Shown here one piece after another: positions 1 through 64,000 of a DNA stretch of 64,000 bases. The DNA is from a virus. Lineage: Duplodnaviria > Caudoviricetes. Positions within the stretch are counted from its first letter, which is position 1; every line of letters begins with the position of its first letter. The stretch lies in the IMG/VR virus record IMGVR_UViG_3300020036_011017, positions 10,494 through 74,493 of that record; one strand, given 5' to 3'. The notes beneath the pieces were generated by a model. That model saw nothing but the letters and a program-made list of their open reading frames with translations, searched no databases and was not told the origin of the DNA. Position numbers and translations under genes: made by a program.

Positions 1-512
1 CAAACTTTGGAGAAGAGATAATTCTTGGTGCTACTGCAGGAGACAGATCTTATGATAAAGATTACAGATTCGCTGAACTATCTTCTGCACTTCTAAGCCA
101 CATCTACGCATTAAGCCATTGGAGTGAAAAAGGAGAAGTTAGAGTAAATTTAAAATATAAATCTTGGACTAAAAAAGATCTTATCCAAGCTTTTATTAAT
201 CTGAATCTTGATAGAGGTATTTCAATACCACACTCTGTAAGTCTGCTCTTAAGTGAAAGTTTTAGCTGTTACCACCCAACAAAAGATGGTGGACAATGCA
301 ATAAGTGTAAGCCTGATTTAAGAAAGTATTTAGCTATCTTAGCAGCAACTGGTATTAATACAGATTATTATTATCCTGTAGGAAGTAAGCCTAGCGAATT
401 CTTTACAGAAGAAGTAATTGATAAATGGATCCAAGATCTTGAAAAAGATAACTCAAGAGGAAATGAGTCAAGAGAAACAATTGAAGTATTAAAAATCCTA
501 AAACAAAAATAA
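1..512 (+). CDS. queC: QueC-like 7-cyano-7-deazaguanine synthase, 5'-truncated by the window edge (frame starts at nt 3; not in the ORF track)
   Basis: My translation of frame 3 is open to TAA at 510-512: NFGEEIILGATAGDRSYDKDYRF...VRVNLKYKSWTKKDL...SFSCYHPTKDGGQCNKCKPDLRK. This matches the QueC C-terminal layout (IxxG..D..YPDC; PL....K; SCY...CxxCxxC..R). Confidence 0.7.
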   Translation, partial: NFGEEIILGATAGDRSYDKDYRFAELSSALLSHIYALSHWSEKGEVRVNLKYKSWTKKDLIQAFINLNLDRGISIPHSVSLLLSESFSCYHPTKDGGQCNKCKPDLRKYLAILAATGINTDYYYPVGSKPSEFFTEEVIDKWIQDLEKDNSRGNESRETIEVLKILKQK

Positions 513-1163
513 ATGAGAGTTTTTTTATGTGGCGCGCAGGGAGTAGGAAAATCTACTTTAGTAAATAGCATACCTCCAAGATTTTTTTTAGAGAAGAAAG
601 ACTCTTTCTCTAAAAAATTTCTAACCAAGAATTCAGCAGCACAAAGATCCACTAGCGATGAGTTTGAAGAATTCCAAGACAAGATTTTACTACACTGTCT
701 AGCAGAGTATGTAGGAGGATCTAATTTCATTTCGAGTAGATCTATTATTGATAGCTTTGCTTATTTAGAAGTTAATAAAGCTAAAAAAAAGAAGCTTTTA
801 GTAGAGATGATTGAGAATTATCAAAACTATTTATTACTTGAAGGAGACATCTATGTTTATCTTCCAATAGAGTTTAAGTTAACTAAAGATGGAAATTCTG
901 TTAGAGACATAGATTTAGAATATCAAGCTAAAATAGATGAATCTATTAGAAGAAATTTTTATAGACTAAAGGCTATTAAGAGTGATGCGATTTTTATCAA
1001 AGCTACTGGCGATGTAGAGAATAGAATGTCTTTAATTAAAAGAGCTATAATAGGCTCTATTAGAAAAGAAGAGAGAGAAAAAGAAATGCAGAATTACAGA
1101 GAGAATATTAGAAATCCAATAAAAGAAAAGCAATGTTTAGAATTAGCCACGAAACGCCTATAG
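513..1163 (+). CDS. P-loop nucleotide kinase (AAA_28 / dNMP-kinase-like)
   Basis: N-terminal Walker A GAQGVGKST and downstream RSIIDSFAY motif typical of NadR/AAA_28 kinases. Confidence 0.65.
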   Translation: MRVFLCGAQGVGKSTLVNSIPPRFFLEKKDSFSKKFLTKNSAAQRSTSDEFEEFQDKILLHCLAEYVGGSNFISSRSIIDSFAYLEVNKAKKKKLLVEMIENYQNYLLLEGDIYVYLPIEFKLTKDGNSVRDIDLEYQAKIDESIRRNFYRLKAIKSDAIFIKATGDVENRMSLIKRAIIGSIRKEEREKEMQNYRENIRNPIKEKQCLELATKRL

Positions 1164-2149
1164 CTTTATTAGAAGAGTCAAAAAAATTCAATGACTATGA
1201 CTATGCTTTAGTTCATTTATTCAGCAAAAACCCTGATTATTATAAGTTTTTTGAAAACTCATTAAAAGAAGGTAGAACAGTATTATTAGATAATAGCGCT
1301 TATGAACTGGGGAAACCTTATGATGAGGAAGATTATAGAGCATTTGTAGAACTTTTACAGCCAACTGAGTATATCTTACCCGATTGGAGAGATGAGTCAG
1401 CAAAGAACCTTGAAGCTATTAAAAACTGGAAATGCAACTGCAAGGGTGTAAAAATTGGAGTAGTTCACGGAGAGTCATACATTGACTTTTGTAAGAACTA
1501 TCGAGAAATTAGCCATTATGTAGATAAGATAGCAATTTCATTTGAATCTTTCTTTATTGATTACGCAAATAAGAATCTACTTGAGCTTGATGCAGTAAGA
1601 CCTGCTATTATTAAAGCAATGTTAGATTCTGGAGTAATTGATATTACTAAACCTCATCATATCTTAGGAGCTTTATCTCCGACAGAATATCAGCACTATA
1701 CTGGCTATGGATGGATACAGTCAGCTGATACCTCTAACCCTGTTCTACATGGTTTGCTAGGGCAGACTTATAAAGGCGAAAAAGGTCTTCTCATTAAGTC
1801 AAAGATAAAGCTTGAATCTATGATTAATACTCCAATCTCAGAGAGACAACTTGAAGATATTCTCTTTAATGTAAATTGGTTTAGAAACCAATTCTCAAAA
1901 ATCTCTAGCGAAGAATATGATTATGTAAAAGCAGATCATTATAGAGCTTTCCCTATTGAGACAATCGATTTAATGGAAAGAGTTTGGGGAGCAGCAGAAG
2001 CTAAGCAATGGTGTGAGATGACTGCTTTTAAATATCGAATGAGATTAGGTCATAAGCCTTCTAATGCGGTTGAGATCGATCTTAAAAAAGAAAAATGGTA
2101 CTTAGATAAGGCTAAAGAGATCTCTCAGAGAGTAGTAGAGGTAGCCTAA
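1133..2149 (+). CDS. TGT/DpdA-like TIM-barrel base-exchange protein fused to a C-terminal DUF3310-like domain
   Basis: Motifs LLDNSAYE, LPD, VVHG, HHILG and SADTS occur in the order and spacing seen in tRNA-guanine-transglycosylase-like proteins. The C-terminus KADHY..IETID..MTAFKYRMRLGHK..DLKKEKWY matches DUF3310. Adjacent to the QueC-like gene. Confidence 0.5.
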   Translation: MFRISHETPIALLEESKKFNDYDYALVHLFSKNPDYYKFFENSLKEGRTVLLDNSAYELGKPYDEEDYRAFVELLQPTEYILPDWRDESAKNLEAIKNWKCNCKGVKIGVVHGESYIDFCKNYREISHYVDKIAISFESFFIDYANKNLLELDAVRPAIIKAMLDSGVIDITKPHHILGALSPTEYQHYTGYGWIQSADTSNPVLHGLLGQTYKGEKGLLIKSKIKLESMINTPISERQLEDILFNVNWFRNQFSKISSEEYDYVKADHYRAFPIETIDLMERVWGAAEAKQWCEMTAFKYRMRLGHKPSNAVEIDLKKEKWYLDKAKEISQRVVEVA

Positions 2150-2178
2150 TTTAAAAACTAACACTGAATATTAAATTA

Positions 2179-2210
2179 ATAAAACGAAGCTTTAAAACGC
2201 TTCGTTTTAT
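2179..2210. terminator. Perfect 12-bp intergenic hairpin
   Basis: ATAAAACGAAGC-TTTAAAAC-GCTTCGTTTTAT between the modification cluster and dnaE. Confidence 0.6.
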
Positions 2211-2228
2211 CTTTAAATAAATAAGAAA

Positions 2229-3776
2229 ATGAGTAGAGTTACAGAATTAGAAGAGTATTGTAAAGAAATGTTATTAGATTTTAAAATAGAAGATGGCTTT
2301 CTAGAGATAGATAGCAAATTCTTTCAGATAATAGATGATAATGAAAAACTATTTACTGATGACTTATTATCTATGAATAAAGAGCTTAACGAAGAAGCTG
2401 ATGGTTTCGTCTATCAATTTGGAGGGCGCTTTTATACTCAATTAGTTAATAAAGAAATCTCTTTAGATGAGCTATGTTACGTTGGAAAAGCGAAACAGAA
2501 ACTTCTAACGAAATCTTTTCTTGGAATTCACTCAGGATATGAGTTAATGAATGGAGTAGGCCTATACAAAGAGTGGATTAAAAAGGCTAAATTCTTAGGA
2601 ATAGAAACTCTAGCAATTTGTGAAAAAGGAACCTTAAGTGGAGCTTTAGTATTTCAATCAGAATGCAGTAATAAAGGGATTAAATCAATAATTGGAATGA
2701 CTATTTCAGTTATAAATGAAAAGCTGTCTTCTTATGATGTTAAGCTCTATACTAAAAACTTTGAAGGCTGGCTTAATCTTTTAAAAATTAATTCTATTTT
2801 AAATGTTAAAAAAGAATTATCTATTTCTATAGATTTTTTAAGAGAAAATTGCTCTGGCTTATTTATTATAGCAGATCCAAAGTCTATGGAATTTAAAGAT
2901 TCTCCTGATTTTATCCATTATTTTCAGCTTGATACTGTCAATTTTTTAAATCAAGAAAAAGATCAATGGTATATAGATAATTTACAAAAATTTATTCTCT
3001 CAGATATCCAACCAATTTCTATTTGCGATGCTTATTATTTAGAGCTAAGAGATGTAGAGGCTAGAGAAGCTCTATGGAATATTTCTAAGGTCTATGATGA
3101 TAGAACAAATAATCAGTTTTTCAAAAATAGAGATAGATATGCTAAAGAATTAATTAGTATGTTTGAACCTAAAAATAACTCTTGGCTGACTCTATTCAAA
3201 AAAGCAACTAAGAATGAAGAATTTTTAGTTGAAAACTGTAATTTTAGCTATGATACAAATACTAGACATCTTCCTAAGTATATTATGACTAAAGAAGAAT
3301 CAGAAAAGTATAGCTCTAATATGGATCTCTTCATAGGGTTGATAAAAAAGGGATTAGTAGATAGAAAAATTAAGAATCCACAAAAATATCTAAGCAGGTT
3401 AAAAATAGAGATCGATGTATTGAAGATGGGAGATGTAATTGACTATTTTTTATCTCTACACGATATTTTAGCTTATGCTAAAAAAGAGAATATTCTAACA
3501 GGAATAGGTCGTGGCTCAGCAGGTGGAAGTTTAGTAGCATTTTTATTGAATATTATCCAAGTTAATCCTTTAGACTTTGATTTGCTTTTTGAAAGATTCT
3601 TAAACGTAGGACGTATGGGCGATTGGGTCGATGCACCAAGTTATAGAGTTGAATTAGAAGATGACTCTACAATTGAACTAATAGAGGGGTCATTAATAAG
3701 AGTTATAAGAGATAGAACAGAGATGCCTATTTTTATTGAAGATTTAAAAGAAGGAGATGAAATACTAAAATATTAA
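2229..3776 (+). CDS. dnaE: DNA polymerase III alpha (DnaE), N-terminal half (PHP domain and start of palm) with a 53-aa Hint-like tail
   Basis: PHP motif HSGYELMNG, GRGSAGGSLVAFLL and LLFERFLN; the ORF stops before PDID. Confidence 0.92.
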   Translation: MSRVTELEEYCKEMLLDFKIEDGFLEIDSKFFQIIDDNEKLFTDDLLSMNKELNEEADGFVYQFGGRFYTQLVNKEISLDELCYVGKAKQKLLTKSFLGIHSGYELMNGVGLYKEWIKKAKFLGIETLAICEKGTLSGALVFQSECSNKGIKSIIGMTISVINEKLSSYDVKLYTKNFEGWLNLLKINSILNVKKELSISIDFLRENCSGLFIIADPKSMEFKDSPDFIHYFQLDTVNFLNQEKDQWYIDNLQKFILSDIQPISICDAYYLELRDVEAREALWNISKVYDDRTNNQFFKNRDRYAKELISMFEPKNNSWLTLFKKATKNEEFLVENCNFSYDTNTRHLPKYIMTKEESEKYSSNMDLFIGLIKKGLVDRKIKNPQKYLSRLKIEIDVLKMGDVIDYFLSLHDILAYAKKENILTGIGRGSAGGSLVAFLLNIIQVNPLDFDLLFERFLNVGRMGDWVDAPSYRVELEDDSTIELIEGSLIRVIRDRTEMPIFIEDLKEGDEILKY

Positions 3777-3804
3777 CTAATTAAAATAGAAGTAAATTAC
3801 TAGT

Positions 3805-4467
3805 ATGGTAGGTATCTATAAAATTACAAGTCCATCAAATCGAACTTATATTGGACAGAGTATCAATATTAAGATAAGATGGGCTAAGCATAGAAGTTTG
3901 GTAGATTCACATAAAAGCAGTAGACTTTGTTCATCTTTTAAAAGCCACGGCGTAGAAAGTCACATCTTTGAAATCTTAGAAGAATGCGAAGTAAGCCAAC
4001 TGAATGAAAGAGAAAGATTTTACCAAGATTTCTACGATGTTTTAGGTCCAAATGGCTTAAATTGCAAACTTACAGAATCTAGTGATTTAAGTGGATATAG
4101 ATCTATTGAGTCAAGAAAAAGAATGTCTGAGGCGCAGTTAAATAGATCAGTTGAGAAGAAAAATAAAACTAAAAAGAAAGCTGCTGAAACTTATAATAAT
4201 AAGACTTTTGAAGAAAAGCAAAAAACTAGAGATAGAATTTCTGAAACTCAATTAAAGAGAACACAGGAAGAAAAAGATAGAATTGCAAATAAAGCAAATC
4301 TAACTAAAAAAAATAAATCTCTAGAACAAAAAGAAGAAACTAAAAAAAGAAAATCAGAATCAGCTTTACTCTATAATAAAACTAAATGTCCTATTAAGGA
4401 AGCTGAGAGAAGAAGAAAGATATCTGAAACTCAAAGATTAAAAAGAGAAAGTAAATTAAAAATATAG
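3805..4467 (+). CDS. Free-standing GIY-YIG homing endonuclease with basic NUMOD3-like C-terminal repeats
   Basis: MVGIYKITSPSNRTYIGQS (GIY..YIG) at the N-terminus; SIESRKRMSEA and related helical repeats. Confidence 0.9.
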   Translation: MVGIYKITSPSNRTYIGQSINIKIRWAKHRSLVDSHKSSRLCSSFKSHGVESHIFEILEECEVSQLNERERFYQDFYDVLGPNGLNCKLTESSDLSGYRSIESRKRMSEAQLNRSVEKKNKTKKKAAETYNNKTFEEKQKTRDRISETQLKRTQEEKDRIANKANLTKKNKSLEQKEETKKRKSESALLYNKTKCPIKEAERRRKISETQRLKRESKLKI

Positions 4468-4470
4468 AAT

Positions 4471-7044
4471 ATGAAAGTTAAATCTATTACTCAGTTAGTT
4501 GGTAAAAAATTAAGAGGCGGATCTCTGCCAGATATAGACAGCGATTTTCCATCTCAATCAAGATCTAAAATTAAAACTTATATTGAAGAAAGATTTGGAG
4601 AGACTCAAGTCTGTTCTGTTGGATCTTATACAACTCTAAAACCAAAAGGAGCAATTAAAGATTTAGCAAGAATTAGCTCTGTAGATTTTCAAGAAGCAAA
4701 TCTTATTACCGCTATTATAGATGGCGGAAATAACGGTTCTGGTGATAAAACAATGCTAGATATAGTTAAAAGATCTAGTTCTGAACCAAGATTAAAGCAG
4801 TTTATTAAAAATAATTCAGATATCTTCTATATACTACCCTCTATTCTTAATCAACCAAAAGTACGTAGCATTCACCCCTGTGCTATGATAGTATTTCCAA
4901 AAGTAATGAGTTCAGAAGAGTGGGCGCCAATGAGAATGCAGCAGAATCAGTTAGTTTCTGAATGGTCAGGCTATGAAATGGATGGAGCAGGCTTCTTAAA
5001 AAATGATATTTTAGGAATTAAGCAGTTAGATAAGTTTACAGGAATTTTAGATCTCATAAAGCTAAATGGGAAAAATATTCCTGATATCTATAATCTTCCT
5101 CAGGAAGATGAAGTTTACAGATATTTTACTAATGGTTGGAACAGCGATATTTTTCAACTATCATCTGCCGGTCTTACTGATTATTCTAAAAAACTAAAAC
5201 CTAATGCTATAAATGACTTAGTAGCAGCAGTAGCAGTCTTTAGACCAGGACCTATGAAGTCACACTATCACGAAATCTATGTAAAGTGTAAAAATGAAGG
5301 TAGATTACCAACCTTCTTATGGGGTACAGAAGAGATAACGAAAGAGACTTATGGTCTGTTAATTTATCAAGAGCAGATAATGCAGGTTTTTCAGCAGGTA
5401 GCTGGTTTGACTATGTTACAGGCTGACGATATTAGACGTGCTCTTGGAAAGCTGAAACTTGCTGAAATGGTGAAGTATAAAGACATAGCTGAAAAAGGCT
5501 TTTTAGTTAAAGGTTGTTCAAAAGAAGATTTTGATAGTGTTTGGAATGCAGTAGTTGAGTTTGCTAAATATGGTTTCAATAAGTGTATCTCAGGAGATGA
5601 GAAAATCTATACTATTGAGAGACACGGATGTAGAGGAAACAAAATGAAGCCTACTATTAAAGAAATGTTTCTAATTCAAGAAGAGACAATATGGGCGCAG
5701 AAGAATCTTCCTAATTATAAGAAGCTACATAATGGTTTATTAGATGGATCTTATGGAAAATCTTATTCTCTAGCACAATTTGGAGAAGCTAGGATTAATA
5801 AAATTAAAATGATTCGCTTTGAAGGAATTAGAGAGCTTTTTAAAATGACTCTTTCAGATGGAAGCACAGTTGAAACAACAGCAAACCACAAATTTCCAAC
5901 TTCTAATGGTAATAGAAGATTAGATCAGCTAACACCTGGACACGATAAGATCTATGTATTGAAGCATAAAGAAACTTTAGCTACAGAAGCTAGATATTAT
6001 GATAGAGTAGACATTAAATCTATTGAATATTCTAGGACTGATGAGGTTTTCGATGTAGAGATGCACAACCCTTTCCATACCTTCACTTTAGAGAATGGAA
6101 TTTGTACTTGTAACAGTCACTCTGTAGCTTATGCTCTTACAGGCTATGTTAGTCAGTATCTAAAAGTCTTTTATCCTATTGAATTCTGGACTATAGCTTT
6201 AAACTATGCAGATGAGAAAGATACCTTAGATTATTTATCTGAGATTATTCAAGCAAAGAAGATTTCTGTAAGAGCTCCTGATATTAATAAGTCAGAGGTA
6301 AGTATGGTTTCTGAGCAAGATACTTCTACAATCTTTTGGGGCTTAGGTTCTATAAAAGGCATTGGAGAAGATACAGCTTTACAAATTATTGAAGAGAGAA
6401 AAAAGAATGGTGCTTATACATCATTTGAAGATTTTGCTCTAAGACATACTTTTACAGGTTCAAAGGTAAAGAAGCAAATTTATGAAGGCTTAATAGCCTC
6501 AGGATGCTTTGATTTACTTTACGACTATATTGGCAAAGAGGAGCTAAGAAATAATCTTCTACAAATGTTTAGAAGTAATAAAAAAGTAAAGCTAACAGCA
6601 GCTCAACTTCAAAAAGATATCTATACAATTGGAAATGTCTCTGAAAGATGGTGGTGGCAGTTGCAGCAAAAAAATTTAACAGGTTTAGCTTTAATTAACT
6701 ACCAAGATATAGCAGAAGAAAATGGAATCTATACAAAGTTTTGTACAGGCTCAGAATTCAATGCTAGACAAGAGAGAGATCTTTTTCGTGCCTATGGTGG
6801 TTACATTGTAGAGTGCAGAGTTGGAAAGTCAGCTAAAGGAAAATATGCTAGAGTTACAATTGAAAATAACTATAAACAAATTAAACTACTCATCTGGTCA
6901 GAAGAATACAGTGAGTTTGAGCATCTACTATTAGGATGTGAAAAGAAGCTAATAATCTTTGAAGCAGCTTTAAGGTATGATGAGAAGTATAGCAAAGCAA
7001 ATCAATTCACATTAAAAGATACTTCTAATTTAATAGTTTTATAA
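4471..7044 (+). CDS. dnaE: DNA polymerase III alpha (DnaE), C-terminal half, containing a mini-intein
   Basis: Catalytic PDIDSDF and KNDILG, RPGP, GLLIYQEQIM, YGFNK..SHSVAY, APDINKS and a C-terminal OB fold. Confidence 0.95.
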   Translation: MKVKSITQLVGKKLRGGSLPDIDSDFPSQSRSKIKTYIEERFGETQVCSVGSYTTLKPKGAIKDLARISSVDFQEANLITAIIDGGNNGSGDKTMLDIVKRSSSEPRLKQFIKNNSDIFYILPSILNQPKVRSIHPCAMIVFPKVMSSEEWAPMRMQQNQLVSEWSGYEMDGAGFLKNDILGIKQLDKFTGILDLIKLNGKNIPDIYNLPQEDEVYRYFTNGWNSDIFQLSSAGLTDYSKKLKPNAINDLVAAVAVFRPGPMKSHYHEIYVKCKNEGRLPTFLWGTEEITKETYGLLIYQEQIMQVFQQVAGLTMLQADDIRRALGKLKLAEMVKYKDIAEKGFLVKGCSKEDFDSVWNAVVEFAKYGFNKCISGDEKIYTIERHGCRGNKMKPTIKEMFLIQEETIWAQKNLPNYKKLHNGLLDGSYGKSYSLAQFGEARINKIKMIRFEGIRELFKMTLSDGSTVETTANHKFPTSNGNRRLDQLTPGHDKIYVLKHKETLATEARYYDRVDIKSIEYSRTDEVFDVEMHNPFHTFTLENGICTCNSHSVAYALTGYVSQYLKVFYPIEFWTIALNYADEKDTLDYLSEIIQAKKISVRAPDINKSEVSMVSEQDTSTIFWGLGSIKGIGEDTALQIIEERKKNGAYTSFEDFALRHTFTGSKVKKQIYEGLIASGCFDLLYDYIGKEELRNNLLQMFRSNKKVKLTAAQLQKDIYTIGNVSERWWWQLQQKNLTGLALINYQDIAEENGIYTKFCTGSEFNARQERDLFRAYGGYIVECRVGKSAKGKYARVTIENNYKQIKLLIWSEEYSEFEHLLLGCEKKLIIFEAALRYDEKYSKANQFTLKDTSNLIVL
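5584..6114 (+). mobile_element. Mini-intein (177 aa) in the DnaE C half, inserted at FNK/SHS
   Basis: Starts CISGDEK, block B TANHKF, block F VFDVEM..HTF, ends GICTCN followed by extein Ser. Confidence 0.9.
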
Positions 7045-7421
7045 TGGATATAATTTTAGACTTTGATGGAACCTGCGTTACTCACGTAATGCCAGGGATA
7101 GGAGTAGATATTGGTGCAGCACCAGTGCTAAGAGAACTAGTACATAAAGGGAACAATTTGATTCTCTTTACAATGAGACCTACAGGAAAGCCTTTAGATC
7201 AGGCAGTAGAGTGGTTTAAGAGAAGAAATGTTACTCTCTATGGAATCCAAGCTCATCCAAGCCAAAGTATATGGACAAACAGTCCCAAGGCTCACGGTCA
7301 TCTAATAATAGATGATATAGCATTAGGTATTCCATTAATCTCAGATTCTAATATATCTGATAAACCATTCGTTGATTGGAACCAAGTTCGACAGATGCTA
7401 GTTGATAAAGGTCTTATTTAA
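7044..7421 (+). CDS. HAD-superfamily phosphatase-like protein
   Basis: N-terminal ILDFDGT (DxDGT) and C-terminal IIDD motif. Confidence 0.7.
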   Translation: MDIILDFDGTCVTHVMPGIGVDIGAAPVLRELVHKGNNLILFTMRPTGKPLDQAVEWFKRRNVTLYGIQAHPSQSIWTNSPKAHGHLIIDDIALGIPLISDSNISDKPFVDWNQVRQMLVDKGLI

Positions 7422-7422
7422 T

Positions 7423-7490
7423 CGTTTTATTAGAGATTCAATATTATAATAGATAAGAATGTCTATTACATAAAAGAATCTCTTTTAACG
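7423..7490. repeat. 68-bp imperfect palindromic element, copy A
   Basis: CGTTTTATTAGAGATTC...GAATCTCTTTTAACG, directly after a stop codon. Confidence 0.7.
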
Positions 7491-7512
7491 CTTTATTTTA
7501 GATTTTAAAATC

Positions 7513-7591
7513 TTTTTGCTAAATAGTTTTTTCTATCAATAGAATTCTATATCTTTACAGAGTAGAAATTTAAAAAATAGAAATTATGACA
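7513..7591 (+). promoter_or_regulatory. Conserved early-type promoter/leader cassette, copy 1
   Basis: Core TATCTTTACAGAGTAGAAATTTAAAA; these 79 nt are identical to 44181-44259. Confidence 0.8.
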
Positions 7592-7879
7592 GCATCAACT
7601 CACACATTCGCAGAAAGAAAAGCTTTTCTAAATGATTTAGAAAATAAAAGCAAAGAAGAGATTAGACAATTTTTAATGCCAAAGCCTACTTTAGAAATTG
7701 AAACTATAAAAGAGCTAGAAATAGGCCAAAAAGTTAAATGGACAGTAGGAGCAGTAGAATCTATAGGAGTAGCTTTAGAAGATAAAGGTGAGATGGTAAC
7801 AGTTATCACTCATTATATTGGAGGAGTTAGATCTAATAGAGAGATTGAAGTTTTAAAAAGTTTATTAATCAAAATTTAA
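7586..7879 (+). CDS. Hypothetical protein
   Basis: 97-aa ORF directly behind promoter cassette 1. Confidence 0.75.
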   Translation: MTASTHTFAERKAFLNDLENKSKEEIRQFLMPKPTLEIETIKELEIGQKVKWTVGAVESIGVALEDKGEMVTVITHYIGGVRSNREIEVLKSLLIKI

Positions 7880-7883
7880 TACT

Positions 7884-8444
7884 ATGAAGTATGAAATTAG
7901 AATAGGAGAATACCCTATTACATTAGAGCACGGTCTAATAGATGAGATTATCAACGTAGATGACTTGACTAGAATTGATACTAGCAATCTTTTCGGAGAA
8001 GCAGTAACAGTTTCAGCAGCCGCAAACAGAGTTGGTCTTATGAAGGCAGAAGTTGAAGGAACTTTAGCAGATCTTAGATTAGATCTAAAAGTCTTTGAGA
8101 ATAATTATCGCCATAAATTAAGAGCAGAAGCTTCTAATAATTCTGGTAACTATACAATTCTAGTAGATGGAGAAGAAGCTAAAGTAAAGCTAACAGAAAA
8201 GGCTTTAGAGTCTTGTTATGAATCTGACTTAGAGTGGATTGAGTTAAAAAGATCAATTAATAAAGCTGAAAAGAATTTTAATTCGCTTTCTGCTCTATAT
8301 TGGTCAATACAAGATAAGTGCAGAAAGCTAAATGGGCTTGTATCTTCTACTACTCCTGAGGAGTTTGTAGGTGGAATAGTTGAAGGAAGGATTAATGGAA
8401 TATTAGTTTCTAAATCAACTAAAAAAGCAGGCTCTATAAAATAA
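7884..8444 (+). CDS. Putative UvsY-like recombination mediator (coiled coil)
   Basis: Helical protein with KLTEKALESCYESDLEW..L..I pattern; lies before the SSB/SbcD/RecA genes. Confidence 0.4.
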   Translation: MKYEIRIGEYPITLEHGLIDEIINVDDLTRIDTSNLFGEAVTVSAAANRVGLMKAEVEGTLADLRLDLKVFENNYRHKLRAEASNNSGNYTILVDGEEAKVKLTEKALESCYESDLEWIELKRSINKAEKNFNSLSALYWSIQDKCRKLNGLVSSTTPEEFVGGIVEGRINGILVSKSTKKAGSIK

Positions 8445-8515
8445 AGTCTAAATCTAAGGCGTTTAGATTAAATTAAAAGTCCTTAAAAAATCAGTATAAA
8501 CAAAAAATTTTTATT

Positions 8516-9457
8516 ATGTCAGGATTAGGAAAAGTACAAGAAGGCGGAGCAACTTTTTTAGTAGTTGCAGGTGGTTACATTTGGGATAAGAAAGCAGGTG
8601 AAGATCACCCAGACTATTCTACTCAAGATTTTGAAAAAGCAGATAAGACAACAGGCACTCGAAAAGGTGCTAGATATGGTGACTTAACTGGTAAGGTTGT
8701 AAAAGTTGCTTTTAGAACTCACGCAGAGTATGGAGAAAGCATCAATGTTACATTTAACGCTGGTGGAGAGCTTTACACTGTATCAATATCTACTAATAAT
8801 AGATATAGTCAAGATCTAATGAAGGCTTTACTTGTAATGGATCTTGAGAAAGTTCTTTTTATGAAGCCTTACGATTTTATCGATGCTAACAAAAAGAGAG
8901 CTCAAGGAATCTCCTTCAAACAGGATGGAGAAAAGTTAGATCTAAAAATTGAAGATGCTCCAAGTGAGGATGCTGAATTCTTCAAAAAAGCAGATAAGAA
9001 AAAAATCAAAAGATTTTTCGAAGATCTAAATGATTGGTTCATTGCTGAGGTAGAGGAAAAAGTTATTCCTTTTATCAAAGCTGATGACTCAGAAGAGCAA
9101 CCCGAAGAAAAAGCACCTGCAAAAGCACCAGCAAAAGTTGCTGAAAAAGTTACTGAAAAAGTTGCTGAAAAAGCACCAGCAAAAGTTGCTCCAAAGCCTG
9201 CAGAGAAAGAAGAGATTTCTGTATCTCCTATCGCTATGAAAAAGGTCTTAAGAGCTTATATAGCTGAAAACTATGAAGGTAAGGAATTGCCATCTCTTGA
9301 TAGAGAGACCTTAGAAGAATGGTATTCTCTATGTCTTCAAGAAGAAGAACTCCCATTCGAAGCTGAAACTGAAGAAGAAGAAACTGAAGAAGAAGAGGAA
9401 GGCGAATTATCTCAGGAAGAGCTAGATGCTCAGCTAGATGCTCTTGCAGAAGAATAA
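8516..9457 (+). CDS. Putative single-stranded DNA-binding protein
   Basis: Beta-rich N-terminal domain, Ala/Lys/Pro linker (KAPAKVAEKV repeats), extremely acidic C-terminal tail; recombination-operon context. Confidence 0.6.
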   Translation: MSGLGKVQEGGATFLVVAGGYIWDKKAGEDHPDYSTQDFEKADKTTGTRKGARYGDLTGKVVKVAFRTHAEYGESINVTFNAGGELYTVSISTNNRYSQDLMKALLVMDLEKVLFMKPYDFIDANKKRAQGISFKQDGEKLDLKIEDAPSEDAEFFKKADKKKIKRFFEDLNDWFIAEVEEKVIPFIKADDSEEQPEEKAPAKAPAKVAEKVTEKVAEKAPAKVAPKPAEKEEISVSPIAMKKVLRAYIAENYEGKELPSLDRETLEEWYSLCLQEEELPFEAETEEEETEEEEEGELSQEELDAQLDALAEE

Positions 9458-9475
9458 AAAGTTAAGAATTAAATC

Positions 9476-9500
9476 AAAGGCCTGCTTCTGTGGGCCTTTT
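9476..9500 (+). terminator. Rho-independent terminator
   Basis: AAAGGCC-TGCTTCTGT-GGGCCTTTT. Confidence 0.65.
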
Positions 9501-9514
9501 AAATTTTAAAAAAT

Positions 9515-9916
9515 ATGATTACAGCACATAAAGTAGAGAGAAAAGAGAGACTTAAAGTTAATATTAACTTCAAGTTTCCAAATCCTCATCTCCATAAATC
9601 TTATGAAGACAAGCGAAGACATTATTCTATGAAGGTAGATAAAGAGGATTTAGTCATTATTAATGAAGAATCAGTCTTATCAGAGAATCTACGTCTAAGA
9701 GCTCTGGTTGTTATTAAAAAGATGTTTGGCACTAAAATTGACTCTTCTCTAACTTATAGAGTAGGAGAGAATTTTGGCTTGCTAAGAATCGGTGATAACA
9801 CTCTTAGAGTATCTTTTTCTTTCAATGAAGATAATACTTTTGATGTTCTAGATAACTCTTCACATATCCTCCAAAGTAAGATCTTAGAGATTACAAAAAC
9901 AAATCAAGATGTCTAG
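9515..9916 (+). CDS. Hypothetical protein
   Basis: 133-aa ORF coupled to the next gene. Confidence 0.7.
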   Translation: MITAHKVERKERLKVNINFKFPNPHLHKSYEDKRRHYSMKVDKEDLVIINEESVLSENLRLRALVVIKKMFGTKIDSSLTYRVGENFGLLRIGDNTLRVSFSFNEDNTFDVLDNSSHILQSKILEITKTNQDV

Positions 9917-10943
9917 AAAGCCTCTTCTTGCTATCTTTAATGATGTCCACTTAGGTGTAGGCAATGAGGAGGAGGTACTAACTTCTGTTAAACATATTAT
10001 TGCTAATCTTTTAGAATGGAATATTAAAACTCTAGTTTGTGCTGGAGATATTTTTCATTCAAGAAGCAATCAGACTGAATCTGTTTTAGCTGCAGCAACT
10101 GAGATGTTTAATTTGATAAATAAAGCAGGTATTACGCTTATATTTTTTCCAGGGAATCACGATAAAACTAGCTACTTCTCATATAGCTCTTTTTTAGATG
10201 TCTATAAACTCTATCCAAATATTATCTTTACTGATAAACTTATGGAAATAGAGATAGGAGAAAAGAGTGTAACGCTTCTTCCTTTTTTTGATGACTCTAT
10301 GCTTGTTCCTATGATTGAAGAAGCTAAAGGAGGAGATCTTCTAATTAGCCATTTTGAAATGGCAGGTTCTTCACATTTAGGAAAGGTCAGTGAGAAGAAG
10401 AGCATAACAAAAAGATCTTTAAGAAAATGGAAAAAGACCTATTTAGGCCATTACCATAATACTCACGAGATTTCTAAGGATATAGTGCATCTGCCATCTC
10501 TTAGACAGTCAAGCTTTGGAGAAGATTCATTAAAAGGCTTCTCAATCATCTATGACGATTTGTCTTATGAGATTATCCAAGGAGTTTTTAGAAGATTCAA
10601 TAAAATTACTCTTAACATTGATGAGATTTCTAATGAGGATATATCTGAGCTTATTAGAGTTCACCAAGATAGCCCAAATGCTATCAGATTTGAATTCGTA
10701 GGAGAGGAGTCAAAGTTAAAAGCATTAGATAAGGAACAGTTCAAAGGAACAGGAATAGATCTAAAGTTAAAGTATGAGAAAAAGTATTCTGTAGAGGATA
10801 TTGAAAAGCCAATTCTTATTAAAAAGTTTGATAAAAATCTAATCTTTGAATCTTTTGAGAGATTCTGTGAAGAGAAGAATTATCCTCACGAAGAAGGCTT
10901 AGTTTTATTGAATGAATTTTTTAACAAAAGCAAAACAACTTAG
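9909..10943 (+). CDS. sbcD: SbcD/Mre11-like metallophosphoesterase nuclease subunit
   Basis: NDVH, AGDIF, PGNHD, SHFE and LGHYH motifs. Confidence 0.9.
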   Translation: MSRKPLLAIFNDVHLGVGNEEEVLTSVKHIIANLLEWNIKTLVCAGDIFHSRSNQTESVLAAATEMFNLINKAGITLIFFPGNHDKTSYFSYSSFLDVYKLYPNIIFTDKLMEIEIGEKSVTLLPFFDDSMLVPMIEEAKGGDLLISHFEMAGSSHLGKVSEKKSITKRSLRKWKKTYLGHYHNTHEISKDIVHLPSLRQSSFGEDSLKGFSIIYDDLSYEIIQGVFRRFNKITLNIDEISNEDISELIRVHQDSPNAIRFEFVGEESKLKALDKEQFKGTGIDLKLKYEKKYSVEDIEKPILIKKFDKNLIFESFERFCEEKNYPHEEGLVLLNEFFNKSKTT

Positions 10944-10944
10944 T

Positions 10945-11922
10945 ATGTCTGATAGAAAAGAAAGCAAAAATATAACAGCCGCTCTAGCTGCTTTAGATAA
11001 GCGATATGGAGAGAGAGTAGTATTGAAAATGGGAGATTCTAGCTCTGAGGTAGATACTATCTCATCTGGTCGACCAGATTTAGATGTAGCTCTAGGAGGA
11101 GGGTATGGAGTTGGTAAAATAATTGAGATCTTTGCAGAGTCAGCGTGTGGAAAAACTGGTCTAGCTTTAGAAGCTATTAAAGTAGTTCAAGATCTTGGAG
11201 GTATTGCAGCTGTGATAGATTCAGAGCACGCTCTTAATACTGATTACTGCGAACTGATTGGAATAGATATAGATGATCTCTACATCTGCCAACCATCTTT
11301 TGGAGAACAAGCTATTGAAGCTATTAGAGCCTTAATAGGTACAGGAGAAATTGACTTAATAGTTGTAGACTCTGTAGCTGCTATGGTACCAAAGGCTGAA
11401 TTAGAAGGAGAGTCAGGAGAAGCTAAAATTGCTCTACAGGCAAGAATGATGAGTCAAGGAATGAAGCTTATTACTGCAGCAGCATCTTCTGCAGGATGTA
11501 CTATTATGTTTATAAATCAACTTAGAAGTACTATAGCTATGTATGGCCCACCAAAGAATGTCTCTGGAGGTAATGCTTTAAAATTTTACTGCACTCAAAG
11601 GTTAGAAGTAAAGAATAAAGGCCAGATTAAAGAAGGAGAGGACGTAGTTGGATTTAAACAGCATATTACAGTTGTAAAAAACAAGATAGGGACTCCTTTT
11701 AAGTTCATTCAAAACGATATAGTCTATGGTGTAGGCGTAGATAAGATTGCAGGTCTTTTAGAAGCATTAATCTTTGAACAAATCATAGAGAAGAATGGTG
11801 GCTGGTATTCATACAAAGGATCTAAACTTGCCAATGGAATTAAGAAACTTAGAATTGTCTTCGAAGATAATCCTGAATTAGTAAAAGAATTGGAAGAGGC
11901 ATTGATTGAGGCTACAAAATAG
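10945..11922 (+). CDS. recA: RecA recombinase (probable start at Met 10945)
   Basis: ISSG...LDVALGGG, DSEHAL, QPSFGEQA, VDSVAA, FINQLR, GGNALKFY, KNK motifs. Confidence 0.95.
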   Translation: MSDRKESKNITAALAALDKRYGERVVLKMGDSSSEVDTISSGRPDLDVALGGGYGVGKIIEIFAESACGKTGLALEAIKVVQDLGGIAAVIDSEHALNTDYCELIGIDIDDLYICQPSFGEQAIEAIRALIGTGEIDLIVVDSVAAMVPKAELEGESGEAKIALQARMMSQGMKLITAAASSAGCTIMFINQLRSTIAMYGPPKNVSGGNALKFYCTQRLEVKNKGQIKEGEDVVGFKQHITVVKNKIGTPFKFIQNDIVYGVGVDKIAGLLEALIFEQIIEKNGGWYSYKGSKLANGIKKLRIVFEDNPELVKELEEALIEATK

Positions 11923-11932
11923 TCTTAATCTT

Positions 11933-12000
11933 CGTTTTACGCGATTATTTTATCTTCTTAATATCAAATATTATATTAAAAAATATAAGGTCTTAAAACA
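11933..12000. repeat. 68-bp imperfect palindromic element, copy B (overlaps a hairpin at about 11985-12020)
   Basis: CGTTTTACGCG...TAATATCAAATATTAT...GGTCTTAAAACA. Confidence 0.65.
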
Positions 12001-12056
12001 AAGATTTTAAGACCTTATTTAACTGATTAAGTTTATAAAAGAGTAATTTTAAAGAT

Positions 12057-14207
12057 ATGAAACTAGAAAGATTAATACTAAAAGATTTCCTTAGTTATGA
12101 AGAATTTGACTATTCTTTTGAATCTAAGCCTTTATTAGTTCAAGGACTAAATCTGTCAGATGATGGACAAAAAACTAATGGAGCAGGTAAGTCTGCTTTT
12201 TTAACAGGTGTAGAACAGCTAATAGCCTTTACCAATAGTAGAGGAGTTAACGATTCTGAGTTAATTGCTTATGGCAAGAAACAGGCTAATTTGCAATTAT
12301 TTGCTAGTTGTGATGTTAGAAAAGAAAGAATCCATATTGAGAGCACAATTAATCTAAAAGGATCTAATACGCTAATTGTTAAAATTAGAAAGTATGATTC
12401 TGAAAATTGGATTAATGCTAAATTTTCTACTGTCCCTGATGGTAAAAAATATGTCTCTGATTGGTTCGCAATTTCTAAAGAAGATCTATTTAATTACTTC
12501 ATTATAAATAATACTAGATTTAAGTCATTCTTTAAATCTTCTAACACTGAAAAAGTAGCTTTAATAAATCGCTTTTCAGATGCCAGCATTGTGCAAGGTA
12601 TTGAGAACTTAGATTTAGAAGATCTATTAAAAGAAGAAGAAGAAGCTAAGGTTTCAGTCAATTCTACATCTGGTAAAATTGATTTACTTACTAGCTCTCT
12701 TGAGAAAGAGAAAAATAGAGATTTTGAGGAAGAGCTTGAAGAAGAAGCAGAAGCTTTTGAAAAAGAGATAGACGATATTTTAGAGGAGGTAAATAATGAA
12801 AAAGAAAACATCTTATCTAAGTCTAAAACTAAACCAACTATTAAAGAGGAAATTAGTTCTTTTAAAGCTGAGATTGAAGAAATCAAAGAAGAGAGATCTT
12901 CAATTGAGGAAGAGATCAAAAAGATAGATTCAGAAGTAGAGAGTTCTTTAAAAGATGTTAGTTCAGCTAAAGATTTATTAGACAGTTTTAAAGCTGTAGA
13001 TTTTAAAGCTAAAAAAGATGCCTTTGAAGGTGATAAGCAAACTAAGAAATCAGAAGTAAGAGAGCTTAAAAATAAGAAGTCAGAAAATGAAGAGTCTAAA
13101 GAGAAGCTTTTAAAGCTAGTTAAAGGAATTGAAGTTAAGCTTAGTGGTACAATCACTTGTCCAAGTTGCAGTCATAAATTTATTTTAGATGGAGATCTAA
13201 AAGATTTAGAAGAAAAAAGAGCTAATGCTGAAAATCTGAAAGCTAAAGTAGATTTATTGATTAATAAGAGAAAGTCTTCAATCAATGAGATTTTAGAAAA
13301 CATTGAGCTAATTGAAGAGGAAATTTCTAAAATAAACTCTAAACAATCAGCTCAAAATGATAAGAAGAATAAGCTTTCTTCTTCTCTAAACTCTAGCACT
13401 GAATCTCTTAATAAAATTAAAGAAAAATTAGGCAAGAAAAAATTAGCTTTAGAATCTTTAGATTTAAAAGAATCAAAAAAGTTAGAGAAAATTAGAGTAT
13501 CTAATGAAAAGCTTTTAAAAGTAGATTCAGATATTGAAGCTATAAAAAACTCAATAAAGCTTAAAGATGAAAAAATCAAACTTATAGAGCAGCAAAAGCA
13601 ACAGCTTAAAAAAGGTGATAATAAGAAGCAAATTAAAGAACTTGAGAAAGATCTTTTATCCTATACATCTGAATTAGCCTTAAATCAAAAATCTCTATTA
13701 AAAGTAAAAGAAAAGTTAGATAATAAAAATCAATGGATCCAAAACTTTAAGCAGTTTAGAATGTATCTCGCAAATCAATCTCTAAGCGTTATTGAATACC
13801 ACTGCAATAGATATCTTCGAGAAATGAAATCTGATTTAGTTGTAAAAATTGAAGGCTTTAAAGTCCTTGCAGATGGAGCAATAAGAGAAGAAATTAATTG
13901 CTCTATTATTAGAAACTTTGAAAGGAACTTCTCTTCATTCAGTGGAGGTGAGAAAGGTAGATTATTATTTGCCTCTATTCTTGCTAATCGCTTTATGATA
14001 AATGAGACACATCCTTACGGAGGATTAGATTTCTTAGGCATAGATGAAGTATTTGAAGGAGTAGATTCTGAGGGTCTTGTTTCTTTAATAGATTCAGCAA
14101 AATTGCTATCAATACCAGTATTACTAATTACTCACGTCTCAGTTGAGGAGGACGATAATGTCTTAACCATAGTAAAAGAGAATGGCGTGTCTAGAATTAA
14201 AGATTAA
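12057..14207 (+). CDS. sbcC: SbcC/Rad50-like ABC ATPase
   Basis: Walker A NGAGKS, long coiled coil with zinc hook CPSC, signature FSGGEK, Walker B IDE, ITH loop. Confidence 0.92.
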   Translation: MKLERLILKDFLSYEEFDYSFESKPLLVQGLNLSDDGQKTNGAGKSAFLTGVEQLIAFTNSRGVNDSELIAYGKKQANLQLFASCDVRKERIHIESTINLKGSNTLIVKIRKYDSENWINAKFSTVPDGKKYVSDWFAISKEDLFNYFIINNTRFKSFFKSSNTEKVALINRFSDASIVQGIENLDLEDLLKEEEEAKVSVNSTSGKIDLLTSSLEKEKNRDFEEELEEEAEAFEKEIDDILEEVNNEKENILSKSKTKPTIKEEISSFKAEIEEIKEERSSIEEEIKKIDSEVESSLKDVSSAKDLLDSFKAVDFKAKKDAFEGDKQTKKSEVRELKNKKSENEESKEKLLKLVKGIEVKLSGTITCPSCSHKFILDGDLKDLEEKRANAENLKAKVDLLINKRKSSINEILENIELIEEEISKINSKQSAQNDKKNKLSSSLNSSTESLNKIKEKLGKKKLALESLDLKESKKLEKIRVSNEKLLKVDSDIEAIKNSIKLKDEKIKLIEQQKQQLKKGDNKKQIKELEKDLLSYTSELALNQKSLLKVKEKLDNKNQWIQNFKQFRMYLANQSLSVIEYHCNRYLREMKSDLVVKIEGFKVLADGAIREEINCSIIRNFERNFSSFSGGEKGRLLFASILANRFMINETHPYGGLDFLGIDEVFEGVDSEGLVSLIDSAKLLSIPVLLITHVSVEEDDNVLTIVKENGVSRIKD

Positions 14208-14209
14208 TT

Positions 14210-14806
14210 ATGAGTGAAGAAAAAAAACTAGCCTTTATAGGCATAGATCCAGGAAAGGCTGGCTTTGTTACTATTTATGATCCACAGACTTTAGAGTATG
14301 AATTTTTACCAATGCCTGAGCATAAGGTAGAGACAGGAAAAGCTCTAAAATCTGGTAAGCCAGAAATGAAGTCAGAATTCCACGTTGAAGGCTTTAGAGA
14401 TTTATTCTTTTATATCTATAAAAAGTATAAAGGATATGCTTTTATAGCTGCAATAGAAAAAGTAAATGGCAGACAAGGTTGGTCAGCTGAGAATAACTTT
14501 AACTTTGGACATACTGCAGGTCTGCAGATGATGCTCTTAGTAATGCTAAAAGCAGATATAGAATTAGTCACTCCACAAAAGTGGCAATCTGTAATTTATC
14601 AAGGCTATAAAAAAGTAATGATGCCTTCATCTACAGGGAAGACTTTAATTCACGATACAAAAGCTACATCAGCTATAGTAGCACAGGCTTTAGCTCCAAA
14701 CTTAGATTTTAGAAAAACTGAGAGATCAAGAGTTTTAGATGATAATAAGACTGATTCTTTTTTAATAACAGTCTATAGATATAGAAGATTTTTAAAAAAT
14801 AAATAA
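14210..14806 (+). CDS. RuvC-like Holliday junction resolvase
   Basis: FIGIDPGKAG, IEK, TPQKWQ and DNKTDS motifs of phage RuvC-like resolvases. Confidence 0.8.
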   Translation: MSEEKKLAFIGIDPGKAGFVTIYDPQTLEYEFLPMPEHKVETGKALKSGKPEMKSEFHVEGFRDLFFYIYKKYKGYAFIAAIEKVNGRQGWSAENNFNFGHTAGLQMMLLVMLKADIELVTPQKWQSVIYQGYKKVMMPSSTGKTLIHDTKATSAIVAQALAPNLDFRKTERSRVLDDNKTDSFLITVYRYRRFLKNK

Positions 14807-14964
14807 ATGATTGGAATCTATAAAATAACTAGCCCAACTTTTAAAATCTACATTGGACAAAGCATAGACTTAATTTATCACTAGCAAGCACAGGCAGAGT
14901 ATTTTCAGGAGAGACTAGAAGAAGAATGAGTGAAGCAAGACAGAGAAGAGAGCTAAAAAAATAA
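14807..14964 (+). pseudogene. Internally deleted GIY-YIG homing endonuclease remnant
   Basis: MIGIYKITSPTFKIYIGQSIDLIYH* followed, in another frame, by SGETRRRMSEARQRRELKK*; parallels the intact gene at 3805-4467. Confidence 0.8.
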
Positions 14965-14979
14965 GCCTTGTTTAATTTT

Positions 14980-15060
14980 TAAAAGTTTTTGCTATAAAGT
15001 TTGTTTAATAGAAATCTGCTACATATCTTTACAGAGTAGAAATTTAAAAACAAACAAATT
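14980..15060 (+). promoter_or_regulatory. Promoter/leader cassette, copy 2
   Basis: TTTG, 20 nt, TATCTTTACAGAGTAGAAATTTAAAAAC, then ATG at 15061. Confidence 0.8.
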
Positions 15061-15318
15061 ATGAAAGCTATTATTAATATCAGTAACAAACATAGTCAAT
15101 ACTCAAAATTTAATGGTTTAACTTTTGAAGTGATACAACTAACGAAAGATTCAGTAGGTTTAGTTGGAGTTAATCCCTTATACCCTAATGGTCAGACAGA
15201 TTTTCATTTTTCTGAAATTCTAATAGTTGATATTAAAAAAGAGCTTGAAGAAGACAAGTCTTATATTAGTTCAATAAAACTACTGAACTATCTACAAATT
15301 AAAAAAATTCAATTCTAA
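15061..15318 (+). CDS. Hypothetical protein
   Basis: 85-aa ORF behind cassette 2. Confidence 0.75.
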   Translation: MKAIINISNKHSQYSKFNGLTFEVIQLTKDSVGLVGVNPLYPNGQTDFHFSEILIVDIKKELEEDKSYISSIKLLNYLQIKKIQF

Positions 15319-15503
15319 TGTCAACAGAAGTAGAGATAGAAGAAGGAGACTCAGTAAAATGGGTCTCTTATGAAGATAAGAAATATAGAGGAACAGCTTT
15401 AAAAGATAGAGGCAAAAAATTCTTAGTTCAAGTTACACACATTGAAAAGCAGAAGACTTTTAGATATGTAGAAGTAGCAATAGAAAAATTAAAAAAGCAA
15501 TAA
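15318..15503 (+). CDS. Small hypothetical protein
   Basis: 61 aa, translationally coupled (TAATG). Confidence 0.65.
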   Translation: MSTEVEIEEGDSVKWVSYEDKKYRGTALKDRGKKFLVQVTHIEKQKTFRYVEVAIEKLKKQ

Positions 15504-15504
15504 T

Positions 15505-15684
15505 ATGTCTAAAACAACTAATTTTATCATAGCTCTAATTTACGTAACTGTCTTATGCAGTTTTATAGCTAAAATCTCAATCTCAATTAGCCCATTAAAA
15601 ATCTCTTTTGATAGACCTATTTTAGGACTTATTATTTGGGCTATTTCAACTGTATCGCTTGTCTTTATGACACTAAAAAAATAA
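15505..15684 (+). CDS. Small membrane protein (59 aa, not in the ORF track)
   Basis: MSKTTNFIIALIYVTVLCSFIAK...LGLIIWAISTVSLVFMTLKK; two hydrophobic segments; fills the gap before thyA. Confidence 0.55.
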   Translation: MSKTTNFIIALIYVTVLCSFIAKISISISPLKISFDRPILGLIIWAISTVSLVFMTLKK

Positions 15685-15686
15685 CT

Positions 15687-16574
15687 ATGAAAAAAATATC
15701 TAAAGCAGATAAATACTTTATTGAAACCTTAAGAGAGGTAAGAGATAATGGAGAATGGGATGATAACCCCAGACCAAGTTGGAGCGATGGCGAACCAGCC
15801 TTTAGCAAGTTCATTACTCAAAAAAGTTTTGACTATAGAATTGATAAAGGAGAGTTGCCAATTGTCAGCTTAAGACCTACAGCTATTAAAGGTGGTTGGT
15901 ATGATATGGAAGCTATCTATCAGAAACAAACTAATATAGTTGAAGAGATGAATCCACTAATCCAGCCATGGTGGAAACCATTTTCAAGAGAATTTGGAGA
16001 TGAAGTAGGCTTTCTTGGACACTCAATAGGCCAAACCTATGGCCATACAGTGAAGAGATACAATTTAATGAATAAGTTGCTTAAGAAACTTGAGAATGAT
16101 AAATTTTCGAGAAGGCACATTATGAGTCTATGGCAAGAACAACAGATGGTAGAAGATCCAAAAGCTTTAGTGCCTTGTGCTTATGAAACTCTTTGGAGCT
16201 GTTCAGATCTAATAAATGGAGAAGTAGCAATTGATTTAACTCTTAATCAGAGAAGTCAAGATTTTATAGTTACCGCTTCAATTAATCCAATGCAATACGT
16301 AATGCTTGGAATGGCAGTATGCTCTCATCTATCCTTTCATACAGGAAGAGAACATAATTTAAGAAACTTCAAGTACAACGTTCAAAATCTGCATATTTAC
16401 GACAGACATATCTTTGCTATAAATGAGCTTTTAGAAAGAACACCTCAAAGTGAACCTATTAAGATCTCATTACCAGTAAAGAAAGATTTCTATAATATCA
16501 CTTTAGAAGACTTTATTATTGATATTCCATTTATGATAGAGCCTTTATCAAAGAAACTTGAAATAGCTGTCTAA
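15687..16574 (+). CDS. thyA: Thymidylate synthase (probable start at Met 15687)
   Basis: GQTYG, SRRHIMSLW, LVPC, NQRSQD and NLHIYDRH motifs. Confidence 0.92.
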   Translation: MKKISKADKYFIETLREVRDNGEWDDNPRPSWSDGEPAFSKFITQKSFDYRIDKGELPIVSLRPTAIKGGWYDMEAIYQKQTNIVEEMNPLIQPWWKPFSREFGDEVGFLGHSIGQTYGHTVKRYNLMNKLLKKLENDKFSRRHIMSLWQEQQMVEDPKALVPCAYETLWSCSDLINGEVAIDLTLNQRSQDFIVTASINPMQYVMLGMAVCSHLSFHTGREHNLRNFKYNVQNLHIYDRHIFAINELLERTPQSEPIKISLPVKKDFYNITLEDFIIDIPFMIEPLSKKLEIAV

Positions 16575-16918
16575 TGAAATTAGAACAAATTACTCTAAAG
16601 AATATTAAGAGTTTCATTCAAGGCCACGCAAGAGCTTATCTTGATAAAATTAAATTGCTCCCTGAATATACTAGGGAGCAAGTTTTTTATAGAATATGGA
16701 TCTGTAGAGATACGTGTATTCCATCAGGTAAGTGCCAAATCTGTACTTGCTCAGCTATTAAAAAATCTTATGCGACAGCAAGTTGCAATCTAAGCAAGTT
16801 TCCAGATCTTATGTCTGAATCTGAATGGGATTTATTTAAGCTTAAAAATAACATTGATAGCAAAGCGCTTTCTACAATCTTAGATGAGGTAGATAAAATC
16901 TTTTCTAAAAATTCTTAG
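16574..16918 (+). CDS. Hypothetical Cys-rich (putative zinc-binding) protein
   Basis: C-x3-C-x4-C-x2-C-x-C cluster. Confidence 0.65.
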   Translation: MKLEQITLKNIKSFIQGHARAYLDKIKLLPEYTREQVFYRIWICRDTCIPSGKCQICTCSAIKKSYATASCNLSKFPDLMSESEWDLFKLKNNIDSKALSTILDEVDKIFSKNS

Positions 16919-16970
16919 CTAAATAGTTGTGTAATAGAAAATAGCTACTTACATTTACAGAGTAGTTGCA
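16916..16970 (+). promoter_or_regulatory. Promoter cassette variant, copy 3
   Basis: TAGCTAAATAGTTGTGTAATAGAAAATAGCTACTTACATTTACAGAGTAG. Confidence 0.65.
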
Positions 16971-17258
16971 ATGAAGCAATTATTAAATCTTACTATTATG
17001 TCTGCATATTCTGACCAAACGTTTTCAAACTTACTAAATGTAGCTTCTTTTAGAACTAAAACATTAGATAGCTTAACTGTTAAGAATAGAATTGAAGTAT
17101 CATCTGCAATAGAGCGTTATACATCTTTGAATAAAGAACGTTTATCTATAGTTGGAAAATTGTATGGTAGTAAGAAATATCAAGCGATTGACGAGAAGTT
17201 ATTTACAAGTATGAAGACTCTAAGAGAAAAAATCGAATCAATACTTAATCTATATTAA
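16971..17258 (+). CDS. Hypothetical protein
   Basis: 95-aa ORF behind cassette 3. Confidence 0.65.
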   Translation: MKQLLNLTIMSAYSDQTFSNLLNVASFRTKTLDSLTVKNRIEVSSAIERYTSLNKERLSIVGKLYGSKKYQAIDEKLFTSMKTLREKIESILNLY

Positions 17259-17260
17259 TT

Positions 17261-17485
17261 ATGAAAAAATTATTTTTAATTGCTATTTTAGCAATATTAT
17301 CAAGCTGCTCAAATGATGAGCAAAGCAGTTGCCCAAAAGTAGCAGAAAAAAGAATAGACAAAAATGTCTCTCCTTCAAAGTTTTATGTTACTCTTAGTAA
17401 TGGACAAACCTCAGGAGTTTCTTATGCTAAATATAATTCTCTAAATATTGGAGATGAAGTTTGCACTATTTTAAACTATAACTAA
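17261..17485 (+). CDS. Small lipoprotein
   Basis: MKKLFLIAILAILSSC signal peptide with lipobox. Confidence 0.7.
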   Translation: MKKLFLIAILAILSSCSNDEQSSCPKVAEKRIDKNVSPSKFYVTLSNGQTSGVSYAKYNSLNIGDEVCTILNYN

Positions 17486-18564
17486 TGAGCAATCTACTAA
17501 AGAATTTCCGCCCAAATCTAATACCAAATAATCCAAAAGATAGTTCCTTTGACTTACATAAAACCATTATGAAAAATGGTGGCTACAGCAAGTATCTTAT
17601 CAATAAGAAGAAAGATGGAGTTAGATTACAGTTAATTGATGCTCTAGTTCTTTCAAGAGCTTTAAAGATACCAGGGAGCAAGTTAGTAGTTGAGAGATTC
17701 CAAGAAACTGCCATTGAGTTAAAAAGACTTAATATTGCAGTTGATGGAGAATTCTATATGCACGGAATTAAGTTCAATGCTATCTTTAGATTTTTTACTA
17801 AAGAGAATGTAGAATCACTTGACTACCATATTGAGCTAACAAAAGCTTTTAGAAAAGATCCTATTAAGTTTAAAAAGGATTATGATGGTCTAAGCATTGA
17901 TTTTTTAACTAACTTTCATTCTGATCTAAAGATCCACATTTTTGATGGAATTATTCTTGATAGACAAGATTTAGTAGGTTATGAAGAGAGAATGAATGAA
18001 GTGAAAAAGAGAATCAATTCTTCTAGTATTGCAGGAAATGTCTTTCTAACTATATCTAAGCCTTATAAAGTAAATTCTAAAGAAGAATTAGATGCTCTAT
18101 ATGAAGAGGCTTTAGAGGAAGACTATGAAGGTCTAGTTCTAACTCACATTGAGCACGAATACAAGTTTGGAAGAAATAGTCTTAATCAAGGAACTCTTTT
18201 AAAAATGAAAGATGATGCCTTGGAGTATGATGCAGTAATTCTAAATGTAATGGAAGGCACTTCAGTTAAAGAAGGCACAGAGACAACAGTTAGTAAGCTT
18301 GGTTATTCAGAAACATCTAAGAAAAAAGATGATAGAGAATTCTCAGGTTTAGCAAAGGGATTTTTAGTATCTTATTCAAAAGAAGATGGAACAGATCTTG
18401 GCACCTTCACAGTTGGTTTAAATGGTTTTGATAATGAAGCTAAGAGAGAATTATTAAGTAATAAAGAAAGCTATATTGGCAGACATTTTACTTATACAGG
18501 AATGGCTCCAGTAAAAGATTTTCCAAGACACGCTTTCTTCAAGAATTGGAGAGATGAAAAATAG
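17485..18564 (+). CDS. ATP-dependent DNA ligase
   Basis: KKDGVR (motif I), VDGEF, HIFD, YEGLV, LLKMK and a C-terminal OB fold. Confidence 0.9.
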   Translation: MSNLLKNFRPNLIPNNPKDSSFDLHKTIMKNGGYSKYLINKKKDGVRLQLIDALVLSRALKIPGSKLVVERFQETAIELKRLNIAVDGEFYMHGIKFNAIFRFFTKENVESLDYHIELTKAFRKDPIKFKKDYDGLSIDFLTNFHSDLKIHIFDGIILDRQDLVGYEERMNEVKKRINSSSIAGNVFLTISKPYKVNSKEELDALYEEALEEDYEGLVLTHIEHEYKFGRNSLNQGTLLKMKDDALEYDAVILNVMEGTSVKEGTETTVSKLGYSETSKKKDDREFSGLAKGFLVSYSKEDGTDLGTFTVGLNGFDNEAKRELLSNKESYIGRHFTYTGMAPVKDFPRHAFFKNWRDEK

Positions 18565-18570
18565 TCTAGT

Positions 18571-18792
18571 ATGAGTAATATAAGAGTAGTATTAGGAGCG
18601 TTAATCCTTGCAGCATCTTGTACTTTAAGAGAGACTAAAAGATCTTCTCTAGTAATATCTAATCCACAAAAAAGAAACTCTACAAAGAAAGTAAAGAACA
18701 AAAAGAGTGGAGCTAAGCAAGCTAAGTATTCAAGCACTAAGCCTGTCAAATCAAAAGTGACAAGTCAATTTAGAAATAAATCAAATATCTAA
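18571..18792 (+). CDS. Small basic protein, possible lipoprotein
   Basis: Hydrophobic N-terminus ending AASC, Lys-rich tail. Confidence 0.45.
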   Translation: MSNIRVVLGALILAASCTLRETKRSSLVISNPQKRNSTKKVKNKKSGAKQAKYSSTKPVKSKVTSQFRNKSNI

Positions 18793-19039
18793 AATTATGT
18801 GGAAAGCAATTTTAATTTTTATTATAGCATTTAATATTCTTGTACGAATACAGAAAAAGAAATGATGGTCTTTATCCAAAGTATGTTACTATTAGCTATG
18901 ATAGCTTTAGAGAACTAGAGACTGTAAGGCTTAGAGACTATGGTGATAGACAGAGATTAAGATTTATGAACGTTATCGTTTTAAAAAGTCAGGATTTAGA
19001 AACAGAAGAGATAGTTCTCTCCGAAGAAAAAATGAAATA

Positions 19040-20737
19040 ATGAATACTTATAGAATTGACTCTGTTAATAAGCAGCTAGTTTTAAATTTTGATTTTAAAG
19101 ATAAGTTAATAGTTGATTCTATAAAAAAAGTAAGTTACATCGCTAGGTATAATCCCATTTTAAAGATTTGGATTATACCTATCGATATTTATAGCAAACT
19201 TAGAATTTATCCATTTTTAAAAGAATGGAGCTTTAAATATAAGTCAGAAAAAAAAGACGAGCTAGAGAAATTTAGTTACTCAGTTCCTAAAAGCAAAATG
19301 CTAGAACTAGTAAAAGTCATTGGAAGAAAAAAGTTTACTTACAAGCCCAGACTCTATCAATTTGAAGCGTTAGATTATGGTATAGAAAAAGGAAGTTTTA
19401 TCAATGGAGATGACGTTGGAATAGGGAAGACATTTGAAGCTATTATGTATGCTGAATATACTAGCTCTTTTCCCTGTCTTGTAATTTGTCCAGCCTCAGT
19501 AAAGTACAATTGGGCAGAGAAGTGGGCAGAGATTGTAGGAGCAGAGAGATCTATCTCTGTTATAGACTCTCTAATAACCAAAAAGAGACCTCGAAATTGG
19601 AATACTGATATAGTTATCATTAATTACGATATTATCGGTAAGAAACAAGGAAAAGGCGCCACAGTCAACTTTCCAGAGCTTCTTCTCATTAAGTGGAAAA
19701 TGTTTATAATGGATGAAGCTCATTTTTTGAAAGAAAAAACATCTCAAAGAGCAAAAGCAGCAAAGCTAATTACTAAGAAATCTAGCGCTATAATCCAAAT
19801 GCTAACAGGTACAGCTACAATGTCAAGACCATCTGAACTATGGAATCTCTTAGTCATTCTAAAAAAAGATCATCTAATAGCAGATAGTTGGGAAGAATTT
19901 ATTCAGAGATATTGTAATGGCTTTAAAAATAAATATAGTTGGGAATTTTCTGGAGCTACTAATTTATTAGAGTTAAACAGAAAGCTTAGAAATCTCTGCT
20001 ACTTAAGAAGAGAAAAAAGAGATGTATTGAAAGAATTACCTTTAGCTATTAAAACTATTTTAAAAGTTTCAGTAACAAATTCTAAAGATATAAAAAGAGC
20101 TAGCGAAGATCTAATTCAATATCTCTATGAGACAAAAGGTGAGGAGGCAGCAGAGTCAGCAATGGAGGCACAGGCTCTGGTTTTACTTGGAGTATTAAGA
20201 CAACTAGCTATTGCTGGAAAAATGAAGGAGATAGAGCAGTATCTTAGAGATTGGAAAGTAGGTGGAAAAAAACTTGTAATCTTTGGAATCCATAGAGAGT
20301 TCTTAGAAGATCTTTCTAAAAAATTCAATAGTAAGCTACTTGCGGGTGGAGTCTCTGCAATAAAAAAACAGCAAATAATAAAAGAATGGATTTCTAATGA
20401 TGAGCCTTTTTTATTTGCTAACCAAGCATCTGCAGGAACAGGAGTAGATGGATTGCAGAAAGTTTGCTCAAATATGTTAGTAATTGAACTTCCTTGGAGG
20501 CCATCAGATATTGAGCAGTTTGTAGCTAGAATTGATAGATCAGGACAAACAGAACCGCCTAATATTAACTTTATGCTTTCAGATGATACTATCGATAAGC
20601 AGATGTGGCAAATGTTAGCAGAGAAAGAAGTAATGACTTCAGCAGCTAATCAGGGAGTTGATATTGAGAAAGAGCAGAGTGGAATGAAAATGGTTCTAAA
20701 GATTTTAGTAGAAGAAAATAAAAATTTAAAAACTTAA
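19040..20737 (+). CDS. SNF2/HARP-like DEAH helicase
   Basis: DDVGIGKT, CPASVKYNW, DEAH, LTGTA, GTGVDGLQ, PWRP and QFVARIDRSGQ motifs. Confidence 0.9.
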   Translation: MNTYRIDSVNKQLVLNFDFKDKLIVDSIKKVSYIARYNPILKIWIIPIDIYSKLRIYPFLKEWSFKYKSEKKDELEKFSYSVPKSKMLELVKVIGRKKFTYKPRLYQFEALDYGIEKGSFINGDDVGIGKTFEAIMYAEYTSSFPCLVICPASVKYNWAEKWAEIVGAERSISVIDSLITKKRPRNWNTDIVIINYDIIGKKQGKGATVNFPELLLIKWKMFIMDEAHFLKEKTSQRAKAAKLITKKSSAIIQMLTGTATMSRPSELWNLLVILKKDHLIADSWEEFIQRYCNGFKNKYSWEFSGATNLLELNRKLRNLCYLRREKRDVLKELPLAIKTILKVSVTNSKDIKRASEDLIQYLYETKGEEAAESAMEAQALVLLGVLRQLAIAGKMKEIEQYLRDWKVGGKKLVIFGIHREFLEDLSKKFNSKLLAGGVSAIKKQQIIKEWISNDEPFLFANQASAGTGVDGLQKVCSNMLVIELPWRPSDIEQFVARIDRSGQTEPPNINFMLSDDTIDKQMWQMLAEKEVMTSAANQGVDIEKEQSGMKMVLKILVEENKNLKT

Positions 20738-20739
20738 CT

Positions 20740-21006
20740 ATGGAGATGCAATATATCATCTTAGTATTATTAGCAGTAGTCTGCGTGTCTATTTCAATTA
20801 GGCTCTTTTTTGAAACTCTATATTCTCTTGATTTTTCTAAGAGATATTTTTTAAGAGATAAAGTAGAACTTTATCTTACAAGATTAGGAGAGTCTCTAAA
20901 TAAAAGTCCTATCAAAATCTTTTCTTTTTTATGTAGAATAGTAGGCTTAATAACAATAAGTTATCTAGTGTATAAAATAATAAATCTATCTATATCGTGC
21001 ATATAA
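20740..21006 (+). CDS. Hypothetical membrane protein
   Basis: Two hydrophobic segments. Confidence 0.6.
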   Translation: MEMQYIILVLLAVVCVSISIRLFFETLYSLDFSKRYFLRDKVELYLTRLGESLNKSPIKIFSFLCRIVGLITISYLVYKIINLSISCI

Positions 21007-21545
21007 TCGCTTATACAGATGGTTCAGCCTCAGTAGCTGGAGATCTAAAAGGATGCAGTGGTTTTGGAACTTACTTTCCTGATTTATTTGGAGAGAAGAA
21101 AGCTTTCTCTTTAGGCTTTGAACAAGGCAAGACAGGTGAGATGGAAGTATTAGCTCTTCTTTATGCAATTAGACAGATTCCAACTTCATTGAAGGAGTCA
21201 GTAAAGTTAACTATTTATTCAGATTCAGAATATGTAGTAAAAACTTTTACAGAAAATCGCTTAGAGAAGTGGAGAAAAAATAATTGGAAGAATACCTCTG
21301 GAGAGGTTAAGAATAAAGAACTATGGATTTTGATCCATCAGGCTTTAGAAAAGAGAAAGCATTTAGAGCTTGAACTAGTCCATATCAGATCACATCAAGT
21401 AGAGAAAGAAAAGAACCTTGTTAGAAAGCAATGGTTATTAGAAAGTCCTCATATCATTGGTAATCGAGTAGCAGATGAGTTAGCTAACTATAAGAGACAT
21501 AAACAGAGAATTCCAGATATCTCCTATCTAAATCTTTTTAAATGA
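20997..21545 (+). CDS. rnhA: Ribonuclease HI
   Basis: YTDGS, GEMEVLA, YSDSEY, WRKNNWK..VKNKELW, HIRSH and GNRVADELA. Confidence 0.88.
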   Translation: MHIIAYTDGSASVAGDLKGCSGFGTYFPDLFGEKKAFSLGFEQGKTGEMEVLALLYAIRQIPTSLKESVKLTIYSDSEYVVKTFTENRLEKWRKNNWKNTSGEVKNKELWILIHQALEKRKHLELELVHIRSHQVEKEKNLVRKQWLLESPHIIGNRVADELANYKRHKQRIPDISYLNLFK

Positions 21546-21724
21546 AAAGTCCTTTTACAGATAGAGAAATGAATCTTGTCTCTACGCCACAATGTCCTAG
21601 AGCAGATAGATACTATCAATGTAAGGATACTAAAGCTTTGTTTTTATTCAATCATATTACTAAAGAAGATTTAATTGAATCGCAAAAGATTAAAAAGATT
21701 TTACTTGATGCAATGAAAGCCTAG
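21542..21724 (+). CDS. Small hypothetical protein
   Basis: 60 aa, coupled to rnhA (ATGA overlap). Confidence 0.6.
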   Translation: MKSPFTDREMNLVSTPQCPRADRYYQCKDTKALFLFNHITKEDLIESQKIKKILLDAMKA

Positions 21725-21736
21725 CCTAAAACTAAG

Positions 21737-21803
21737 CGTTTTTAACCATAATCTTCTTAAAACAATCTCTTAATACAATTTTTAAAAACCAAGACTTTAA
21801 ACG
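21737..21803. repeat. 67-bp imperfect palindromic element, copy C (overlaps hairpin 21786-21825)
   Basis: CGTTTTTAACC...CTCTTAATACA...GACTTTAAACG followed by TTTATTTT. Confidence 0.6.
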
Positions 21804-21843
21804 TTTATTTTGAAGTCTTGGTTTTATCATTTTAAAAGTTTTC

Positions 21844-21928
21844 TAAAAGTTTTTGCTATAAAATTAGTTTAATAGAAATCTGCTACTTATCTTTACAGAG
21901 TAGAAATTTAAAAAACAAATCATTATGA
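21844..21928 (+). promoter_or_regulatory. Promoter/leader cassette, copy 4
   Basis: 85 nt with two mismatches relative to 46464-46548. Confidence 0.8.
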
Positions 21929-22071
21929 AAACTCAAGTAAAAATAAATAAGACAGAAGTAAAGGTTGGATCAGCTCACGCTAACGTACTCTTAGGAAAGA
22001 CTAGAGGTTATCAAAACTTCTTTATTAAGTATGTTTTAGAAAATAGAGATTTATTCATAATAATAGATTAA
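21925..22071 (+). CDS. Small hypothetical protein (48 aa, not in the ORF track)
   Basis: MKTQVKINKTEVKVGSAHANVLLGKTRGYQNFFIKYVLENRDLFIIID, directly behind cassette 4. Confidence 0.6.
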   Translation: MKTQVKINKTEVKVGSAHANVLLGKTRGYQNFFIKYVLENRDLFIIID

Positions 22072-22072
22072 A

Positions 22073-22549
22073 ATGGAAAATTTACTAATTAGCTGTTTTT
22101 CTTTAGCTAAGTCAAATAATGGATTTTTTAAATCTGAGAAACAGGCTGAATTTCTAATCTCTAAAATTAATGAGAGAGATGGAAATATTGGTTCAGTAAC
22201 AAGTGGTTATAATTCTTGTCCTGTCTTTGCTAATCTAGATAATAAAGGAATTTTAAAAATAGTAAAATCTACTAAATCAGGAGAGATAGTTATGTTTGAA
22301 AGAGTAGTAGAGAATCAACTTAACTCTATTCAGATAAAAGAGATCAACTCACTAGAAAAGCTACAGAAAAAACTAGAGAAAGAATTATTAAGAAAAAGAT
22401 CCTCTTTTAATGATGGATCTTATAATGGTACAGGAGACTCTTCTACATACTCTAAAGATTTAATTGAGAGATATTTAAGATTTACAGCAGAGTTAGAAAA
22501 TAGAATTATAAGCATAGACAGAAAAATTTCTGCTATTAAATTAAACTAG
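22073..22549 (+). CDS. Hypothetical protein
   Basis: 158-aa ORF. Confidence 0.75.
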   Translation: MENLLISCFSLAKSNNGFFKSEKQAEFLISKINERDGNIGSVTSGYNSCPVFANLDNKGILKIVKSTKSGEIVMFERVVENQLNSIQIKEINSLEKLQKKLEKELLRKRSSFNDGSYNGTGDSSTYSKDLIERYLRFTAELENRIISIDRKISAIKLN

Positions 22550-22555
22550 AAAATT

Positions 22556-22810
22556 ATGAAAGAGTTACTTTTTAAGTTCTTAGCTTGGCTATTTCCAAGT
22601 GAGAAAGATTTATTGAAAAATAAGCACCTAATTCTAAGATCGCTATTTATTTGTGAGCATCAAGAATTAACAACTGAGGAGAGTCTAGAGCTCTTTCAGT
22701 CAATCCAGAGAGAATTCCATAGAGAGCTACAGAAGAGATATTTAGATGCTAAAATCGAAGCTGAGTTCATTGATGGATATTTTAGGCTAATTAGTGAAAA
22801 AGAAGAATAA
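22556..22810 (+). CDS. Hypothetical protein
   Basis: 84-aa ORF. Confidence 0.65.
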   Translation: MKELLFKFLAWLFPSEKDLLKNKHLILRSLFICEHQELTTEESLELFQSIQREFHRELQKRYLDAKIEAEFIDGYFRLISEKEE

Positions 22811-22825
22811 TTAAAAACTAGAGTT

Positions 22826-23755
22826 ATGCAGAGAAAAACGATTAAAAAGGTAATTGTAAGAAAACTAGATGGTTGGTTAAGTACAATTGAAGACACAGTC
22901 TTAAGACAAGAAGTTAGAAAAAACATTCTTGTATCAGGTGGTTCAATCACATCACTATTCCAGGGACAGCCTGTTAATGATTATGATATTTATATCCAAG
23001 ATATGGATGTCTTAATAAAATTAGCAAAATATTATTGCCCAGGGATTGTTCTTGATGGTAGATTAAAAGATGAGTACATCAAAAACCGTTTTCCAAAATA
23101 CGACCCATTACAGCCCTATATAAAGAATACTGATGAGCTCTATACTCCAGAACTTTTAGTTAGATTATTGACTTTGAAAGAAGACCAAGTCAAATTAGAC
23201 ATTGAGTCTGCAGGTAGAAGAATCGATCTCATAAAAGAAGTAGATAAAGAGCCTGCTAAATATCAAGCTGCCTTTTTATCACAAAATGCTATTTCGCTTA
23301 CTGATGACTTACAAATCGTTCTTAGATTTAATGGAAATTCAGAACAGATCCATAAAACTTTTGACTTCATACACGCTACTAATTATTTCACTTTCAAAGA
23401 AGGGTTAGTAACTAATATTGATGCTTTAGAATCTATCCTTACAAAAACTTTAAGATATCAGGGTAGCCTTTATCCATTGACTTCTATAATCAGAATGAAA
23501 AAATTCTTAAATAGAGGATGGTCAATCAATGCAGGAGAGATTCTTAAAATTATGTTTCAGATTAGTGAGCTTGATTTAAAAAATGTCGAAGTATTAGAGG
23601 AGCAGTTAATTGGAGTAGATATTGCCTATTTTTCTACTCTTATTGAGATAATCAGAGGAGTGTCTCCAGAGTCTATGAATAGCTCATATCTAAACAGTCT
23701 TATAGACAAAGTTTTTGGAGATGAAGAAGACGAACAAGAGAAAGAAGAAGAGTAA
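22826..23755 (+). CDS. Pol-beta-fold nucleotidyltransferase (tRNA nucleotidyltransferase / poly(A) polymerase head-like)
   Basis: VSGGSITSLF....NDYDIY (GG/DxD), later TDDLQIV and FDFIH, ending RMKKFLNRGW. Confidence 0.6.
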   Translation: MQRKTIKKVIVRKLDGWLSTIEDTVLRQEVRKNILVSGGSITSLFQGQPVNDYDIYIQDMDVLIKLAKYYCPGIVLDGRLKDEYIKNRFPKYDPLQPYIKNTDELYTPELLVRLLTLKEDQVKLDIESAGRRIDLIKEVDKEPAKYQAAFLSQNAISLTDDLQIVLRFNGNSEQIHKTFDFIHATNYFTFKEGLVTNIDALESILTKTLRYQGSLYPLTSIIRMKKFLNRGWSINAGEILKIMFQISELDLKNVEVLEEQLIGVDIAYFSTLIEIIRGVSPESMNSSYLNSLIDKVFGDEEDEQEKEEE

Positions 23756-23809
23756 ATAATATCTCCACATTTATTAGATTTTAAGGGAGGAGAAAGATTA
23801 AAATCTAGG

Positions 23810-23884
23810 CGTTAAGTAGCTCAGTTGGCTAGAGCTCATCATTTTTAATGATGGTAAGCACAGGTTCGAGTCCTGTCTTAGCAG
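23810..23884 (+). tRNA. tRNA-Lys(TTT), CCA not encoded
   Basis: D arm GCTCAGTTGGCTAGAGC, anticodon arm CATCA-TTTTTAA-TGATG, T arm ACAGG-TTCGAGT-CCTGT; C1:A72 mismatch. Confidence 0.8.
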
Positions 23885-23910
23885 CAAGTAATAATTAAAA
23901 AGTTAAGAAA

Positions 23911-24474
23911 ATGAAAAATGTATTTTTAAGAGGCGATTCTAAAAGAACTAAAAGTCCTGGAGACTTAGTCCTTAGCAAGTTCAATGAGCTACATATTTTT
24001 ACTAAGAATGATGGAATAGAATATGGTAAAACTACTGAGAATCAAAAAATCTACATCGTCATAGAGATGAAAGTAAATTTTGGAGATTGGTATTTATCCT
24101 CTAAAGGAGTTGAAAATAGCTCTAGTATCTCTCCTAAAATAGAACAAAAAATTCTTTTAACAAATGACAGAAAACTAATCAAAGAAGGAGTAAAAGAAAT
24201 TCCACTCTATTTTTTAGTAAAGTATATAGATAGCTATAATGAAGGAAAGATTATGGAAGAAATAGCTCCATTATACATATACGAACTGCTAGCTCCAGTC
24301 TTGCCATTAAGCCCAAGAAGAAGCGCTTTAATGAATACAGAACCTCTACCAATCGCAGTTGAAAAGTTCCAATTTAGAGAATCAGTAGTTAATAAACTAG
24401 ACTCTCTTCTAAAAGAAAAGTCTAATGATAAAACTTACGTAGTTCAATTCCAAGACTACATTAACTCTCTATAG
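23911..24474 (+). CDS. Hypothetical protein
   Basis: 187-aa ORF. Confidence 0.7.
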   Translation: MKNVFLRGDSKRTKSPGDLVLSKFNELHIFTKNDGIEYGKTTENQKIYIVIEMKVNFGDWYLSSKGVENSSSISPKIEQKILLTNDRKLIKEGVKEIPLYFLVKYIDSYNEGKIMEEIAPLYIYELLAPVLPLSPRRSALMNTEPLPIAVEKFQFRESVVNKLDSLLKEKSNDKTYVVQFQDYINSL

Positions 24475-24475
24475 T

Positions 24476-25051
24476 ATGGAGCAAAGATTTTTATTAGATG
24501 ATCTCAAAAAAAGACTAGATGAAATTTCTGAAAGAGAAGAAGTAATCATTCAACACCCAAGGCAGGGAAAGAGTTATTCTGCTTTAGTTAGATTCATAGA
24601 ACAGATAAGAGAAGTAGAGAAGATTGATAGAAAGCAGCTTGTAGTTGTTATGTCTAGTAATATATCTAATGATATAAAGATCTTAGAAGCTGCTATTAAA
24701 TCATTTCCTAATATTGAAATAGTCTGCTATAATAATGCTATAGGAACTATGGGGACAGTTATCATACCTAAAGATAGAAATTGTTTTGATAAAATCGTAG
24801 AGTATGGAATGGATTTTGGATGTGAGTTAGATAGATCTAGTTTGGTAAGACTGTTTCCTAACCAAGAAGGTTATAGAGCTGAGTTAGTTAAAGACGTTAG
24901 CATAATGAAACTTAAAGACTACCCAATAATCCAACCATTAGTAGAAAAGCATTTTGACTACAAATCAGGTAAGAGGAAAGGGAAGTATAGTAAATATCAT
25001 AATAAACATTTTCACAATAATAAACACTACAATAATAAACCCAAATATTAA
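24476..25051 (+). CDS. Hypothetical protein
   Basis: 191-aa ORF with a His/Asn/Lys-rich tail. Confidence 0.7.
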   Translation: MEQRFLLDDLKKRLDEISEREEVIIQHPRQGKSYSALVRFIEQIREVEKIDRKQLVVVMSSNISNDIKILEAAIKSFPNIEIVCYNNAIGTMGTVIIPKDRNCFDKIVEYGMDFGCELDRSSLVRLFPNQEGYRAELVKDVSIMKLKDYPIIQPLVEKHFDYKSGKRKGKYSKYHNKHFHNNKHYNNKPKY

Positions 25052-25068
25052 TTAATAAATACCCGAGA

Positions 25069-28000
25069 ATGGAGATTGTAAAAGACTCAGAAGCAAAACA
25101 GATTTACAGTAAAGAAGAAGTTAAAAAATCAACGCTAGAATACTTTGGAGGAGATGAGCTAGCAACTAAAGTTTGGATTGATAAATATAGTTTGAAGAAT
25201 AAGATCCATAATAAAAATGGAGAGACTATAGAGTATTATGAGTTAAATCCAGATATGATGCACAGAAGAATAGCAAAAGAGTTTGCTAGAATTGAAGCTA
25301 AGTATCTAAACCCTCTTTCAGAAGAAGAGATTTACCAACTATTAAAAGATTTCAAGTATGTAATTCCACAAGGCTCTCCAATGGCTGGTATAGGAAATCC
25401 ATTCGTAAATACAAGCATCTCTAATTGTTTCTTAATAGGGAATCAGCCAGATTCTTATGGAGGGATTATGAATGCTGACGAAGAGCAGGTTCAGTTAATG
25501 AAAAGAAGAGGAGGAGTAGGACAAAGTCTTGACCACTTAAGACCATCAGGAGCAATGGCTGGAAATACACCTTTAGGAGCATCCTGTGGAATGACTCTTT
25601 ATATGGATCGTTATTCAAACTCTACTAGAGAGGTTCAGCAGGATGGAAGAAGAGGAGCTTTAATGTTATGCGTTAGCGTTGAGCATCCTGACTCAGAAAA
25701 ATTCATTGATAAAAAGATGACTCCTGGAGCTGTTACTGGTGCAAATGTTTCTATTAAAATCTCAAGAGAGTTTATGAAGGCAGAAGCAGAAGGAGTTCCA
25801 TTTTTTCAAGTCTTTCCAGTCAATGCTAATATCTGTGAGATACTTGAAGTAGCAGAAAGTTATCTTCATATCGCTACAGAAAATTATAAATTTGATAAAC
25901 TCTACTCTGGTAAAGAAATCAATGGACAAAGGACTTATTTTAAGAAAGTAGATCCTAAAAAGATTTGGAAAAAATTATGCCATAATGCTTGGAAGTCAGC
26001 AGAGCCTGGAATCTTATTTTGGGACCAAATTTTAGAAGAATCTCCTTGCAGATTTTATGGAGCTGAGTGGGAGGAAAAAGGGACTAACCCTTGCTTCACA
26101 GGTGATACTTTAGTAGCTGTAGCCGATAAGAGAAATTTTGTCTCTTTCAGACAATTAGCAGAAGAAGGAGCAGAGGTAGAAGTTTTCAGTGAAAGTGAGA
26201 ATGGAACTATAGTCATCAAGAAGATGAGAAATATTAGAGTAGTTGCTGAAAAGCAAAAAATCTTTAAAATTCTCTTCACAAGTGGAGAGTTCATTCGAGC
26301 AACTAAAAGCCATAAATTCTTTTTAAAGAATAATGAGAAAATTGAAGTTCAAAATCTTAAAAATGGACAACACCTAAAAATAGCTTCAAAGTTTAAAAAT
26401 TCAAGAGGCCAGGGTATTGTTAATAAAAATACAGTGCTATTTGGAGATCTTCCATCTTTTATAATTAAATCTATTACAGAGGATGGAGTAGAAGATGTTT
26501 ACAATGGAATAGTAGATGACTATCATAATTATTTCGTAGGAAATTTAAAAGGGAAGAAAACTACTACTACAGGACTATCAAACTCGATTAAAACAACAAG
26601 ATTATCTACTTCAATTAAGACAGCAAATTGTGGAGAAATTCCTTTGCCTCCTGATGACTCTTGTAGATTATTATTGCTAAATCTTTATGGTTATATCTCT
26701 AATAAGTTTACAGCTAATTCTATGTTTGAAGATACTCTATTTACAAACCACGTAAACTCAGCAATGAGACTAATGGATGATATTGTAGATTTAGAAATAG
26801 AGAAGATAGACTCTATTTTAGAGGAGATTGCTTCTAAACCTTACGATGATAAATTTCAGAAAGTTGAAAGAGAGCTTTGGTTAAAGATTCGTAAGAAAGC
26901 ACAAGATGGAAGAAGAACAGGATTAGGCATTACAGGAGAAGGAGATATGATGGCTGCCTTAGGCATTAAATATGGCTCTGAGGAAGGTACATTATTTTCT
27001 GAAAAACTACATCAGCTTTTAGCTACTGAAGCTTATACAGCTTCTATTGAGTTAGCAAAAGAAAGAGGCGCTTTTCCTTTATGGAATCCAAATGATATTG
27101 AAGAAAGTGGTTTTCTTAGCAGAATGTTTTCTACAAAAGAAAATGAGATAATGACTGAGGAAATTATAATGGACGCTATAAGATTTGGTAGAAGGAATAT
27201 TGCTATTCTTACTATTGCTCCTGCAGGTTCAGTTTCTCTTCTTTCGCAAACTACTAGTGGAGTTGAACCAATGTTCTTTCCTTGGTATTTTAGAAAGAAA
27301 AAAGTTACAGATGAGCTACACTTTGACTATACAGATGAGGTAGGAGATAAATGGATTGAGTATCCAGTTTTTCAAAAGACCTTTATAGACTTCTATGCAG
27401 GTGCAACTGGTATCCCTTTTGAGAAAGCTAAATTCATTTTAGACAATCTTAAAGAAGCAGAGCTAATGGCAATCTTTGAGAAATCTCCATACTTTGGAGC
27501 TACTTCAAGAGATGTAGATTATGTAGAGAAAGTTAGAATGCAAGGAGCAATCCAAAAATGGGTAGATCACTCTATTTCTGTTACTGTCAATATGCCAGAA
27601 TCAGTAACTGAGGAAATGGTTGAAGCTGTTTATAGACAAGCTTTCGAGTCAGGTTGCAAAGGAGTAACAGTTTATAGAGATAACTCAAGAGGAAACGTTC
27701 TTTCTGTTACATCAGTTGCTAAAAAAGAAGAAGAAGCATTTGGCTATATTCATTCAATTAAAAGACCAAGTGAGCTAAAATGTGATGTCTTCTTTAAGAC
27801 CTCAAGAGGAAGTGACTATGCTATCTTTATTGGTAAATTAGAAGACAAGCCTTATGAAGTCTTTGCTATTCCAAATAATGGACCTACTAAGCTATCTAAA
27901 AAACTTAAGGAAGCCGTGATAGTGAAACAAGGCAAAGGAGTATATACTTTGATGTCTACAGGTGGAGAAACTCTAGTACAAAGTTTAAGTGACTATATGA

Positions 28001-28245
28001 TTGAGAATGAGCAGAATTCAACTAGAATGCTTAGCTCTCTTTTAAGACATAGAGTAGATCCTAAGTTTGTAGCTGAAACTATTTTCAAATTTGCTACTAT
28101 AAACTCTTTCCATCAAGTAATAGCTAAAGTTCTACAAAGCTACTCAAAAGAGAGTGGAGAAAAATGTCCTGAATGTAAGACAGTAATGTCTATGACTGAA
28201 GGATGCAAGAAGTGTCCAGAGTGCGGCTATAATGCCTGTAACTAG
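25069..28245 (+). CDS. nrdJ: Class II (B12-dependent) ribonucleotide reductase with intein
   Basis: SISNC, RRGGVG, QDGRRGALM, SAEPG, NP-intein-CGE, IAPAGS, TSGVEP, DHSISVTVN, GCKGVTVYRD; C-terminal TSCPD and zinc-ribbon region; no small subunit adjacent. Confidence 0.92.
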   Translation: MEIVKDSEAKQIYSKEEVKKSTLEYFGGDELATKVWIDKYSLKNKIHNKNGETIEYYELNPDMMHRRIAKEFARIEAKYLNPLSEEEIYQLLKDFKYVIPQGSPMAGIGNPFVNTSISNCFLIGNQPDSYGGIMNADEEQVQLMKRRGGVGQSLDHLRPSGAMAGNTPLGASCGMTLYMDRYSNSTREVQQDGRRGALMLCVSVEHPDSEKFIDKKMTPGAVTGANVSIKISREFMKAEAEGVPFFQVFPVNANICEILEVAESYLHIATENYKFDKLYSGKEINGQRTYFKKVDPKKIWKKLCHNAWKSAEPGILFWDQILEESPCRFYGAEWEEKGTNPCFTGDTLVAVADKRNFVSFRQLAEEGAEVEVFSESENGTIVIKKMRNIRVVAEKQKIFKILFTSGEFIRATKSHKFFLKNNEKIEVQNLKNGQHLKIASKFKNSRGQGIVNKNTVLFGDLPSFIIKSITEDGVEDVYNGIVDDYHNYFVGNLKGKKTTTTGLSNSIKTTRLSTSIKTANCGEIPLPPDDSCRLLLLNLYGYISNKFTANSMFEDTLFTNHVNSAMRLMDDIVDLEIEKIDSILEEIASKPYDDKFQKVERELWLKIRKKAQDGRRTGLGITGEGDMMAALGIKYGSEEGTLFSEKLHQLLATEAYTASIELAKERGAFPLWNPNDIEESGFLSRMFSTKENEIMTEEIIMDAIRFGRRNIAILTIAPAGSVSLLSQTTSGVEPMFFPWYFRKKKVTDELHFDYTDEVGDKWIEYPVFQKTFIDFYAGATGIPFEKAKFILDNLKEAELMAIFEKSPYFGATSRDVDYVEKVRMQGAIQKWVDHSISVTVNMPESVTEEMVEAVYRQAFESGCKGVTVYRDNSRGNVLSVTSVAKKEEEAFGYIHSIKRPSELKCDVFFKTSRGSDYAIFIGKLEDKPYEVFAIPNNGPTKLSKKLKEAVIVKQGKGVYTLMSTGGETLVQSLSDYMIENEQNSTRMLSSLLRHRVDPKFVAETIFKFATINSFHQVIAKVLQSYSKESGEKCPECKTVMSMTEGCKKCPECGYNACN
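26092..26628 (+). mobile_element. Mini-intein (179 aa) in NrdJ at the catalytic NP/CGE motif
   Basis: Starts CFTGDT, block B TKSHKF, block F VYNGIVDDYHNYF, ends KTAN followed by extein Cys. Confidence 0.9.
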
Positions 28246-28261
28246 AGAATAATTATTAATT

Positions 28262-28291
28262 AAAAAGGCTATAGAGATATAGCCTTTTTTT
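28262..28291 (+). terminator. Rho-independent terminator
   Basis: AAAAAGGCTATA-GAGA-TATAGCCTTTTTTT. Confidence 0.8.
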
Positions 28292-28302
28292 AATTTCAAA
28301 AA

Positions 28303-28881
28303 ATGAAAATACACGAGAACTTAAAAGAAGTTATAGAAGAAATTCAATCAAAAAATAAAGTTCCAAAGTACACACAGAAGAGGCTTAAGTATCTTAGAGA
28401 GCTTGAAAAAACTTTAAAGAGAAAAACAGTTGGAGAAAGAAAATACATTAGTGCAGGAAGTGCTCTTACAACTTCTGCAGTTCAAAGATTAGTTGCTAAA
28501 AAAACTGGCTTTCAGATAAAGGATGTAAAAGAGATTTTAGATTCATATTTAGAAGTAGTCTTAGAAGAGATCTACAATAGAAGACCAGTTGAGATTTCTG
28601 GCTTAGGAACTTTCTTTTCTACGTATAGAACTATCAGACCTACAAGAAGCCCAACTGATAATACTCAAACCTGGCTAAGTCAGCCCGTAGCTCAATTAGT
28701 CTTTTATATTAAGAGACCTTTAGCATTGAGAATGAGAGAGATCATTTTATCAGAAGACGAGATAATGGCAAACTACTATCCTGCTGACTATGTTAAAGAA
28801 CCAAAAACTAGACTAATAGAAGAGCCTACAGAAAAAGATTTGAAGGCAAGAGAGAGAAATAAAGAGATTTTTCACTCTTAA
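28303..28881 (+). CDS. HU/IHF-like DNA-binding protein with N- and C-terminal extensions
   Basis: Central LVAKKTGFQIKDVKEILDSYLEVVLEEI...VEISGLGTF matches the HU/IHF fold. Confidence 0.7.
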   Translation: MKIHENLKEVIEEIQSKNKVPKYTQKRLKYLRELEKTLKRKTVGERKYISAGSALTTSAVQRLVAKKTGFQIKDVKEILDSYLEVVLEEIYNRRPVEISGLGTFFSTYRTIRPTRSPTDNTQTWLSQPVAQLVFYIKRPLALRMREIILSEDEIMANYYPADYVKEPKTRLIEEPTEKDLKARERNKEIFHS

Positions 28882-28895
28882 AGAATAAAATTAAG

Positions 28896-28963
28896 CGTTT
28901 TACGACAAGATTTTTATATTGTTAATAACTTATTCAACGTTGTAAAATACACGTTTTAAAATG
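28896..28963. repeat. 68-bp imperfect palindromic element, copy D
   Basis: CGTTTTACGAC...GTTAATAAC...CGTTTTAAAATG with AAAATTAAG / CTTAATTTT flanks. Confidence 0.65.
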
Positions 28964-29063
28964 CTTAATTTTAATTTTATAATCTTTTATTAAGTAGCTC
29001 TAATTATCTCTTTTTATATTCAATAATTTGTATTATTTTTATCTCCAGTTTTAAAACCAAGCT

Positions 29064-29807
29064 ATGAAAATAACTATTAAAAAAATACCTGATATTCTAA
29101 ACGATAATTTATCTCTAATTGAGAGAGGAATTTTAATTACTATCATATTAGTAAGAGACAGCAAACCAAGCTATACTCTAGCTAAAGCTAAGAAAGAAAT
29201 AAACTTTTCTAAGTATAAACAAGAACTTATATCTTTACACGAAAAGGGTTATATTTCTTGGAGTAGTTATGATGCAGCAAAAAAGTCATTAGAGAGAAAA
29301 GAAATCAAACCACAGATTATAGAGATCTTAGATTTTATGAATTCTTTATACCAAAGAGATTTTGGTGTTGTTGAAACTCGTATTACTCTTTTAGAAGCTC
29401 TTCTTAAAAAGTATTCAGTAGAAGAGATTAAGAAAGTAGTAGCTAATAGATATTCAGTTTGGAAAGAAGATGAAACAATGAAGAGATATCTAAATCCTGA
29501 AACAGTTTTTAGGATGTCTAAATTTGTAAAGTATTTCGACGAAGTTAGATTTACTAAAGAAGGAGAATCTTATCTAAATGCAGCCAAAATAGATCTTAAA
29601 GAAGGAGATGAAATAACTTATAGCATAGCTCAATCCTTCACAGATTCAGAAGCCTATTCTTTTAAGTCCTATGATTTAGATCCAGAGGAGAAGAGAGTTG
29701 GCATTGGTGTAAAAGAAACAAGATATGGAAAAGATATTAAGAGATTGTTAAAACGAAGAGATCTAAGCGAATCTAAAAGATTTTTACTAATCTATATTCA
29801 AAAATAA
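29064..29807 (+). CDS. Putative replication initiator / helicase loader (lambda O-like; conserved phage C-terminal domain)
   Basis: N-terminal HTH-like region and ILDFMN..KYSVEEIKKVV..W..D..M..YLNPETVF..KFVKY motif; directly upstream of the primase-helicase. Confidence 0.55.
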   Translation: MKITIKKIPDILNDNLSLIERGILITIILVRDSKPSYTLAKAKKEINFSKYKQELISLHEKGYISWSSYDAAKKSLERKEIKPQIIEILDFMNSLYQRDFGVVETRITLLEALLKKYSVEEIKKVVANRYSVWKEDETMKRYLNPETVFRMSKFVKYFDEVRFTKEGESYLNAAKIDLKEGDEITYSIAQSFTDSEAYSFKSYDLDPEEKRVGIGVKETRYGKDIKRLLKRRDLSESKRFLLIYIQK

Positions 29808-29809
29808 AA

Positions 29810-31750
29810 ATGAGCATATTAAACAGCCAGATTAGTTACTTTAATAGCATTAGACAGACAGACGTTGTAAGAAAATCTTATAGTATTGGAGACTGTATTA
29901 ATTCAATTAAAGAGGGAGATTTTAAGGATTTAATAATAAAAATTAGAAAGGGCAATAATGATGAGCTAAAAAAAGATTTACCTGCTATTGCAACCCACGG
30001 AGTTTTTAGAGACTATAGAAAAGCAAAAGATTTTATCTTAGCAAGTGGTCTTATAATCATAGACATCGATGATATTGAAGGAGAAGATTCTCTAGAAGAT
30101 ATTAAGCAGGATATAATGGAGTCTTTTAACTATGTTTTTTCAGCAATGATTTCTCCAAGTGGAAATGGTATTAAAGTTCTATGTTATGTAGAACCAGATT
30201 CAGTTACAGCTGATAACTACAGAGAGATTGGAAAATATCTTTCTAATGACTTTCAGCCTTATGGAGTCATTGATTACTTATCTATTACTGACTGTCTTCT
30301 TATGACTTGGGATCCAAATATCTTAGTTAATGAAGACGCTATTCCAGCAACAGTCTATCTTAAAGAGAAAGTACTTCATAAAGTTGAACTAGAGAAACTT
30401 GATAAAAATAAGATTTTGTGGACAGATGCAGAGGAATTTTTTGAGACTGTCCTCTTAGATAGCATTCAAGAAAAGTCATCTAATAACTTTCACTTCCTAC
30501 AGATGGGGATGCTAGATCTTGCTAAATATGGTTTTTATCACCCTAAGCAAGATTTATCTTTTGTAGTAGATTATGCTGAGGCAACTCATAAAAGATCAGC
30601 AGATAATAAAAATCGATTTTTAGAATTAGTTGAAATCTGTAAATCTTATCCACAATCTGTCTGGCCTTATAAGACAGTTAGAAGCGAAGAAGATGAGATG
30701 GAAGAAGAAGTAGACTATTCAGAATATACATCTAAAAAATCTAAGAAAGAAGATGAGGAGGAAGATGATGAGGACGAAGAAGATGGATTAATTGATTATG
30801 ATAATTTCTGGGATAGATTCTTAGAAGTTGCAATGGAAGGAGACAGAGTTGGAGCAGAGATTTCATTGAAGAATTTTGCTGATATTTTTAGATTTAGAGG
30901 TAGTGGAATTTTAACAGTAACAGGGATTCCTGGTCACGGTAAGACAGAGTTCATTGACCAATGTATTTTAGACTTAGCAAGATTATATGGACACGAAACT
31001 TTAATAGCAGGCTATGAACAGTCAGCAGAAGAACACGTTCTAAAGCTTACTCAAAAACTTATAGGTAAAAATATTACTTGCAAATCTTATCTAACCAAAG
31101 AAAACTTTCCTACAATTAAAAAAGCTCAACAGTTTATAGTATCAAAAATTAAACATATTAACACTATAAAGTTTGGTGGAGAAATTACAAGCCTATTAAA
31201 GAAGGCAGCTATACAAGTTCAAAAGTCAAGAGAGAATGGAGATGCAGGTGTAAGATATCTAGTAATAGATCCTTACAATATGCTTTCTCTAAAAGGATCT
31301 AAGTTAAATGGCTTTGAGAAAGTAGAAGAGATCTTAAGAAGAATTACTCACTTTTCTCATCAGATGGACGTTATGGTAATTCTAGTAGCTCATCCAGTTA
31401 AAATAAAAAAAGACCAGAAAACAGGTGCTTATGAAGTCCCAGATTTTTATTCTGTTAAAGGCTCATCAGCTTTCTTTGAAATGTCATACCACGGCTTAGT
31501 AGTATTTAGACACGGATATAAAGCAGGAGATACTGTACTAGTAAGAGTATTGAAGGTGAAGCAAAGCAAGTTAGGAAAGACTATGGCAGATGCTAATTTT
31601 ACCTACGAAGAAAACTCAGGTAGATATGTCCCTATAGATGACGAAGGAAATGAGGACTCAGGAGATCACAGAGCAAAAGACTGGTTAGAAAAAGCAATTA
31701 ATCTAAACAATGAAAAACCAAAATCCAAATCAACTAAAGCTCTTGCTTGA
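29810..31750 (+). CDS. Primase-helicase: VirE N-terminal (PrimPol-like) domain plus SF4 (DnaB/Twinkle-like) helicase
   Basis: KKDLPAIATHGVF, SGLIIIDID and ISPSGNGIK in the N-terminal part; VTGIPGHGKTEF, LVIDPYN, LVAHP and VKGSS in the C-terminal part. Confidence 0.8.
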   Translation: MSILNSQISYFNSIRQTDVVRKSYSIGDCINSIKEGDFKDLIIKIRKGNNDELKKDLPAIATHGVFRDYRKAKDFILASGLIIIDIDDIEGEDSLEDIKQDIMESFNYVFSAMISPSGNGIKVLCYVEPDSVTADNYREIGKYLSNDFQPYGVIDYLSITDCLLMTWDPNILVNEDAIPATVYLKEKVLHKVELEKLDKNKILWTDAEEFFETVLLDSIQEKSSNNFHFLQMGMLDLAKYGFYHPKQDLSFVVDYAEATHKRSADNKNRFLELVEICKSYPQSVWPYKTVRSEEDEMEEEVDYSEYTSKKSKKEDEEEDDEDEEDGLIDYDNFWDRFLEVAMEGDRVGAEISLKNFADIFRFRGSGILTVTGIPGHGKTEFIDQCILDLARLYGHETLIAGYEQSAEEHVLKLTQKLIGKNITCKSYLTKENFPTIKKAQQFIVSKIKHINTIKFGGEITSLLKKAAIQVQKSRENGDAGVRYLVIDPYNMLSLKGSKLNGFEKVEEILRRITHFSHQMDVMVILVAHPVKIKKDQKTGAYEVPDFYSVKGSSAFFEMSYHGLVVFRHGYKAGDTVLVRVLKVKQSKLGKTMADANFTYEENSGRYVPIDDEGNEDSGDHRAKDWLEKAINLNNEKPKSKSTKALA

Positions 31751-31849
31751 TGTAGAGATAGCAGAGCCTCCTAAAAAAGTAATTAAAGGTCTAAATAAAA
31801 TTTTACAAGCTCCAGTTTCAAAAGGCTGGAGCAAGGTAAAAAAGATTTC

Positions 31850-31928
31850 TAAAAATTTATAGCAAAAAGTTTGTTTAATAGAAATATGCTACTTATCTTT
31901 ACAGAGTAGAAATTTAAAACTAAACAAA
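31850..31928 (+). promoter_or_regulatory. Promoter/leader cassette, copy 5
   Basis: TTTG, 20 nt, TATCTTTACAGAGTAGAAATTTAAAAC. Confidence 0.8.
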
Positions 31929-32270
31929 ATGAAAAGACTTCAAGAACAAATCGCAAAAAAACAAGAAGAGTTAGATAATTTAATCTCTTTCTCTAATGAA
32001 AAAATTTTAATCTTCGAATCTCAGCTTGAGACAATTAAAGCTATATTAAAACCATATAAAGTTGGTGAGATTAGCACTGATAATAGTTTCGTAGATTTCA
32101 GCCCTATTGATAAAGATAGAATGTTTTTTAGAGTTTATTTAGGTGTATCTTTACATCTTTTAACTGATAAGCAGAAAAAGAATATAGAGTCAAAATTAAG
32201 AGAAGCTAAAGTTCCAATGCCAATAAGTCCAATTAGTCTAACCTCAATCTCTCTTGTATATCACAATTAA
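31929..32270 (+). CDS. Hypothetical protein
   Basis: 113-aa ORF behind cassette 5. Confidence 0.75.
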   Translation: MKRLQEQIAKKQEELDNLISFSNEKILIFESQLETIKAILKPYKVGEISTDNSFVDFSPIDKDRMFFRVYLGVSLHLLTDKQKKNIESKLREAKVPMPISPISLTSISLVYHN

Positions 32271-32280
32271 AAATAGGACT

Positions 32281-32484
32281 ATGAAAACTTTATTCTTTTA
32301 TGGAATCTCAACTCTAGGCTTTTCTTGTGCCTTGATGCTAATTAACCCTAATATACCTTGCAGAGTAGACTACAGCTATGGAGCTGTAGAAATAACTTTT
32401 GACTTAAAGTTTAAGAAAGAAGTAGGAAGAGCTATAAGAAGAACCTTCAAGAGAAAAGATTTTAGACAAACTCTAAACTCTTAA
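32281..32484 (+). CDS. Small hypothetical membrane protein (probable start 32281)
   Basis: MKTLFFYGISTLGFSCALMLI... Confidence 0.55.
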   Translation: MKTLFFYGISTLGFSCALMLINPNIPCRVDYSYGAVEITFDLKFKKEVGRAIRRTFKRKDFRQTLNS

Positions 32485-32578
32485 GCTATGAAAATCTTTT
32501 TATCAAAAGCCAAGTACCAACAAGCTGCTATAGCGTTAGCAGCAATTTATTTTATTCTTAATATAATTCTAAGATAAT

Positions 32579-32890
32579 ATGAAAGCATTAAAAATTAGAA
32601 AATTTTTATCTACTCTGCTACCTGCAGATGCTAGATATTTAGAGATTCAATTAGCAATGGCAAGAGATGCCAGAAAGATGATTGAAGAGTTTAAGTTATC
32701 AAAAGAAGGCTTCTGTAAATTATTGCAGATTTCTCCTGAGAGCTATGAATCTTATCTTAATGGAAGTTTCAATTATAATTTAGAGAAGATGGCTTTATTT
32801 CAAAGTGTTTGGGTACAGTTAAGAATAGAAGAAGCTCAATTAGAAGCCAAAACAGTTGGTACGTATATTGATATACCTGATAAGACTTAA
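32579..32890 (+). CDS. Putative XRE-type HTH transcriptional regulator
   Basis: MIEEFKLSKEGFCKLLQISPESYESYLNG resembles the XRE helix-turn-helix. Confidence 0.5.
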   Translation: MKALKIRKFLSTLLPADARYLEIQLAMARDARKMIEEFKLSKEGFCKLLQISPESYESYLNGSFNYNLEKMALFQSVWVQLRIEEAQLEAKTVGTYIDIPDKT

Positions 32891-32913
32891 AGCCTTTTTA
32901 AGATATAAAATCT

Positions 32914-32981
32914 TCATTGTATAACATTAAAATTCATTTTTAATACAAGTTATTAATAAGTTAAAATTATCTCTTAAAACG
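32914..32981. repeat. 68-bp element, copy E (left arm degenerate)
   Basis: ...TTTTTAATACAAGTTATT...TTATCTCTTAAAACG followed by TTTATTTT. Confidence 0.55.
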
Positions 32982-33065
32982 TTTATTTTTCAAAGATAAT
33001 TTTAGCAATCTCAATATTTCTTAGAGCTTGTCAGGCTGCGTAAATAGTGAGATTTTTTTGACTCA

Positions 33066-33090
33066 ATACATAAGATGAAAAAGCACTTTT
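33066..33090 (+). repeat. 25-bp direct repeat upstream of the RNAP gene (candidate phage-RNAP promoter)
   Basis: ATACATAAGATGAAAAAGCACTTTT; 24/25 identical to 35879-35903. Confidence 0.7.
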
Positions 33091-33508
33091 AGATAGTGCA
33101 TAGGTTCTTATTTTTTTCTACCTAATCAAAAAAGAATTTTACTGCGTCATACGAATCAAAATTGCTATTTTAGCATTTTGCTTTGGAGACATAGATTTTA
33201 AAGAGGATAGTTTTAAAATATGGATTAGCGAGCTTAAAGCCCAAAAACCAGTTTTTAAAAACATTCTTTTTTATCTACGTCTCCAAATCAGGATTTTAAA
33301 ACATCATAAAAGAGTCCATTGTTATCTTTTGATAACATATATACGCATTTTTATAGCAGCATTTTCAAAATAAAAACCAGCGCTCAAAGCCACCTGACTA
33401 AAGCTAGACTTAGACAAAATAAAATTTCTCAATATTTTTTAGATCTTTCTAGGATAATAGATATAGAAACATTAATTTTATCCAAGAATTAAAAAACCAA
33501 TTTCTAAT

Positions 33509-35827
33509 ATGAATAGTCAAAGCAGTTACGAAGAAAAAATGAAGCAAAGAGGAGAGAGCAAAGTGTGGAAGTCTACATACTCTCGAACTGGGGCAAATAA
33601 ATCAATACCGCAGATCCAAATAGGTCAGCAACTAATAATGGAAGAAGCAATTAGATTAGTTCCAATCTTTCGAGATTGGATAGATTTTAAGAGCGCAAAG
33701 CATTATAGAGGAGAGTTGAAAGCATACTTTGTTGAAGATCAGTTTTTACTACAAAAATTAGTAGAATCAATGCTGCTTCTTATCTCCTCATCAAGTCTAT
33801 CCATAAAGCCTGGAAAGATAACTACAAGACATAAAAGCATAGAATTAATAAGAAAGAAAATAATGCCTGAGAGCTCATTCGAGTTTGTCTGGCGCTTTTT
33901 GGAAATCCTTGTTGAGGAAAGCAAGTACTTCAAAATAGAGGAGCAGAAGTCAGTTGAGTTCGGTATGCTAAAAACTAACCTTAGATACTCTTCAACACTT
34001 CCAGAGATCATTCTTGAAAAATTAACCTTAGAAGCATCATTTGCTTTCTTTCCAGAGCCTATGGTCATCGAGCCAATAGATTGGTCTTATAACGACGAAG
34101 ATGGAGAGCTAAAAGGTGGTTACATAGATCAACAGTTCGAGATGGTTCGATTAAATTATCAAAAACCAGACTACTCAAAATACTCAGAAGAGATCTTTGC
34201 CTCAGTTAACTACATCCAAAAAGTTCCCTGGAGAATTAACTCACAGGTCCTTGAGATTTTAAAGCAAGATCTAAAGATGCCTGAAAAAGCCGATTTCATA
34301 AAAGCTGAGTATCCACAATCAGAAGAAGGTCTTTGGGACTTAGATCTAAAAGATGAGAACATCAAACTTTCTAAAGAAGAGATTGAGAAAATAGAAAATC
34401 GAAGAGCTGAGGTTAGAAGTCAAATTGAACTTTACTCAGCAGAAGCTAGAGATTTTGAATCTGCACTAGGAAAGTACAGAGCTACTAAACTAGCAATTGG
34501 AATAGCAGAGTGTTACCAAGACGAAGAAAAAATCTACTTCCCTCATTCATTTGACTTTAGAGGCAGAATCTACCCAATACCAGTAGGCCTCTCACCTCAG
34601 GGATCTGATGCAGTAAAAGCATTACTTGAATACTATCGTGGCGAACCATTGAATGAAGATGGCGAGGCTTGGGCGTGGGCTTATCTTTCAAGCTTGTATG
34701 GAGATGATAAGATCTCATTTAGTGAAAGAGTCACAAAAGGAAAAGAGATCTATTTAAACGCTGATTATAAAGAGGCAGATGAGCCTTATCAATTCTTAGC
34801 ACATCAGTTAGAACTAAAAGCTTTCTTACTAAATCCTGAACACGTTTTTAAAGGCAGAGTACATCTTGACGCCTGTAACTCAGGCTCTCAATTCACATCA
34901 GCAATGACTGGAGATCTAGCAGGTTGTAAAGCGACTAACGTCATTCCATCAAGTGAGAGACAAGATGCTTATCTACTTGTAGCAGAAAGATCTTTGAAGT
35001 TCACTAAGCAGATGATACTTGAGAATTTAGATGCAAAGGAGAATGAAGCATTAGTTTTATTCAGAGATTTGCTAGAGAAAGATGGTAGAAAAATCTGTAA
35101 GACACCAGTTATGGTTTCTAACTATGGAGGCACAGAGGGTGGAAGATCTGAATTAATTTGGGATTTATTAAGAGAGCTGAATGTAGATAGAGCTTTTATC
35201 ACTAAGAAGAACGCATCCTTGTATAGCAAAATAGTTGGAAGTTCAATTACTGGAATTTTAAATGGAGGAAAGGCCTTTGAGAAATATATCCACTTAATGA
35301 ATAATGCTATTACTAAGGAGAATAAAGCTATTACTTGGACTACAGCTGATGGCTTTCACGTTGTGCATTTAAAACAGAAAGAGCTAAAGCCTAAGCAAGT
35401 TGCTTGTCAATTACCAGGGTCAAGAAAGATAACTACTATTCTAAAGAAACTTTATTCAGAAGATATTTCTCCTGTGAAGATGAAGTCTGCTATATCTCCA
35501 AATGTAGTTCACTCATTAGATGCTGAGCTTTTAAGAAGAGTAGCACTGCAGATGAAGCGTAGAAGAGTTATGGATACTGATTGGATCCACGATAGTTTTG
35601 GAGCTCATCCAAACGATATAGATGATTTACTACACGTCACTAAGACAGAATTCAGCAAGATGATGCAAGGTAAGCCATTGGAGTTGTTAGATAAACAGCT
35701 TAGAGAGCAAGCAGATGGATCTAAAAAAGTATTGAAACTGCTAAGTTCTATTAGCATTCCAAACTTAAATGGCTTTGAGAATAACAGATTAGAGGAAGTT
35801 TTAGAGTCAGATTGGTTCTTTTCGTAG
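33509..35827 (+). CDS. T7-family single-subunit DNA-dependent RNA polymerase
   Basis: FDFRGRIYP, motif A LDACNSGSQF, motif B RKICKTPVMVSNYGG, WTTADGF, PNVVHSLDA, motif C IHDSFG and C-terminal DWFFS. Confidence 0.95.
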   Translation: MNSQSSYEEKMKQRGESKVWKSTYSRTGANKSIPQIQIGQQLIMEEAIRLVPIFRDWIDFKSAKHYRGELKAYFVEDQFLLQKLVESMLLLISSSSLSIKPGKITTRHKSIELIRKKIMPESSFEFVWRFLEILVEESKYFKIEEQKSVEFGMLKTNLRYSSTLPEIILEKLTLEASFAFFPEPMVIEPIDWSYNDEDGELKGGYIDQQFEMVRLNYQKPDYSKYSEEIFASVNYIQKVPWRINSQVLEILKQDLKMPEKADFIKAEYPQSEEGLWDLDLKDENIKLSKEEIEKIENRRAEVRSQIELYSAEARDFESALGKYRATKLAIGIAECYQDEEKIYFPHSFDFRGRIYPIPVGLSPQGSDAVKALLEYYRGEPLNEDGEAWAWAYLSSLYGDDKISFSERVTKGKEIYLNADYKEADEPYQFLAHQLELKAFLLNPEHVFKGRVHLDACNSGSQFTSAMTGDLAGCKATNVIPSSERQDAYLLVAERSLKFTKQMILENLDAKENEALVLFRDLLEKDGRKICKTPVMVSNYGGTEGGRSELIWDLLRELNVDRAFITKKNASLYSKIVGSSITGILNGGKAFEKYIHLMNNAITKENKAITWTTADGFHVVHLKQKELKPKQVACQLPGSRKITTILKKLYSEDISPVKMKSAISPNVVHSLDAELLRRVALQMKRRRVMDTDWIHDSFGAHPNDIDDLLHVTKTEFSKMMQGKPLELLDKQLREQADGSKKVLKLLSSISIPNLNGFENNRLEEVLESDWFFS

Positions 35828-35878
35828 ACTAAGGCTCTTCATTAAGTGCTTAGTAATCAAGACCTAAAGCTACACTCC

Positions 35879-35903
35879 ATACATAAGAAGAAAAAGCACT
35901 TTT
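35879..35903 (+). repeat. 25-bp direct repeat downstream of the RNAP gene
   Basis: ATACATAAGAAGAAAAAGCACTTTT. Confidence 0.7.
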
Positions 35904-36067
35904 CCAGAAAGTAGCTATTCTTAAAAATTAAGTCTATTAAAGAGTGTATTAAATAAATGAGATAGTTCTGCCGCGAACATACATCTCCACACTAAGGCAT
36001 TTTAGATTAAACTAATCCTCACTCTAGCTGTGGTCGCCAGGCCCTTGTTAGATGAGGATTTTTATTT

Positions 36068-36139
36068 GGCCCGTTCGTCTATCGGTTAGGACGCCAGATT
36101 TTCATTCTGGTAAGAAGAGTTCGATTCTCTTATGGGCTA
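36068..36139 (+). tRNA. tRNA-Glu(TTC), CCA not encoded
   Basis: Acceptor GGCCCGT/ATGGGCT, anticodon arm CCAGA-TTTTCAT-TCTGG, T arm AAGAG-TTCGATT-CTCTT. Confidence 0.85.
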
Positions 36140-36232
36140 CAGAAGACGGGAGATAAATCTTGAAGCAATACTCGTTAGAGGCATTCAGTAGATTCTCCCC
36201 GAAGAAATACTAACAACTAATAAAAAAGAGAA

Positions 36233-37402
36233 ATGAGTTTTGAGCTTCAAAATTACACTGAACTTACCCAAGTAGAAACTCTACAGGATACTAATCTTGG
36301 GATTATGAAATGGGGAAGAAGCAATTCATTTCCTCAAACTTTAGTTAACTTAATAGAGCAGTCTCCCTCAGCTAAACCAGCTGTTAAGAGGACAGCTAAG
36401 TTTTTAAAAGGAAAAGATTTTGAGAATAGCGATTATATTGTTTCTCCAAAAGGTCTTACTTTAAGACATATCGTTTCAGCAATGGCTGATGAGTACGCAG
36501 TTTTTGAAGCATTCGCTTTACATTGCAATTTTAATCTTGAGGGTAGAGTTACTTCTATTGCTCCAATTAAGATTCCAGAAATTAGATTCAATGAGTTCGA
36601 CGAACTTAATACAGCTAGTAAATTAGGTTACCATCCTGACTTTGGTCGTAATGCAGTAGAGAGAAAAACTATTGCTACAGTAGTAACAAGAGGAAAGATT
36701 AAATGGATTAATAAGTTCAATCCTGCTTCTTCTATTAAACAGATAGAGGAAACAAGAGGAGGCATCTCTAATTACCAGGGGCAGTTACTTTATTTTTCTG
36801 AAAGTGGAATGTCTAGATACCCTATTCCAACTCTACAGGCTCAGACAAATTATGTTCTATCAGATATAGAAAATAGTATCTTAGTGAGAAAAGAGACAGC
36901 AACTGGCTTTATCAATACCTATCTTCTAAAAACTATGCTAGAACATAGTGACGTAAATCTTATTGCTCTAGAAAACTCTATTGCAGATGCTCAAGGAGCA
37001 AGAGGTTCGGGGAAAGTAATCACTTTATCCGGCCTTTCTCCAGAAGAGATGGAGCATACAATGCTTGAAGAAATTGCTTCGGGTACTGGTTCAGCAGGCT
37101 CAGTCATTGAAAACTGTACTAAAACTTTTGATTTAGATCAAAAAGTAATAACAGGAGCTTACTTAATACCACCAGCCTTAGCAGGTATCGACTATAAAAC
37201 TGGCTTTAGTTCTAACGATCTTAGAGAAGCTTATTTCGTATTCAATGCAACAACAGAGACAGGAAGAGAAACAATTGAAGCAGAGCTAAATAGAATTCTA
37301 AAAAATTCTGTCTTCGATGTAAAGTCAATCAAGTTAGAAAAACTCACTTTAGATGAAGCAATTGCTCCAACATCTAAAGCTAAAGCAAAGAAAAATGTAT
37401 AA
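36233..37402 (+). CDS. Portal protein (probable)
   Basis: KWGRSNSFPQ, ETATGF, GARGSGK and I..AY.IPP.LAG pattern seen in Bacteroidota phage portals; size 389 aa. Confidence 0.75.
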   Translation: MSFELQNYTELTQVETLQDTNLGIMKWGRSNSFPQTLVNLIEQSPSAKPAVKRTAKFLKGKDFENSDYIVSPKGLTLRHIVSAMADEYAVFEAFALHCNFNLEGRVTSIAPIKIPEIRFNEFDELNTASKLGYHPDFGRNAVERKTIATVVTRGKIKWINKFNPASSIKQIEETRGGISNYQGQLLYFSESGMSRYPIPTLQAQTNYVLSDIENSILVRKETATGFINTYLLKTMLEHSDVNLIALENSIADAQGARGSGKVITLSGLSPEEMEHTMLEEIASGTGSAGSVIENCTKTFDLDQKVITGAYLIPPALAGIDYKTGFSSNDLREAYFVFNATTETGRETIEAELNRILKNSVFDVKSIKLEKLTLDEAIAPTSKAKAKKNV

Positions 37403-37904
37403 TCCTGACAACACAAAAAAGCTAGTCATAGTTGATATAGCTAGAGCAATGCAGGACTACTGCTCTATCCAGCCTGATATAGATCCAACTAAAATGCAAG
37501 CAGCAGAATTGGTTGCTCAAAATATTGATCTTGTTAGATTGATTGGTAAGGATAATGTAGCAAGATGTATAGATCCAGTAAACTTAGATGATGTTCCTCC
37601 AGAGGCAGATATAGCATTAAGAGAGCTGGTTTTAATTGCATTATGCTACTATACTTATTCAAGGCTTCTAAAGATGTTTCCTGGCACTATGACAGATTCA
37701 GGATATGTAGTTGAAGAAGGAGCAGCAAGTAAAGCTTTACTAGGAAATACTGCAGCAGAATACTATACTGTAGCAGAAACTTTTATGAAGGATGTAATGG
37801 AATTTCTTAAATTAGAAGATCCAACTACAGAAAAAGTAAAAGAATTAAATCTTACTCCAAACGTTCGTACTTTTGGAGGTAATGAACGCAGAGCCTCGAA
37901 CTAG
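37395..37904 (+). CDS. Putative head-tail adaptor (probable start 37395)
   Basis: Helical protein directly after the portal. Confidence 0.5.
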   Translation: MYNPDNTKKLVIVDIARAMQDYCSIQPDIDPTKMQAAELVAQNIDLVRLIGKDNVARCIDPVNLDDVPPEADIALRELVLIALCYYTYSRLLKMFPGTMTDSGYVVEEGAASKALLGNTAAEYYTVAETFMKDVMEFLKLEDPTTEKVKELNLTPNVRTFGGNERRASN

Positions 37905-37920
37905 TAAGACATCTCATAAA

Positions 37921-37988
37921 GTTTATAAGACATTCTTTTTGTCTTTTAATATCAATTATTATCAGAACAAAAAGATTGTCTTAAAACG
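37921..37988. repeat. 68-bp palindromic element, copy F (best-paired arms)
   Basis: GTTTATAAGACATTCTTTTTG...AACAAAAAGATTGTCTTAAAACG. Confidence 0.7.
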
Positions 37989-37999
37989 GAGATAATACA

Positions 38000-38086
38000 G
38001 GAGAGTCCCAAGAAGGCAGGGATGTCTAAATTCTTTAGCAATATAAAGAGTAAAGACAGATAGAGGTTCGAAGCCTTTCCTTTCCA
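38000..38086 (+). ncRNA. tRNA-like element with an extended anticodon arm
   Basis: Acceptor GGAGAG/CTTTCC, D-like TCCC-AAGAAGGCA-GGGA, stem TGTCT/AGACA enclosing a 26-nt hairpin, T arm AGAGG-TTCGAAG-CCTTT. Confidence 0.55.
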
Positions 38087-38131
38087 CGAGAAATCCAACA
38101 CCGAGTCGACGGGCACAGGGGCACTGGTATT

Positions 38132-38168
38132 ATAAGCAACAGCTCTAAACTCTGTTGCTTATTTTTTT
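38132..38168 (+). terminator. Rho-independent terminator
   Basis: ATAAGCAACAG-CTCTAAACT-CTGTTGCTTAT followed by a T run. Confidence 0.75.
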
Positions 38169-38200
38169 AACTTATCTATTAATTAAAAATATCTAAAACT

Positions 38201-38578
38201 ATGAAGTCAATTCGTTCGCTCTTCATTTTAATCATCGGGATGATGGTTTTAACAGTCACGGCCAAAACTACAGCCAAACTGGAGCAAAAACAAAACGTAG
38301 AACTAACTGTAGGTTTAATACCTCAAGTTGCTACTCTACAAGTAGTACAAATGTTTTCAGTTTTCTCAAATGAGGTAGCTGTAGTTAAAAATGTAGATTT
38401 TCAAAAACCCTTTTACACAGCATCGATTGATGTAGGATTGGTTTCTAAGAAAACTATATTATATACCACGCACTCCTTGTTGCCGAAAAATTCAATCACT
38501 GACTACTGTCGAATTCAAGAACGAAGGTGTAGCCAGGAAATGAATATACAATACAAAAAGATCCCGGATATTTGTTAG
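38201..38578 (+). CDS. Hypothetical secreted or membrane protein
   Basis: N-terminal signal-like segment MKSIRSLFILIIGMMVLTVTA. Confidence 0.65.
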   Translation: MKSIRSLFILIIGMMVLTVTAKTTAKLEQKQNVELTVGLIPQVATLQVVQMFSVFSNEVAVVKNVDFQKPFYTASIDVGLVSKKTILYTTHSLLPKNSITDYCRIQERRCSQEMNIQYKKIPDIC

Positions 38579-38598
38579 GTAATTTCCAAACAAATTAC

Positions 38599-38631
38599 AA
38601 AAGCCTCTGTTAAAACAATAGAGGCTTTTTT
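38599..38631 (+). terminator. Rho-independent terminator
   Basis: AAAAGCCTCT-GTTAAAACAAT-AGAGGCTTTTTT. Confidence 0.75.
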
Positions 38632-38635
38632 ATAT

Positions 38636-38711
38636 GACAGATATAGCTCAGTTGGTTAGAGTACTACTTTGTGAGAAGTAGAAGCCGTAGGTTCGAGTCC
38701 TGCTATCAGTC
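38636..38711 (+). tRNA. tRNA-His(GTG) with G-1:C73 and an 8-nt anticodon loop
   Basis: 8-bp acceptor GACAGATA/TATCAGTC, D arm GCTCAGTTGGTTAGAGT, anticodon arm CTACT-TTGTGAGA-AGTAG, T arm GTAGG-TTCGAGT-CCTGC. Confidence 0.75.
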
Positions 38712-38743
38712 CGAAACATTATTAACTAAAACAAAAACAAGAG

Positions 38744-38962
38744 ATGGCAGCAGCAACACTAAAATTATTTTTACTACAAAACTTAGCTACTCAGTATGCT
38801 GACTTACAAGCAGCTGGAGTTCTAGTAAAGAAAGACAACGAGAACTATTATGATGGAGTGGAAACCTATACCTTCCTAACTGCTACATTCATAGTAAAAA
38901 AGAAACTTGGAGTAGTTACATCTATTTTAATTGATGCAGCAAAAGTTCCAGCATTAGCATAA
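38744..38962 (+). CDS. Small hypothetical protein
   Basis: 72-aa ORF with A-rich leader. Confidence 0.65.
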   Translation: MAAATLKLFLLQNLATQYADLQAAGVLVKKDNENYYDGVETYTFLTATFIVKKKLGVVTSILIDAAKVPALA

Positions 38963-39076
38963 ATAATTATTATAGCCTATAAATGCTCAGCCCTTGGAAT
39001 CATAGGTATATACTTTTCTAAGCTATAATAAATACTAATCAAAGCTGAAATATCCGTGGATATTCTCTTAGATTTT

Positions 39077-39145
39077 AGAGAGTTGCTAGAATGGCCATAG
39101 TACAGCTGATCCCTGTATATGGGGGTTCGAATCCCTCACTCTCTT
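39077..39145 (+). tRNA. Atypical tRNA-like gene (nominal anticodon GAT, Ile), possibly a pseudo-tRNA
   Basis: Acceptor AGAGAGT/ACTCTCT, D arm CTA-GAATGGCCA-TAG, anticodon arm TACAG-CTGATCC-CTGTA, T arm GGGGG-TTCGAAT-CCCTC; pyrimidine at position 37. Confidence 0.5.
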
Positions 39146-39238
39146 CAAGATACTGGTAAAAAGAATATAGGCTAATATAGATCTTGAAAATCTATTAGAC
39201 GGTTAGTACCCGTGACAGATGCTCCAACGAGCTAGTCT

Positions 39239-39472
39239 ATGTTCTTTTTATATTTTAAACTAATAAAAAATAAAAGAATGAAAATAGCAAAGGCAATCTT
39301 GACAATAATTCTATTGCTAGTTTTATTATCAATACCAAGACTAATAAGCTTCTTGCTACACTTAGTCATTAGAATCGTAACTATAGCTAATAATACTCTT
39401 CGATTTCTCATCAAGTCAATAGAAGAAGAGTTTAACAAAGAACAAAATGGGAACCAAAGTAAAAAAGACTAA
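39239..39472 (+). CDS. Small membrane protein (start may be Met 39278)
   Basis: MKIAKAILTIILLLVLLSIP hydrophobic segment; overlaps the terS start. Confidence 0.55.
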   Translation: MFFLYFKLIKNKRMKIAKAILTIILLLVLLSIPRLISFLLHLVIRIVTIANNTLRFLIKSIEEEFNKEQNGNQSKKD

Positions 39473-39854
39473 GACAGCAGTTCTCTCTGAAAAATTAGCA
39501 GCAGATTCTCTACTTATTAATAAAGCATTAGATCTTGGACAAACCTCAAAGTCTATGATTATGAAAGGCACAGGACTAAAACTCTATGAGATTAATAATG
39601 TCTTTCAAAAAGATAGAGATACTTATGCTAAGTTCAAAATAATGAGAGGCACTCTTGTAGATATAGCTGCTGACAATATGCAGAATATTCTACAATCTCC
39701 AGGGCATCCAAGTCACTTTGCTGCTACTAAGTATATCTTACAGACCTACAAGTCAGACTTAGATGATAGTATGGTAGAGAAAAAAGGAGACTCACTAGAG
39801 ATTGAAACAGGTAAAGGGAAAAAAAGCCCAATTAAGATTAGATTCGGTAAATAA
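39447..39854 (+). CDS. Terminase small subunit (probable)
   Basis: Directly upstream of terL; helical body and beta-strand C-terminus (PIKIRFGK). Confidence 0.65.
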   Translation: MGTKVKKTKTAVLSEKLAADSLLINKALDLGQTSKSMIMKGTGLKLYEINNVFQKDRDTYAKFKIMRGTLVDIAADNMQNILQSPGHPSHFAATKYILQTYKSDLDDSMVEKKGDSLEIETGKGKKSPIKIRFGK

Positions 39855-39865
39855 CTAACTTCATT

Positions 39866-41128
39866 ATGGGTAGGCCAAAGAAAAAAGAATTAGTAATAAA
39901 TCCAACCTTCGAGCCGCTCTTTGAAGATCATTTAGATATACCAAGATACTACCAAGTATATGGAGGCCGTGGCTCTGGTAAGTCATTTGTAGTTGCTATA
40001 ATGGCAGTACAAAAAACCTATTCTCCATTCAAACATAAAATACTCTATCTTAGACAGACTATGACCTCATCAGAGGACTCTACAATTGCAGACGTTAGAT
40101 CAGCTATTGAGTATTTAGGTTTAGAGAGAGATTTTAGAGAAAGAAATAATACAATAGTTAATATAAGAACAGGTTCTACGATTAGCTTCAAGGGAATCAG
40201 ATCTACAGGAACTCAAACAGCTAAGCTTAAATCTTTATCAGGAGTAACAATCTTGATAGTAGAGGAAGCAGAAGAGGTAGAGTCATTTGAAGAATTCTCT
40301 AAAGTTGATGAGTCAATAAGAATTAAAGGAAAACCGCTTCAAGTAATCTTAATCTATAATCCAACTTCTTCTGTATCCTCTTGGATCCACAAAGAGTGGT
40401 TTAAAGAAGGAGAGCCATTAAGAGAGAGACTAGATGATACATTATATCTACACAGTACCTATCTTGATAACATTGAGAATCTTAATGAGTCAGTAGTTAA
40501 AAGATATGAGAGTTTAAAAACATCTAATCCAATCTACTATACTCAAACGATTTTAGCAGAATGGACTCTTGAAGTTGAAGGAAAGATCTATGATGGTTGG
40601 AACAGATACGAATTTAATGAGAACATCGGAGATGTATGGTATGGATTAGACTTTGGATATGGAGGAAAAGATAAAACTTCATTGATTGAGATTAACTATT
40701 TTGAGAAGACATACTACGTAAGAGAATTATTTTCAGAAGCTAAACTTTCTATTAGAAAAACTTTGACCAAATTAAAAGAAGCCAATCTACCTTTTACAGC
40801 TAAGATCTATGCAGATTCTGCTATGCCACTATTAATAGAAGAAATTCGATTAGGAGGCTATACAGGAATTAGAAAGTGTCTTAAAGGAAATGTAGAGGCA
40901 GGGATTAAAAAAGTACAAGATAAAGATATCGTAATGGTAGGAGATGATAAGTCAGGACTCTACTATGGTTATATGACATTCAAAAGAGATAAGAAAGGAA
41001 ATCTGCCACACGAGCCAGATGAATTAGCAGCTCTTAGATATGGTATCAATAGTAAAGTACCAAGTAAAAATCCTCAAGGTACAGAGAGAAGACCAGCAAG
41101 AAGAAAAGTAAGCAGCAAATATATCTAA
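39866..41128 (+). CDS. terL: Terminase large subunit (PBSX/Terminase_3-like)
   Basis: YGGRGSGKS, KLKSLSG, IVEEAEE, YNP, HSTYLDN, YGLDFGYG, YADSA and HEPD. Confidence 0.92.
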   Translation: MGRPKKKELVINPTFEPLFEDHLDIPRYYQVYGGRGSGKSFVVAIMAVQKTYSPFKHKILYLRQTMTSSEDSTIADVRSAIEYLGLERDFRERNNTIVNIRTGSTISFKGIRSTGTQTAKLKSLSGVTILIVEEAEEVESFEEFSKVDESIRIKGKPLQVILIYNPTSSVSSWIHKEWFKEGEPLRERLDDTLYLHSTYLDNIENLNESVVKRYESLKTSNPIYYTQTILAEWTLEVEGKIYDGWNRYEFNENIGDVWYGLDFGYGGKDKTSLIEINYFEKTYYVRELFSEAKLSIRKTLTKLKEANLPFTAKIYADSAMPLLIEEIRLGGYTGIRKCLKGNVEAGIKKVQDKDIVMVGDDKSGLYYGYMTFKRDKKGNLPHEPDELAALRYGINSKVPSKNPQGTERRPARRKVSSKYI

Positions 41129-41143
41129 TTAAATCTTATCATT

Positions 41144-41410
41144 ATGTTATTAAAAATTTTTGTCAAAAGAAAAACTCACGGAGAGCTATGCAACGCACAT
41201 ATTAAAGACGATGTAGAAGGAGAAACAATAGTAGAAGAGTTTCACGAAGCTTCTGAAATTAGAAAGATCATAACCAAGAATGGATTCTTATTCAAAATGA
41301 ATGGAGTTGATTTTTTAGAAGCAGTTGTTTTTTTGTCTGCTGCTTCTTTACCTGTAGTCCCATTTGACTTTTTCATAACTTTGATTTTTAAAAATTTGTA
41401 TTCTGTTTGA
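41144..41410 (+). CDS. Hypothetical protein (3' half overlaps a minus-strand ORF)
   Basis: 88-aa ORF after terL; competes with the minus-strand ORF at 41242-41376. Confidence 0.35.
   Translation: MLLKIFVKRKTHGELCNAHIKDDVEGETIVEEFHEASEIRKIITKNGFLFKMNGVDFLEAVVFLSAASLPVVPFDFFITLIFKNLYSV
41242..41376 (-). CDS. Small hypothetical protein (44 aa, not in the ORF track)
   Basis: MKKSNGTTGKEAADKKTTASKKSTPFILNKNPFLVMIFLISEAS with A-rich leader, downstream of 41415-41657. Confidence 0.4.
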   Translation of the reverse strand: MKKSNGTTGKEAADKKTTASKKSTPFILNKNPFLVMIFLISEAS

Positions 41411-41414
41411 TTAT

Positions 41415-41657
41415 TTATAGATTTCCGTACCCGTTACCTTTCGAGTTCAATTGCTTGAACTTTCCATCAGTACGTTTTTTGCCTATTAAGACTTGAGTCA
41501 AAACACCCATACCATATTGATCTACTATCTGTTGTTTTATAACAGTTACGTTTGCACCTTGAGCTATAAACTCATCTCTTTGAGTTTTATAACAAATCTT
41601 ATTTAGCTTTGATTGTTCAGCTTTAAGATTTTTAGCAAGTGTTTCAATTGGTTCCAT
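41415..41657 (-). CDS. Hypothetical protein
   Basis: 80 aa, directly behind a minus-strand promoter cassette. Confidence 0.75.
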   Translation of the reverse strand: MEPIETLAKNLKAEQSKLNKICYKTQRDEFIAQGANVTVIKQQIVDQYGMGVLTQVLIGKKRTDGKFKQLNSKGNGYGNL

Positions 41658-41735
41658 GGTGTTTGTTTTTAAATTTCTACTCTATAAAGATAAGAAATTC
41701 TAATCATAGAAAAAACTATTTTGCTAAAACTTTTT
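41658..41735 (-). promoter_or_regulatory. Promoter/leader cassette, copy 6 (minus strand)
   Basis: Reverse complement contains TTATCTTTATAGAGTAGAAATTTAAAAACAAAC. Confidence 0.8.
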
Positions 41736-41798
41736 GAAAGATATTATTTGTTCCAATTGGTTTTGGAGATCATTGTATTGATACAGTATTATAATAAG

Positions 41799-41866
41799 CG
41801 CTGTGATTAAAAGTCTTTTTGGTTATATACATTTAATTACATTCATATAATGAATCTCTTTTAACG
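41799..41866. repeat. 68-bp element, copy H
   Basis: Ends GAATCTCTTTTAACG, identical to the end of copy A; begins CG exactly 68 nt away. Confidence 0.6.
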
Positions 41867-41998
41867 CTTCTTTTTCTTTGGTGTTAGATGAGTATTTTTC
41901 TTTCTAACTTTCTGCCATTTCATTTTTCCTTCTTGCATTGCTGAGTCGAATTCTTTTGGCTGTCTTATTAATTCTGGGTCTCTTGTTGATGGTGCCAT
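41861..41998 (-). CDS. Small basic protein (45 aa, not in the ORF track)
   Basis: MAPSTRDPELIRQPKEFDSAMQEGKMKWQKVRKKNTHLTPKKKKR with an A-rich leader. Confidence 0.45.
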   Translation of the reverse strand: MAPSTRDPELIRQPKEFDSAMQEGKMKWQKVRKKNTHLTPKKKKR

Positions 41999-41999
41999 A

Positions 42000-43380
42000 T
42001 TATTTTTATTTACTTTATGAGATAAGTTAATTCACAAAATCCAATTGGACCTCTGAGAGATCACAGGAGCGACAAACATAATTCTCCAATCTATTGGTAC
42101 CAACTCTTGGAGATAATTGTTTAGAAAGCCAATTTGCGATGACGCTCGAAACTAAAATTCTTGATGTATTGATACATTAGCTATAAAGATCATTACTTAG
42201 AGGAGCTATAAAAAGCTTTTCTAAAAAACAACTATTTAGACAAGAATTTTAAAAGCTACATAGCTCTCGTCTAAGCGATCCTTAGGAGGCGACTGTCCTT
42301 AGGGCATTGAGGCCAAAAAAGTTCTTAGCAAATTCGGTGGTCTAAGCTATCTTAGCAGAGCTATTTTAGCGCTCTCCATTTGTAAAAACCAATTTGCTAA
42401 ATCAGGTTTGGCAGAACGCTTCTAAAAAAGTCTTTTAGAAAACAACTATTTTCTGTTAAAGTTTAGCTCGAAACTAAATTTCTATTAAACAAGTTTTTTC
42501 TTAGAAAACTTCTTTGTAAATTTATACTGGTGTCTAGTGCTAGGTACTGTGTATAACAAGGTACCTGCCACTAGTGGGGTGTAGAAAATTCTTCTTGTGC
42601 AACTTGTGTAATCTAAATTTTCTATTCTCTAAAATCTTCTTTGCTAAAATTTGGTTTTTAGAAAACAAGTTTCTAAGAAAAACTTTAACAGAATAAATTT
42701 GGATAATAGAAGAGTTGTTTAGAAGACCTCTGTTGCAAAACCTGATTTTAGAAAAACGGTTTTTCTATAACTGATTTTTACAGACAGCTGTAGATAGAAT
42801 TCATTTCGATAGACAGATCATTGTAGATCGTCTAATACCCCCAAGGTGAGAAGAAAAAATCTATCGCTCTAAGACATCTTAGAATAGCTAAATTCTTTTA
42901 GCTAAAAATAGTTGGATCTTATTATAGAAATCTCTATCTTTATGCTGATGCACTTTTTTGAAATGAGCTAAATAGATTAGCTATAATCATTTAGAAAAAT
43001 TCTATTGTGGGTATGGTTTGCCTAAAAAGATTTTAGCTCACAGGCTTTTAGAATGGCTCAAGTTAGACTAGGGCACCAGCATAAAGGTAGTGAATAGTTT
43101 TCTATTAGACAACTATTTTGCTAAGAAATTTTAGAGAAATTCTATCATTTGTATTGCTGAGAATCGAGTATACTTTTATGATTGAATAATGTACTTAATG
43201 AGATGTTCTTTTTAAACAGAAAAATTTGATAGAATTTAGCTTTAAATCAATAGATTTTAGAAAATTCTATTTTCGCGCAACCAGTGATCTGAATGTCGCT
43301 TTTAAGGGGGTAAACATATAAATATTTTAATCTAATCAGGCTTTGCTAAAACTGGTTTTTGAAGCGAGATTGATACACCA
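42000..43380. other. Long repeat-rich non-coding region (candidate origin, terminus or packaging region)
   Basis: About 1.4 kb with no credible ORF; long imperfect inverted repeat 42384-42464 / 42680-42764; several motifs reused elsewhere in the window. Confidence 0.65.
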
Positions 43381-44067
43381 ATGATTAACGTAAAGATTAG
43401 AAAGTTAATGGAGTTTTCAGTAGAGAACGGTGCTACAGAATCTGAGGTAGAGAATGCTATCAAACTTGCACAAAGGCTGATGCTAAAACACAATTTGGAT
43501 AAAGCAGATATCGAGATCACTGTAGAGGATATATCAGAATTGGACATTCCTTGTACTTGGAAGAAAGGAACAGAGTCAAAGTTATTTCTTCACGATCTTT
43601 TAAGAGTGATTGCAGACAGTTTAAACTGCCGCATAATCAGAATGAATGCCAACACACCGAGTGCGGCTTATCGCATCGTAGGTCTTACAGAAGACAGAGA
43701 GATGACAAATCAAATCTTCCATTCAGTATTGCCACAGGTTAGAAATCTGACCAAAGCACGTTACAAAGAATCTGATAAGACATTGTCTATTGTAAAATTC
43801 ACAATCTCATACCAAACTGGTTTTGTCGCAGGCTTAGCTTTAAAGCTTAAAGCAGACAAAGAAGAGTACATCAAACTTGAGAACTCAGAGGCCTTTGGAC
43901 TTATGATTGTTAAAAAAGAAGCTTTGATAGCTGATTGGATTGCAAATAAGATGTCTATTGTTTCTAAAAATAGAAAGAAAATTGATCTCGATGCTGACGC
44001 CTTTTCAAAAGGTAAGGCTGATGGATCTAATAAAAATATCAATGCCGAATTAGGCACAGGAGTTTAA
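43381..44067 (+). CDS. DUF2786-like protein
   Basis: KIRKLMEFS...ATESEVENAIKLAQRLMLKHNL N-terminus and C-terminal SYQTGF...AFSKGKADG. Confidence 0.7.
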   Translation: MINVKIRKLMEFSVENGATESEVENAIKLAQRLMLKHNLDKADIEITVEDISELDIPCTWKKGTESKLFLHDLLRVIADSLNCRIIRMNANTPSAAYRIVGLTEDREMTNQIFHSVLPQVRNLTKARYKESDKTLSIVKFTISYQTGFVAGLALKLKADKEEYIKLENSEAFGLMIVKKEALIADWIANKMSIVSKNRKKIDLDADAFSKGKADGSNKNINAELGTGV

Positions 44068-44091
44068 ATTTCTACAAAAATTATTCTTCAA

Positions 44092-44117
44092 AGTCCTGGC
44101 CTCCAAAGCCAGGCTTT
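44092..44117 (+). terminator. Probable terminator hairpin
   Basis: CCTGGC-CTCCAAA-GCCAGG followed by CTTT. Confidence 0.55.
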
Positions 44118-44180
44118 CCTGTGTTTAGTTCTAGGTACTAGGTAATACACAGTACCTGCTACTAGAAAATTTCTAAAAGT

Positions 44181-44259
44181 TTTTTGCTAAATAGTTTTTT
44201 CTATCAATAGAATTCTATATCTTTACAGAGTAGAAATTTAAAAAATAGAAATTATGACA
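44181..44259 (+). promoter_or_regulatory. Promoter/leader cassette, copy 7
   Basis: Identical to 7513-7591. Confidence 0.8.
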
Positions 44260-44676
44260 AAGATTGATTCCATCAAACAGTTAAGCGATGCACAACTTAC
44301 AGTTGTGAAAAAACTACAGAGCAAAGGGTATGCAAGAAGAGGAGTTCCTCAATACCAAAAAGCTATTTACCAAAAGGCTTTAAGAGCCCTTGATAGCCTT
44401 AATATTCAAATTGAGAAGATTGAGTATAATCAGAGTGCAGTAATTAAGCTCTTGCAGAGATCAGGTCTCTCAGCATCTAGGAAGTACGCAACAGCTATTA
44501 GAGGCTATTGTACCTATTCAAAAGGCTATGAGGTAGATAATAAATACGCTGTCTCTTATATCAGCTTACATCACGTAGATGAAGTAATGATAGAGAATCT
44601 AAAAAGCTTGTTTGCTCATCAGTCGATTAATGCAAGCATAGATTCTAATGGTATCTCTTTAAAGAAAGCGCTATGA
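44254..44676 (+). CDS. Hypothetical protein
   Basis: 140 aa behind cassette 7. Confidence 0.75.
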   Translation: MTKIDSIKQLSDAQLTVVKKLQSKGYARRGVPQYQKAIYQKALRALDSLNIQIEKIEYNQSAVIKLLQRSGLSASRKYATAIRGYCTYSKGYEVDNKYAVSYISLHHVDEVMIENLKSLFAHQSINASIDSNGISLKKAL

Positions 44677-44708
44677 GTACAGCACAGCCAAAAGATAAAA
44701 CAAAAATT

Positions 44709-45068
44709 ATGAAAACTCAAGTAAAGTTATTTAGTATTAAGCTATTAGAAGATCTGATTGATAGCAGTCATTTTATAAATATTACCAATGGCAATAGAGA
44801 TTTGAATGTAGTTAGTAGATTTGATTTAGGCATTCAACAAGAGATGCTTTATGCAGTTGAAAAATCTAATGGCGAATTTACTATCTTCAATAATAACCTA
44901 ATCAATACTCTTATCTTTGAAATGGGTCCTAAAGAAGAGAGAAATAATCCTGGTCCTGATATACGTAGAAAAAGATATCTATCATATCTAGATATTCGAA
45001 TCTGTATTCTTGAGTCTGATAGCATTGAGGAGATTAGAAGCTTTAAGCTCATAACTAAACAAGCATAG
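44709..45068 (+). CDS. Hypothetical protein (probable start 44709)
   Basis: Start context ATTATGAAAACTCAAGTAAA is shared with the gene at 21925. Confidence 0.7.
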   Translation: MKTQVKLFSIKLLEDLIDSSHFINITNGNRDLNVVSRFDLGIQQEMLYAVEKSNGEFTIFNNNLINTLIFEMGPKEERNNPGPDIRRKRYLSYLDIRICILESDSIEEIRSFKLITKQA

Positions 45069-45070
45069 CT

Positions 45071-45526
45071 ATGAGAATCAACGTCATAAATCCAAGATAT
45101 CTAACTGACCAACACCTTGTGGCTGAGTACAGAGAGACAAAGATGATTACTTACTACTATGTAAAATCCAGTGAGACAAAAGCTGGTATTGACAAAAGTA
45201 GAATTAGTGAAAGATATATTCTTAGCACAGGCCACGCTTATATGTGGTATGACAAATTTGGGTACATTGAAAAGAGATTTAAAGCTATATGCAAGGAAAT
45301 GAGAAGGCGTTCTTTTAAATGTGATTACACCAAGTTAAATTTTACGGGCATCCCAAAGCCTGCCTTTGGAGATTTCATTCCCACAGAGGAAGATATCGAA
45401 GTCAATTTGAGCAGAATCATAGATCGCCTCTACAAACAACCTGATTGGTACAGATATGAAGGCAAGAAAGTAGATAATTGGTATGGGTTTTATCACGACC
45501 TATTGGAGAAAGGAAAATTATTATGA
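45071..45526 (+). CDS. denV: Pyrimidine-dimer DNA glycosylase (T4 endonuclease V family)
   Basis: MRINVINP..LTDQHLVAEYRE, Y.LSTGHAYMWYDK.GYI.KRF..I..EM.RR, and C-terminal KPDWYRY-like motif. Confidence 0.9.
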   Translation: MRINVINPRYLTDQHLVAEYRETKMITYYYVKSSETKAGIDKSRISERYILSTGHAYMWYDKFGYIEKRFKAICKEMRRRSFKCDYTKLNFTGIPKPAFGDFIPTEEDIEVNLSRIIDRLYKQPDWYRYEGKKVDNWYGFYHDLLEKGKLL

Positions 45527-45735
45527 GCTGGATAAAAGTAGATGGTAGAGATAGCTTACCAAAGATGCAGTGTGAATGTTGGGTAGTAGATATGTATGGA
45601 AAAGTAACTCACGAGACTTATTACTTTGGACTGGGAGGCTTCATACAGTCAGCTACAATGGCAACCAGAGATCCAAAAATGAAAGTTATTCAATACTGGA
45701 TAATTGAAAAACCAGTGTCTCCAATAGTTTTTTAA
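45523..45735 (+). CDS. Small hypothetical protein (probable start 45523, MSWIKV)
   Basis: MSWIKVDGRDSLP...W motif typical of small phage DUF551-like proteins. Confidence 0.6.
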   Translation: MSWIKVDGRDSLPKMQCECWVVDMYGKVTHETYYFGLGGFIQSATMATRDPKMKVIQYWIIEKPVSPIVF

Positions 45736-45807
45736 AATCTTTTGCTATAATAGTTGTGTACTAAGTAGCTACTTCTTATATTTGTAGAGTATTAAAAGAT
45801 ACAGATT
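45731..45807 (+). promoter_or_regulatory. Promoter cassette variant, copy 8
   Basis: TTTTGCTATAATAGTTGTG...TTATATTTGTAGAGTA; contains an exact TAnnTTTG. Confidence 0.7.
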
Positions 45808-46276
45808 ATGACACTACAAGAATTAAATAGCACCTTTGGACTAACAGTTGAAATAGCTGAGTCAGTTAAAAATACTGCAGGCTACTATACTAAGAATGTA
45901 ATCTATATCTCTAATGATTTAGAGAGATTCATTGGTATCCAACCAAGCAGACCAAATAACTTTGGTAGCTATTTATTTCCTAATGTAATGTCTTTAATAA
46001 AAGGAGATCTTAGATCTACCTGCATTGCTCACGAGTTTGGTCACGCTATAGAAGATAGTTTCAGAGATGATAGTGACTTTAGAGATCTAAGATCTGTTTG
46101 TGATAGACTAGCTCCTAGATATATCAGTATACTCAGGAAGTAGACACCCATTGTCTACTTACAGCGAGGCTTTTGCAGAAGTGTTTGCTTTGTACATTTG
46201 CAATCCAAATGAGCTTCATAACTTATCTAATGAGCTTTTTGAAAAGATGAATGACTTTTACGTTTCATTTTTATAG
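45808..46276 (+). pseudogene. Frameshifted zincin-like metallopeptidase
   Basis: IAHEFGHAIE (HExxH) in frame 1; the downstream EAFAEVFALY motif is in the +1 frame, which is open from 46112 to TAG at 46274-46276. Confidence 0.7.
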
Positions 46277-46278
46277 CT

Positions 46279-46461
46279 ATGGAAGCTAAACTTGTGACTA
46301 TACAGCGATGGTTCAGTTCAGATGGTAAGACATTCTGGTATTGGATAGTAGATGAGTCTAACGAAGGCATAGATGGCTTCAGTAAAAAGTCACTAGCTAT
46401 TGATGCTATCAAGAGATGGAGCTATATTAGAACTAATAAGATTATCACTGATAGAAGATAA
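46279..46461 (+). CDS. Small hypothetical protein
   Basis: 60-aa ORF. Confidence 0.6.
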   Translation: MEAKLVTIQRWFSSDGKTFWYWIVDESNEGIDGFSKKSLAIDAIKRWSYIRTNKIITDRR

Positions 46462-46463
46462 TT

Positions 46464-46548
46464 TAAAAGTTTTTGCTATAAAATTTGTTTATTAGAAATC
46501 TGCTACTTATCTTTACAGAGTAGAAATTTAAAAAACAAATCATTATGA
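46464..46548 (+). promoter_or_regulatory. Promoter/leader cassette, copy 9
   Basis: Near-identical to 21844-21928. Confidence 0.8.
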
Positions 46549-46781
46549 GCAACACAAAAAGAACACCAGTAAAGATTCTAAACACATTAGAAAAAATCCA
46601 ATTTGTACTAGAAAATTCTCCAGCAGATATTGCTGCAAGACTAATCTCTAATACAGATCAAAACTCAGAAGTTAGCATCATTGAAGAAAGACTTCTTAAA
46701 GGTTGTGTCTATACAACAAAGAGTGCAGATGTTGCTTTTAAAGCTGCAATAATAGTAGCAATTAATAATGGAACAATTTAG
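46545..46781 (+). CDS. Hypothetical protein
   Basis: 78 aa behind cassette 9. Confidence 0.7.
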   Translation: MSNTKRTPVKILNTLEKIQFVLENSPADIAARLISNTDQNSEVSIIEERLLKGCVYTTKSADVAFKAAIIVAINNGTI

Positions 46782-46941
46782 TCAGCTATGAAAACAGAAA
46801 CTCTAAACTCAGTCCTATTTTTAGCTGTTGTAATAGTTGCAGTAGTATTAATAGTAATCGCAAGTCCAGTAGTTTAACTACTAAAATATATTTTTTAAAC
46901 CCAAGGTAGCAAAGGCGCTACATTTAAAACCCTAGTTAATT

Positions 46942-47358
46942 ATGAAAATTATCAAAACCAAAACCACTACCACTTTGTACGACACGAATGGTAAACCGAT
47001 TTCAGTAGTAAGAAAAGAAAAAACTGTTACTGAAATTCCTGTCTTCTTAAATAGAGAAGATGGAAATGCTATTCACCAAATAGCTGAGACTTATAAAGCA
47101 GATCTCAAAAATGCTAAGGCGATTAAGAAAAATCTTGAGGAAGCTCAAGGCTTTGCCAAAGGAAATAGAATCTTCCATAGTATGGCAGATCTAATAATGG
47201 TCGTTCATAGACCAGCTGTTTCAGTAAAAGAAATTAAAAAGAATACTGCTGCAGTAGATTCAGTTTTAGAAGCTGCAGGAATTAGCTATTCTACTGATAT
47301 TAAAATCGGCGAAACATTGAATAAGAAACATCAAAAGAATAAAGGTCAGAAATCTTAA
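46942..47358 (+). CDS. Hypothetical protein
   Basis: 138-aa ORF. Confidence 0.7.
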   Translation: MKIIKTKTTTTLYDTNGKPISVVRKEKTVTEIPVFLNREDGNAIHQIAETYKADLKNAKAIKKNLEEAQGFAKGNRIFHSMADLIMVVHRPAVSVKEIKKNTAAVDSVLEAAGISYSTDIKIGETLNKKHQKNKGQKS

Positions 47359-47375
47359 ATAAGATTGATAATCTT

Positions 47376-47444
47376 CGTTCTACGAAATAAGAATTAACTT
47401 TTAATATGATTGCATTGATTGAATAAAATTATCTCTGTAAATCG
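47376..47444. repeat. 69-bp element, copy G (followed by hairpin 47453-47478)
   Basis: CGTTCTACGAAATAA...TTTAATATG...TTATCTCTGTAAATCG. Confidence 0.6.
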
Positions 47445-47628
47445 ATATTTTTAAAACCAGATTTAGCGATCTGGTTTTCTTTTGCTCTCATTTTCTGAGG
47501 AAAGTTTAGAGCACCAGGATAAAATTAGTGAATAGTTTTCTAAGAAACTAATTTTTATGCTAAGAAATTTTCTATTTATTTAACATCTCATAAAGTGAGA
47601 GCATTTACAAACCCTTAAAAAATTTATT

Positions 47629-48450
47629 ATGTCAAATTTAAGACTAGACCAAGCCGTAGAAATTAAGGCTGAATTAGAAGCTTTAACCTATGCAGAATTG
47701 AAAGCTAAGTTTGCTGAACTTGGAATTGAATCTGTTTGGAAAGCAGGAGTAAAAAAATCTGTTTTAATTCAATCAGCTATGAAGGCATTAGAGGAGGCTC
47801 CAGAGCCTATTGCTGAGGAGATTCCAGCTGAGGAGATTGAAGAAGAGGAAAGCGAAGAAGAAGAGATTCCAGCTGAGGAGATTGAAGAAGAGGAAAGCGA
47901 AGAAGAAGAGATTCCAGCTGAGGAGATTGAAGAAGAGGAAAGCGAAGAAGAAGAGATTCCAGCTGAGGAGATTGAAGTTGTTGAAGAAAAAATTCTTACA
48001 GATCAAAAAGCAGATTCAGAAGAATTACCAGAAGGTGAGTATGAGTTAGACGAAGAAGCTTTTGTAGAGTATCCAAAGCTTGTTCAGATGGGATTCGTAG
48101 TAGGAGACACTTTAGTTGTTGAGGCTGGAAAACCTTGGTCTAAAAAAGAGATCGAAAAAGAGGAAGAGAGCTATACTCATACTCTTGAAGTTGACTTGAA
48201 TAAAGGAGAGATCTACGCTGAAGGTCCTGTAGATTTAGATGATGAGGAAGCCGAAGAGGAAGTTGAAGAGATAGCTCCAGCTGAAGAGGTTGAGGTAATA
48301 GATGAAGACAAATATACTGAGGCTGAAATTCTAGAAAATATCGAGCTCGTTCAATGTAATATGATACAAGCAATTCCAACAACAAGAAATCTTTTGTTGA
48401 GAAAATTGGACGCTCTTCAAAAAGCTCTTGACAGAAAACAAGCTAAGTAA
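47629..48450 (+). CDS. Highly acidic protein with an N-terminal HeH/SAP-like helix pair and tandem repeats
   Basis: LEALTYAELKAKFAELGI..KAGVKKSVLI followed by EIPAEEIEEEESEEE repeats. Confidence 0.75.
   Translation: MSNLRLDQAVEIKAELEALTYAELKAKFAELGIESVWKAGVKKSVLIQSAMKALEEAPEPIAEEIPAEEIEEEESEEEEIPAEEIEEEESEEEEIPAEEIEEEESEEEEIPAEEIEVVEEKILTDQKADSEELPEGEYELDEEAFVEYPKLVQMGFVVGDTLVVEAGKPWSKKEIEKEEESYTHTLEVDLNKGEIYAEGPVDLDDEEAEEEVEEIAPAEEVEVIDEDKYTEAEILENIELVQCNMIQAIPTTRNLLLRKLDALQKALDRKQAK
47818..47977 (+). repeat. Perfect 45-nt coding tandem repeat, 3.5 copies
   Basis: Units start at 47818, 47863, 47908 and 47953. Confidence 0.95.
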
Positions 48451-48461
48451 AATTCTTACTT

Positions 48462-49187
48462 ATGAAGTTAAAATTTCTAACAGCACTCTCTCAAGAACAA
48501 GTAGATCTTTCTACAGTTTTAAGAGAGTGTTTAGGAGTTAAAAAAGTTAGATGGTATCATACGCTTTACTTTATTAGAACTTACAAAGAGCTCTATAGAG
48601 AGTCAGTAAGAATAAGAGAGTTAGATCCGAAGAAGATCGTTGAGTCTCCTGACTGTAAAATAAAGAGACCATCAACTATTGACTCAATAGCTTTTGGAGC
48701 TACTGTAGAATTACAAATCTTATTCCAGAATCCTGGAGAAAGAGAGATTGGAGAATTAATGATGGAGACAATTTCTCTATCTTGCTACGAGAGTCATACA
48801 GGAAAACTTTTTGACTCAGACTCTGAGGATTTTAAAGAGTTTAGAGATTTGGTTTCTAATTCTGATTTAGAACAAATGATTGGGCTTTATAATTGGATTG
48901 ATAAAAATCTAAATGAGGCACAAGAAAAATGGAATACTTTATTTCAGAATGTAAAGATTTATGACCAAGACTGGGACAACGCAGGAGGTCAAGAAATGGA
49001 TAAGTTTAGCGTGCTTAATTCTATTAAAGCAGCTTGTGCTGACTTCAACTTAGATTACTATAGAGTGCTACAGATACCTTACAACTTAGTCCAAGCCTCA
49101 TCATTAAGTAAAGCTACTCAGAACTTTATCCAAGACAAAATGAGAATTGCTATTGAAGCGAGAATGAAGTCAAAAAAACCAACTTAA
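48462..49187 (+). CDS. Hypothetical virion-assembly protein (tail chaperone-like)
   Basis: 241 aa at the start of the structural block. Confidence 0.6.
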   Translation: MKLKFLTALSQEQVDLSTVLRECLGVKKVRWYHTLYFIRTYKELYRESVRIRELDPKKIVESPDCKIKRPSTIDSIAFGATVELQILFQNPGEREIGELMMETISLSCYESHTGKLFDSDSEDFKEFRDLVSNSDLEQMIGLYNWIDKNLNEAQEKWNTLFQNVKIYDQDWDNAGGQEMDKFSVLNSIKAACADFNLDYYRVLQIPYNLVQASSLSKATQNFIQDKMRIAIEARMKSKKPT

Positions 49188-49195
49188 AGTCTATT

Positions 49196-49684
49196 ATGAT
49201 ACAACTAATAAAAGATGCAGCTACAGCTGTAGGGATTGCAGCTGTTATTACTAATAGTGCTGATAAGATAGAAACTCAATTGAACTCTTTAACACATAAA
49301 GAAGAAAAAGGAGATTCTGAAAATCCAAATACTGTTACAAGAGTAACAGATCTACCGATAATGCTTATTTCTTGGGATATAGACACAGAATTAAACTTCA
49401 ATATCAATGGAAATCTAGACAATCCTCTATCCTCAGTAACAGCTTTACTAATGAAAAAAGCTGATACTTTAGAAAAAACAGTATTAGAAGATGCTTCTGT
49501 AGAGATGGGCAGCTTATTTCAAGTATTTATCCAAGAACTTTATGAGAGATTAGTTCCTTTTCAAAGAAGTTCAATCACGCCTATTACTAATTGTACCTAT
49601 AAACTAGTTCCAAGATATGGAATGGGGAAGCATAGTGGAGTTCTTTGTAAATGGAAAATGAAAACTCAACTAGATGTCTGCTAA
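49196..49684 (+). CDS. Putative tail terminator/completion protein
   Basis: Size, beta-rich pattern and position. Confidence 0.45.
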   Translation: MIQLIKDAATAVGIAAVITNSADKIETQLNSLTHKEEKGDSENPNTVTRVTDLPIMLISWDIDTELNFNINGNLDNPLSSVTALLMKKADTLEKTVLEDASVEMGSLFQVFIQELYERLVPFQRSSITPITNCTYKLVPRYGMGKHSGVLCKWKMKTQLDVC

Positions 49685-50129
49685 TGATGACTTCAACGAC
49701 TTGCTAGAGATTGCAAAAGAATTTCTACAAGCAGTCACAGGAGAACTAGATCCATATACTAAGGAAAAAGGGGTTGTTGAAATGGAGAAGGCAAGAGTAA
49801 TTTTGCTGACTCCATCTCACATCCAGTTCGCTAGATATGGTAGAGGCCCTGGTAAAAAGCCTCCTTTCGATAATATTCTAAAATGGGTAAAAGAAGAAGG
49901 GATTAAATTTGAAAACTCAACAGAGAGAGGAACAGCTTTTGCTATTCAAGCTAGTATAGGATTGAATGGTACCAAAAACTGGGTGCCTAATGCACCGAGT
50001 GCTCTTGAAGAGGCTATAAAAAATCATCTTCAAGAATATTCAGAAACTCTTGGTAAAAAACTTACAGTTATTATAAACGATGAAGTAAATTCTATTTACA
50101 AAAAAATAGATTTTAAAGATATCATGTAA
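49674..50129 (+). CDS. Putative neck/tail completion protein
   Basis: YGRGPGKKPP...WVK..GI...AFAI..SIG..GT pattern seen in phage neck proteins. Confidence 0.5.
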   Translation: MSANDDFNDLLEIAKEFLQAVTGELDPYTKEKGVVEMEKARVILLTPSHIQFARYGRGPGKKPPFDNILKWVKEEGIKFENSTERGTAFAIQASIGLNGTKNWVPNAPSALEEAIKNHLQEYSETLGKKLTVIINDEVNSIYKKIDFKDIM

Positions 50130-50161
50130 ACAAAAAATAAACTAAACTAAAAACAGAGCTA

Positions 50162-50794
50162 ATGCCTTATAAAATATATCAAAAAGAAAACTATCTCTTA
50201 ATTGTAGATACTATTACAGGAAAAATAATTGAAGGTACTTCTTCTAGATTCGAGTTTGTAAGAAATTTAGAATCTGATACTGTTTATAACTTATTGAAAG
50301 ATAGACAGAGTATCAAAAGTTTTTCTTTAAATGAACTTCAAAAAGAAAATGGTACTCCATATACTGAATCTGAATGGGAAACATTCTATACTTCTTTATA
50401 TAGACCTTCTTCTGTTGCAATAAGCCCAAGACCGAATACAACTGGTTCAAACGGAACTACCCCATATAAATTAATTTCATTAGGAACTACTAATGCAAAT
50501 GTTGTAAAAAATACTGGAGGTAATTTATACTCTATTGTAGCAATAGGACTTACCTCTACAGTAAGATATTTGAAGTTATACAATAAAGGAACTGTTCCAG
50601 TAGTGGGAACAGATATACCAGTTATGACTATTCCTATTCCGGCTAATACACAAGGGGCTGGTATTGCTATTCCCTTTTCTATGGGAGTAAATTTTCCATT
50701 AGGAATTGCTATTGCTATTACTGCAGGACCTGCAGATAATGATGTAACTGTAATAGGAGCAGGAGATGTGATTATTAACTTAACATTTGCTTAA
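50162..50794 (+). CDS. Structural protein, possible tail appendage
   Basis: Beta-rich C-terminal domain (YLKLYNK...PVVGTD.PVMTIP). Confidence 0.6.
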   Translation: MPYKIYQKENYLLIVDTITGKIIEGTSSRFEFVRNLESDTVYNLLKDRQSIKSFSLNELQKENGTPYTESEWETFYTSLYRPSSVAISPRPNTTGSNGTTPYKLISLGTTNANVVKNTGGNLYSIVAIGLTSTVRYLKLYNKGTVPVVGTDIPVMTIPIPANTQGAGIAIPFSMGVNFPLGIAIAITAGPADNDVTVIGAGDVIINLTFA

Positions 50795-50796
50795 TT

Positions 50797-50949
50797 ATGT
50801 TAACTTTACTATCATGTGGACAAGGACAAAATGGTCTTAATATAGCCTCTTTGATAGCTGCTTTTAAATTAAGAGTAGCTGCTGATTCTGGGGCCTATGA
50901 AGCGGAAGCCTGTCAAGTATCAACATTAACTAATTTAAATAGTATCTAA
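50797..50949 (+). CDS. Small hypothetical protein (50 aa, not in the ORF track)
   Basis: MLTLLSCGQGQNGLNIASLIAAFKLRVAADSGAYEAEACQVSTLTNLNSI; TAATG-coupled to the next gene. Confidence 0.6.
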   Translation: MLTLLSCGQGQNGLNIASLIAAFKLRVAADSGAYEAEACQVSTLTNLNSI

Positions 50950-52223
50950 TGAGTTTATTAAGTAAAGCTTCTTTGGTATTAACACCAAACGCATACAAAG
51001 CAGGAAAATTATATTCAGTAGTTCCTAGTGATGGATCTGGTGATTTTACAGTAACAAGAGCTACAAGTGCTACAAGAGTAAATAGTCTTGGGTTAATAGA
51101 AACTGTTGGTATAAATGTTCCAAGAATTGATTATACAAATGCCAGTTGTCCTAGTATATTAGTTGAACCACAAAGAACTAATTTATTTTTAAGAAGTGAA
51201 GAATTTGAAAATGCGAGTTGGGTTAAATTAAACACAACCCTAATGCAAAATAGTACAATTTCTCCAAGTGGGGATATGGGTGCGGATATGATTACCTCTA
51301 TTACTAACTCTACTACATTAGCGGTACAAGTATGTACAATTGTTAGCGGTACAACTTACTCAACAACATTTTATGCCAAGCAAAACACACAAAGATTTAT
51401 ATATATTAGATTTACATCAAATTCGTCATCAAACCATTATGTAAGTGTTGTTTTTGATTTACAAGATGGGACAGTTGGTCAAACATCAGTTGGTACAACA
51501 TCTGGTACTTTAATTAATGCAACTGCAACAAGCGTGGCAAATGGTTTTTATAGAATTACTTTAGTTGCTTCTATTAATGTCACAGATGGAAATGTCGGAA
51601 TAGGTTTTGCACCTACGAAAACTGGTAATACTTTTAATACTGCAGGTACTATTACTTTTGGAATAACAAATGGAAATTCATTATTCCTATGGGGAGCACA
51701 ATTAGAATTAGGAGGAAATGCTACATCATATATACCTACAACTACAGCAGCTGTAACTAGAAATGCTGATTTAATAAGTAGAGATAATATTTATACAAAT
51801 GGATTAATTACAAGTGCTGGAGGTACGTTGTTTATTGAAATAGATAATAACTTAGCATTATTAAGAAATTCACCATCTCCAGGAATTTTTATAGGAGATT
51901 CAATAGGAGCTACAAATGCAATTAGAATTAGAAATAATGCTAACTTTCCAGAAACAATAGGTATAGATAAAGTTATTGGAGGGGTTAGAACAGGGCTATT
52001 AGCTACTCCTGTAGGTACAGTAAAAATTGCTATAACTTGGAATGGAACAACTGCAAATATGTTTATTAATAGTATTAAAGGAGTAACAAATACTGCTTTT
52101 CCAATTGTTAATATGGAATTTTTAAATTTAAATGGAAATGACGTTACTAAATTCATAAAGTCAATGATGTTATTTCCTAAACCACTAACAGATTCCGAAT
52201 GTATATCCCTAACAACATTATAA
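50949..52223 (+). CDS. Tail fibre / receptor-binding-like protein with carbohydrate-binding beta-sandwich domains
   Basis: DFTVTRATSATRVN..PRIDY..LVEPQRTNL..WGAQLE..ATSYIPT motif series common in phage tail proteins. Confidence 0.7.
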   Translation: MSLLSKASLVLTPNAYKAGKLYSVVPSDGSGDFTVTRATSATRVNSLGLIETVGINVPRIDYTNASCPSILVEPQRTNLFLRSEEFENASWVKLNTTLMQNSTISPSGDMGADMITSITNSTTLAVQVCTIVSGTTYSTTFYAKQNTQRFIYIRFTSNSSSNHYVSVVFDLQDGTVGQTSVGTTSGTLINATATSVANGFYRITLVASINVTDGNVGIGFAPTKTGNTFNTAGTITFGITNGNSLFLWGAQLELGGNATSYIPTTTAAVTRNADLISRDNIYTNGLITSAGGTLFIEIDNNLALLRNSPSPGIFIGDSIGATNAIRIRNNANFPETIGIDKVIGGVRTGLLATPVGTVKIAITWNGTTANMFINSIKGVTNTAFPIVNMEFLNLNGNDVTKFIKSMMLFPKPLTDSECISLTTL

Positions 52224-52225
52224 TC

Positions 52226-52513
52226 ATGAATGTATATAAATTAAAATATCAAAATAAAGAATCTGCTGTTATTGATTTAAAATTAAAACAAATAATAGAT
52301 GATGAAGATAATTATATAAATGGTACACAAGCTATTGTTGAAATAGGAAAAATCATTTTAGAACAAGGTACGTATGACGAAAACCTTAATGAAATAACTC
52401 CTCCAATATTTGCAGAAGGATATCATTTTGACGTTATGTCTATTCAAGAAATAGACTTTGGAACCAACAAGATTATAGTAAATAACCCAAAGCATAGTTT
52501 TGCTGGGTATTAA
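52226..52513 (+). CDS. Tail fibre-associated small protein (probable start 52226)
   Basis: MNVYKLKY...EITPP..AEGYHFDV...NNPKHSFAG. Confidence 0.6.
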   Translation: MNVYKLKYQNKESAVIDLKLKQIIDDEDNYINGTQAIVEIGKIILEQGTYDENLNEITPPIFAEGYHFDVMSIQEIDFGTNKIIVNNPKHSFAGY

Positions 52514-52557
52514 AAATCTAAGAAAGACTTAGAGGAAAATAAAAATCAAAACACTCT

Positions 52558-53589
52558 ATGGCAGTCATAATAACCCCAGAGATTAGAGGTCAAGAATGTA
52601 ATGAAGCTATAACTTATAGCTATCTCTTTGAACCTCTTAGAATTAATATTGAAGAAACAAATCCTTTAGCTACTAAACTTTATGTAGAAGTAGAGAGATA
52701 TAATATAGTTGATAAAACTGTATTGGTTCCATTTCTTAATGGAGTAAACTCTTTGCCTAAGTATGTAGAGATTGACTTAATACCTAATCGACCAGTTACT
52801 TTTGATCTCTCAGAAGTAATGCAACAGTTACACCTTGCAGGAGTTTACAAAGTTGCTACTTTATCAGAGATAGAATTATCCTATGAAGAGATGATAGTTT
52901 CTAAATATATTTATGTATTTAAAGTTACTAGTGATCTTTCATCTGAACCTGCTATAGTTAAAAAACTGCCTATCATAGGTGGAAGAACTTTCGGCCAATT
53001 TAATGCTTCAGTTTTAGACTCTCAGGTTTTAAATGAGTTTGAATACTTTGGTTTAGACCAAGATGAAATAGCAAAGAGATGGAGTAATTTTATTTTTTAT
53101 AAAGCAGCTTTAAAAGATGTGAACTCAGGAGATAATTTACAGCCAACTGTTTCTAAAATCTCATCTCCAACTGTACTTACTCCTGAGGGAGGAGTGCTAT
53201 ATTGGAAGTCAAGATTTGGAGGCTGGATGTTCTGGGGGTTCGATTTAGAAAAAAGAAGTTCATCTAATTCTTATCAAGGAGATTTAGGAGTCTCAATGTT
53301 TGAATCTACTAAGAGACAGCTTGGAGATCCATACATACCAGTAGATTATATCTCGATAGAATCATCTTATACTTTAGAATTGAAGTCTTTAGGACTATCT
53401 AAAGTAGAATTACAAGCTGTAGCAGGAATAGATTCTAGTCCTGCTATCTATTATGCAGCTAATAATTCTGGAAAACTTGAACTGATGAGGCTTGCCTCTT
53501 CATCTAGTCCTTATAGCAATCTAGCTGCAGGTGGAGATTTTACAGTTAGCTTAAAAGCAATCTCTAAAACATCACAAAAAACAGCTTAA
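52558..53589 (+). CDS. Putative distal tail / baseplate protein
   Basis: LYWKSRFGGWMFWGF motif; position before the large tail protein. Confidence 0.55.
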   Translation: MAVIITPEIRGQECNEAITYSYLFEPLRINIEETNPLATKLYVEVERYNIVDKTVLVPFLNGVNSLPKYVEIDLIPNRPVTFDLSEVMQQLHLAGVYKVATLSEIELSYEEMIVSKYIYVFKVTSDLSSEPAIVKKLPIIGGRTFGQFNASVLDSQVLNEFEYFGLDQDEIAKRWSNFIFYKAALKDVNSGDNLQPTVSKISSPTVLTPEGGVLYWKSRFGGWMFWGFDLEKRSSSNSYQGDLGVSMFESTKRQLGDPYIPVDYISIESSYTLELKSLGLSKVELQAVAGIDSSPAIYYAANNSGKLELMRLASSSSPYSNLAAGGDFTVSLKAISKTSQKTA

Positions 53590-53590
53590 T

Positions 53591-55855
53591 ATGAGAACAA
53601 GAGTAGAAATATTGAAAGGAGACTCTTGGGTAGAGCTAGTTTTGAAGGAAGAGAAGATAAAATATAATACTTTATGCAATAAGATTGGCGATTTTGAACA
53701 AAGAAGAATTAGCCACTCTGATACCTTCACACTTCCTTACGTAAGCGAGAACATAATTGCGCTAGATATTAACATTTTTTCACCAGTTTTAATGGCTGAA
53801 GCTCTAAATAAGAAGTTTCCAGCGCGATATTATGTTAAAGATAAGCTATTACAGCGAGGTTTTTTAGTAATAAATAACACAGTTAGTGGCGAAATTAACG
53901 TAAATTTTATAGATGAATCGCTAGTAATCACTGATGAGTGGGGAAAAACTACCTTTAAACAGCTATTACACCAATTAGGAGCAGATCCTAGTGTACTTAC
54001 AAAGTCAGTAATTAGCGCTGATTTTATGAATGTTATTAATTTAATGAAGAATTACGAGACTGACAAGACAAAAAAGGTCTTAAATGTCCCTTATTCCACT
54101 TGTAGTGGAGATGATGCGTCAATCGAGGCTAAGAGCGCTTATATCGCTAGATATCCAAATCCATTGAATAACATTGGAGATAAGTTTTGTTTAGATAGTG
54201 AGGGAATTAGAAAATTAGATTCATTCAATCCCTTTCAATCAAGACCTATTTTTAGCTTATTTGCTTTTATCTATATATGCTGTCAAGCTTTTGGATATAA
54301 ACTTAAGCTAGATCCTGGAGTTGACTTTGAAGCTTTAAGAGATCACTATCTAACTAACAAAGGAGTCGAGGAAGGAACGCCAGCAAAAAATTCAACTGTT
54401 TCTTCTATCACTCCAACTATTGCTCTAAGCAATCCACAGTGGTGGTGGTATAATAAACACGGAATAGGAACAGGAGACAACGAAGGAAAGTTCGAATGCT
54501 TTTTCATTTATCCAGATACAGCTGTAACAGTAGATTCTTTTGGAAAAAAAATAGGAGTTGAGTCAAAGAAGCCAAATGAGATTCCAGGCTATACTCCTTC
54601 TCATTCTCTAGACAGAAAGAGAGAAGAGTTACAGACTCAAAACTGTGTAGTATTAATAGAATCTAATCCATTTATTGGGGAAGTAGTTTGGACAGGAGAA
54701 ATCACTAAAAGAACTCCAGATAATCGCTTTCAATTTATTTCTATAACTGCTAAATCAGTTTGGCTAAATGCTTTTGGTACAGCTTTTGAAGCGGACTTTA
54801 CCATAGAGTCTACAACAGAGATAGCAGCTAAAAGAACTTACACTGCAACAGGAGATAAAGAGCAATTGAATAATACTCCATTAGGAGGAGTTACATTTGT
54901 AGGTCTTGTTTTAAGTGTAATTGTAAGACACGAAGATGAGTATTACAATGATGTACCAGCAATGGTTAACTCTCACTTTATCGAAAAGATTTTACCCGAA
55001 GGAAAAGCTTCTTATGATTCTTATGGACAGTTTTTACAAAACCGTACGAATCTATTAGACTTAGCTCCTGATACAGCTATTAAAGATCTTATGTCTAATG
55101 TTCTGCAGCAGCAAGGTTTGCTTCTAACATTTGAAAGAGATTCTTTTGGAACTCAGAATATAGTTAAGCTTTTTACTTATGGAGCCTATAGAGATAGAGT
55201 TAGAGAAGCACGAGAGGGGACTATAGGAAAATATTATGATTGGAGCGAGTACCATCAGAGACATCTACCACCGAGATTTAACACAGATTATGGTTCACAG
55301 TATGGAGAAGTAAATGAAATAAGCTTATCTAATCCTTTCTCTGGAAACGTTGGTAGAATTCAGATCTCGACTAATATCACTAGCCAAGGTTTTAAATCAA
55401 AATTAATTCCCTTAGCTAAAAATCAAACGAAATCTTTAGATGATATTTCATCTGTAAAAGCTGTCTTTAATACAGACGCTTATTTTGAATATACTAGCAA
55501 AACTCAAGGCTTAGTAAAATGTAGTTTCGATAGCTATTTACCAGGAATAAGAAAACAGTATAATGCTGAGCTAGCTGTTTCAACTATTGATTGTTCTCCA
55601 CTTCCTGTTTTATCAAATACTATTTACTCAGATGACTATATGCCTGTAGGAATTAAAGAGTGGTATTATTTAGTTGATGTAGCAGTTAAAGGAGAAGTTT
55701 CATTTTTGCTCCCTATTTTAGTTATTCAAACTTTTGATATTAGTCTTCCAATTTTTGTAGAATCCTTAGGAGGATTCTACATAGTAGAGAAGATAGGAGA
55801 GTATGAAGATAACTTAAAGGTTGTAAAAGTAAATTTAATAAAACTACCTCTATAA
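53591..55855 (+). CDS. Putative tail tip / baseplate hub protein
   Basis: N-terminal I.Y......D...R..SHS.TFTLP...N pattern of siphovirus tail proteins. Confidence 0.6.
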   Translation: MRTRVEILKGDSWVELVLKEEKIKYNTLCNKIGDFEQRRISHSDTFTLPYVSENIIALDINIFSPVLMAEALNKKFPARYYVKDKLLQRGFLVINNTVSGEINVNFIDESLVITDEWGKTTFKQLLHQLGADPSVLTKSVISADFMNVINLMKNYETDKTKKVLNVPYSTCSGDDASIEAKSAYIARYPNPLNNIGDKFCLDSEGIRKLDSFNPFQSRPIFSLFAFIYICCQAFGYKLKLDPGVDFEALRDHYLTNKGVEEGTPAKNSTVSSITPTIALSNPQWWWYNKHGIGTGDNEGKFECFFIYPDTAVTVDSFGKKIGVESKKPNEIPGYTPSHSLDRKREELQTQNCVVLIESNPFIGEVVWTGEITKRTPDNRFQFISITAKSVWLNAFGTAFEADFTIESTTEIAAKRTYTATGDKEQLNNTPLGGVTFVGLVLSVIVRHEDEYYNDVPAMVNSHFIEKILPEGKASYDSYGQFLQNRTNLLDLAPDTAIKDLMSNVLQQQGLLLTFERDSFGTQNIVKLFTYGAYRDRVREAREGTIGKYYDWSEYHQRHLPPRFNTDYGSQYGEVNEISLSNPFSGNVGRIQISTNITSQGFKSKLIPLAKNQTKSLDDISSVKAVFNTDAYFEYTSKTQGLVKCSFDSYLPGIRKQYNAELAVSTIDCSPLPVLSNTIYSDDYMPVGIKEWYYLVDVAVKGEVSFLLPILVIQTFDISLPIFVESLGGFYIVEKIGEYEDNLKVVKVNLIKLPL

Positions 55856-55858
55856 GCT

Positions 55859-58624
55859 ATGGAAGAAAATAATAAAATTGTTACCATCGTTGAGATAGAT
55901 TCTCAACAGGCTCAACAAGAGATAGTTAAATTGAATGCTATAGCTTCTAATACTACTAAGACTCTTGAAGAGAGAATAGCTGCAAAGAATAAAGCAATTG
56001 AACTTCAAAATAAGTTAGCTGCTCAATCAATAAAAGCATTAAATGATAATGCCAAAGCAATTGAAGGAGTAGCTGGCAAAGAAGAAGAACATCGAAAATC
56101 ACTTGAAAAAGTATCTTCTGAACAACTCAAAGCTATAAAAACACAAGAGACAGCTTCTACTCAACTTGATAAACTAAATCAAGCGTATGAAAGACAATCT
56201 AGCGCTTATGGTCGTCTAACTCAAGATAGACTTGAAGCTCAAAAAGTTTTAAAAGAACTTATCGCTGCTGAAGGTTTAGGTTCTAAAGCTGTTCAAGAAG
56301 CTTCTAAAAAATTCCTTCTTTTAGACCAAAGAATGAAAGAAGCAGATCATTCAGGAGAAGACTTTACTAAACAAGTAGGAAAATACCCTGGCGCCTTCAA
56401 TGCAGCTGGAGAAGCAGTAGTTAGTTTAAGAACTAAACTGAGAGAAGCAATCTTAACTCAGTCTGCTATGTCTCAAAAATATGGCGAGACATCAGAGGAA
56501 GCTATTGGAGCTGCAAAGGCAGTAGCAGAACTTAAGGACCAAATCTCTTTTAACAAGGATTTAGTAGACAGTTTTAATCCTGACCAAAAGTTTAAAGCTT
56601 TAGGAGCAGCAACTCAACTTTCAACTACTGCTCTTAGTGCAGGTGTATCAGGGATGGCTCTCTTTGGAGATCAGTCAGAAGATACTGAAAAGGCATTACT
56701 TAAAGTACAAGCTGCAATGGCTTTCAGTCAAGCTGTTAGTAGTTTGTCAGATATTGGAGATCAGTATAAGTTATTAAAAGCAACTATTATTGGTTTTTTT
56801 ACTGCTTCAACTACAGCAAGAGTTATTGATACAGCAGCTACTGAAGCTAGTATAGTTGCTGAGAATCAATCTACTGCTTCTAAGATAAAAGGTACTATTG
56901 TTACAGGAGCATTAACAGTTGCTACAGGTATTGCTACAGCAGCTCAATGGCTATGGAATGTAGCTGTAATGTCGAATCCAATTATTGCTCTTGTAGTAGC
57001 GCTCGCAGCAGCAACTGCAGGTCTTTACTTTTTGACTAAATCTTTAATGGCTAGCTCAGATGCAAATGACAAGGCTTCTAAAGATACAGAAAAATTAGCT
57101 AAAGCTCTTGATAGAGAATCCCTTGCGCTATATAAAGTTGGTCAATCTATCAGAGATAAGAATGAGCATACTTTAGCAATGGCAAAAGCTAATGGAGCAA
57201 GTACTGAAAGCATCCGTAAGTTAGAAAAGAAATTAATTGACGAACAGATAGCTACTGACAAAGCTAGTGCGACGACGGCTAGTAATACTTTCATTCAAGA
57301 AAGAAATTCACTTGCTAAACTTAAAGCAGCAGGAGCTTCAGATGAAGTAATAGCAGCTAGAGAAAAAGAAGTACAAGCAGCCTATAGCACTTTTCAAAGA
57401 GAAAATAAACAACTTGACTCATCATACAAAGAAAGAGCTAAGTTATTAAAAGCACACGAGATACAAGTAGCAACAGAAAAAACTGAGGCTAGAAAAAAAG
57501 CTGAGGAAGATTCTAAGAAGTTAGCTAAAGATTCACAGGAGGCAAATAAAAAAAGACTCAGTGATGAGGCAGACGCAAAAGCTAAAGCTGAAAAAGAAGC
57601 TAAGGAAGCTCTTGAATTAAAAAAGAGAGAAGCTAGGGCACAAATAGATTTAGCTGAAACTGATATAGCTGAAACTAAAACTAAGAATCCAAAAGCAGAT
57701 ACTTTAGAAGCTGAAAAGAATGTTCTCAATAAAAAAAGAGAGTTAGAATTAATGTCTACAGATCTTCTTGAGAGTGAAAAATTAGCTATCAAAGAAAAAT
57801 ATCTGCAATCAGAGTTAGAACTTGAAACCAATAGAACATTAGCTTTAAAGGCAATCCAAGATGAGGCCTATCTCATAAAGTTTGAATCTGAAAGTCTTCG
57901 TCTACAATTAGAACAAGATTTAAGAACTATTGAGTTCGATAGCAAGGCTAGAACTATCCTTGAAATTAATGACTTTGAAATGGCTAAGGTCAAAGAGAGA
58001 TCAGATTTCGAACTTACTAATCTTAAACTTACTGAGGTTGAAAGAGTCAGAATTAAACAGGAGACAGATGCTCAACTTAGAGCAATGCAAGCAGCAGCAG
58101 ATGCTGCTAATAAAGCTTCAGTTGATAAGCAGGCAGAAGATGGAATAGACGCTCTTGCTGAATCTTTTGGAGTAGCTAAAGAAGTAGCAGTAGCTAAAAT
58201 GATTATGGCAGCTCCAGAGGCTATTGGAAACTCTTTCAAGAATGCAGCAGCAGCTTATGTACCACCTTTATCATTAGCTATGGGAGCATTAGGTGCAGCT
58301 ACAACTGTGGTTCCTATTATTAAAGGCTTAGCTGATATTAAAAAAACAAGATTCTCTGGTAAAAAAGGAAAAGGTGGAAGTTCAACAGGAGGTTCTATAG
58401 CTTCTCCAGGTGGAAGTTCTGGAGTAGCCTCATTAGCTGTAGGAGATTTAGCAGCGAATAACGCAGCTCAATTAGGACTAGATCCATCCATCAAGGGCGC
58501 TGCTACTTCACAGGCAGCAAATAATGTATTAGGCTCATCTGGAAATACAGTAGTATTTTCTGAAGGTAAGTACAGCGATTTTAAAAACCAAGTACAATTT
58601 AAAGAACAAAAAACATCTATTTAA
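55859..58624 (+). CDS. Tape measure protein (probable)
   Basis: 921 aa, Ala/Lys/Glu-rich helical, central hydrophobic segments (AAQWLWNVAVMSNPIIALVVALAA). Confidence 0.75.
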   Translation: MEENNKIVTIVEIDSQQAQQEIVKLNAIASNTTKTLEERIAAKNKAIELQNKLAAQSIKALNDNAKAIEGVAGKEEEHRKSLEKVSSEQLKAIKTQETASTQLDKLNQAYERQSSAYGRLTQDRLEAQKVLKELIAAEGLGSKAVQEASKKFLLLDQRMKEADHSGEDFTKQVGKYPGAFNAAGEAVVSLRTKLREAILTQSAMSQKYGETSEEAIGAAKAVAELKDQISFNKDLVDSFNPDQKFKALGAATQLSTTALSAGVSGMALFGDQSEDTEKALLKVQAAMAFSQAVSSLSDIGDQYKLLKATIIGFFTASTTARVIDTAATEASIVAENQSTASKIKGTIVTGALTVATGIATAAQWLWNVAVMSNPIIALVVALAAATAGLYFLTKSLMASSDANDKASKDTEKLAKALDRESLALYKVGQSIRDKNEHTLAMAKANGASTESIRKLEKKLIDEQIATDKASATTASNTFIQERNSLAKLKAAGASDEVIAAREKEVQAAYSTFQRENKQLDSSYKERAKLLKAHEIQVATEKTEARKKAEEDSKKLAKDSQEANKKRLSDEADAKAKAEKEAKEALELKKREARAQIDLAETDIAETKTKNPKADTLEAEKNVLNKKRELELMSTDLLESEKLAIKEKYLQSELELETNRTLALKAIQDEAYLIKFESESLRLQLEQDLRTIEFDSKARTILEINDFEMAKVKERSDFELTNLKLTEVERVRIKQETDAQLRAMQAAADAANKASVDKQAEDGIDALAESFGVAKEVAVAKMIMAAPEAIGNSFKNAAAAYVPPLSLAMGALGAATTVVPIIKGLADIKKTRFSGKKGKGGSSTGGSIASPGGSSGVASLAVGDLAANNAAQLGLDPSIKGAATSQAANNVLGSSGNTVVFSEGKYSDFKNQVQFKEQKTSI

Positions 58625-60549
58625 TGAGTCAGTTAGAAAAAGCTGAGAGCAAAACGCAGACTGATCTAACTAGCTCTCAAAGAAAGAATGGAGACTATCC
58701 TAAAGGAAAGATAGTCTTAAAAGGAATACCTATAACTATTGAGAATCCAAAAGGTTCTATTAGAAGTGGTTATTCTCCAGAGGGAGTTTTTTGGAAGTCT
58801 ATCTTAAACTATACTTATGGTTTTATAGATGACTCTATGGGGAGTGATGGAGATGAGATAGATATTTTTTTAGGACCTATCGCAGGTTCTAAAGAAGACT
58901 TTCTTGTCTACATTATAAGCCAAGTCCATCCTAAAACTAAACTCTTTGATGAGTATAAAGTTATGTTTGGTTTCAGCAATGCTAGAGAAGCTAGAGAAGC
59001 TTATTTCAGTTGTTATGAAGAAGGCTGGAAAGGATTTGGATCTATATCTCAAATCTCACTTTCTAGCTTTGCTACTTGGACTAAAACAAAGAGCAATGAA
59101 TTCTATATTAATCAATTAAATCCTAAAAAAAATGAAGTAGTGGCAGATCAAAATGAAAGACTTAAACTCATAAAGTTAGAGGGAGAAGTATTCGAGGATA
59201 AAACCTTATTAGACCTACAAAACCAGGCAGGTGACTTAAAGTTAATTAACACTCTAATAATGTCTATAGCATCTCCAGGAGGAGATGTAAGCGAGGGCAT
59301 TAAGATTATGATGTGGTTAGATTACTTATCCTCAATAGGAATAAAAGTAGTCACTATAGTTACTTCTAACGCTTATAGCATTGCCTCATTGATTATGTTA
59401 GCAGCAGATCACACTTTAATAGCTAAGGATGCTGACGTAATGGTACATAATCCAATGGTGCCTGAGTTAAAGTTAGTTAATGCTAATGAGCTAGAAGAGC
59501 ACGTAAAAAATCTAAGAGAGTTAGAGTCAACTATGTACGATCTTTATGAGATCTTTACTGACTTATCAATTGAAGAGATAAGAGAGTTAATGGATAATGA
59601 AACTTATCTTTCCGCTGATGAGGCAGTTAGATTAGGATTTGCTGACGAAATCGCAAATATTAAGAAGCAGCCAAAAGTTATGGCTATCAGTAAAAACAAA
59701 ATTTTAGATATGAAAAAAACGTTAAACATTTTAAACAAAGTAATCGCCTTGGTTGGTAATTCTAATATTGTCAACCAGCTATATTACAATGACGAAGGAG
59801 GACAGTTAGAAATCTATCAGTTAGATCCTTCAACTTATGCAAAAGGAGATCGAACTTCAATTGAAAATGGAGAAGTAAAATTACAAGATGGTTCAGTTTT
59901 GACCATTGAAAATTTTATTATTAGCTCTATTGAAAAAGGAGTTCCTGCAGTAGAAGCAGCAACACCAGTTGCTCCAGTTGTTCCTGTAGATCCTGCTCTT
60001 GCACCTGCAGCAGCACCAGAGGCAGTAGCAGGCTTTAATGTAGGACCAGCACCTGCAGCACCAGCAGAAAAACCTGCTGAGATGAAAACTGAAACTACAA
60101 AAACTGAGACAGTAAAAACTGAGCCAGTAGCCTCACCTGTTGCAGTAGTTGTAGCACCTGTAGATCCATTAGCAGTGGCGCCTGTAGATCCATTAGCTGC
60201 TCCAAAAGCAGTAGATCCAATAGTTGCTCCAGTACCAGAAGTTGAGTCTCCTGAGGAAGAAGCTGCTGAAGTTGAAATCTCTAAAGTTGAATACGACGCT
60301 TTAGTAGAGATGTGTACTAAACTAGCTGAGAGAGTTAGAGTTTTAGAAGAAGGAAGCGGAACAATGAAAGAGCAAATGACTTCAGCTTTACAGTTTGAAG
60401 AAGTAGCAACTCAGGCTATTGATTTGATAGCTAGAAATACATCTTCAAATTTCGTACCATCAGCTAAAGCAGTTGTAGGGCCAGCACCAACTGGATCTAT
60501 TTTTGAACAAGCAAAAGCAAGAGCAGCAGCAGCAAAAGCCGCTAAATAA
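58624..60549 (+). CDS. Fusion of inorganic pyrophosphatase-like (InPase) domain, ClpP/S14 prohead protease and Ala/Pro/Val-rich scaffold
   Basis: GIPITIENPKGS.R..YGFIDDSMGSDGDEIDIFLG..FDEYKVMFGF (InPase); SPGGDV, AYSIAS, MVHNP and ETYLSADEAVRLGFAD (ClpP); low-complexity C-terminus. Confidence 0.8.
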   Translation: MSQLEKAESKTQTDLTSSQRKNGDYPKGKIVLKGIPITIENPKGSIRSGYSPEGVFWKSILNYTYGFIDDSMGSDGDEIDIFLGPIAGSKEDFLVYIISQVHPKTKLFDEYKVMFGFSNAREAREAYFSCYEEGWKGFGSISQISLSSFATWTKTKSNEFYINQLNPKKNEVVADQNERLKLIKLEGEVFEDKTLLDLQNQAGDLKLINTLIMSIASPGGDVSEGIKIMMWLDYLSSIGIKVVTIVTSNAYSIASLIMLAADHTLIAKDADVMVHNPMVPELKLVNANELEEHVKNLRELESTMYDLYEIFTDLSIEEIRELMDNETYLSADEAVRLGFADEIANIKKQPKVMAISKNKILDMKKTLNILNKVIALVGNSNIVNQLYYNDEGGQLEIYQLDPSTYAKGDRTSIENGEVKLQDGSVLTIENFIISSIEKGVPAVEAATPVAPVVPVDPALAPAAAPEAVAGFNVGPAPAAPAEKPAEMKTETTKTETVKTEPVASPVAVVVAPVDPLAVAPVDPLAAPKAVDPIVAPVPEVESPEEEAAEVEISKVEYDALVEMCTKLAERVRVLEEGSGTMKEQMTSALQFEEVATQAIDLIARNTSSNFVPSAKAVVGPAPTGSIFEQAKARAAAAKAAK

Positions 60550-60615
60550 AAGTTAATAAACAGAAGTAGAGAGTACTTAAAAAATCTTAATAATTAATCA
60601 TTAAAAAAACAGATT

Positions 60616-61599
60616 ATGGCATTTAACGTAGGAGGAGCACCAGTAGGAATTTTAGCAAGAGCTTTAACAGGAAACATCTTTGTAGAGAAATCCTTAGCTT
60701 ATATGAATGAAGGAGATAAAGATGGTTATAACGCTTACAAGCACGACATTAAAAATGTCTTGAGAGCGAGATCAGCTAATCCAGCTAACACTGTAGCTAA
60801 CACATCTCAGAAGCAAGCCTTCAAAAGAAATTTAGTAGTAGTAGAGTCTTTCGAAACTTTCGATCCAGCTGAATACTACTCTCACTGGAGAGAATTCCAG
60901 CCAGAGGGAGCTTTCCAATGGGAAGGTTTACCAACTGAAGTACAATCTACTTTAGAAGAGTTGATGTTAGGCACAGCTGCCGAGGCTACAGAAGATTTAT
61001 TAACTAATGGAACAGCTCTAGTTACTGGATTAGTTCCTCAGTTGAAATCTACAGCTTACACAGCTTTACAAGGAGCCGCAGCAACTCCAACTCAAACTGT
61101 AATGAATACAGCTATCGCTTTCCGTGCTCACTCAGCTGGCGCTGGTGTAGCTTTAGGAGAAGTTTTGACTGTTGATAATGTCTTCGCTAAATTGGAGATC
61201 TTAATCAAGTATCAAACTAAAGCAATGAGAAAAAGAATGAATCGTAAATTTATGATCTCTGCAGGAACCGCTGATTTAATCAGAGAGGCTCAACGTTTGA
61301 AATTAAACTTCAAAGGTGTAGACGTTACAGAAGAAGGCATTATGAGATATGCTGGTTACGATTTGATTGAAAACTTATCTTTTCCAGATAATACAATCTT
61401 ATTCTGTTCTATGTCTGGAGACATCAAAACTGATGCTATCCAATTAGGAACTTCAAGAAGTGCTGACTTTAATAATCTTGAAGTTAACAGAGTTTCTAAC
61501 TTTGGTAGAGAGTGGGGTATGTTATTAACTTTCGCTTTGGACATCTTTGTTGTTCGTCCTGAGGAAGTTTGTTTCTATACTACTTCAGCTTTAATCTAG
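60616..61599 (+). CDS. Major capsid protein (probable)
   Basis: 327 aa immediately after the protease/scaffold gene and followed by a strong terminator. Confidence 0.7.
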   Translation: MAFNVGGAPVGILARALTGNIFVEKSLAYMNEGDKDGYNAYKHDIKNVLRARSANPANTVANTSQKQAFKRNLVVVESFETFDPAEYYSHWREFQPEGAFQWEGLPTEVQSTLEELMLGTAAEATEDLLTNGTALVTGLVPQLKSTAYTALQGAAATPTQTVMNTAIAFRAHSAGAGVALGEVLTVDNVFAKLEILIKYQTKAMRKRMNRKFMISAGTADLIREAQRLKLNFKGVDVTEEGIMRYAGYDLIENLSFPDNTILFCSMSGDIKTDAIQLGTSRSADFNNLEVNRVSNFGREWGMLLTFALDIFVVRPEEVCFYTTSALI

Positions 61600-61624
61600 T
61601 ATTAAGCTGATAGAGTAAAAATTT

Positions 61625-61656
61625 AAGGCACCAATTAATTTTGGTGCCTTTTTTTT
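61625..61656 (+). terminator. Rho-independent terminator
   Basis: AAGGCACCAA-TTAATT-TTGGTGCCTT followed by a T run. Confidence 0.8.
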
Positions 61657-61677
61657 AATAAATAAAAAACTTAAAAA

Positions 61678-62247
61678 ATGAGTTGTATAACAGGTATTAC
61701 TAATGGTATCGCTAAAGACTGTGCTACTATTAATGCAGCTATTGGAGCAGATAAAGATTTAATCTTAGTCAACTATGCTGACTTTGATAAAGTAAAAACT
61801 TTCGACCCAACTAATAGAGAGACAGCAGGAAGTAATATCAAAGGACTTAAAAATATCTTTCTAAAGCTTGGTGCTGGAAAATACATTTTCGAGGGAACAG
61901 ACTACTCTGTAGTCCCAAGTATTACACCTGAGGTTAGAGAAGATGGAGGACTTTGGTATACTCACCAAATCTTATTTACTATCTATAGTAAAAAAGCTAC
62001 TGATAGAAAAACAATAGAGGCTCTTGGGGGCTCAATTGTAATAGCAGTTACGAAAGATCGCTCTACTGGACTTTATGAATTATTTGGCTCAGACCAAGGG
62101 TTAAAGGTTTCAGCTATAGAACGTCCTTACACAGGAGCTCAAAACTCTAACTTCTATCAAGTAACAATAGTTACTCCAGAAATTGGCGTTGTGAAAGAGT
62201 CAGGACTTGCAGAACTTTCAGCGCTTGTAACTACTAACTTAGTTTAG
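61678..62247 (+). CDS. Major tail-tube-like protein, paralog 1
   Basis: MSC.......KDC....AIGADKDLILVNY; 189 aa. Confidence 0.6.
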   Translation: MSCITGITNGIAKDCATINAAIGADKDLILVNYADFDKVKTFDPTNRETAGSNIKGLKNIFLKLGAGKYIFEGTDYSVVPSITPEVREDGGLWYTHQILFTIYSKKATDRKTIEALGGSIVIAVTKDRSTGLYELFGSDQGLKVSAIERPYTGAQNSNFYQVTIVTPEIGVVKESGLAELSALVTTNLV

Positions 62248-62273
62248 TAGATTAATAAATAAAAACTTAAAAA

Positions 62274-62843
62274 ATGAGTTGTATCACAGAAATTTTAAAA
62301 GGAGTTACAAAAGATTGTAAAGCCTTTAATGCAGCTATTGGTTCTGATAAAGATCTAATCTTAGTTAACTACGAGGATTTTGATAAAGCAGCAACTTTAG
62401 CTATAGGAAACAGAGAGATAGATGATTTAGATAATAATCTTGATGGGTTAACTAGCGTTATTCTAAAAACTGGAGCTATTCAGCATATCTTTGAAGGGAC
62501 AGACTATTCAGTTGTACCTACAGTTACTCCTGAGATAAAAGAAGATGGGGATATCTGGTATACTCATCAAGTCTTATTCACTGTTTATAGCAAGTTAGCT
62601 AAAGACAGAAAAACTTTAGAAGACCTAGATGATTCTAGAGTAATAGCTATTGTGAAAGAAAGATCTACTGGACTTTATGAATTATTTGGAATGGATCAAG
62701 GATTGAAGGTTTCAGCAATAGAGAGAGCCTACACAGGAGCTCAAAATTCTAACTTCTACCAAGTAACTCTTCTAACTCCAGAGGCTGGTATTGCTAAAGA
62801 ATCTACCTTAGGAGAATTAGCTGTTAATATTCAGGTACTTTAA
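62274..62843 (+). CDS. Major tail-tube-like protein, paralog 2
   Basis: 189 aa, colinear with paralog 1. Confidence 0.6.
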   Translation: MSCITEILKGVTKDCKAFNAAIGSDKDLILVNYEDFDKAATLAIGNREIDDLDNNLDGLTSVILKTGAIQHIFEGTDYSVVPTVTPEIKEDGDIWYTHQVLFTVYSKLAKDRKTLEDLDDSRVIAIVKERSTGLYELFGMDQGLKVSAIERAYTGAQNSNFYQVTLLTPEAGIAKESTLGELAVNIQVL

Positions 62844-62894
62844 TTTATCTTTATATCCTAACAGCCTCAGACATTCTTATCTATGTGTAATAGG

Positions 62895-62962
62895 CTCTAG
62901 GAGAGATTCTTTAGTTAATTTGATAACAATATATCCCTTTAAAAAGATAATCTCTTAGAGAG
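62895..62962. repeat. 68-bp palindromic element, copy I
   Basis: CTCTAGGAGAGATTC...AATCTCTTAGAGAG, with AGG/CCT flanks extending the pairing. Confidence 0.55.
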
Positions 62963-62988
62963 CCTAAAACACTAATAAAATAAAATCT

Positions 62989-64000
62989 ATGTCAACTAAA
63001 AATATTACGAATGGAATTGCGTTTGATTGCGCAGTTTTTAATGAATCTATTGGAGCTGATAAAGATCTAATCTTAATCAACTATTTAGATTTTGATCTTG
63101 AGCAAACAGCATCAGCTTATAATAGACAGGTAGATAACTCTCTTAACAATGTTAGAGGGCTTTCAGATATCTTTCTTAAGCCTGGAGCAATCCAATATAT
63201 TTTCGAGGGAACAGACTACTCTGTAGTCCCAAGTATTACACCTGAGGTTAGAGAGGATGGAAATATTTGGTTTACACATAGTATAGCTTTTACTGTCTAT
63301 AGCAAAAAGGCACAGGATAGAGAGACATTACTTTCTTTAGGAAAATCGAAAGTAATAGCAGTTACTAAAGATCGTTCTACTGGACTCTATGAGCTTTTTG
63401 GAATGTATCAAGGGCTAAAAGTAACTGGAATTGATAGAACATACGTAGGAGCTCAAAATTCTAACTTCTACCAAGTAACAATAGCAACTCCAGATATTAA
63501 TGTTATAAAAGAGCCCTCATTAAGTGAGTTATCAATTTACTTAGACGGAGGAACTATATTGCCACCTGCTCCAACACCAGGAGTTTATGGAGATGCAACA
63601 CCAACAGTACAGGGATTAGTAAGAGTTGATACTCTAAGGCCAAATCCTATCGTCTATACTGTCGAATCTGCTGACTTTAAGTTTGAAGAAAAGAGCAATA
63701 AAGTTACAACAGCAGCACAGTTAGAACTGAATAAAAATTCTACAGTAAAATATGGCTCTTTAAAGGCTATTGTAGATTGGATTACAGCTCTTTTTGAGCC
63801 TATATTAGCAGCAGGAACAATAGGCCAGTACTATAGAGGAGATAAGACATGGCAAACCCTTGACAAAAATGCTATAGGGCTTGGCAATGTAGATAATACT
63901 TCAGATGCTGAAAAGCCTTTGTCTGATATAGCTCTATTTGCTCTTGAACTAAAGGCTGATTTAATTGGAGGACTTGTCCCTAGCTATCAACTCCCTTCTT
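62989..64000 (+). CDS. Tail-tube-like paralog 3 with a C-terminal fibre-like extension, 3'-truncated (not in the ORF track)
   Basis: Open from ATG 62989 to the window end. The first ~185 aa are paralogous to the two upstream genes, then come a Pro-rich linker and QYYRGDKTWQTLDKNAIGLGNVDNTSDAEKP. Confidence 0.8.
   Translation, partial: MSTKNITNGIAFDCAVFNESIGADKDLILINYLDFDLEQTASAYNRQVDNSLNNVRGLSDIFLKPGAIQYIFEGTDYSVVPSITPEVREDGNIWFTHSIAFTVYSKKAQDRETLLSLGKSKVIAVTKDRSTGLYELFGMYQGLKVTGIDRTYVGAQNSNFYQVTIATPDINVIKEPSLSELSIYLDGGTILPPAPTPGVYGDATPTVQGLVRVDTLRPNPIVYTVESADFKFEEKSNKVTTAAQLELNKNSTVKYGSLKAIVDWITALFEPILAAGTIGQYYRGDKTWQTLDKNAIGLGNVDNTSDAEKPLSDIALFALELKADLIGGLVPSYQLPS

Follow-up and report, generated by a model that had tools for sequence, protein, structure and literature searches.

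The window analysed here, a stretch of 64,000 nt, covers most of the 74.5-kb genome of an uncultured phiST-like marine phage (G000 hereafter) that encodes, at 33509–35827 of the window, a T7-type RNA polymerase of 772 aa, a type also found in its relatives. Its primase is 56% identical to that of the relative G003 and reaches best identities of 68% in a scan of IMG/VR and ~60% in a scan of JGI metagenomes. These primase scans gave no closer relative, and the phage collection held no near match. Dispersed along the genome are repeats which, judging from their sequence, are a true homologous family of about ten copies of one conserved hairpin module. The sequence-only reading had listed intergenic elements of near-constant length at these places, and this stands well above chance: seven are solid members (7423, 11933, 21737, 28896, 37921, 41799, and 62895) and two are decayed (32914 and 47376). 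A degenerate extra copy, linked by BLASTN, lies upstream of the window at positions 1879–1962 of the genome. The length is indeed fixed, but the proposed unit of 67–69 nt was too short, the repeat spanning ~88 nt, not 68, with its conserved A-rich and T-rich extensions. The proposed TAATA-like centre is present in about five of the nine copies.

Several searches set the family apart from background. In leave-one-out scans with a position weight matrix (PWM), 12 of the 18 arms rank 36th or better among 148,940 genome positions, and a PWM built from the right arms only finds four left arms at exactly 63–64 nt, within its top 25 reverse-strand matches. All-versus-all BLASTN of the intergenic regions links copies over 70–114 nt (E from 1e-5 to 8e-12), whereas shuffled intergenic sets gave no HSP below 1e-4 except one in ten replicates. 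MAFFT aligns ten copies almost without gaps. The elements have 18–31% GC, with 57–66% of positions paired on average, and form stems of up to 42 bp, mostly A-U, with many mismatches. In gapless palindrome scans alone, most copies do not stand out; the family is defined by homology and covariation. A generic palindrome finder likewise stayed near the shuffle background, and RNAalifold returned no consensus structure for the ten sequences originally listed. One of these, a supposed 70-nt variant at 43297–43366, had to be dropped because it lacks BLAST links to any copy and folds with a z-score of only −0.2; nor is it matched by the covariance model R1.

The best-preserved copy is 28896 (28886–28973, plus strand; R1 67 bits; fold −23.6 kcal/mol, z −5.2). 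It forms 31 of 46 gapless pairs and starts 14 nt after the stop of an HU-like gene, in which an HU domain was found. Copy 37921 (37911–37998, plus strand; R1 66 bits; −26.2 kcal/mol, z −7.1) is a near-continuous 30-bp hairpin 16 nt past the stop of ORF 37353–37904, and forms the left edge of a block of ~800 nt that synteny shows to be missing in L012, the closest relative. Copy 62895 (62885–62972, plus strand) lies between tail-tube paralogues 2 and 3 and has the top R1 score (76 bits; −29.1 kcal/mol, z −5.6). It has no BLAST link within the genome and is a member by R1 and by its position, which matches that of a copy in G003; both its arms are off consensus and still complementary. Copy 7423 (7413–7500, plus strand; R1 48 bits; RNA fold −19.4 kcal/mol, z −4.0) is an 88-nt hairpin homologous by BLASTN to 41799 and other copies. 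Its 5′ flank contains the stop codon of ORF 7044–7421, and on its 3′ side a T-rich tail is followed by a promoter cassette (7500–7585). Copy 41799 (41789–41876; minus-strand R1 score 54 bits) belongs to a leftward unit, and its right arm shares 89% identity with the one in 7423. Translation shows that its arm contains the TAA stop of a 45-aa minus-strand ORF (42004–41864), and a minus-strand promoter cassette (41745–41666) comes after it.

In the remaining copies the long pairing is weaker or lost. Copy 11933 (11923–12010, plus strand; R1 53 bits), 10 nt after the RecA stop, keeps moderate long pairing and is linked by BLAST to 37921, 32914, 28896, and 47376 (E from 4.5e-9 to 3e-6). Its right arm also supplies the 5′ side of a short, strong hairpin at 11985–12018 (fold of the 3′ flank, z −5.0). 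Only the outer arms are paired in 21737 (21727–21813, plus strand; R1 53 bits), whose left arm the right-arm PWM found at 63 nt. There the right arm and the sequence downstream form a 17-bp terminator-like hairpin (21785–21825, inverted repeat I18; flank z −4.7), after which comes a promoter cassette (21833–21924). The decayed copies 32914 (32904–32991, plus strand) and 47376 (47366–47454, plus strand) are homologous to each other over 114 nt (E 8e-12) and no longer palindromic, with gapless pairing of 15/46 and 20/46, respectively, and fold z-scores about 0. The former, also homologous to 11933 (E 4.5e-9), has a perfect right arm, the top-scoring of all arms, and has lost its left arm, which ranks 52,323 by PWM. 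Its right arm pairs downstream as a short hairpin (32962–33004, inverted repeat I20), followed by a candidate phage-polymerase promoter at 33061. The latter keeps its left arm (fold z +0.4), and a short hairpin with a T-run comes after it at about 47453–47478 (3′ flank z −3.1).

As had been claimed for most of them, the copies closely follow a stop codon: all lie 0–23 nt past one (51 nt for 62895) on the transcribed strand, the minus-strand unit included. A strong hairpin, long or short, is found at eight of the nine copies, the two kinds being complementary in distribution, and a T-rich tract lies 3′ of the stem in six or seven, being absent at 37921 and 62895. Separate compact hairpins adjoin four copies. 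Because a canonical terminator stands after the element in four window copies, and before it in the G003 copy G003b, one cannot simply equate the long hairpin with the terminator. In relatives, terminators occupy the equivalent sites: after its HU-like gene, where G000 has copy 28896, L012 has a short GC terminator of the ordinary kind, and the canonical terminator after phiST gp028, a tail-tube gene, is the positional counterpart of 62895 and of G003b. Unit boundaries in phiST consist of a terminator plus a promoter. Along the stretch syntenic with L012, all four copies lie at edges of non-syntenic blocks.

The 75-nt promoter cassette and the hairpin are independent repeats. The cassette abuts only 7423, 21737, and 41799, in agreement with the three adjoining pairs noted earlier, of which one belongs to the minus-strand unit; five of the eight cassettes lack a hairpin (including those at 15028, 31898, 44222, and 46512) and six of the nine hairpins lack a cassette. 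A composite of the PeSL type, in which promoter and stem-loop form one repeated unit, is thus not what we observe. The right arm resembles the −7 region of the cassette, and we considered whether it could be a host −7 promoter box. We rejected this, since a full cassette stands directly downstream of three copies, and in three the right arm makes up one side of a terminator hairpin.

We then asked whether the pairing itself is conserved. In alignment A4, paired cells amount to 62.4%, against 55.2 ± 1.8 in shuffles, and both-side changes to 53 against 33, a value reached by 0 of 500 shuffles. In alignment A5, with 13 copies from four phages, these values are 66.1% against 54.0 ± 1.4 and 94 against 50 ± 5, and the covariation score is 0.353 against 0.176, which again none of the 500 shuffles attained; in slid controls pairing was 36–45%. 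The middles differ between copies and co-vary to stay self-complementary, and in 62895 and the relatives L086 and L069 the arms have been replaced on both sides with pairing kept. The sequence-only reading had preferred paired protein-binding half-sites, separated by an unconstrained spacer, or extrudable cruciforms to RNA hairpins. Since pairing exceeds the shuffles and covariation is twice the control, and since both the middles and the arms change in a compensatory manner, we conclude instead that the element is a conserved hairpin rather than two independent half-sites read by sequence.

An element acting as DNA, with arms that bind a phage or host protein or with an extruding cruciform, and a role in genome organisation, replication, or recombination, nevertheless deserves attention. 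The arm sequence is common to G000 and G003 with identical spacing, the copies are distributed rather evenly over the genome, and single strands also fold as DNA (z from −2.7 to −6.1 for four copies). The element is symmetric and without polarity relative to transcription, as seen by comparing 41799 with 7423. Strand asymmetry was null in all three tests run: at unpaired positions G-U mismatches are no more frequent than A-C (25 versus 33, a ratio that the slid controls share), and fold energies show no consistent difference between sense and antisense. Lacking this excess and this bias, nothing singles out the sense RNA as the strand under selection. However, independent half-sites have no need of an interior that co-varies for pairing, nor would they account for arms replaced with their complementarity kept. 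On general grounds, cruciform extrusion from duplex DNA would be expected to be unfavourable, given the many mismatches in the imperfect stems and, in several copies, a centre that is AT-rich and unpaired. The strict placement after stops on the transcribed strand is left unexplained. We thus regard a role at the DNA level as quite unlikely.

The distribution of the family among phages bears on its origin. Three copies in G003 share their arms with those of G000, and the start-to-start distance of the arms is 59 in both genomes, so that the proposed conservation of arm spacing is borne out; as a control, the arm pattern matched once in total over five block-shuffles of six genomes. Copy G003b follows the orthologous tail-tube gene, its upstream ORF being 64% identical to that at 62274–62843, and this is the only orthologous site demonstrated. 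There are at least two copies in 10 kb of L086, and model R1 detected none in G001, G004, G005, and phiST, which have the same type of polymerase. A scan of IMG/VR with the right-arm pattern gave three matches, all unrelated or due to chance.

These observations could reflect a selfish or recombination-driven palindromic repeat, either MITE- or REP-like or a linker of cassette exchange like the PeSL, for which gene ends would be the only tolerated sites and any function would be nil or an incidental terminator effect. Copy number varies from about ten to three to none detected, a single orthologous site is shared, copies grade from intact to decayed, and they lie at the edges of variable blocks. 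Within G000 alone, a palindromic consensus explains most of the pairing (56.6% against 53.3%, reached by 13 of 500 shuffles). There is also a precedent in the PeSL of T4-type phages (PMC2839356), which are likewise repeated intergenic modules with a stem-loop. They too are placed after a stop codon and before the following promoter, where variable blocks of accessory genes begin or end; recombination has plausibly spread them, and they may mediate it. The present phage differs in having a Flavobacteriia-type host and its own T7-type polymerase, and the element in its much longer, AT-rich stem and in the separation of hairpin and promoter. REP/BIME and Correia-type repeats (PMC2267715) are also dispersed intergenic palindromes at gene 3′ ends and possible terminators or stabilisers, but they belong to host chromosomes rather than a phage lineage, and the family studied here has a low copy number, no RAYT-type transposase, and pairing conserved by covariation across phage species. 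A RAYT/REP origin is unsupported: PF01797 is absent from G000, as are tyrosine recombinases and Y1 transposases, and no target-site duplications are visible at the four best copies. Ends read by a transposase would not tolerate the compensatory divergence of the arms in 62895, L086, and L069, and the arm motif has only its three chance matches in IMG/VR. Moreover, phages with protein identities of about 56–64% have kept both the length and the pairing, which implies selection. A purely selfish repeat therefore seems fairly unlikely to us.

Recombination sites of the attC kind, in an integron or CALIN array, have been reported for some virulent marine phages (PMC9892861), and the copies resemble them in length range, imperfect palindromy, conserved ends, variable self-pairing centre, and position directly after ORF stops. 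This reading is largely refuted by the details and we consider it highly improbable. None of the ten copies has the core-site ends RYYYAAC ... GTTRRRY on either strand, and the conserved triplets come in the opposite order, GTT 5′ and AAC 3′. No integrase is encoded, PF00589 being absent from all six frames of G000, and there is no cassette array: neighbouring copies are 4–16 kb apart, with core replication and virion genes between them rather than single promoterless cassettes.

Two readings tied to phage polymerases fared no better. The suggestion of hairpin-type promoters for the phage polymerase does not hold, since promoters of the N4 type lie upstream of early genes, have 5–7-bp stems and 3-nt loops, and serve a giant virion polymerase, whereas these stems reach 42 bp, follow genes, and accompany a 772-aa T7-type enzyme. 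The right-arm motif ATCTCTT is one base from the T7 class II termination word ATCTGTT; it occurs 21 times on the sense strand versus 20 expected, and is thus not depleted.

The explanation we favour, with a probability of about one half, is that the element is an RNA 3′-end hairpin serving as a terminator or attenuator, as a site of processing or stability, or as both. Termination or insulation, one of the roles offered by the sequence-only reading, would fit the context best, after stops and beside terminators or promoters. We infer that RNA is the active form, and likewise what enzyme would read it. The module opens with an A-rich lead-in and has a GC-anchored base. Its stem, of up to ~42 pairs that are mostly A-U, has a top that is variable in sequence and self-complementary, and a T-rich exit follows. 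Each copy would be transcribed as the final part of a gene block, and in RNA the long stem-loop would most likely fix the message's 3′ end, whether because the polymerase is stopped or attenuated there, because the double strand undergoes RNase III-type processing, or both. The leftover hairpin would then protect the message. Copies may have multiplied in the genome by duplication or recombination, together with the boundaries of accessory blocks; where the long pairing was lost, a compact hairpin on the same right arm, or just after it, would take over.

T7 offers models for both routes. RNase III cleaves its transcripts at hairpins between genes, sites that are shorter than the 88-nt element and have a defined internal loop. 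Like those hairpins, the elements are intercistronic, imperfect, longer than 20 bp, mutually similar, and placed just after coding regions on long phage transcripts, and cleavage would leave behind a protective 3′ stem; unlike them, they have no recognisable RNase III boxes. The T7 polymerase uses hairpin-plus-U terminators (bioRxiv 10.1101/2021.01.11.426313). The elements share with intrinsic terminators and T7 T-phi a stem-loop directly after the gene end with, in most copies, an A-rich lead-in and a T-rich exit, and relatives have ordinary terminators at the element sites. T-phi follows the T7 capsid gene, and one conserved element site follows the highly expressed tail-tube gene. In contrast with compact, GC-rich intrinsic terminators, the element is ~88 nt long with up to 42 mismatched, mostly A-U pairs, and is part of a homologous repeat family of fixed length; two copies lack a T-run, and a separate canonical terminator often adjoins.

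A more specific version of the 3′-end hairpin, which we find rather doubtful, is that it represents a new class of conserved boundary signal dedicated to the phage T7-type polymerase, with units that end doubly, in a short host-type terminator and a long phage-type hairpin in either order. Transcription by host and phage polymerases would then be insulated separately, and either the phage enzyme or an RNase of phage or host would recognise the conserved base of the stem. More speculatively, alternative pairing between the left arm and the short terminator in 11933 and 21737 might act as an antiterminator sensing translation.

Transcript boundaries are uncharted in marine Flavobacteriia phages and in phages combining host-type promoters with their own T7-type polymerase. 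In Rfam searches only tRNAs pass the gathering threshold, and the 88-nt element matches no curated covariance model. An element supported by covariation and absent from Rfam thus offers a handle on how messages are ended, attenuated, or processed in abundant marine phages. It may also indicate the module borders at which accessory genes are swapped, and for work with single-subunit polymerases it is a candidate terminator or insulator of the long kind. Even as a decaying selfish palindrome, it would document the multiplication of regulatory-looking repeats in compact phage genomes. A sub-threshold Rfam match to mir-208 on copy 37921 merely reflects its long hairpin, and the matches listed from bacterial genome contigs include an unrelated Vibrionaceae repeat with the same 10-nt arms.

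The phage record (74,493 bp, linear, 93% complete; the window covers bases 10494-74493) has a GC content of ~32%, carries nearly all its genes on the plus strand, and encodes RecA, an HU-like protein, and a 772-aa T7-type RNA polymerase (window 33509-35827). By DNA and protein similarity, it falls near the group of Cellulophaga phage phiST (Cbastvirus) and near Tenacibaculum phage Larrie, which makes a host within the Flavobacteriaceae probable. The ten sequences listed by the sequence-only reading, named here by their window start, show a weak consensus when aligned, and folding gave significant long hairpins for four of them (7423, 28896, 37921, and 62895). In a leave-one-element-out weight matrix, 12 of 18 arms were in the top 36 of 148,940 positions, and a right-arm-only matrix recovered four left arms within its 25 top-scoring reverse-strand matches, all spaced at exactly 63-64 nt. 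All-against-all BLASTN of intergenic regions linked eight copies over 70-114 nt, including the centres, with E-values of 1e-5 to 8e-12 (7423, 11933, 28896, 32914, 37921, 41799, 47376, plus one more element at genome 1879-1962); ten shuffled intergenic sets produced one HSP below 1e-4 in total. Copy 21737 is weakly linked to the rest. The listed elements are thus real and above chance, except the possible variant 43297, which we rejected because it is unlinked to the other copies and does not fold; 32914 and 47376 are homologous to the family but have lost the palindrome. The covariance model described below added nothing to this set, either within the window or in the upstream 10.5 kb.

Earlier scans had suggested a private motif: weight-matrix matches in relatives were at background level and a pattern scan of IMG/VR returned three matches, all unrelated. 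Whole related genomes showed otherwise. G003, an 83-kb phage with terminal repeats and a primase 56% identical, has three copies, all in gene orientation and 3' of a stop codon. Two are at 3-6 nt, and the third, G003b, at ~50 nt, with a canonical terminator standing in between. The left arm is exactly the window consensus AAGCGTTTTAAGAGA in two of the three. The gene preceding G003b is orthologous to the tail-tube gene (64% identical to 62274-62843), which puts this copy at the site of 62895 and makes the latter a true member of the family despite its divergence. When 1.04 Mb was searched strictly for both arms, matches came only from this phage and G003, and in all of them the arm starts were exactly 59 apart (55-63 allowed); block-shuffling six genomes five times produced one match. 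The fixed arm spacing described from the sequence alone is thus kept in this relative. Ten copies from the two phages align nearly gap-free with MAFFT, and a covariance model built on this alignment identified hairpins of 65-90 nt, mostly of similar length, in metagenomic relatives. Contig L086 has two copies whose arms changed on both sides relative to the window and still pair, and there are matches in L069, L036, L040, and L072. Phages G001, G004, G005, and phiST lack a covariance-model match, though all encode the same type of polymerase.

The window copies alone pair in 56.6% of cells (shuffles: 53.3%, with 13 of 500 attaining the observed value), which is chiefly the pairing of a palindromic consensus. 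With the G003 copies added, 62.4% of cells paired (versus 55.2 ± 1.8) and 53 cells had changes on both sides (versus 33). With 13 copies from four phages, the values were 66.1% (versus 54.0 ± 1.4) and 94 (versus 50 ± 5), with a covariation score of 0.353 (versus 0.176). None of 500 shuffles reached any of the values of these two enlarged sets, and sliding the partner by 1-3 columns in the larger set lowered pairing to 36-45%. The three relatives added last were chosen by a structure-aware model, which biases them towards hairpins, but the effect is already present in the smaller set, chosen by sequence. Pairing-preserving covariation counts against two independently read protein half-sites with free middles, the interpretation initially preferred, and against terminal repeats read by a transposase. 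We conclude that this is a real, conserved, and covariation-supported family of structured repeats at the ends of transcription units.

Is the structure read in RNA or in DNA? G-U and A-C occur 25 and 33 times at non-Watson-Crick positions, a ratio equal to that of slid controls, folding energies do not consistently favour either the sense or the antisense strand, and the strands also fold as DNA. None of these results singles out the sense RNA as the form under selection. We consider a protein site or cruciform acting at the DNA level unlikely. The copy of the leftward unit, 41799, is inverted relative to transcription when compared with 7423.

On the transcribed strand, a stop codon closely precedes every copy; for 41799, this codon ends a 45-aa minus-strand ORF and falls within the arm. 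A promoter cassette directly follows three copies, one of them on the minus strand, and other promoter-like repeats follow others, confirming the location at operon boundaries. Copies 7423, 28896, and 62895 have a strong long hairpin without an adjoining short one, while those with weak long pairing (11933, 21737, 32914, 47376) have a strong compact hairpin and a T-run on or just past the right arm. We regard a 3'-end RNA hairpin as the function, with a probability of about one half. In this role, it would weaken or stop transcription, serve as a double-stranded RNA cleavage site, or do both, and either event would leave a protective stem on the message. The closest analogues are the T-phi terminator and the RNase III sites of T7. 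The position of G003b behind a canonical terminator and the absence of a T-run after 37921 and 62895 argue against the element simply being the terminator itself. A sharper version, in which the hairpin is a signal reserved for the phage polymerase and each boundary is doubled by a host-type terminator and a phage-type hairpin, seems unlikely. At equivalent sites, relative L012 carries a short GC terminator downstream of the HU-like gene and phiST a canonical one after its single tail-tube gene; phiST unit boundaries are generally terminator-plus-promoter.

In the 20-kb stretch syntenic with L012, all four copies are at the edges of non-syntenic blocks. We consider a selfish or recombination-spread palindrome unlikely, given the covariation and the lack of a detectable Y1 transposase in the genome. 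Recombination sites resembling attC are very improbable: the copies lack the core sites, their conserved GTT and AAC triplets run the other way round, and the genome has no integrase. No Rfam family matches the element. The right arm resembles the T7 class II word, yet this word is not avoided inside genes. The nearest described phenomenon is the PeSL cassettes of T4-type phages (PMC2839356), which join promoter and stem-loop in a single module; in the present phage, the two recur independently of each other. A 76-78-nt repeat abundant in Vibrio, Grimontia, Colwellia, Shewanella, and Psychromonas (L092-L171, e.g. L099:1575-1651) has outer arms identical to the idealised phage arms and a co-varying inner stem. 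It frequently adjoins tRNA gene ends, has no Rfam match, and differs in its GC-rich core, which bears no relation to the phage element.

The promoter-plus-leader cassette (75-80 nt, 8-9 copies, Bacteroidota-type -7 box) occurs at window 7500-7585, 14975-15060, 21833-21924, 31863-31928, 41666-41745 (minus strand), 44163-44253, and 46455-46544. Its copies are up to 96-97% identical, much better kept than the hairpins, and L012 has its own private version and a private upstream repeat, a pattern suggesting either concerted evolution or recent spread. A conserved word of 25-37 nt starting with ACACTCCATAC flanks the polymerase gene on both sides (33061-33091, 35867-35903), with a third copy upstream of the window (genome 2822-2858; L019). 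Similar words surround the polymerase genes of L012 (approximately 16620-16650 and 17030-17060) and L001. The word is a candidate phage-polymerase promoter. After the polymerase gene, both contigs have a ~75-90-nt palindrome (L012:16758-16847, L001:6274-6349) with near-perfect arms of 13-17 nt, a divergent centre, and a left arm resembling the one in 62895; this palindrome might belong to the hairpin family as a distant member. Long palindromes also arise by another route in this phage group: those of the phiST early region (L015, 4749-4855 and 5553-5671) are formed by its own promoter box (GTATCTTTAT) occurring as an inverted pair. The sole leftward unit of the window consists of gene 41415-41657 and the unannotated, lysine-rich ORF ending in the arm of 41799 (41864-42004, minus strand). 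Compared with the window's gene, the primase-helicase gene of L012 (L012:11164-12199) contains ~1 kb of additional sequence, possibly an intein or a homing-endonuclease insert. ARAGORN predicts a tRNA at 38637-38712 whose enlarged loop contains a four-base anticodon (gtga) and which Rfam scores as a normal tRNA (53 bits); it could be frameshift-suppressor-like or a prediction quirk. Directly past copy 37921, positions 37990-38090 carry a T-arm-like GGTTCGAAGCC without an ARAGORN call and look like a tRNA remnant.
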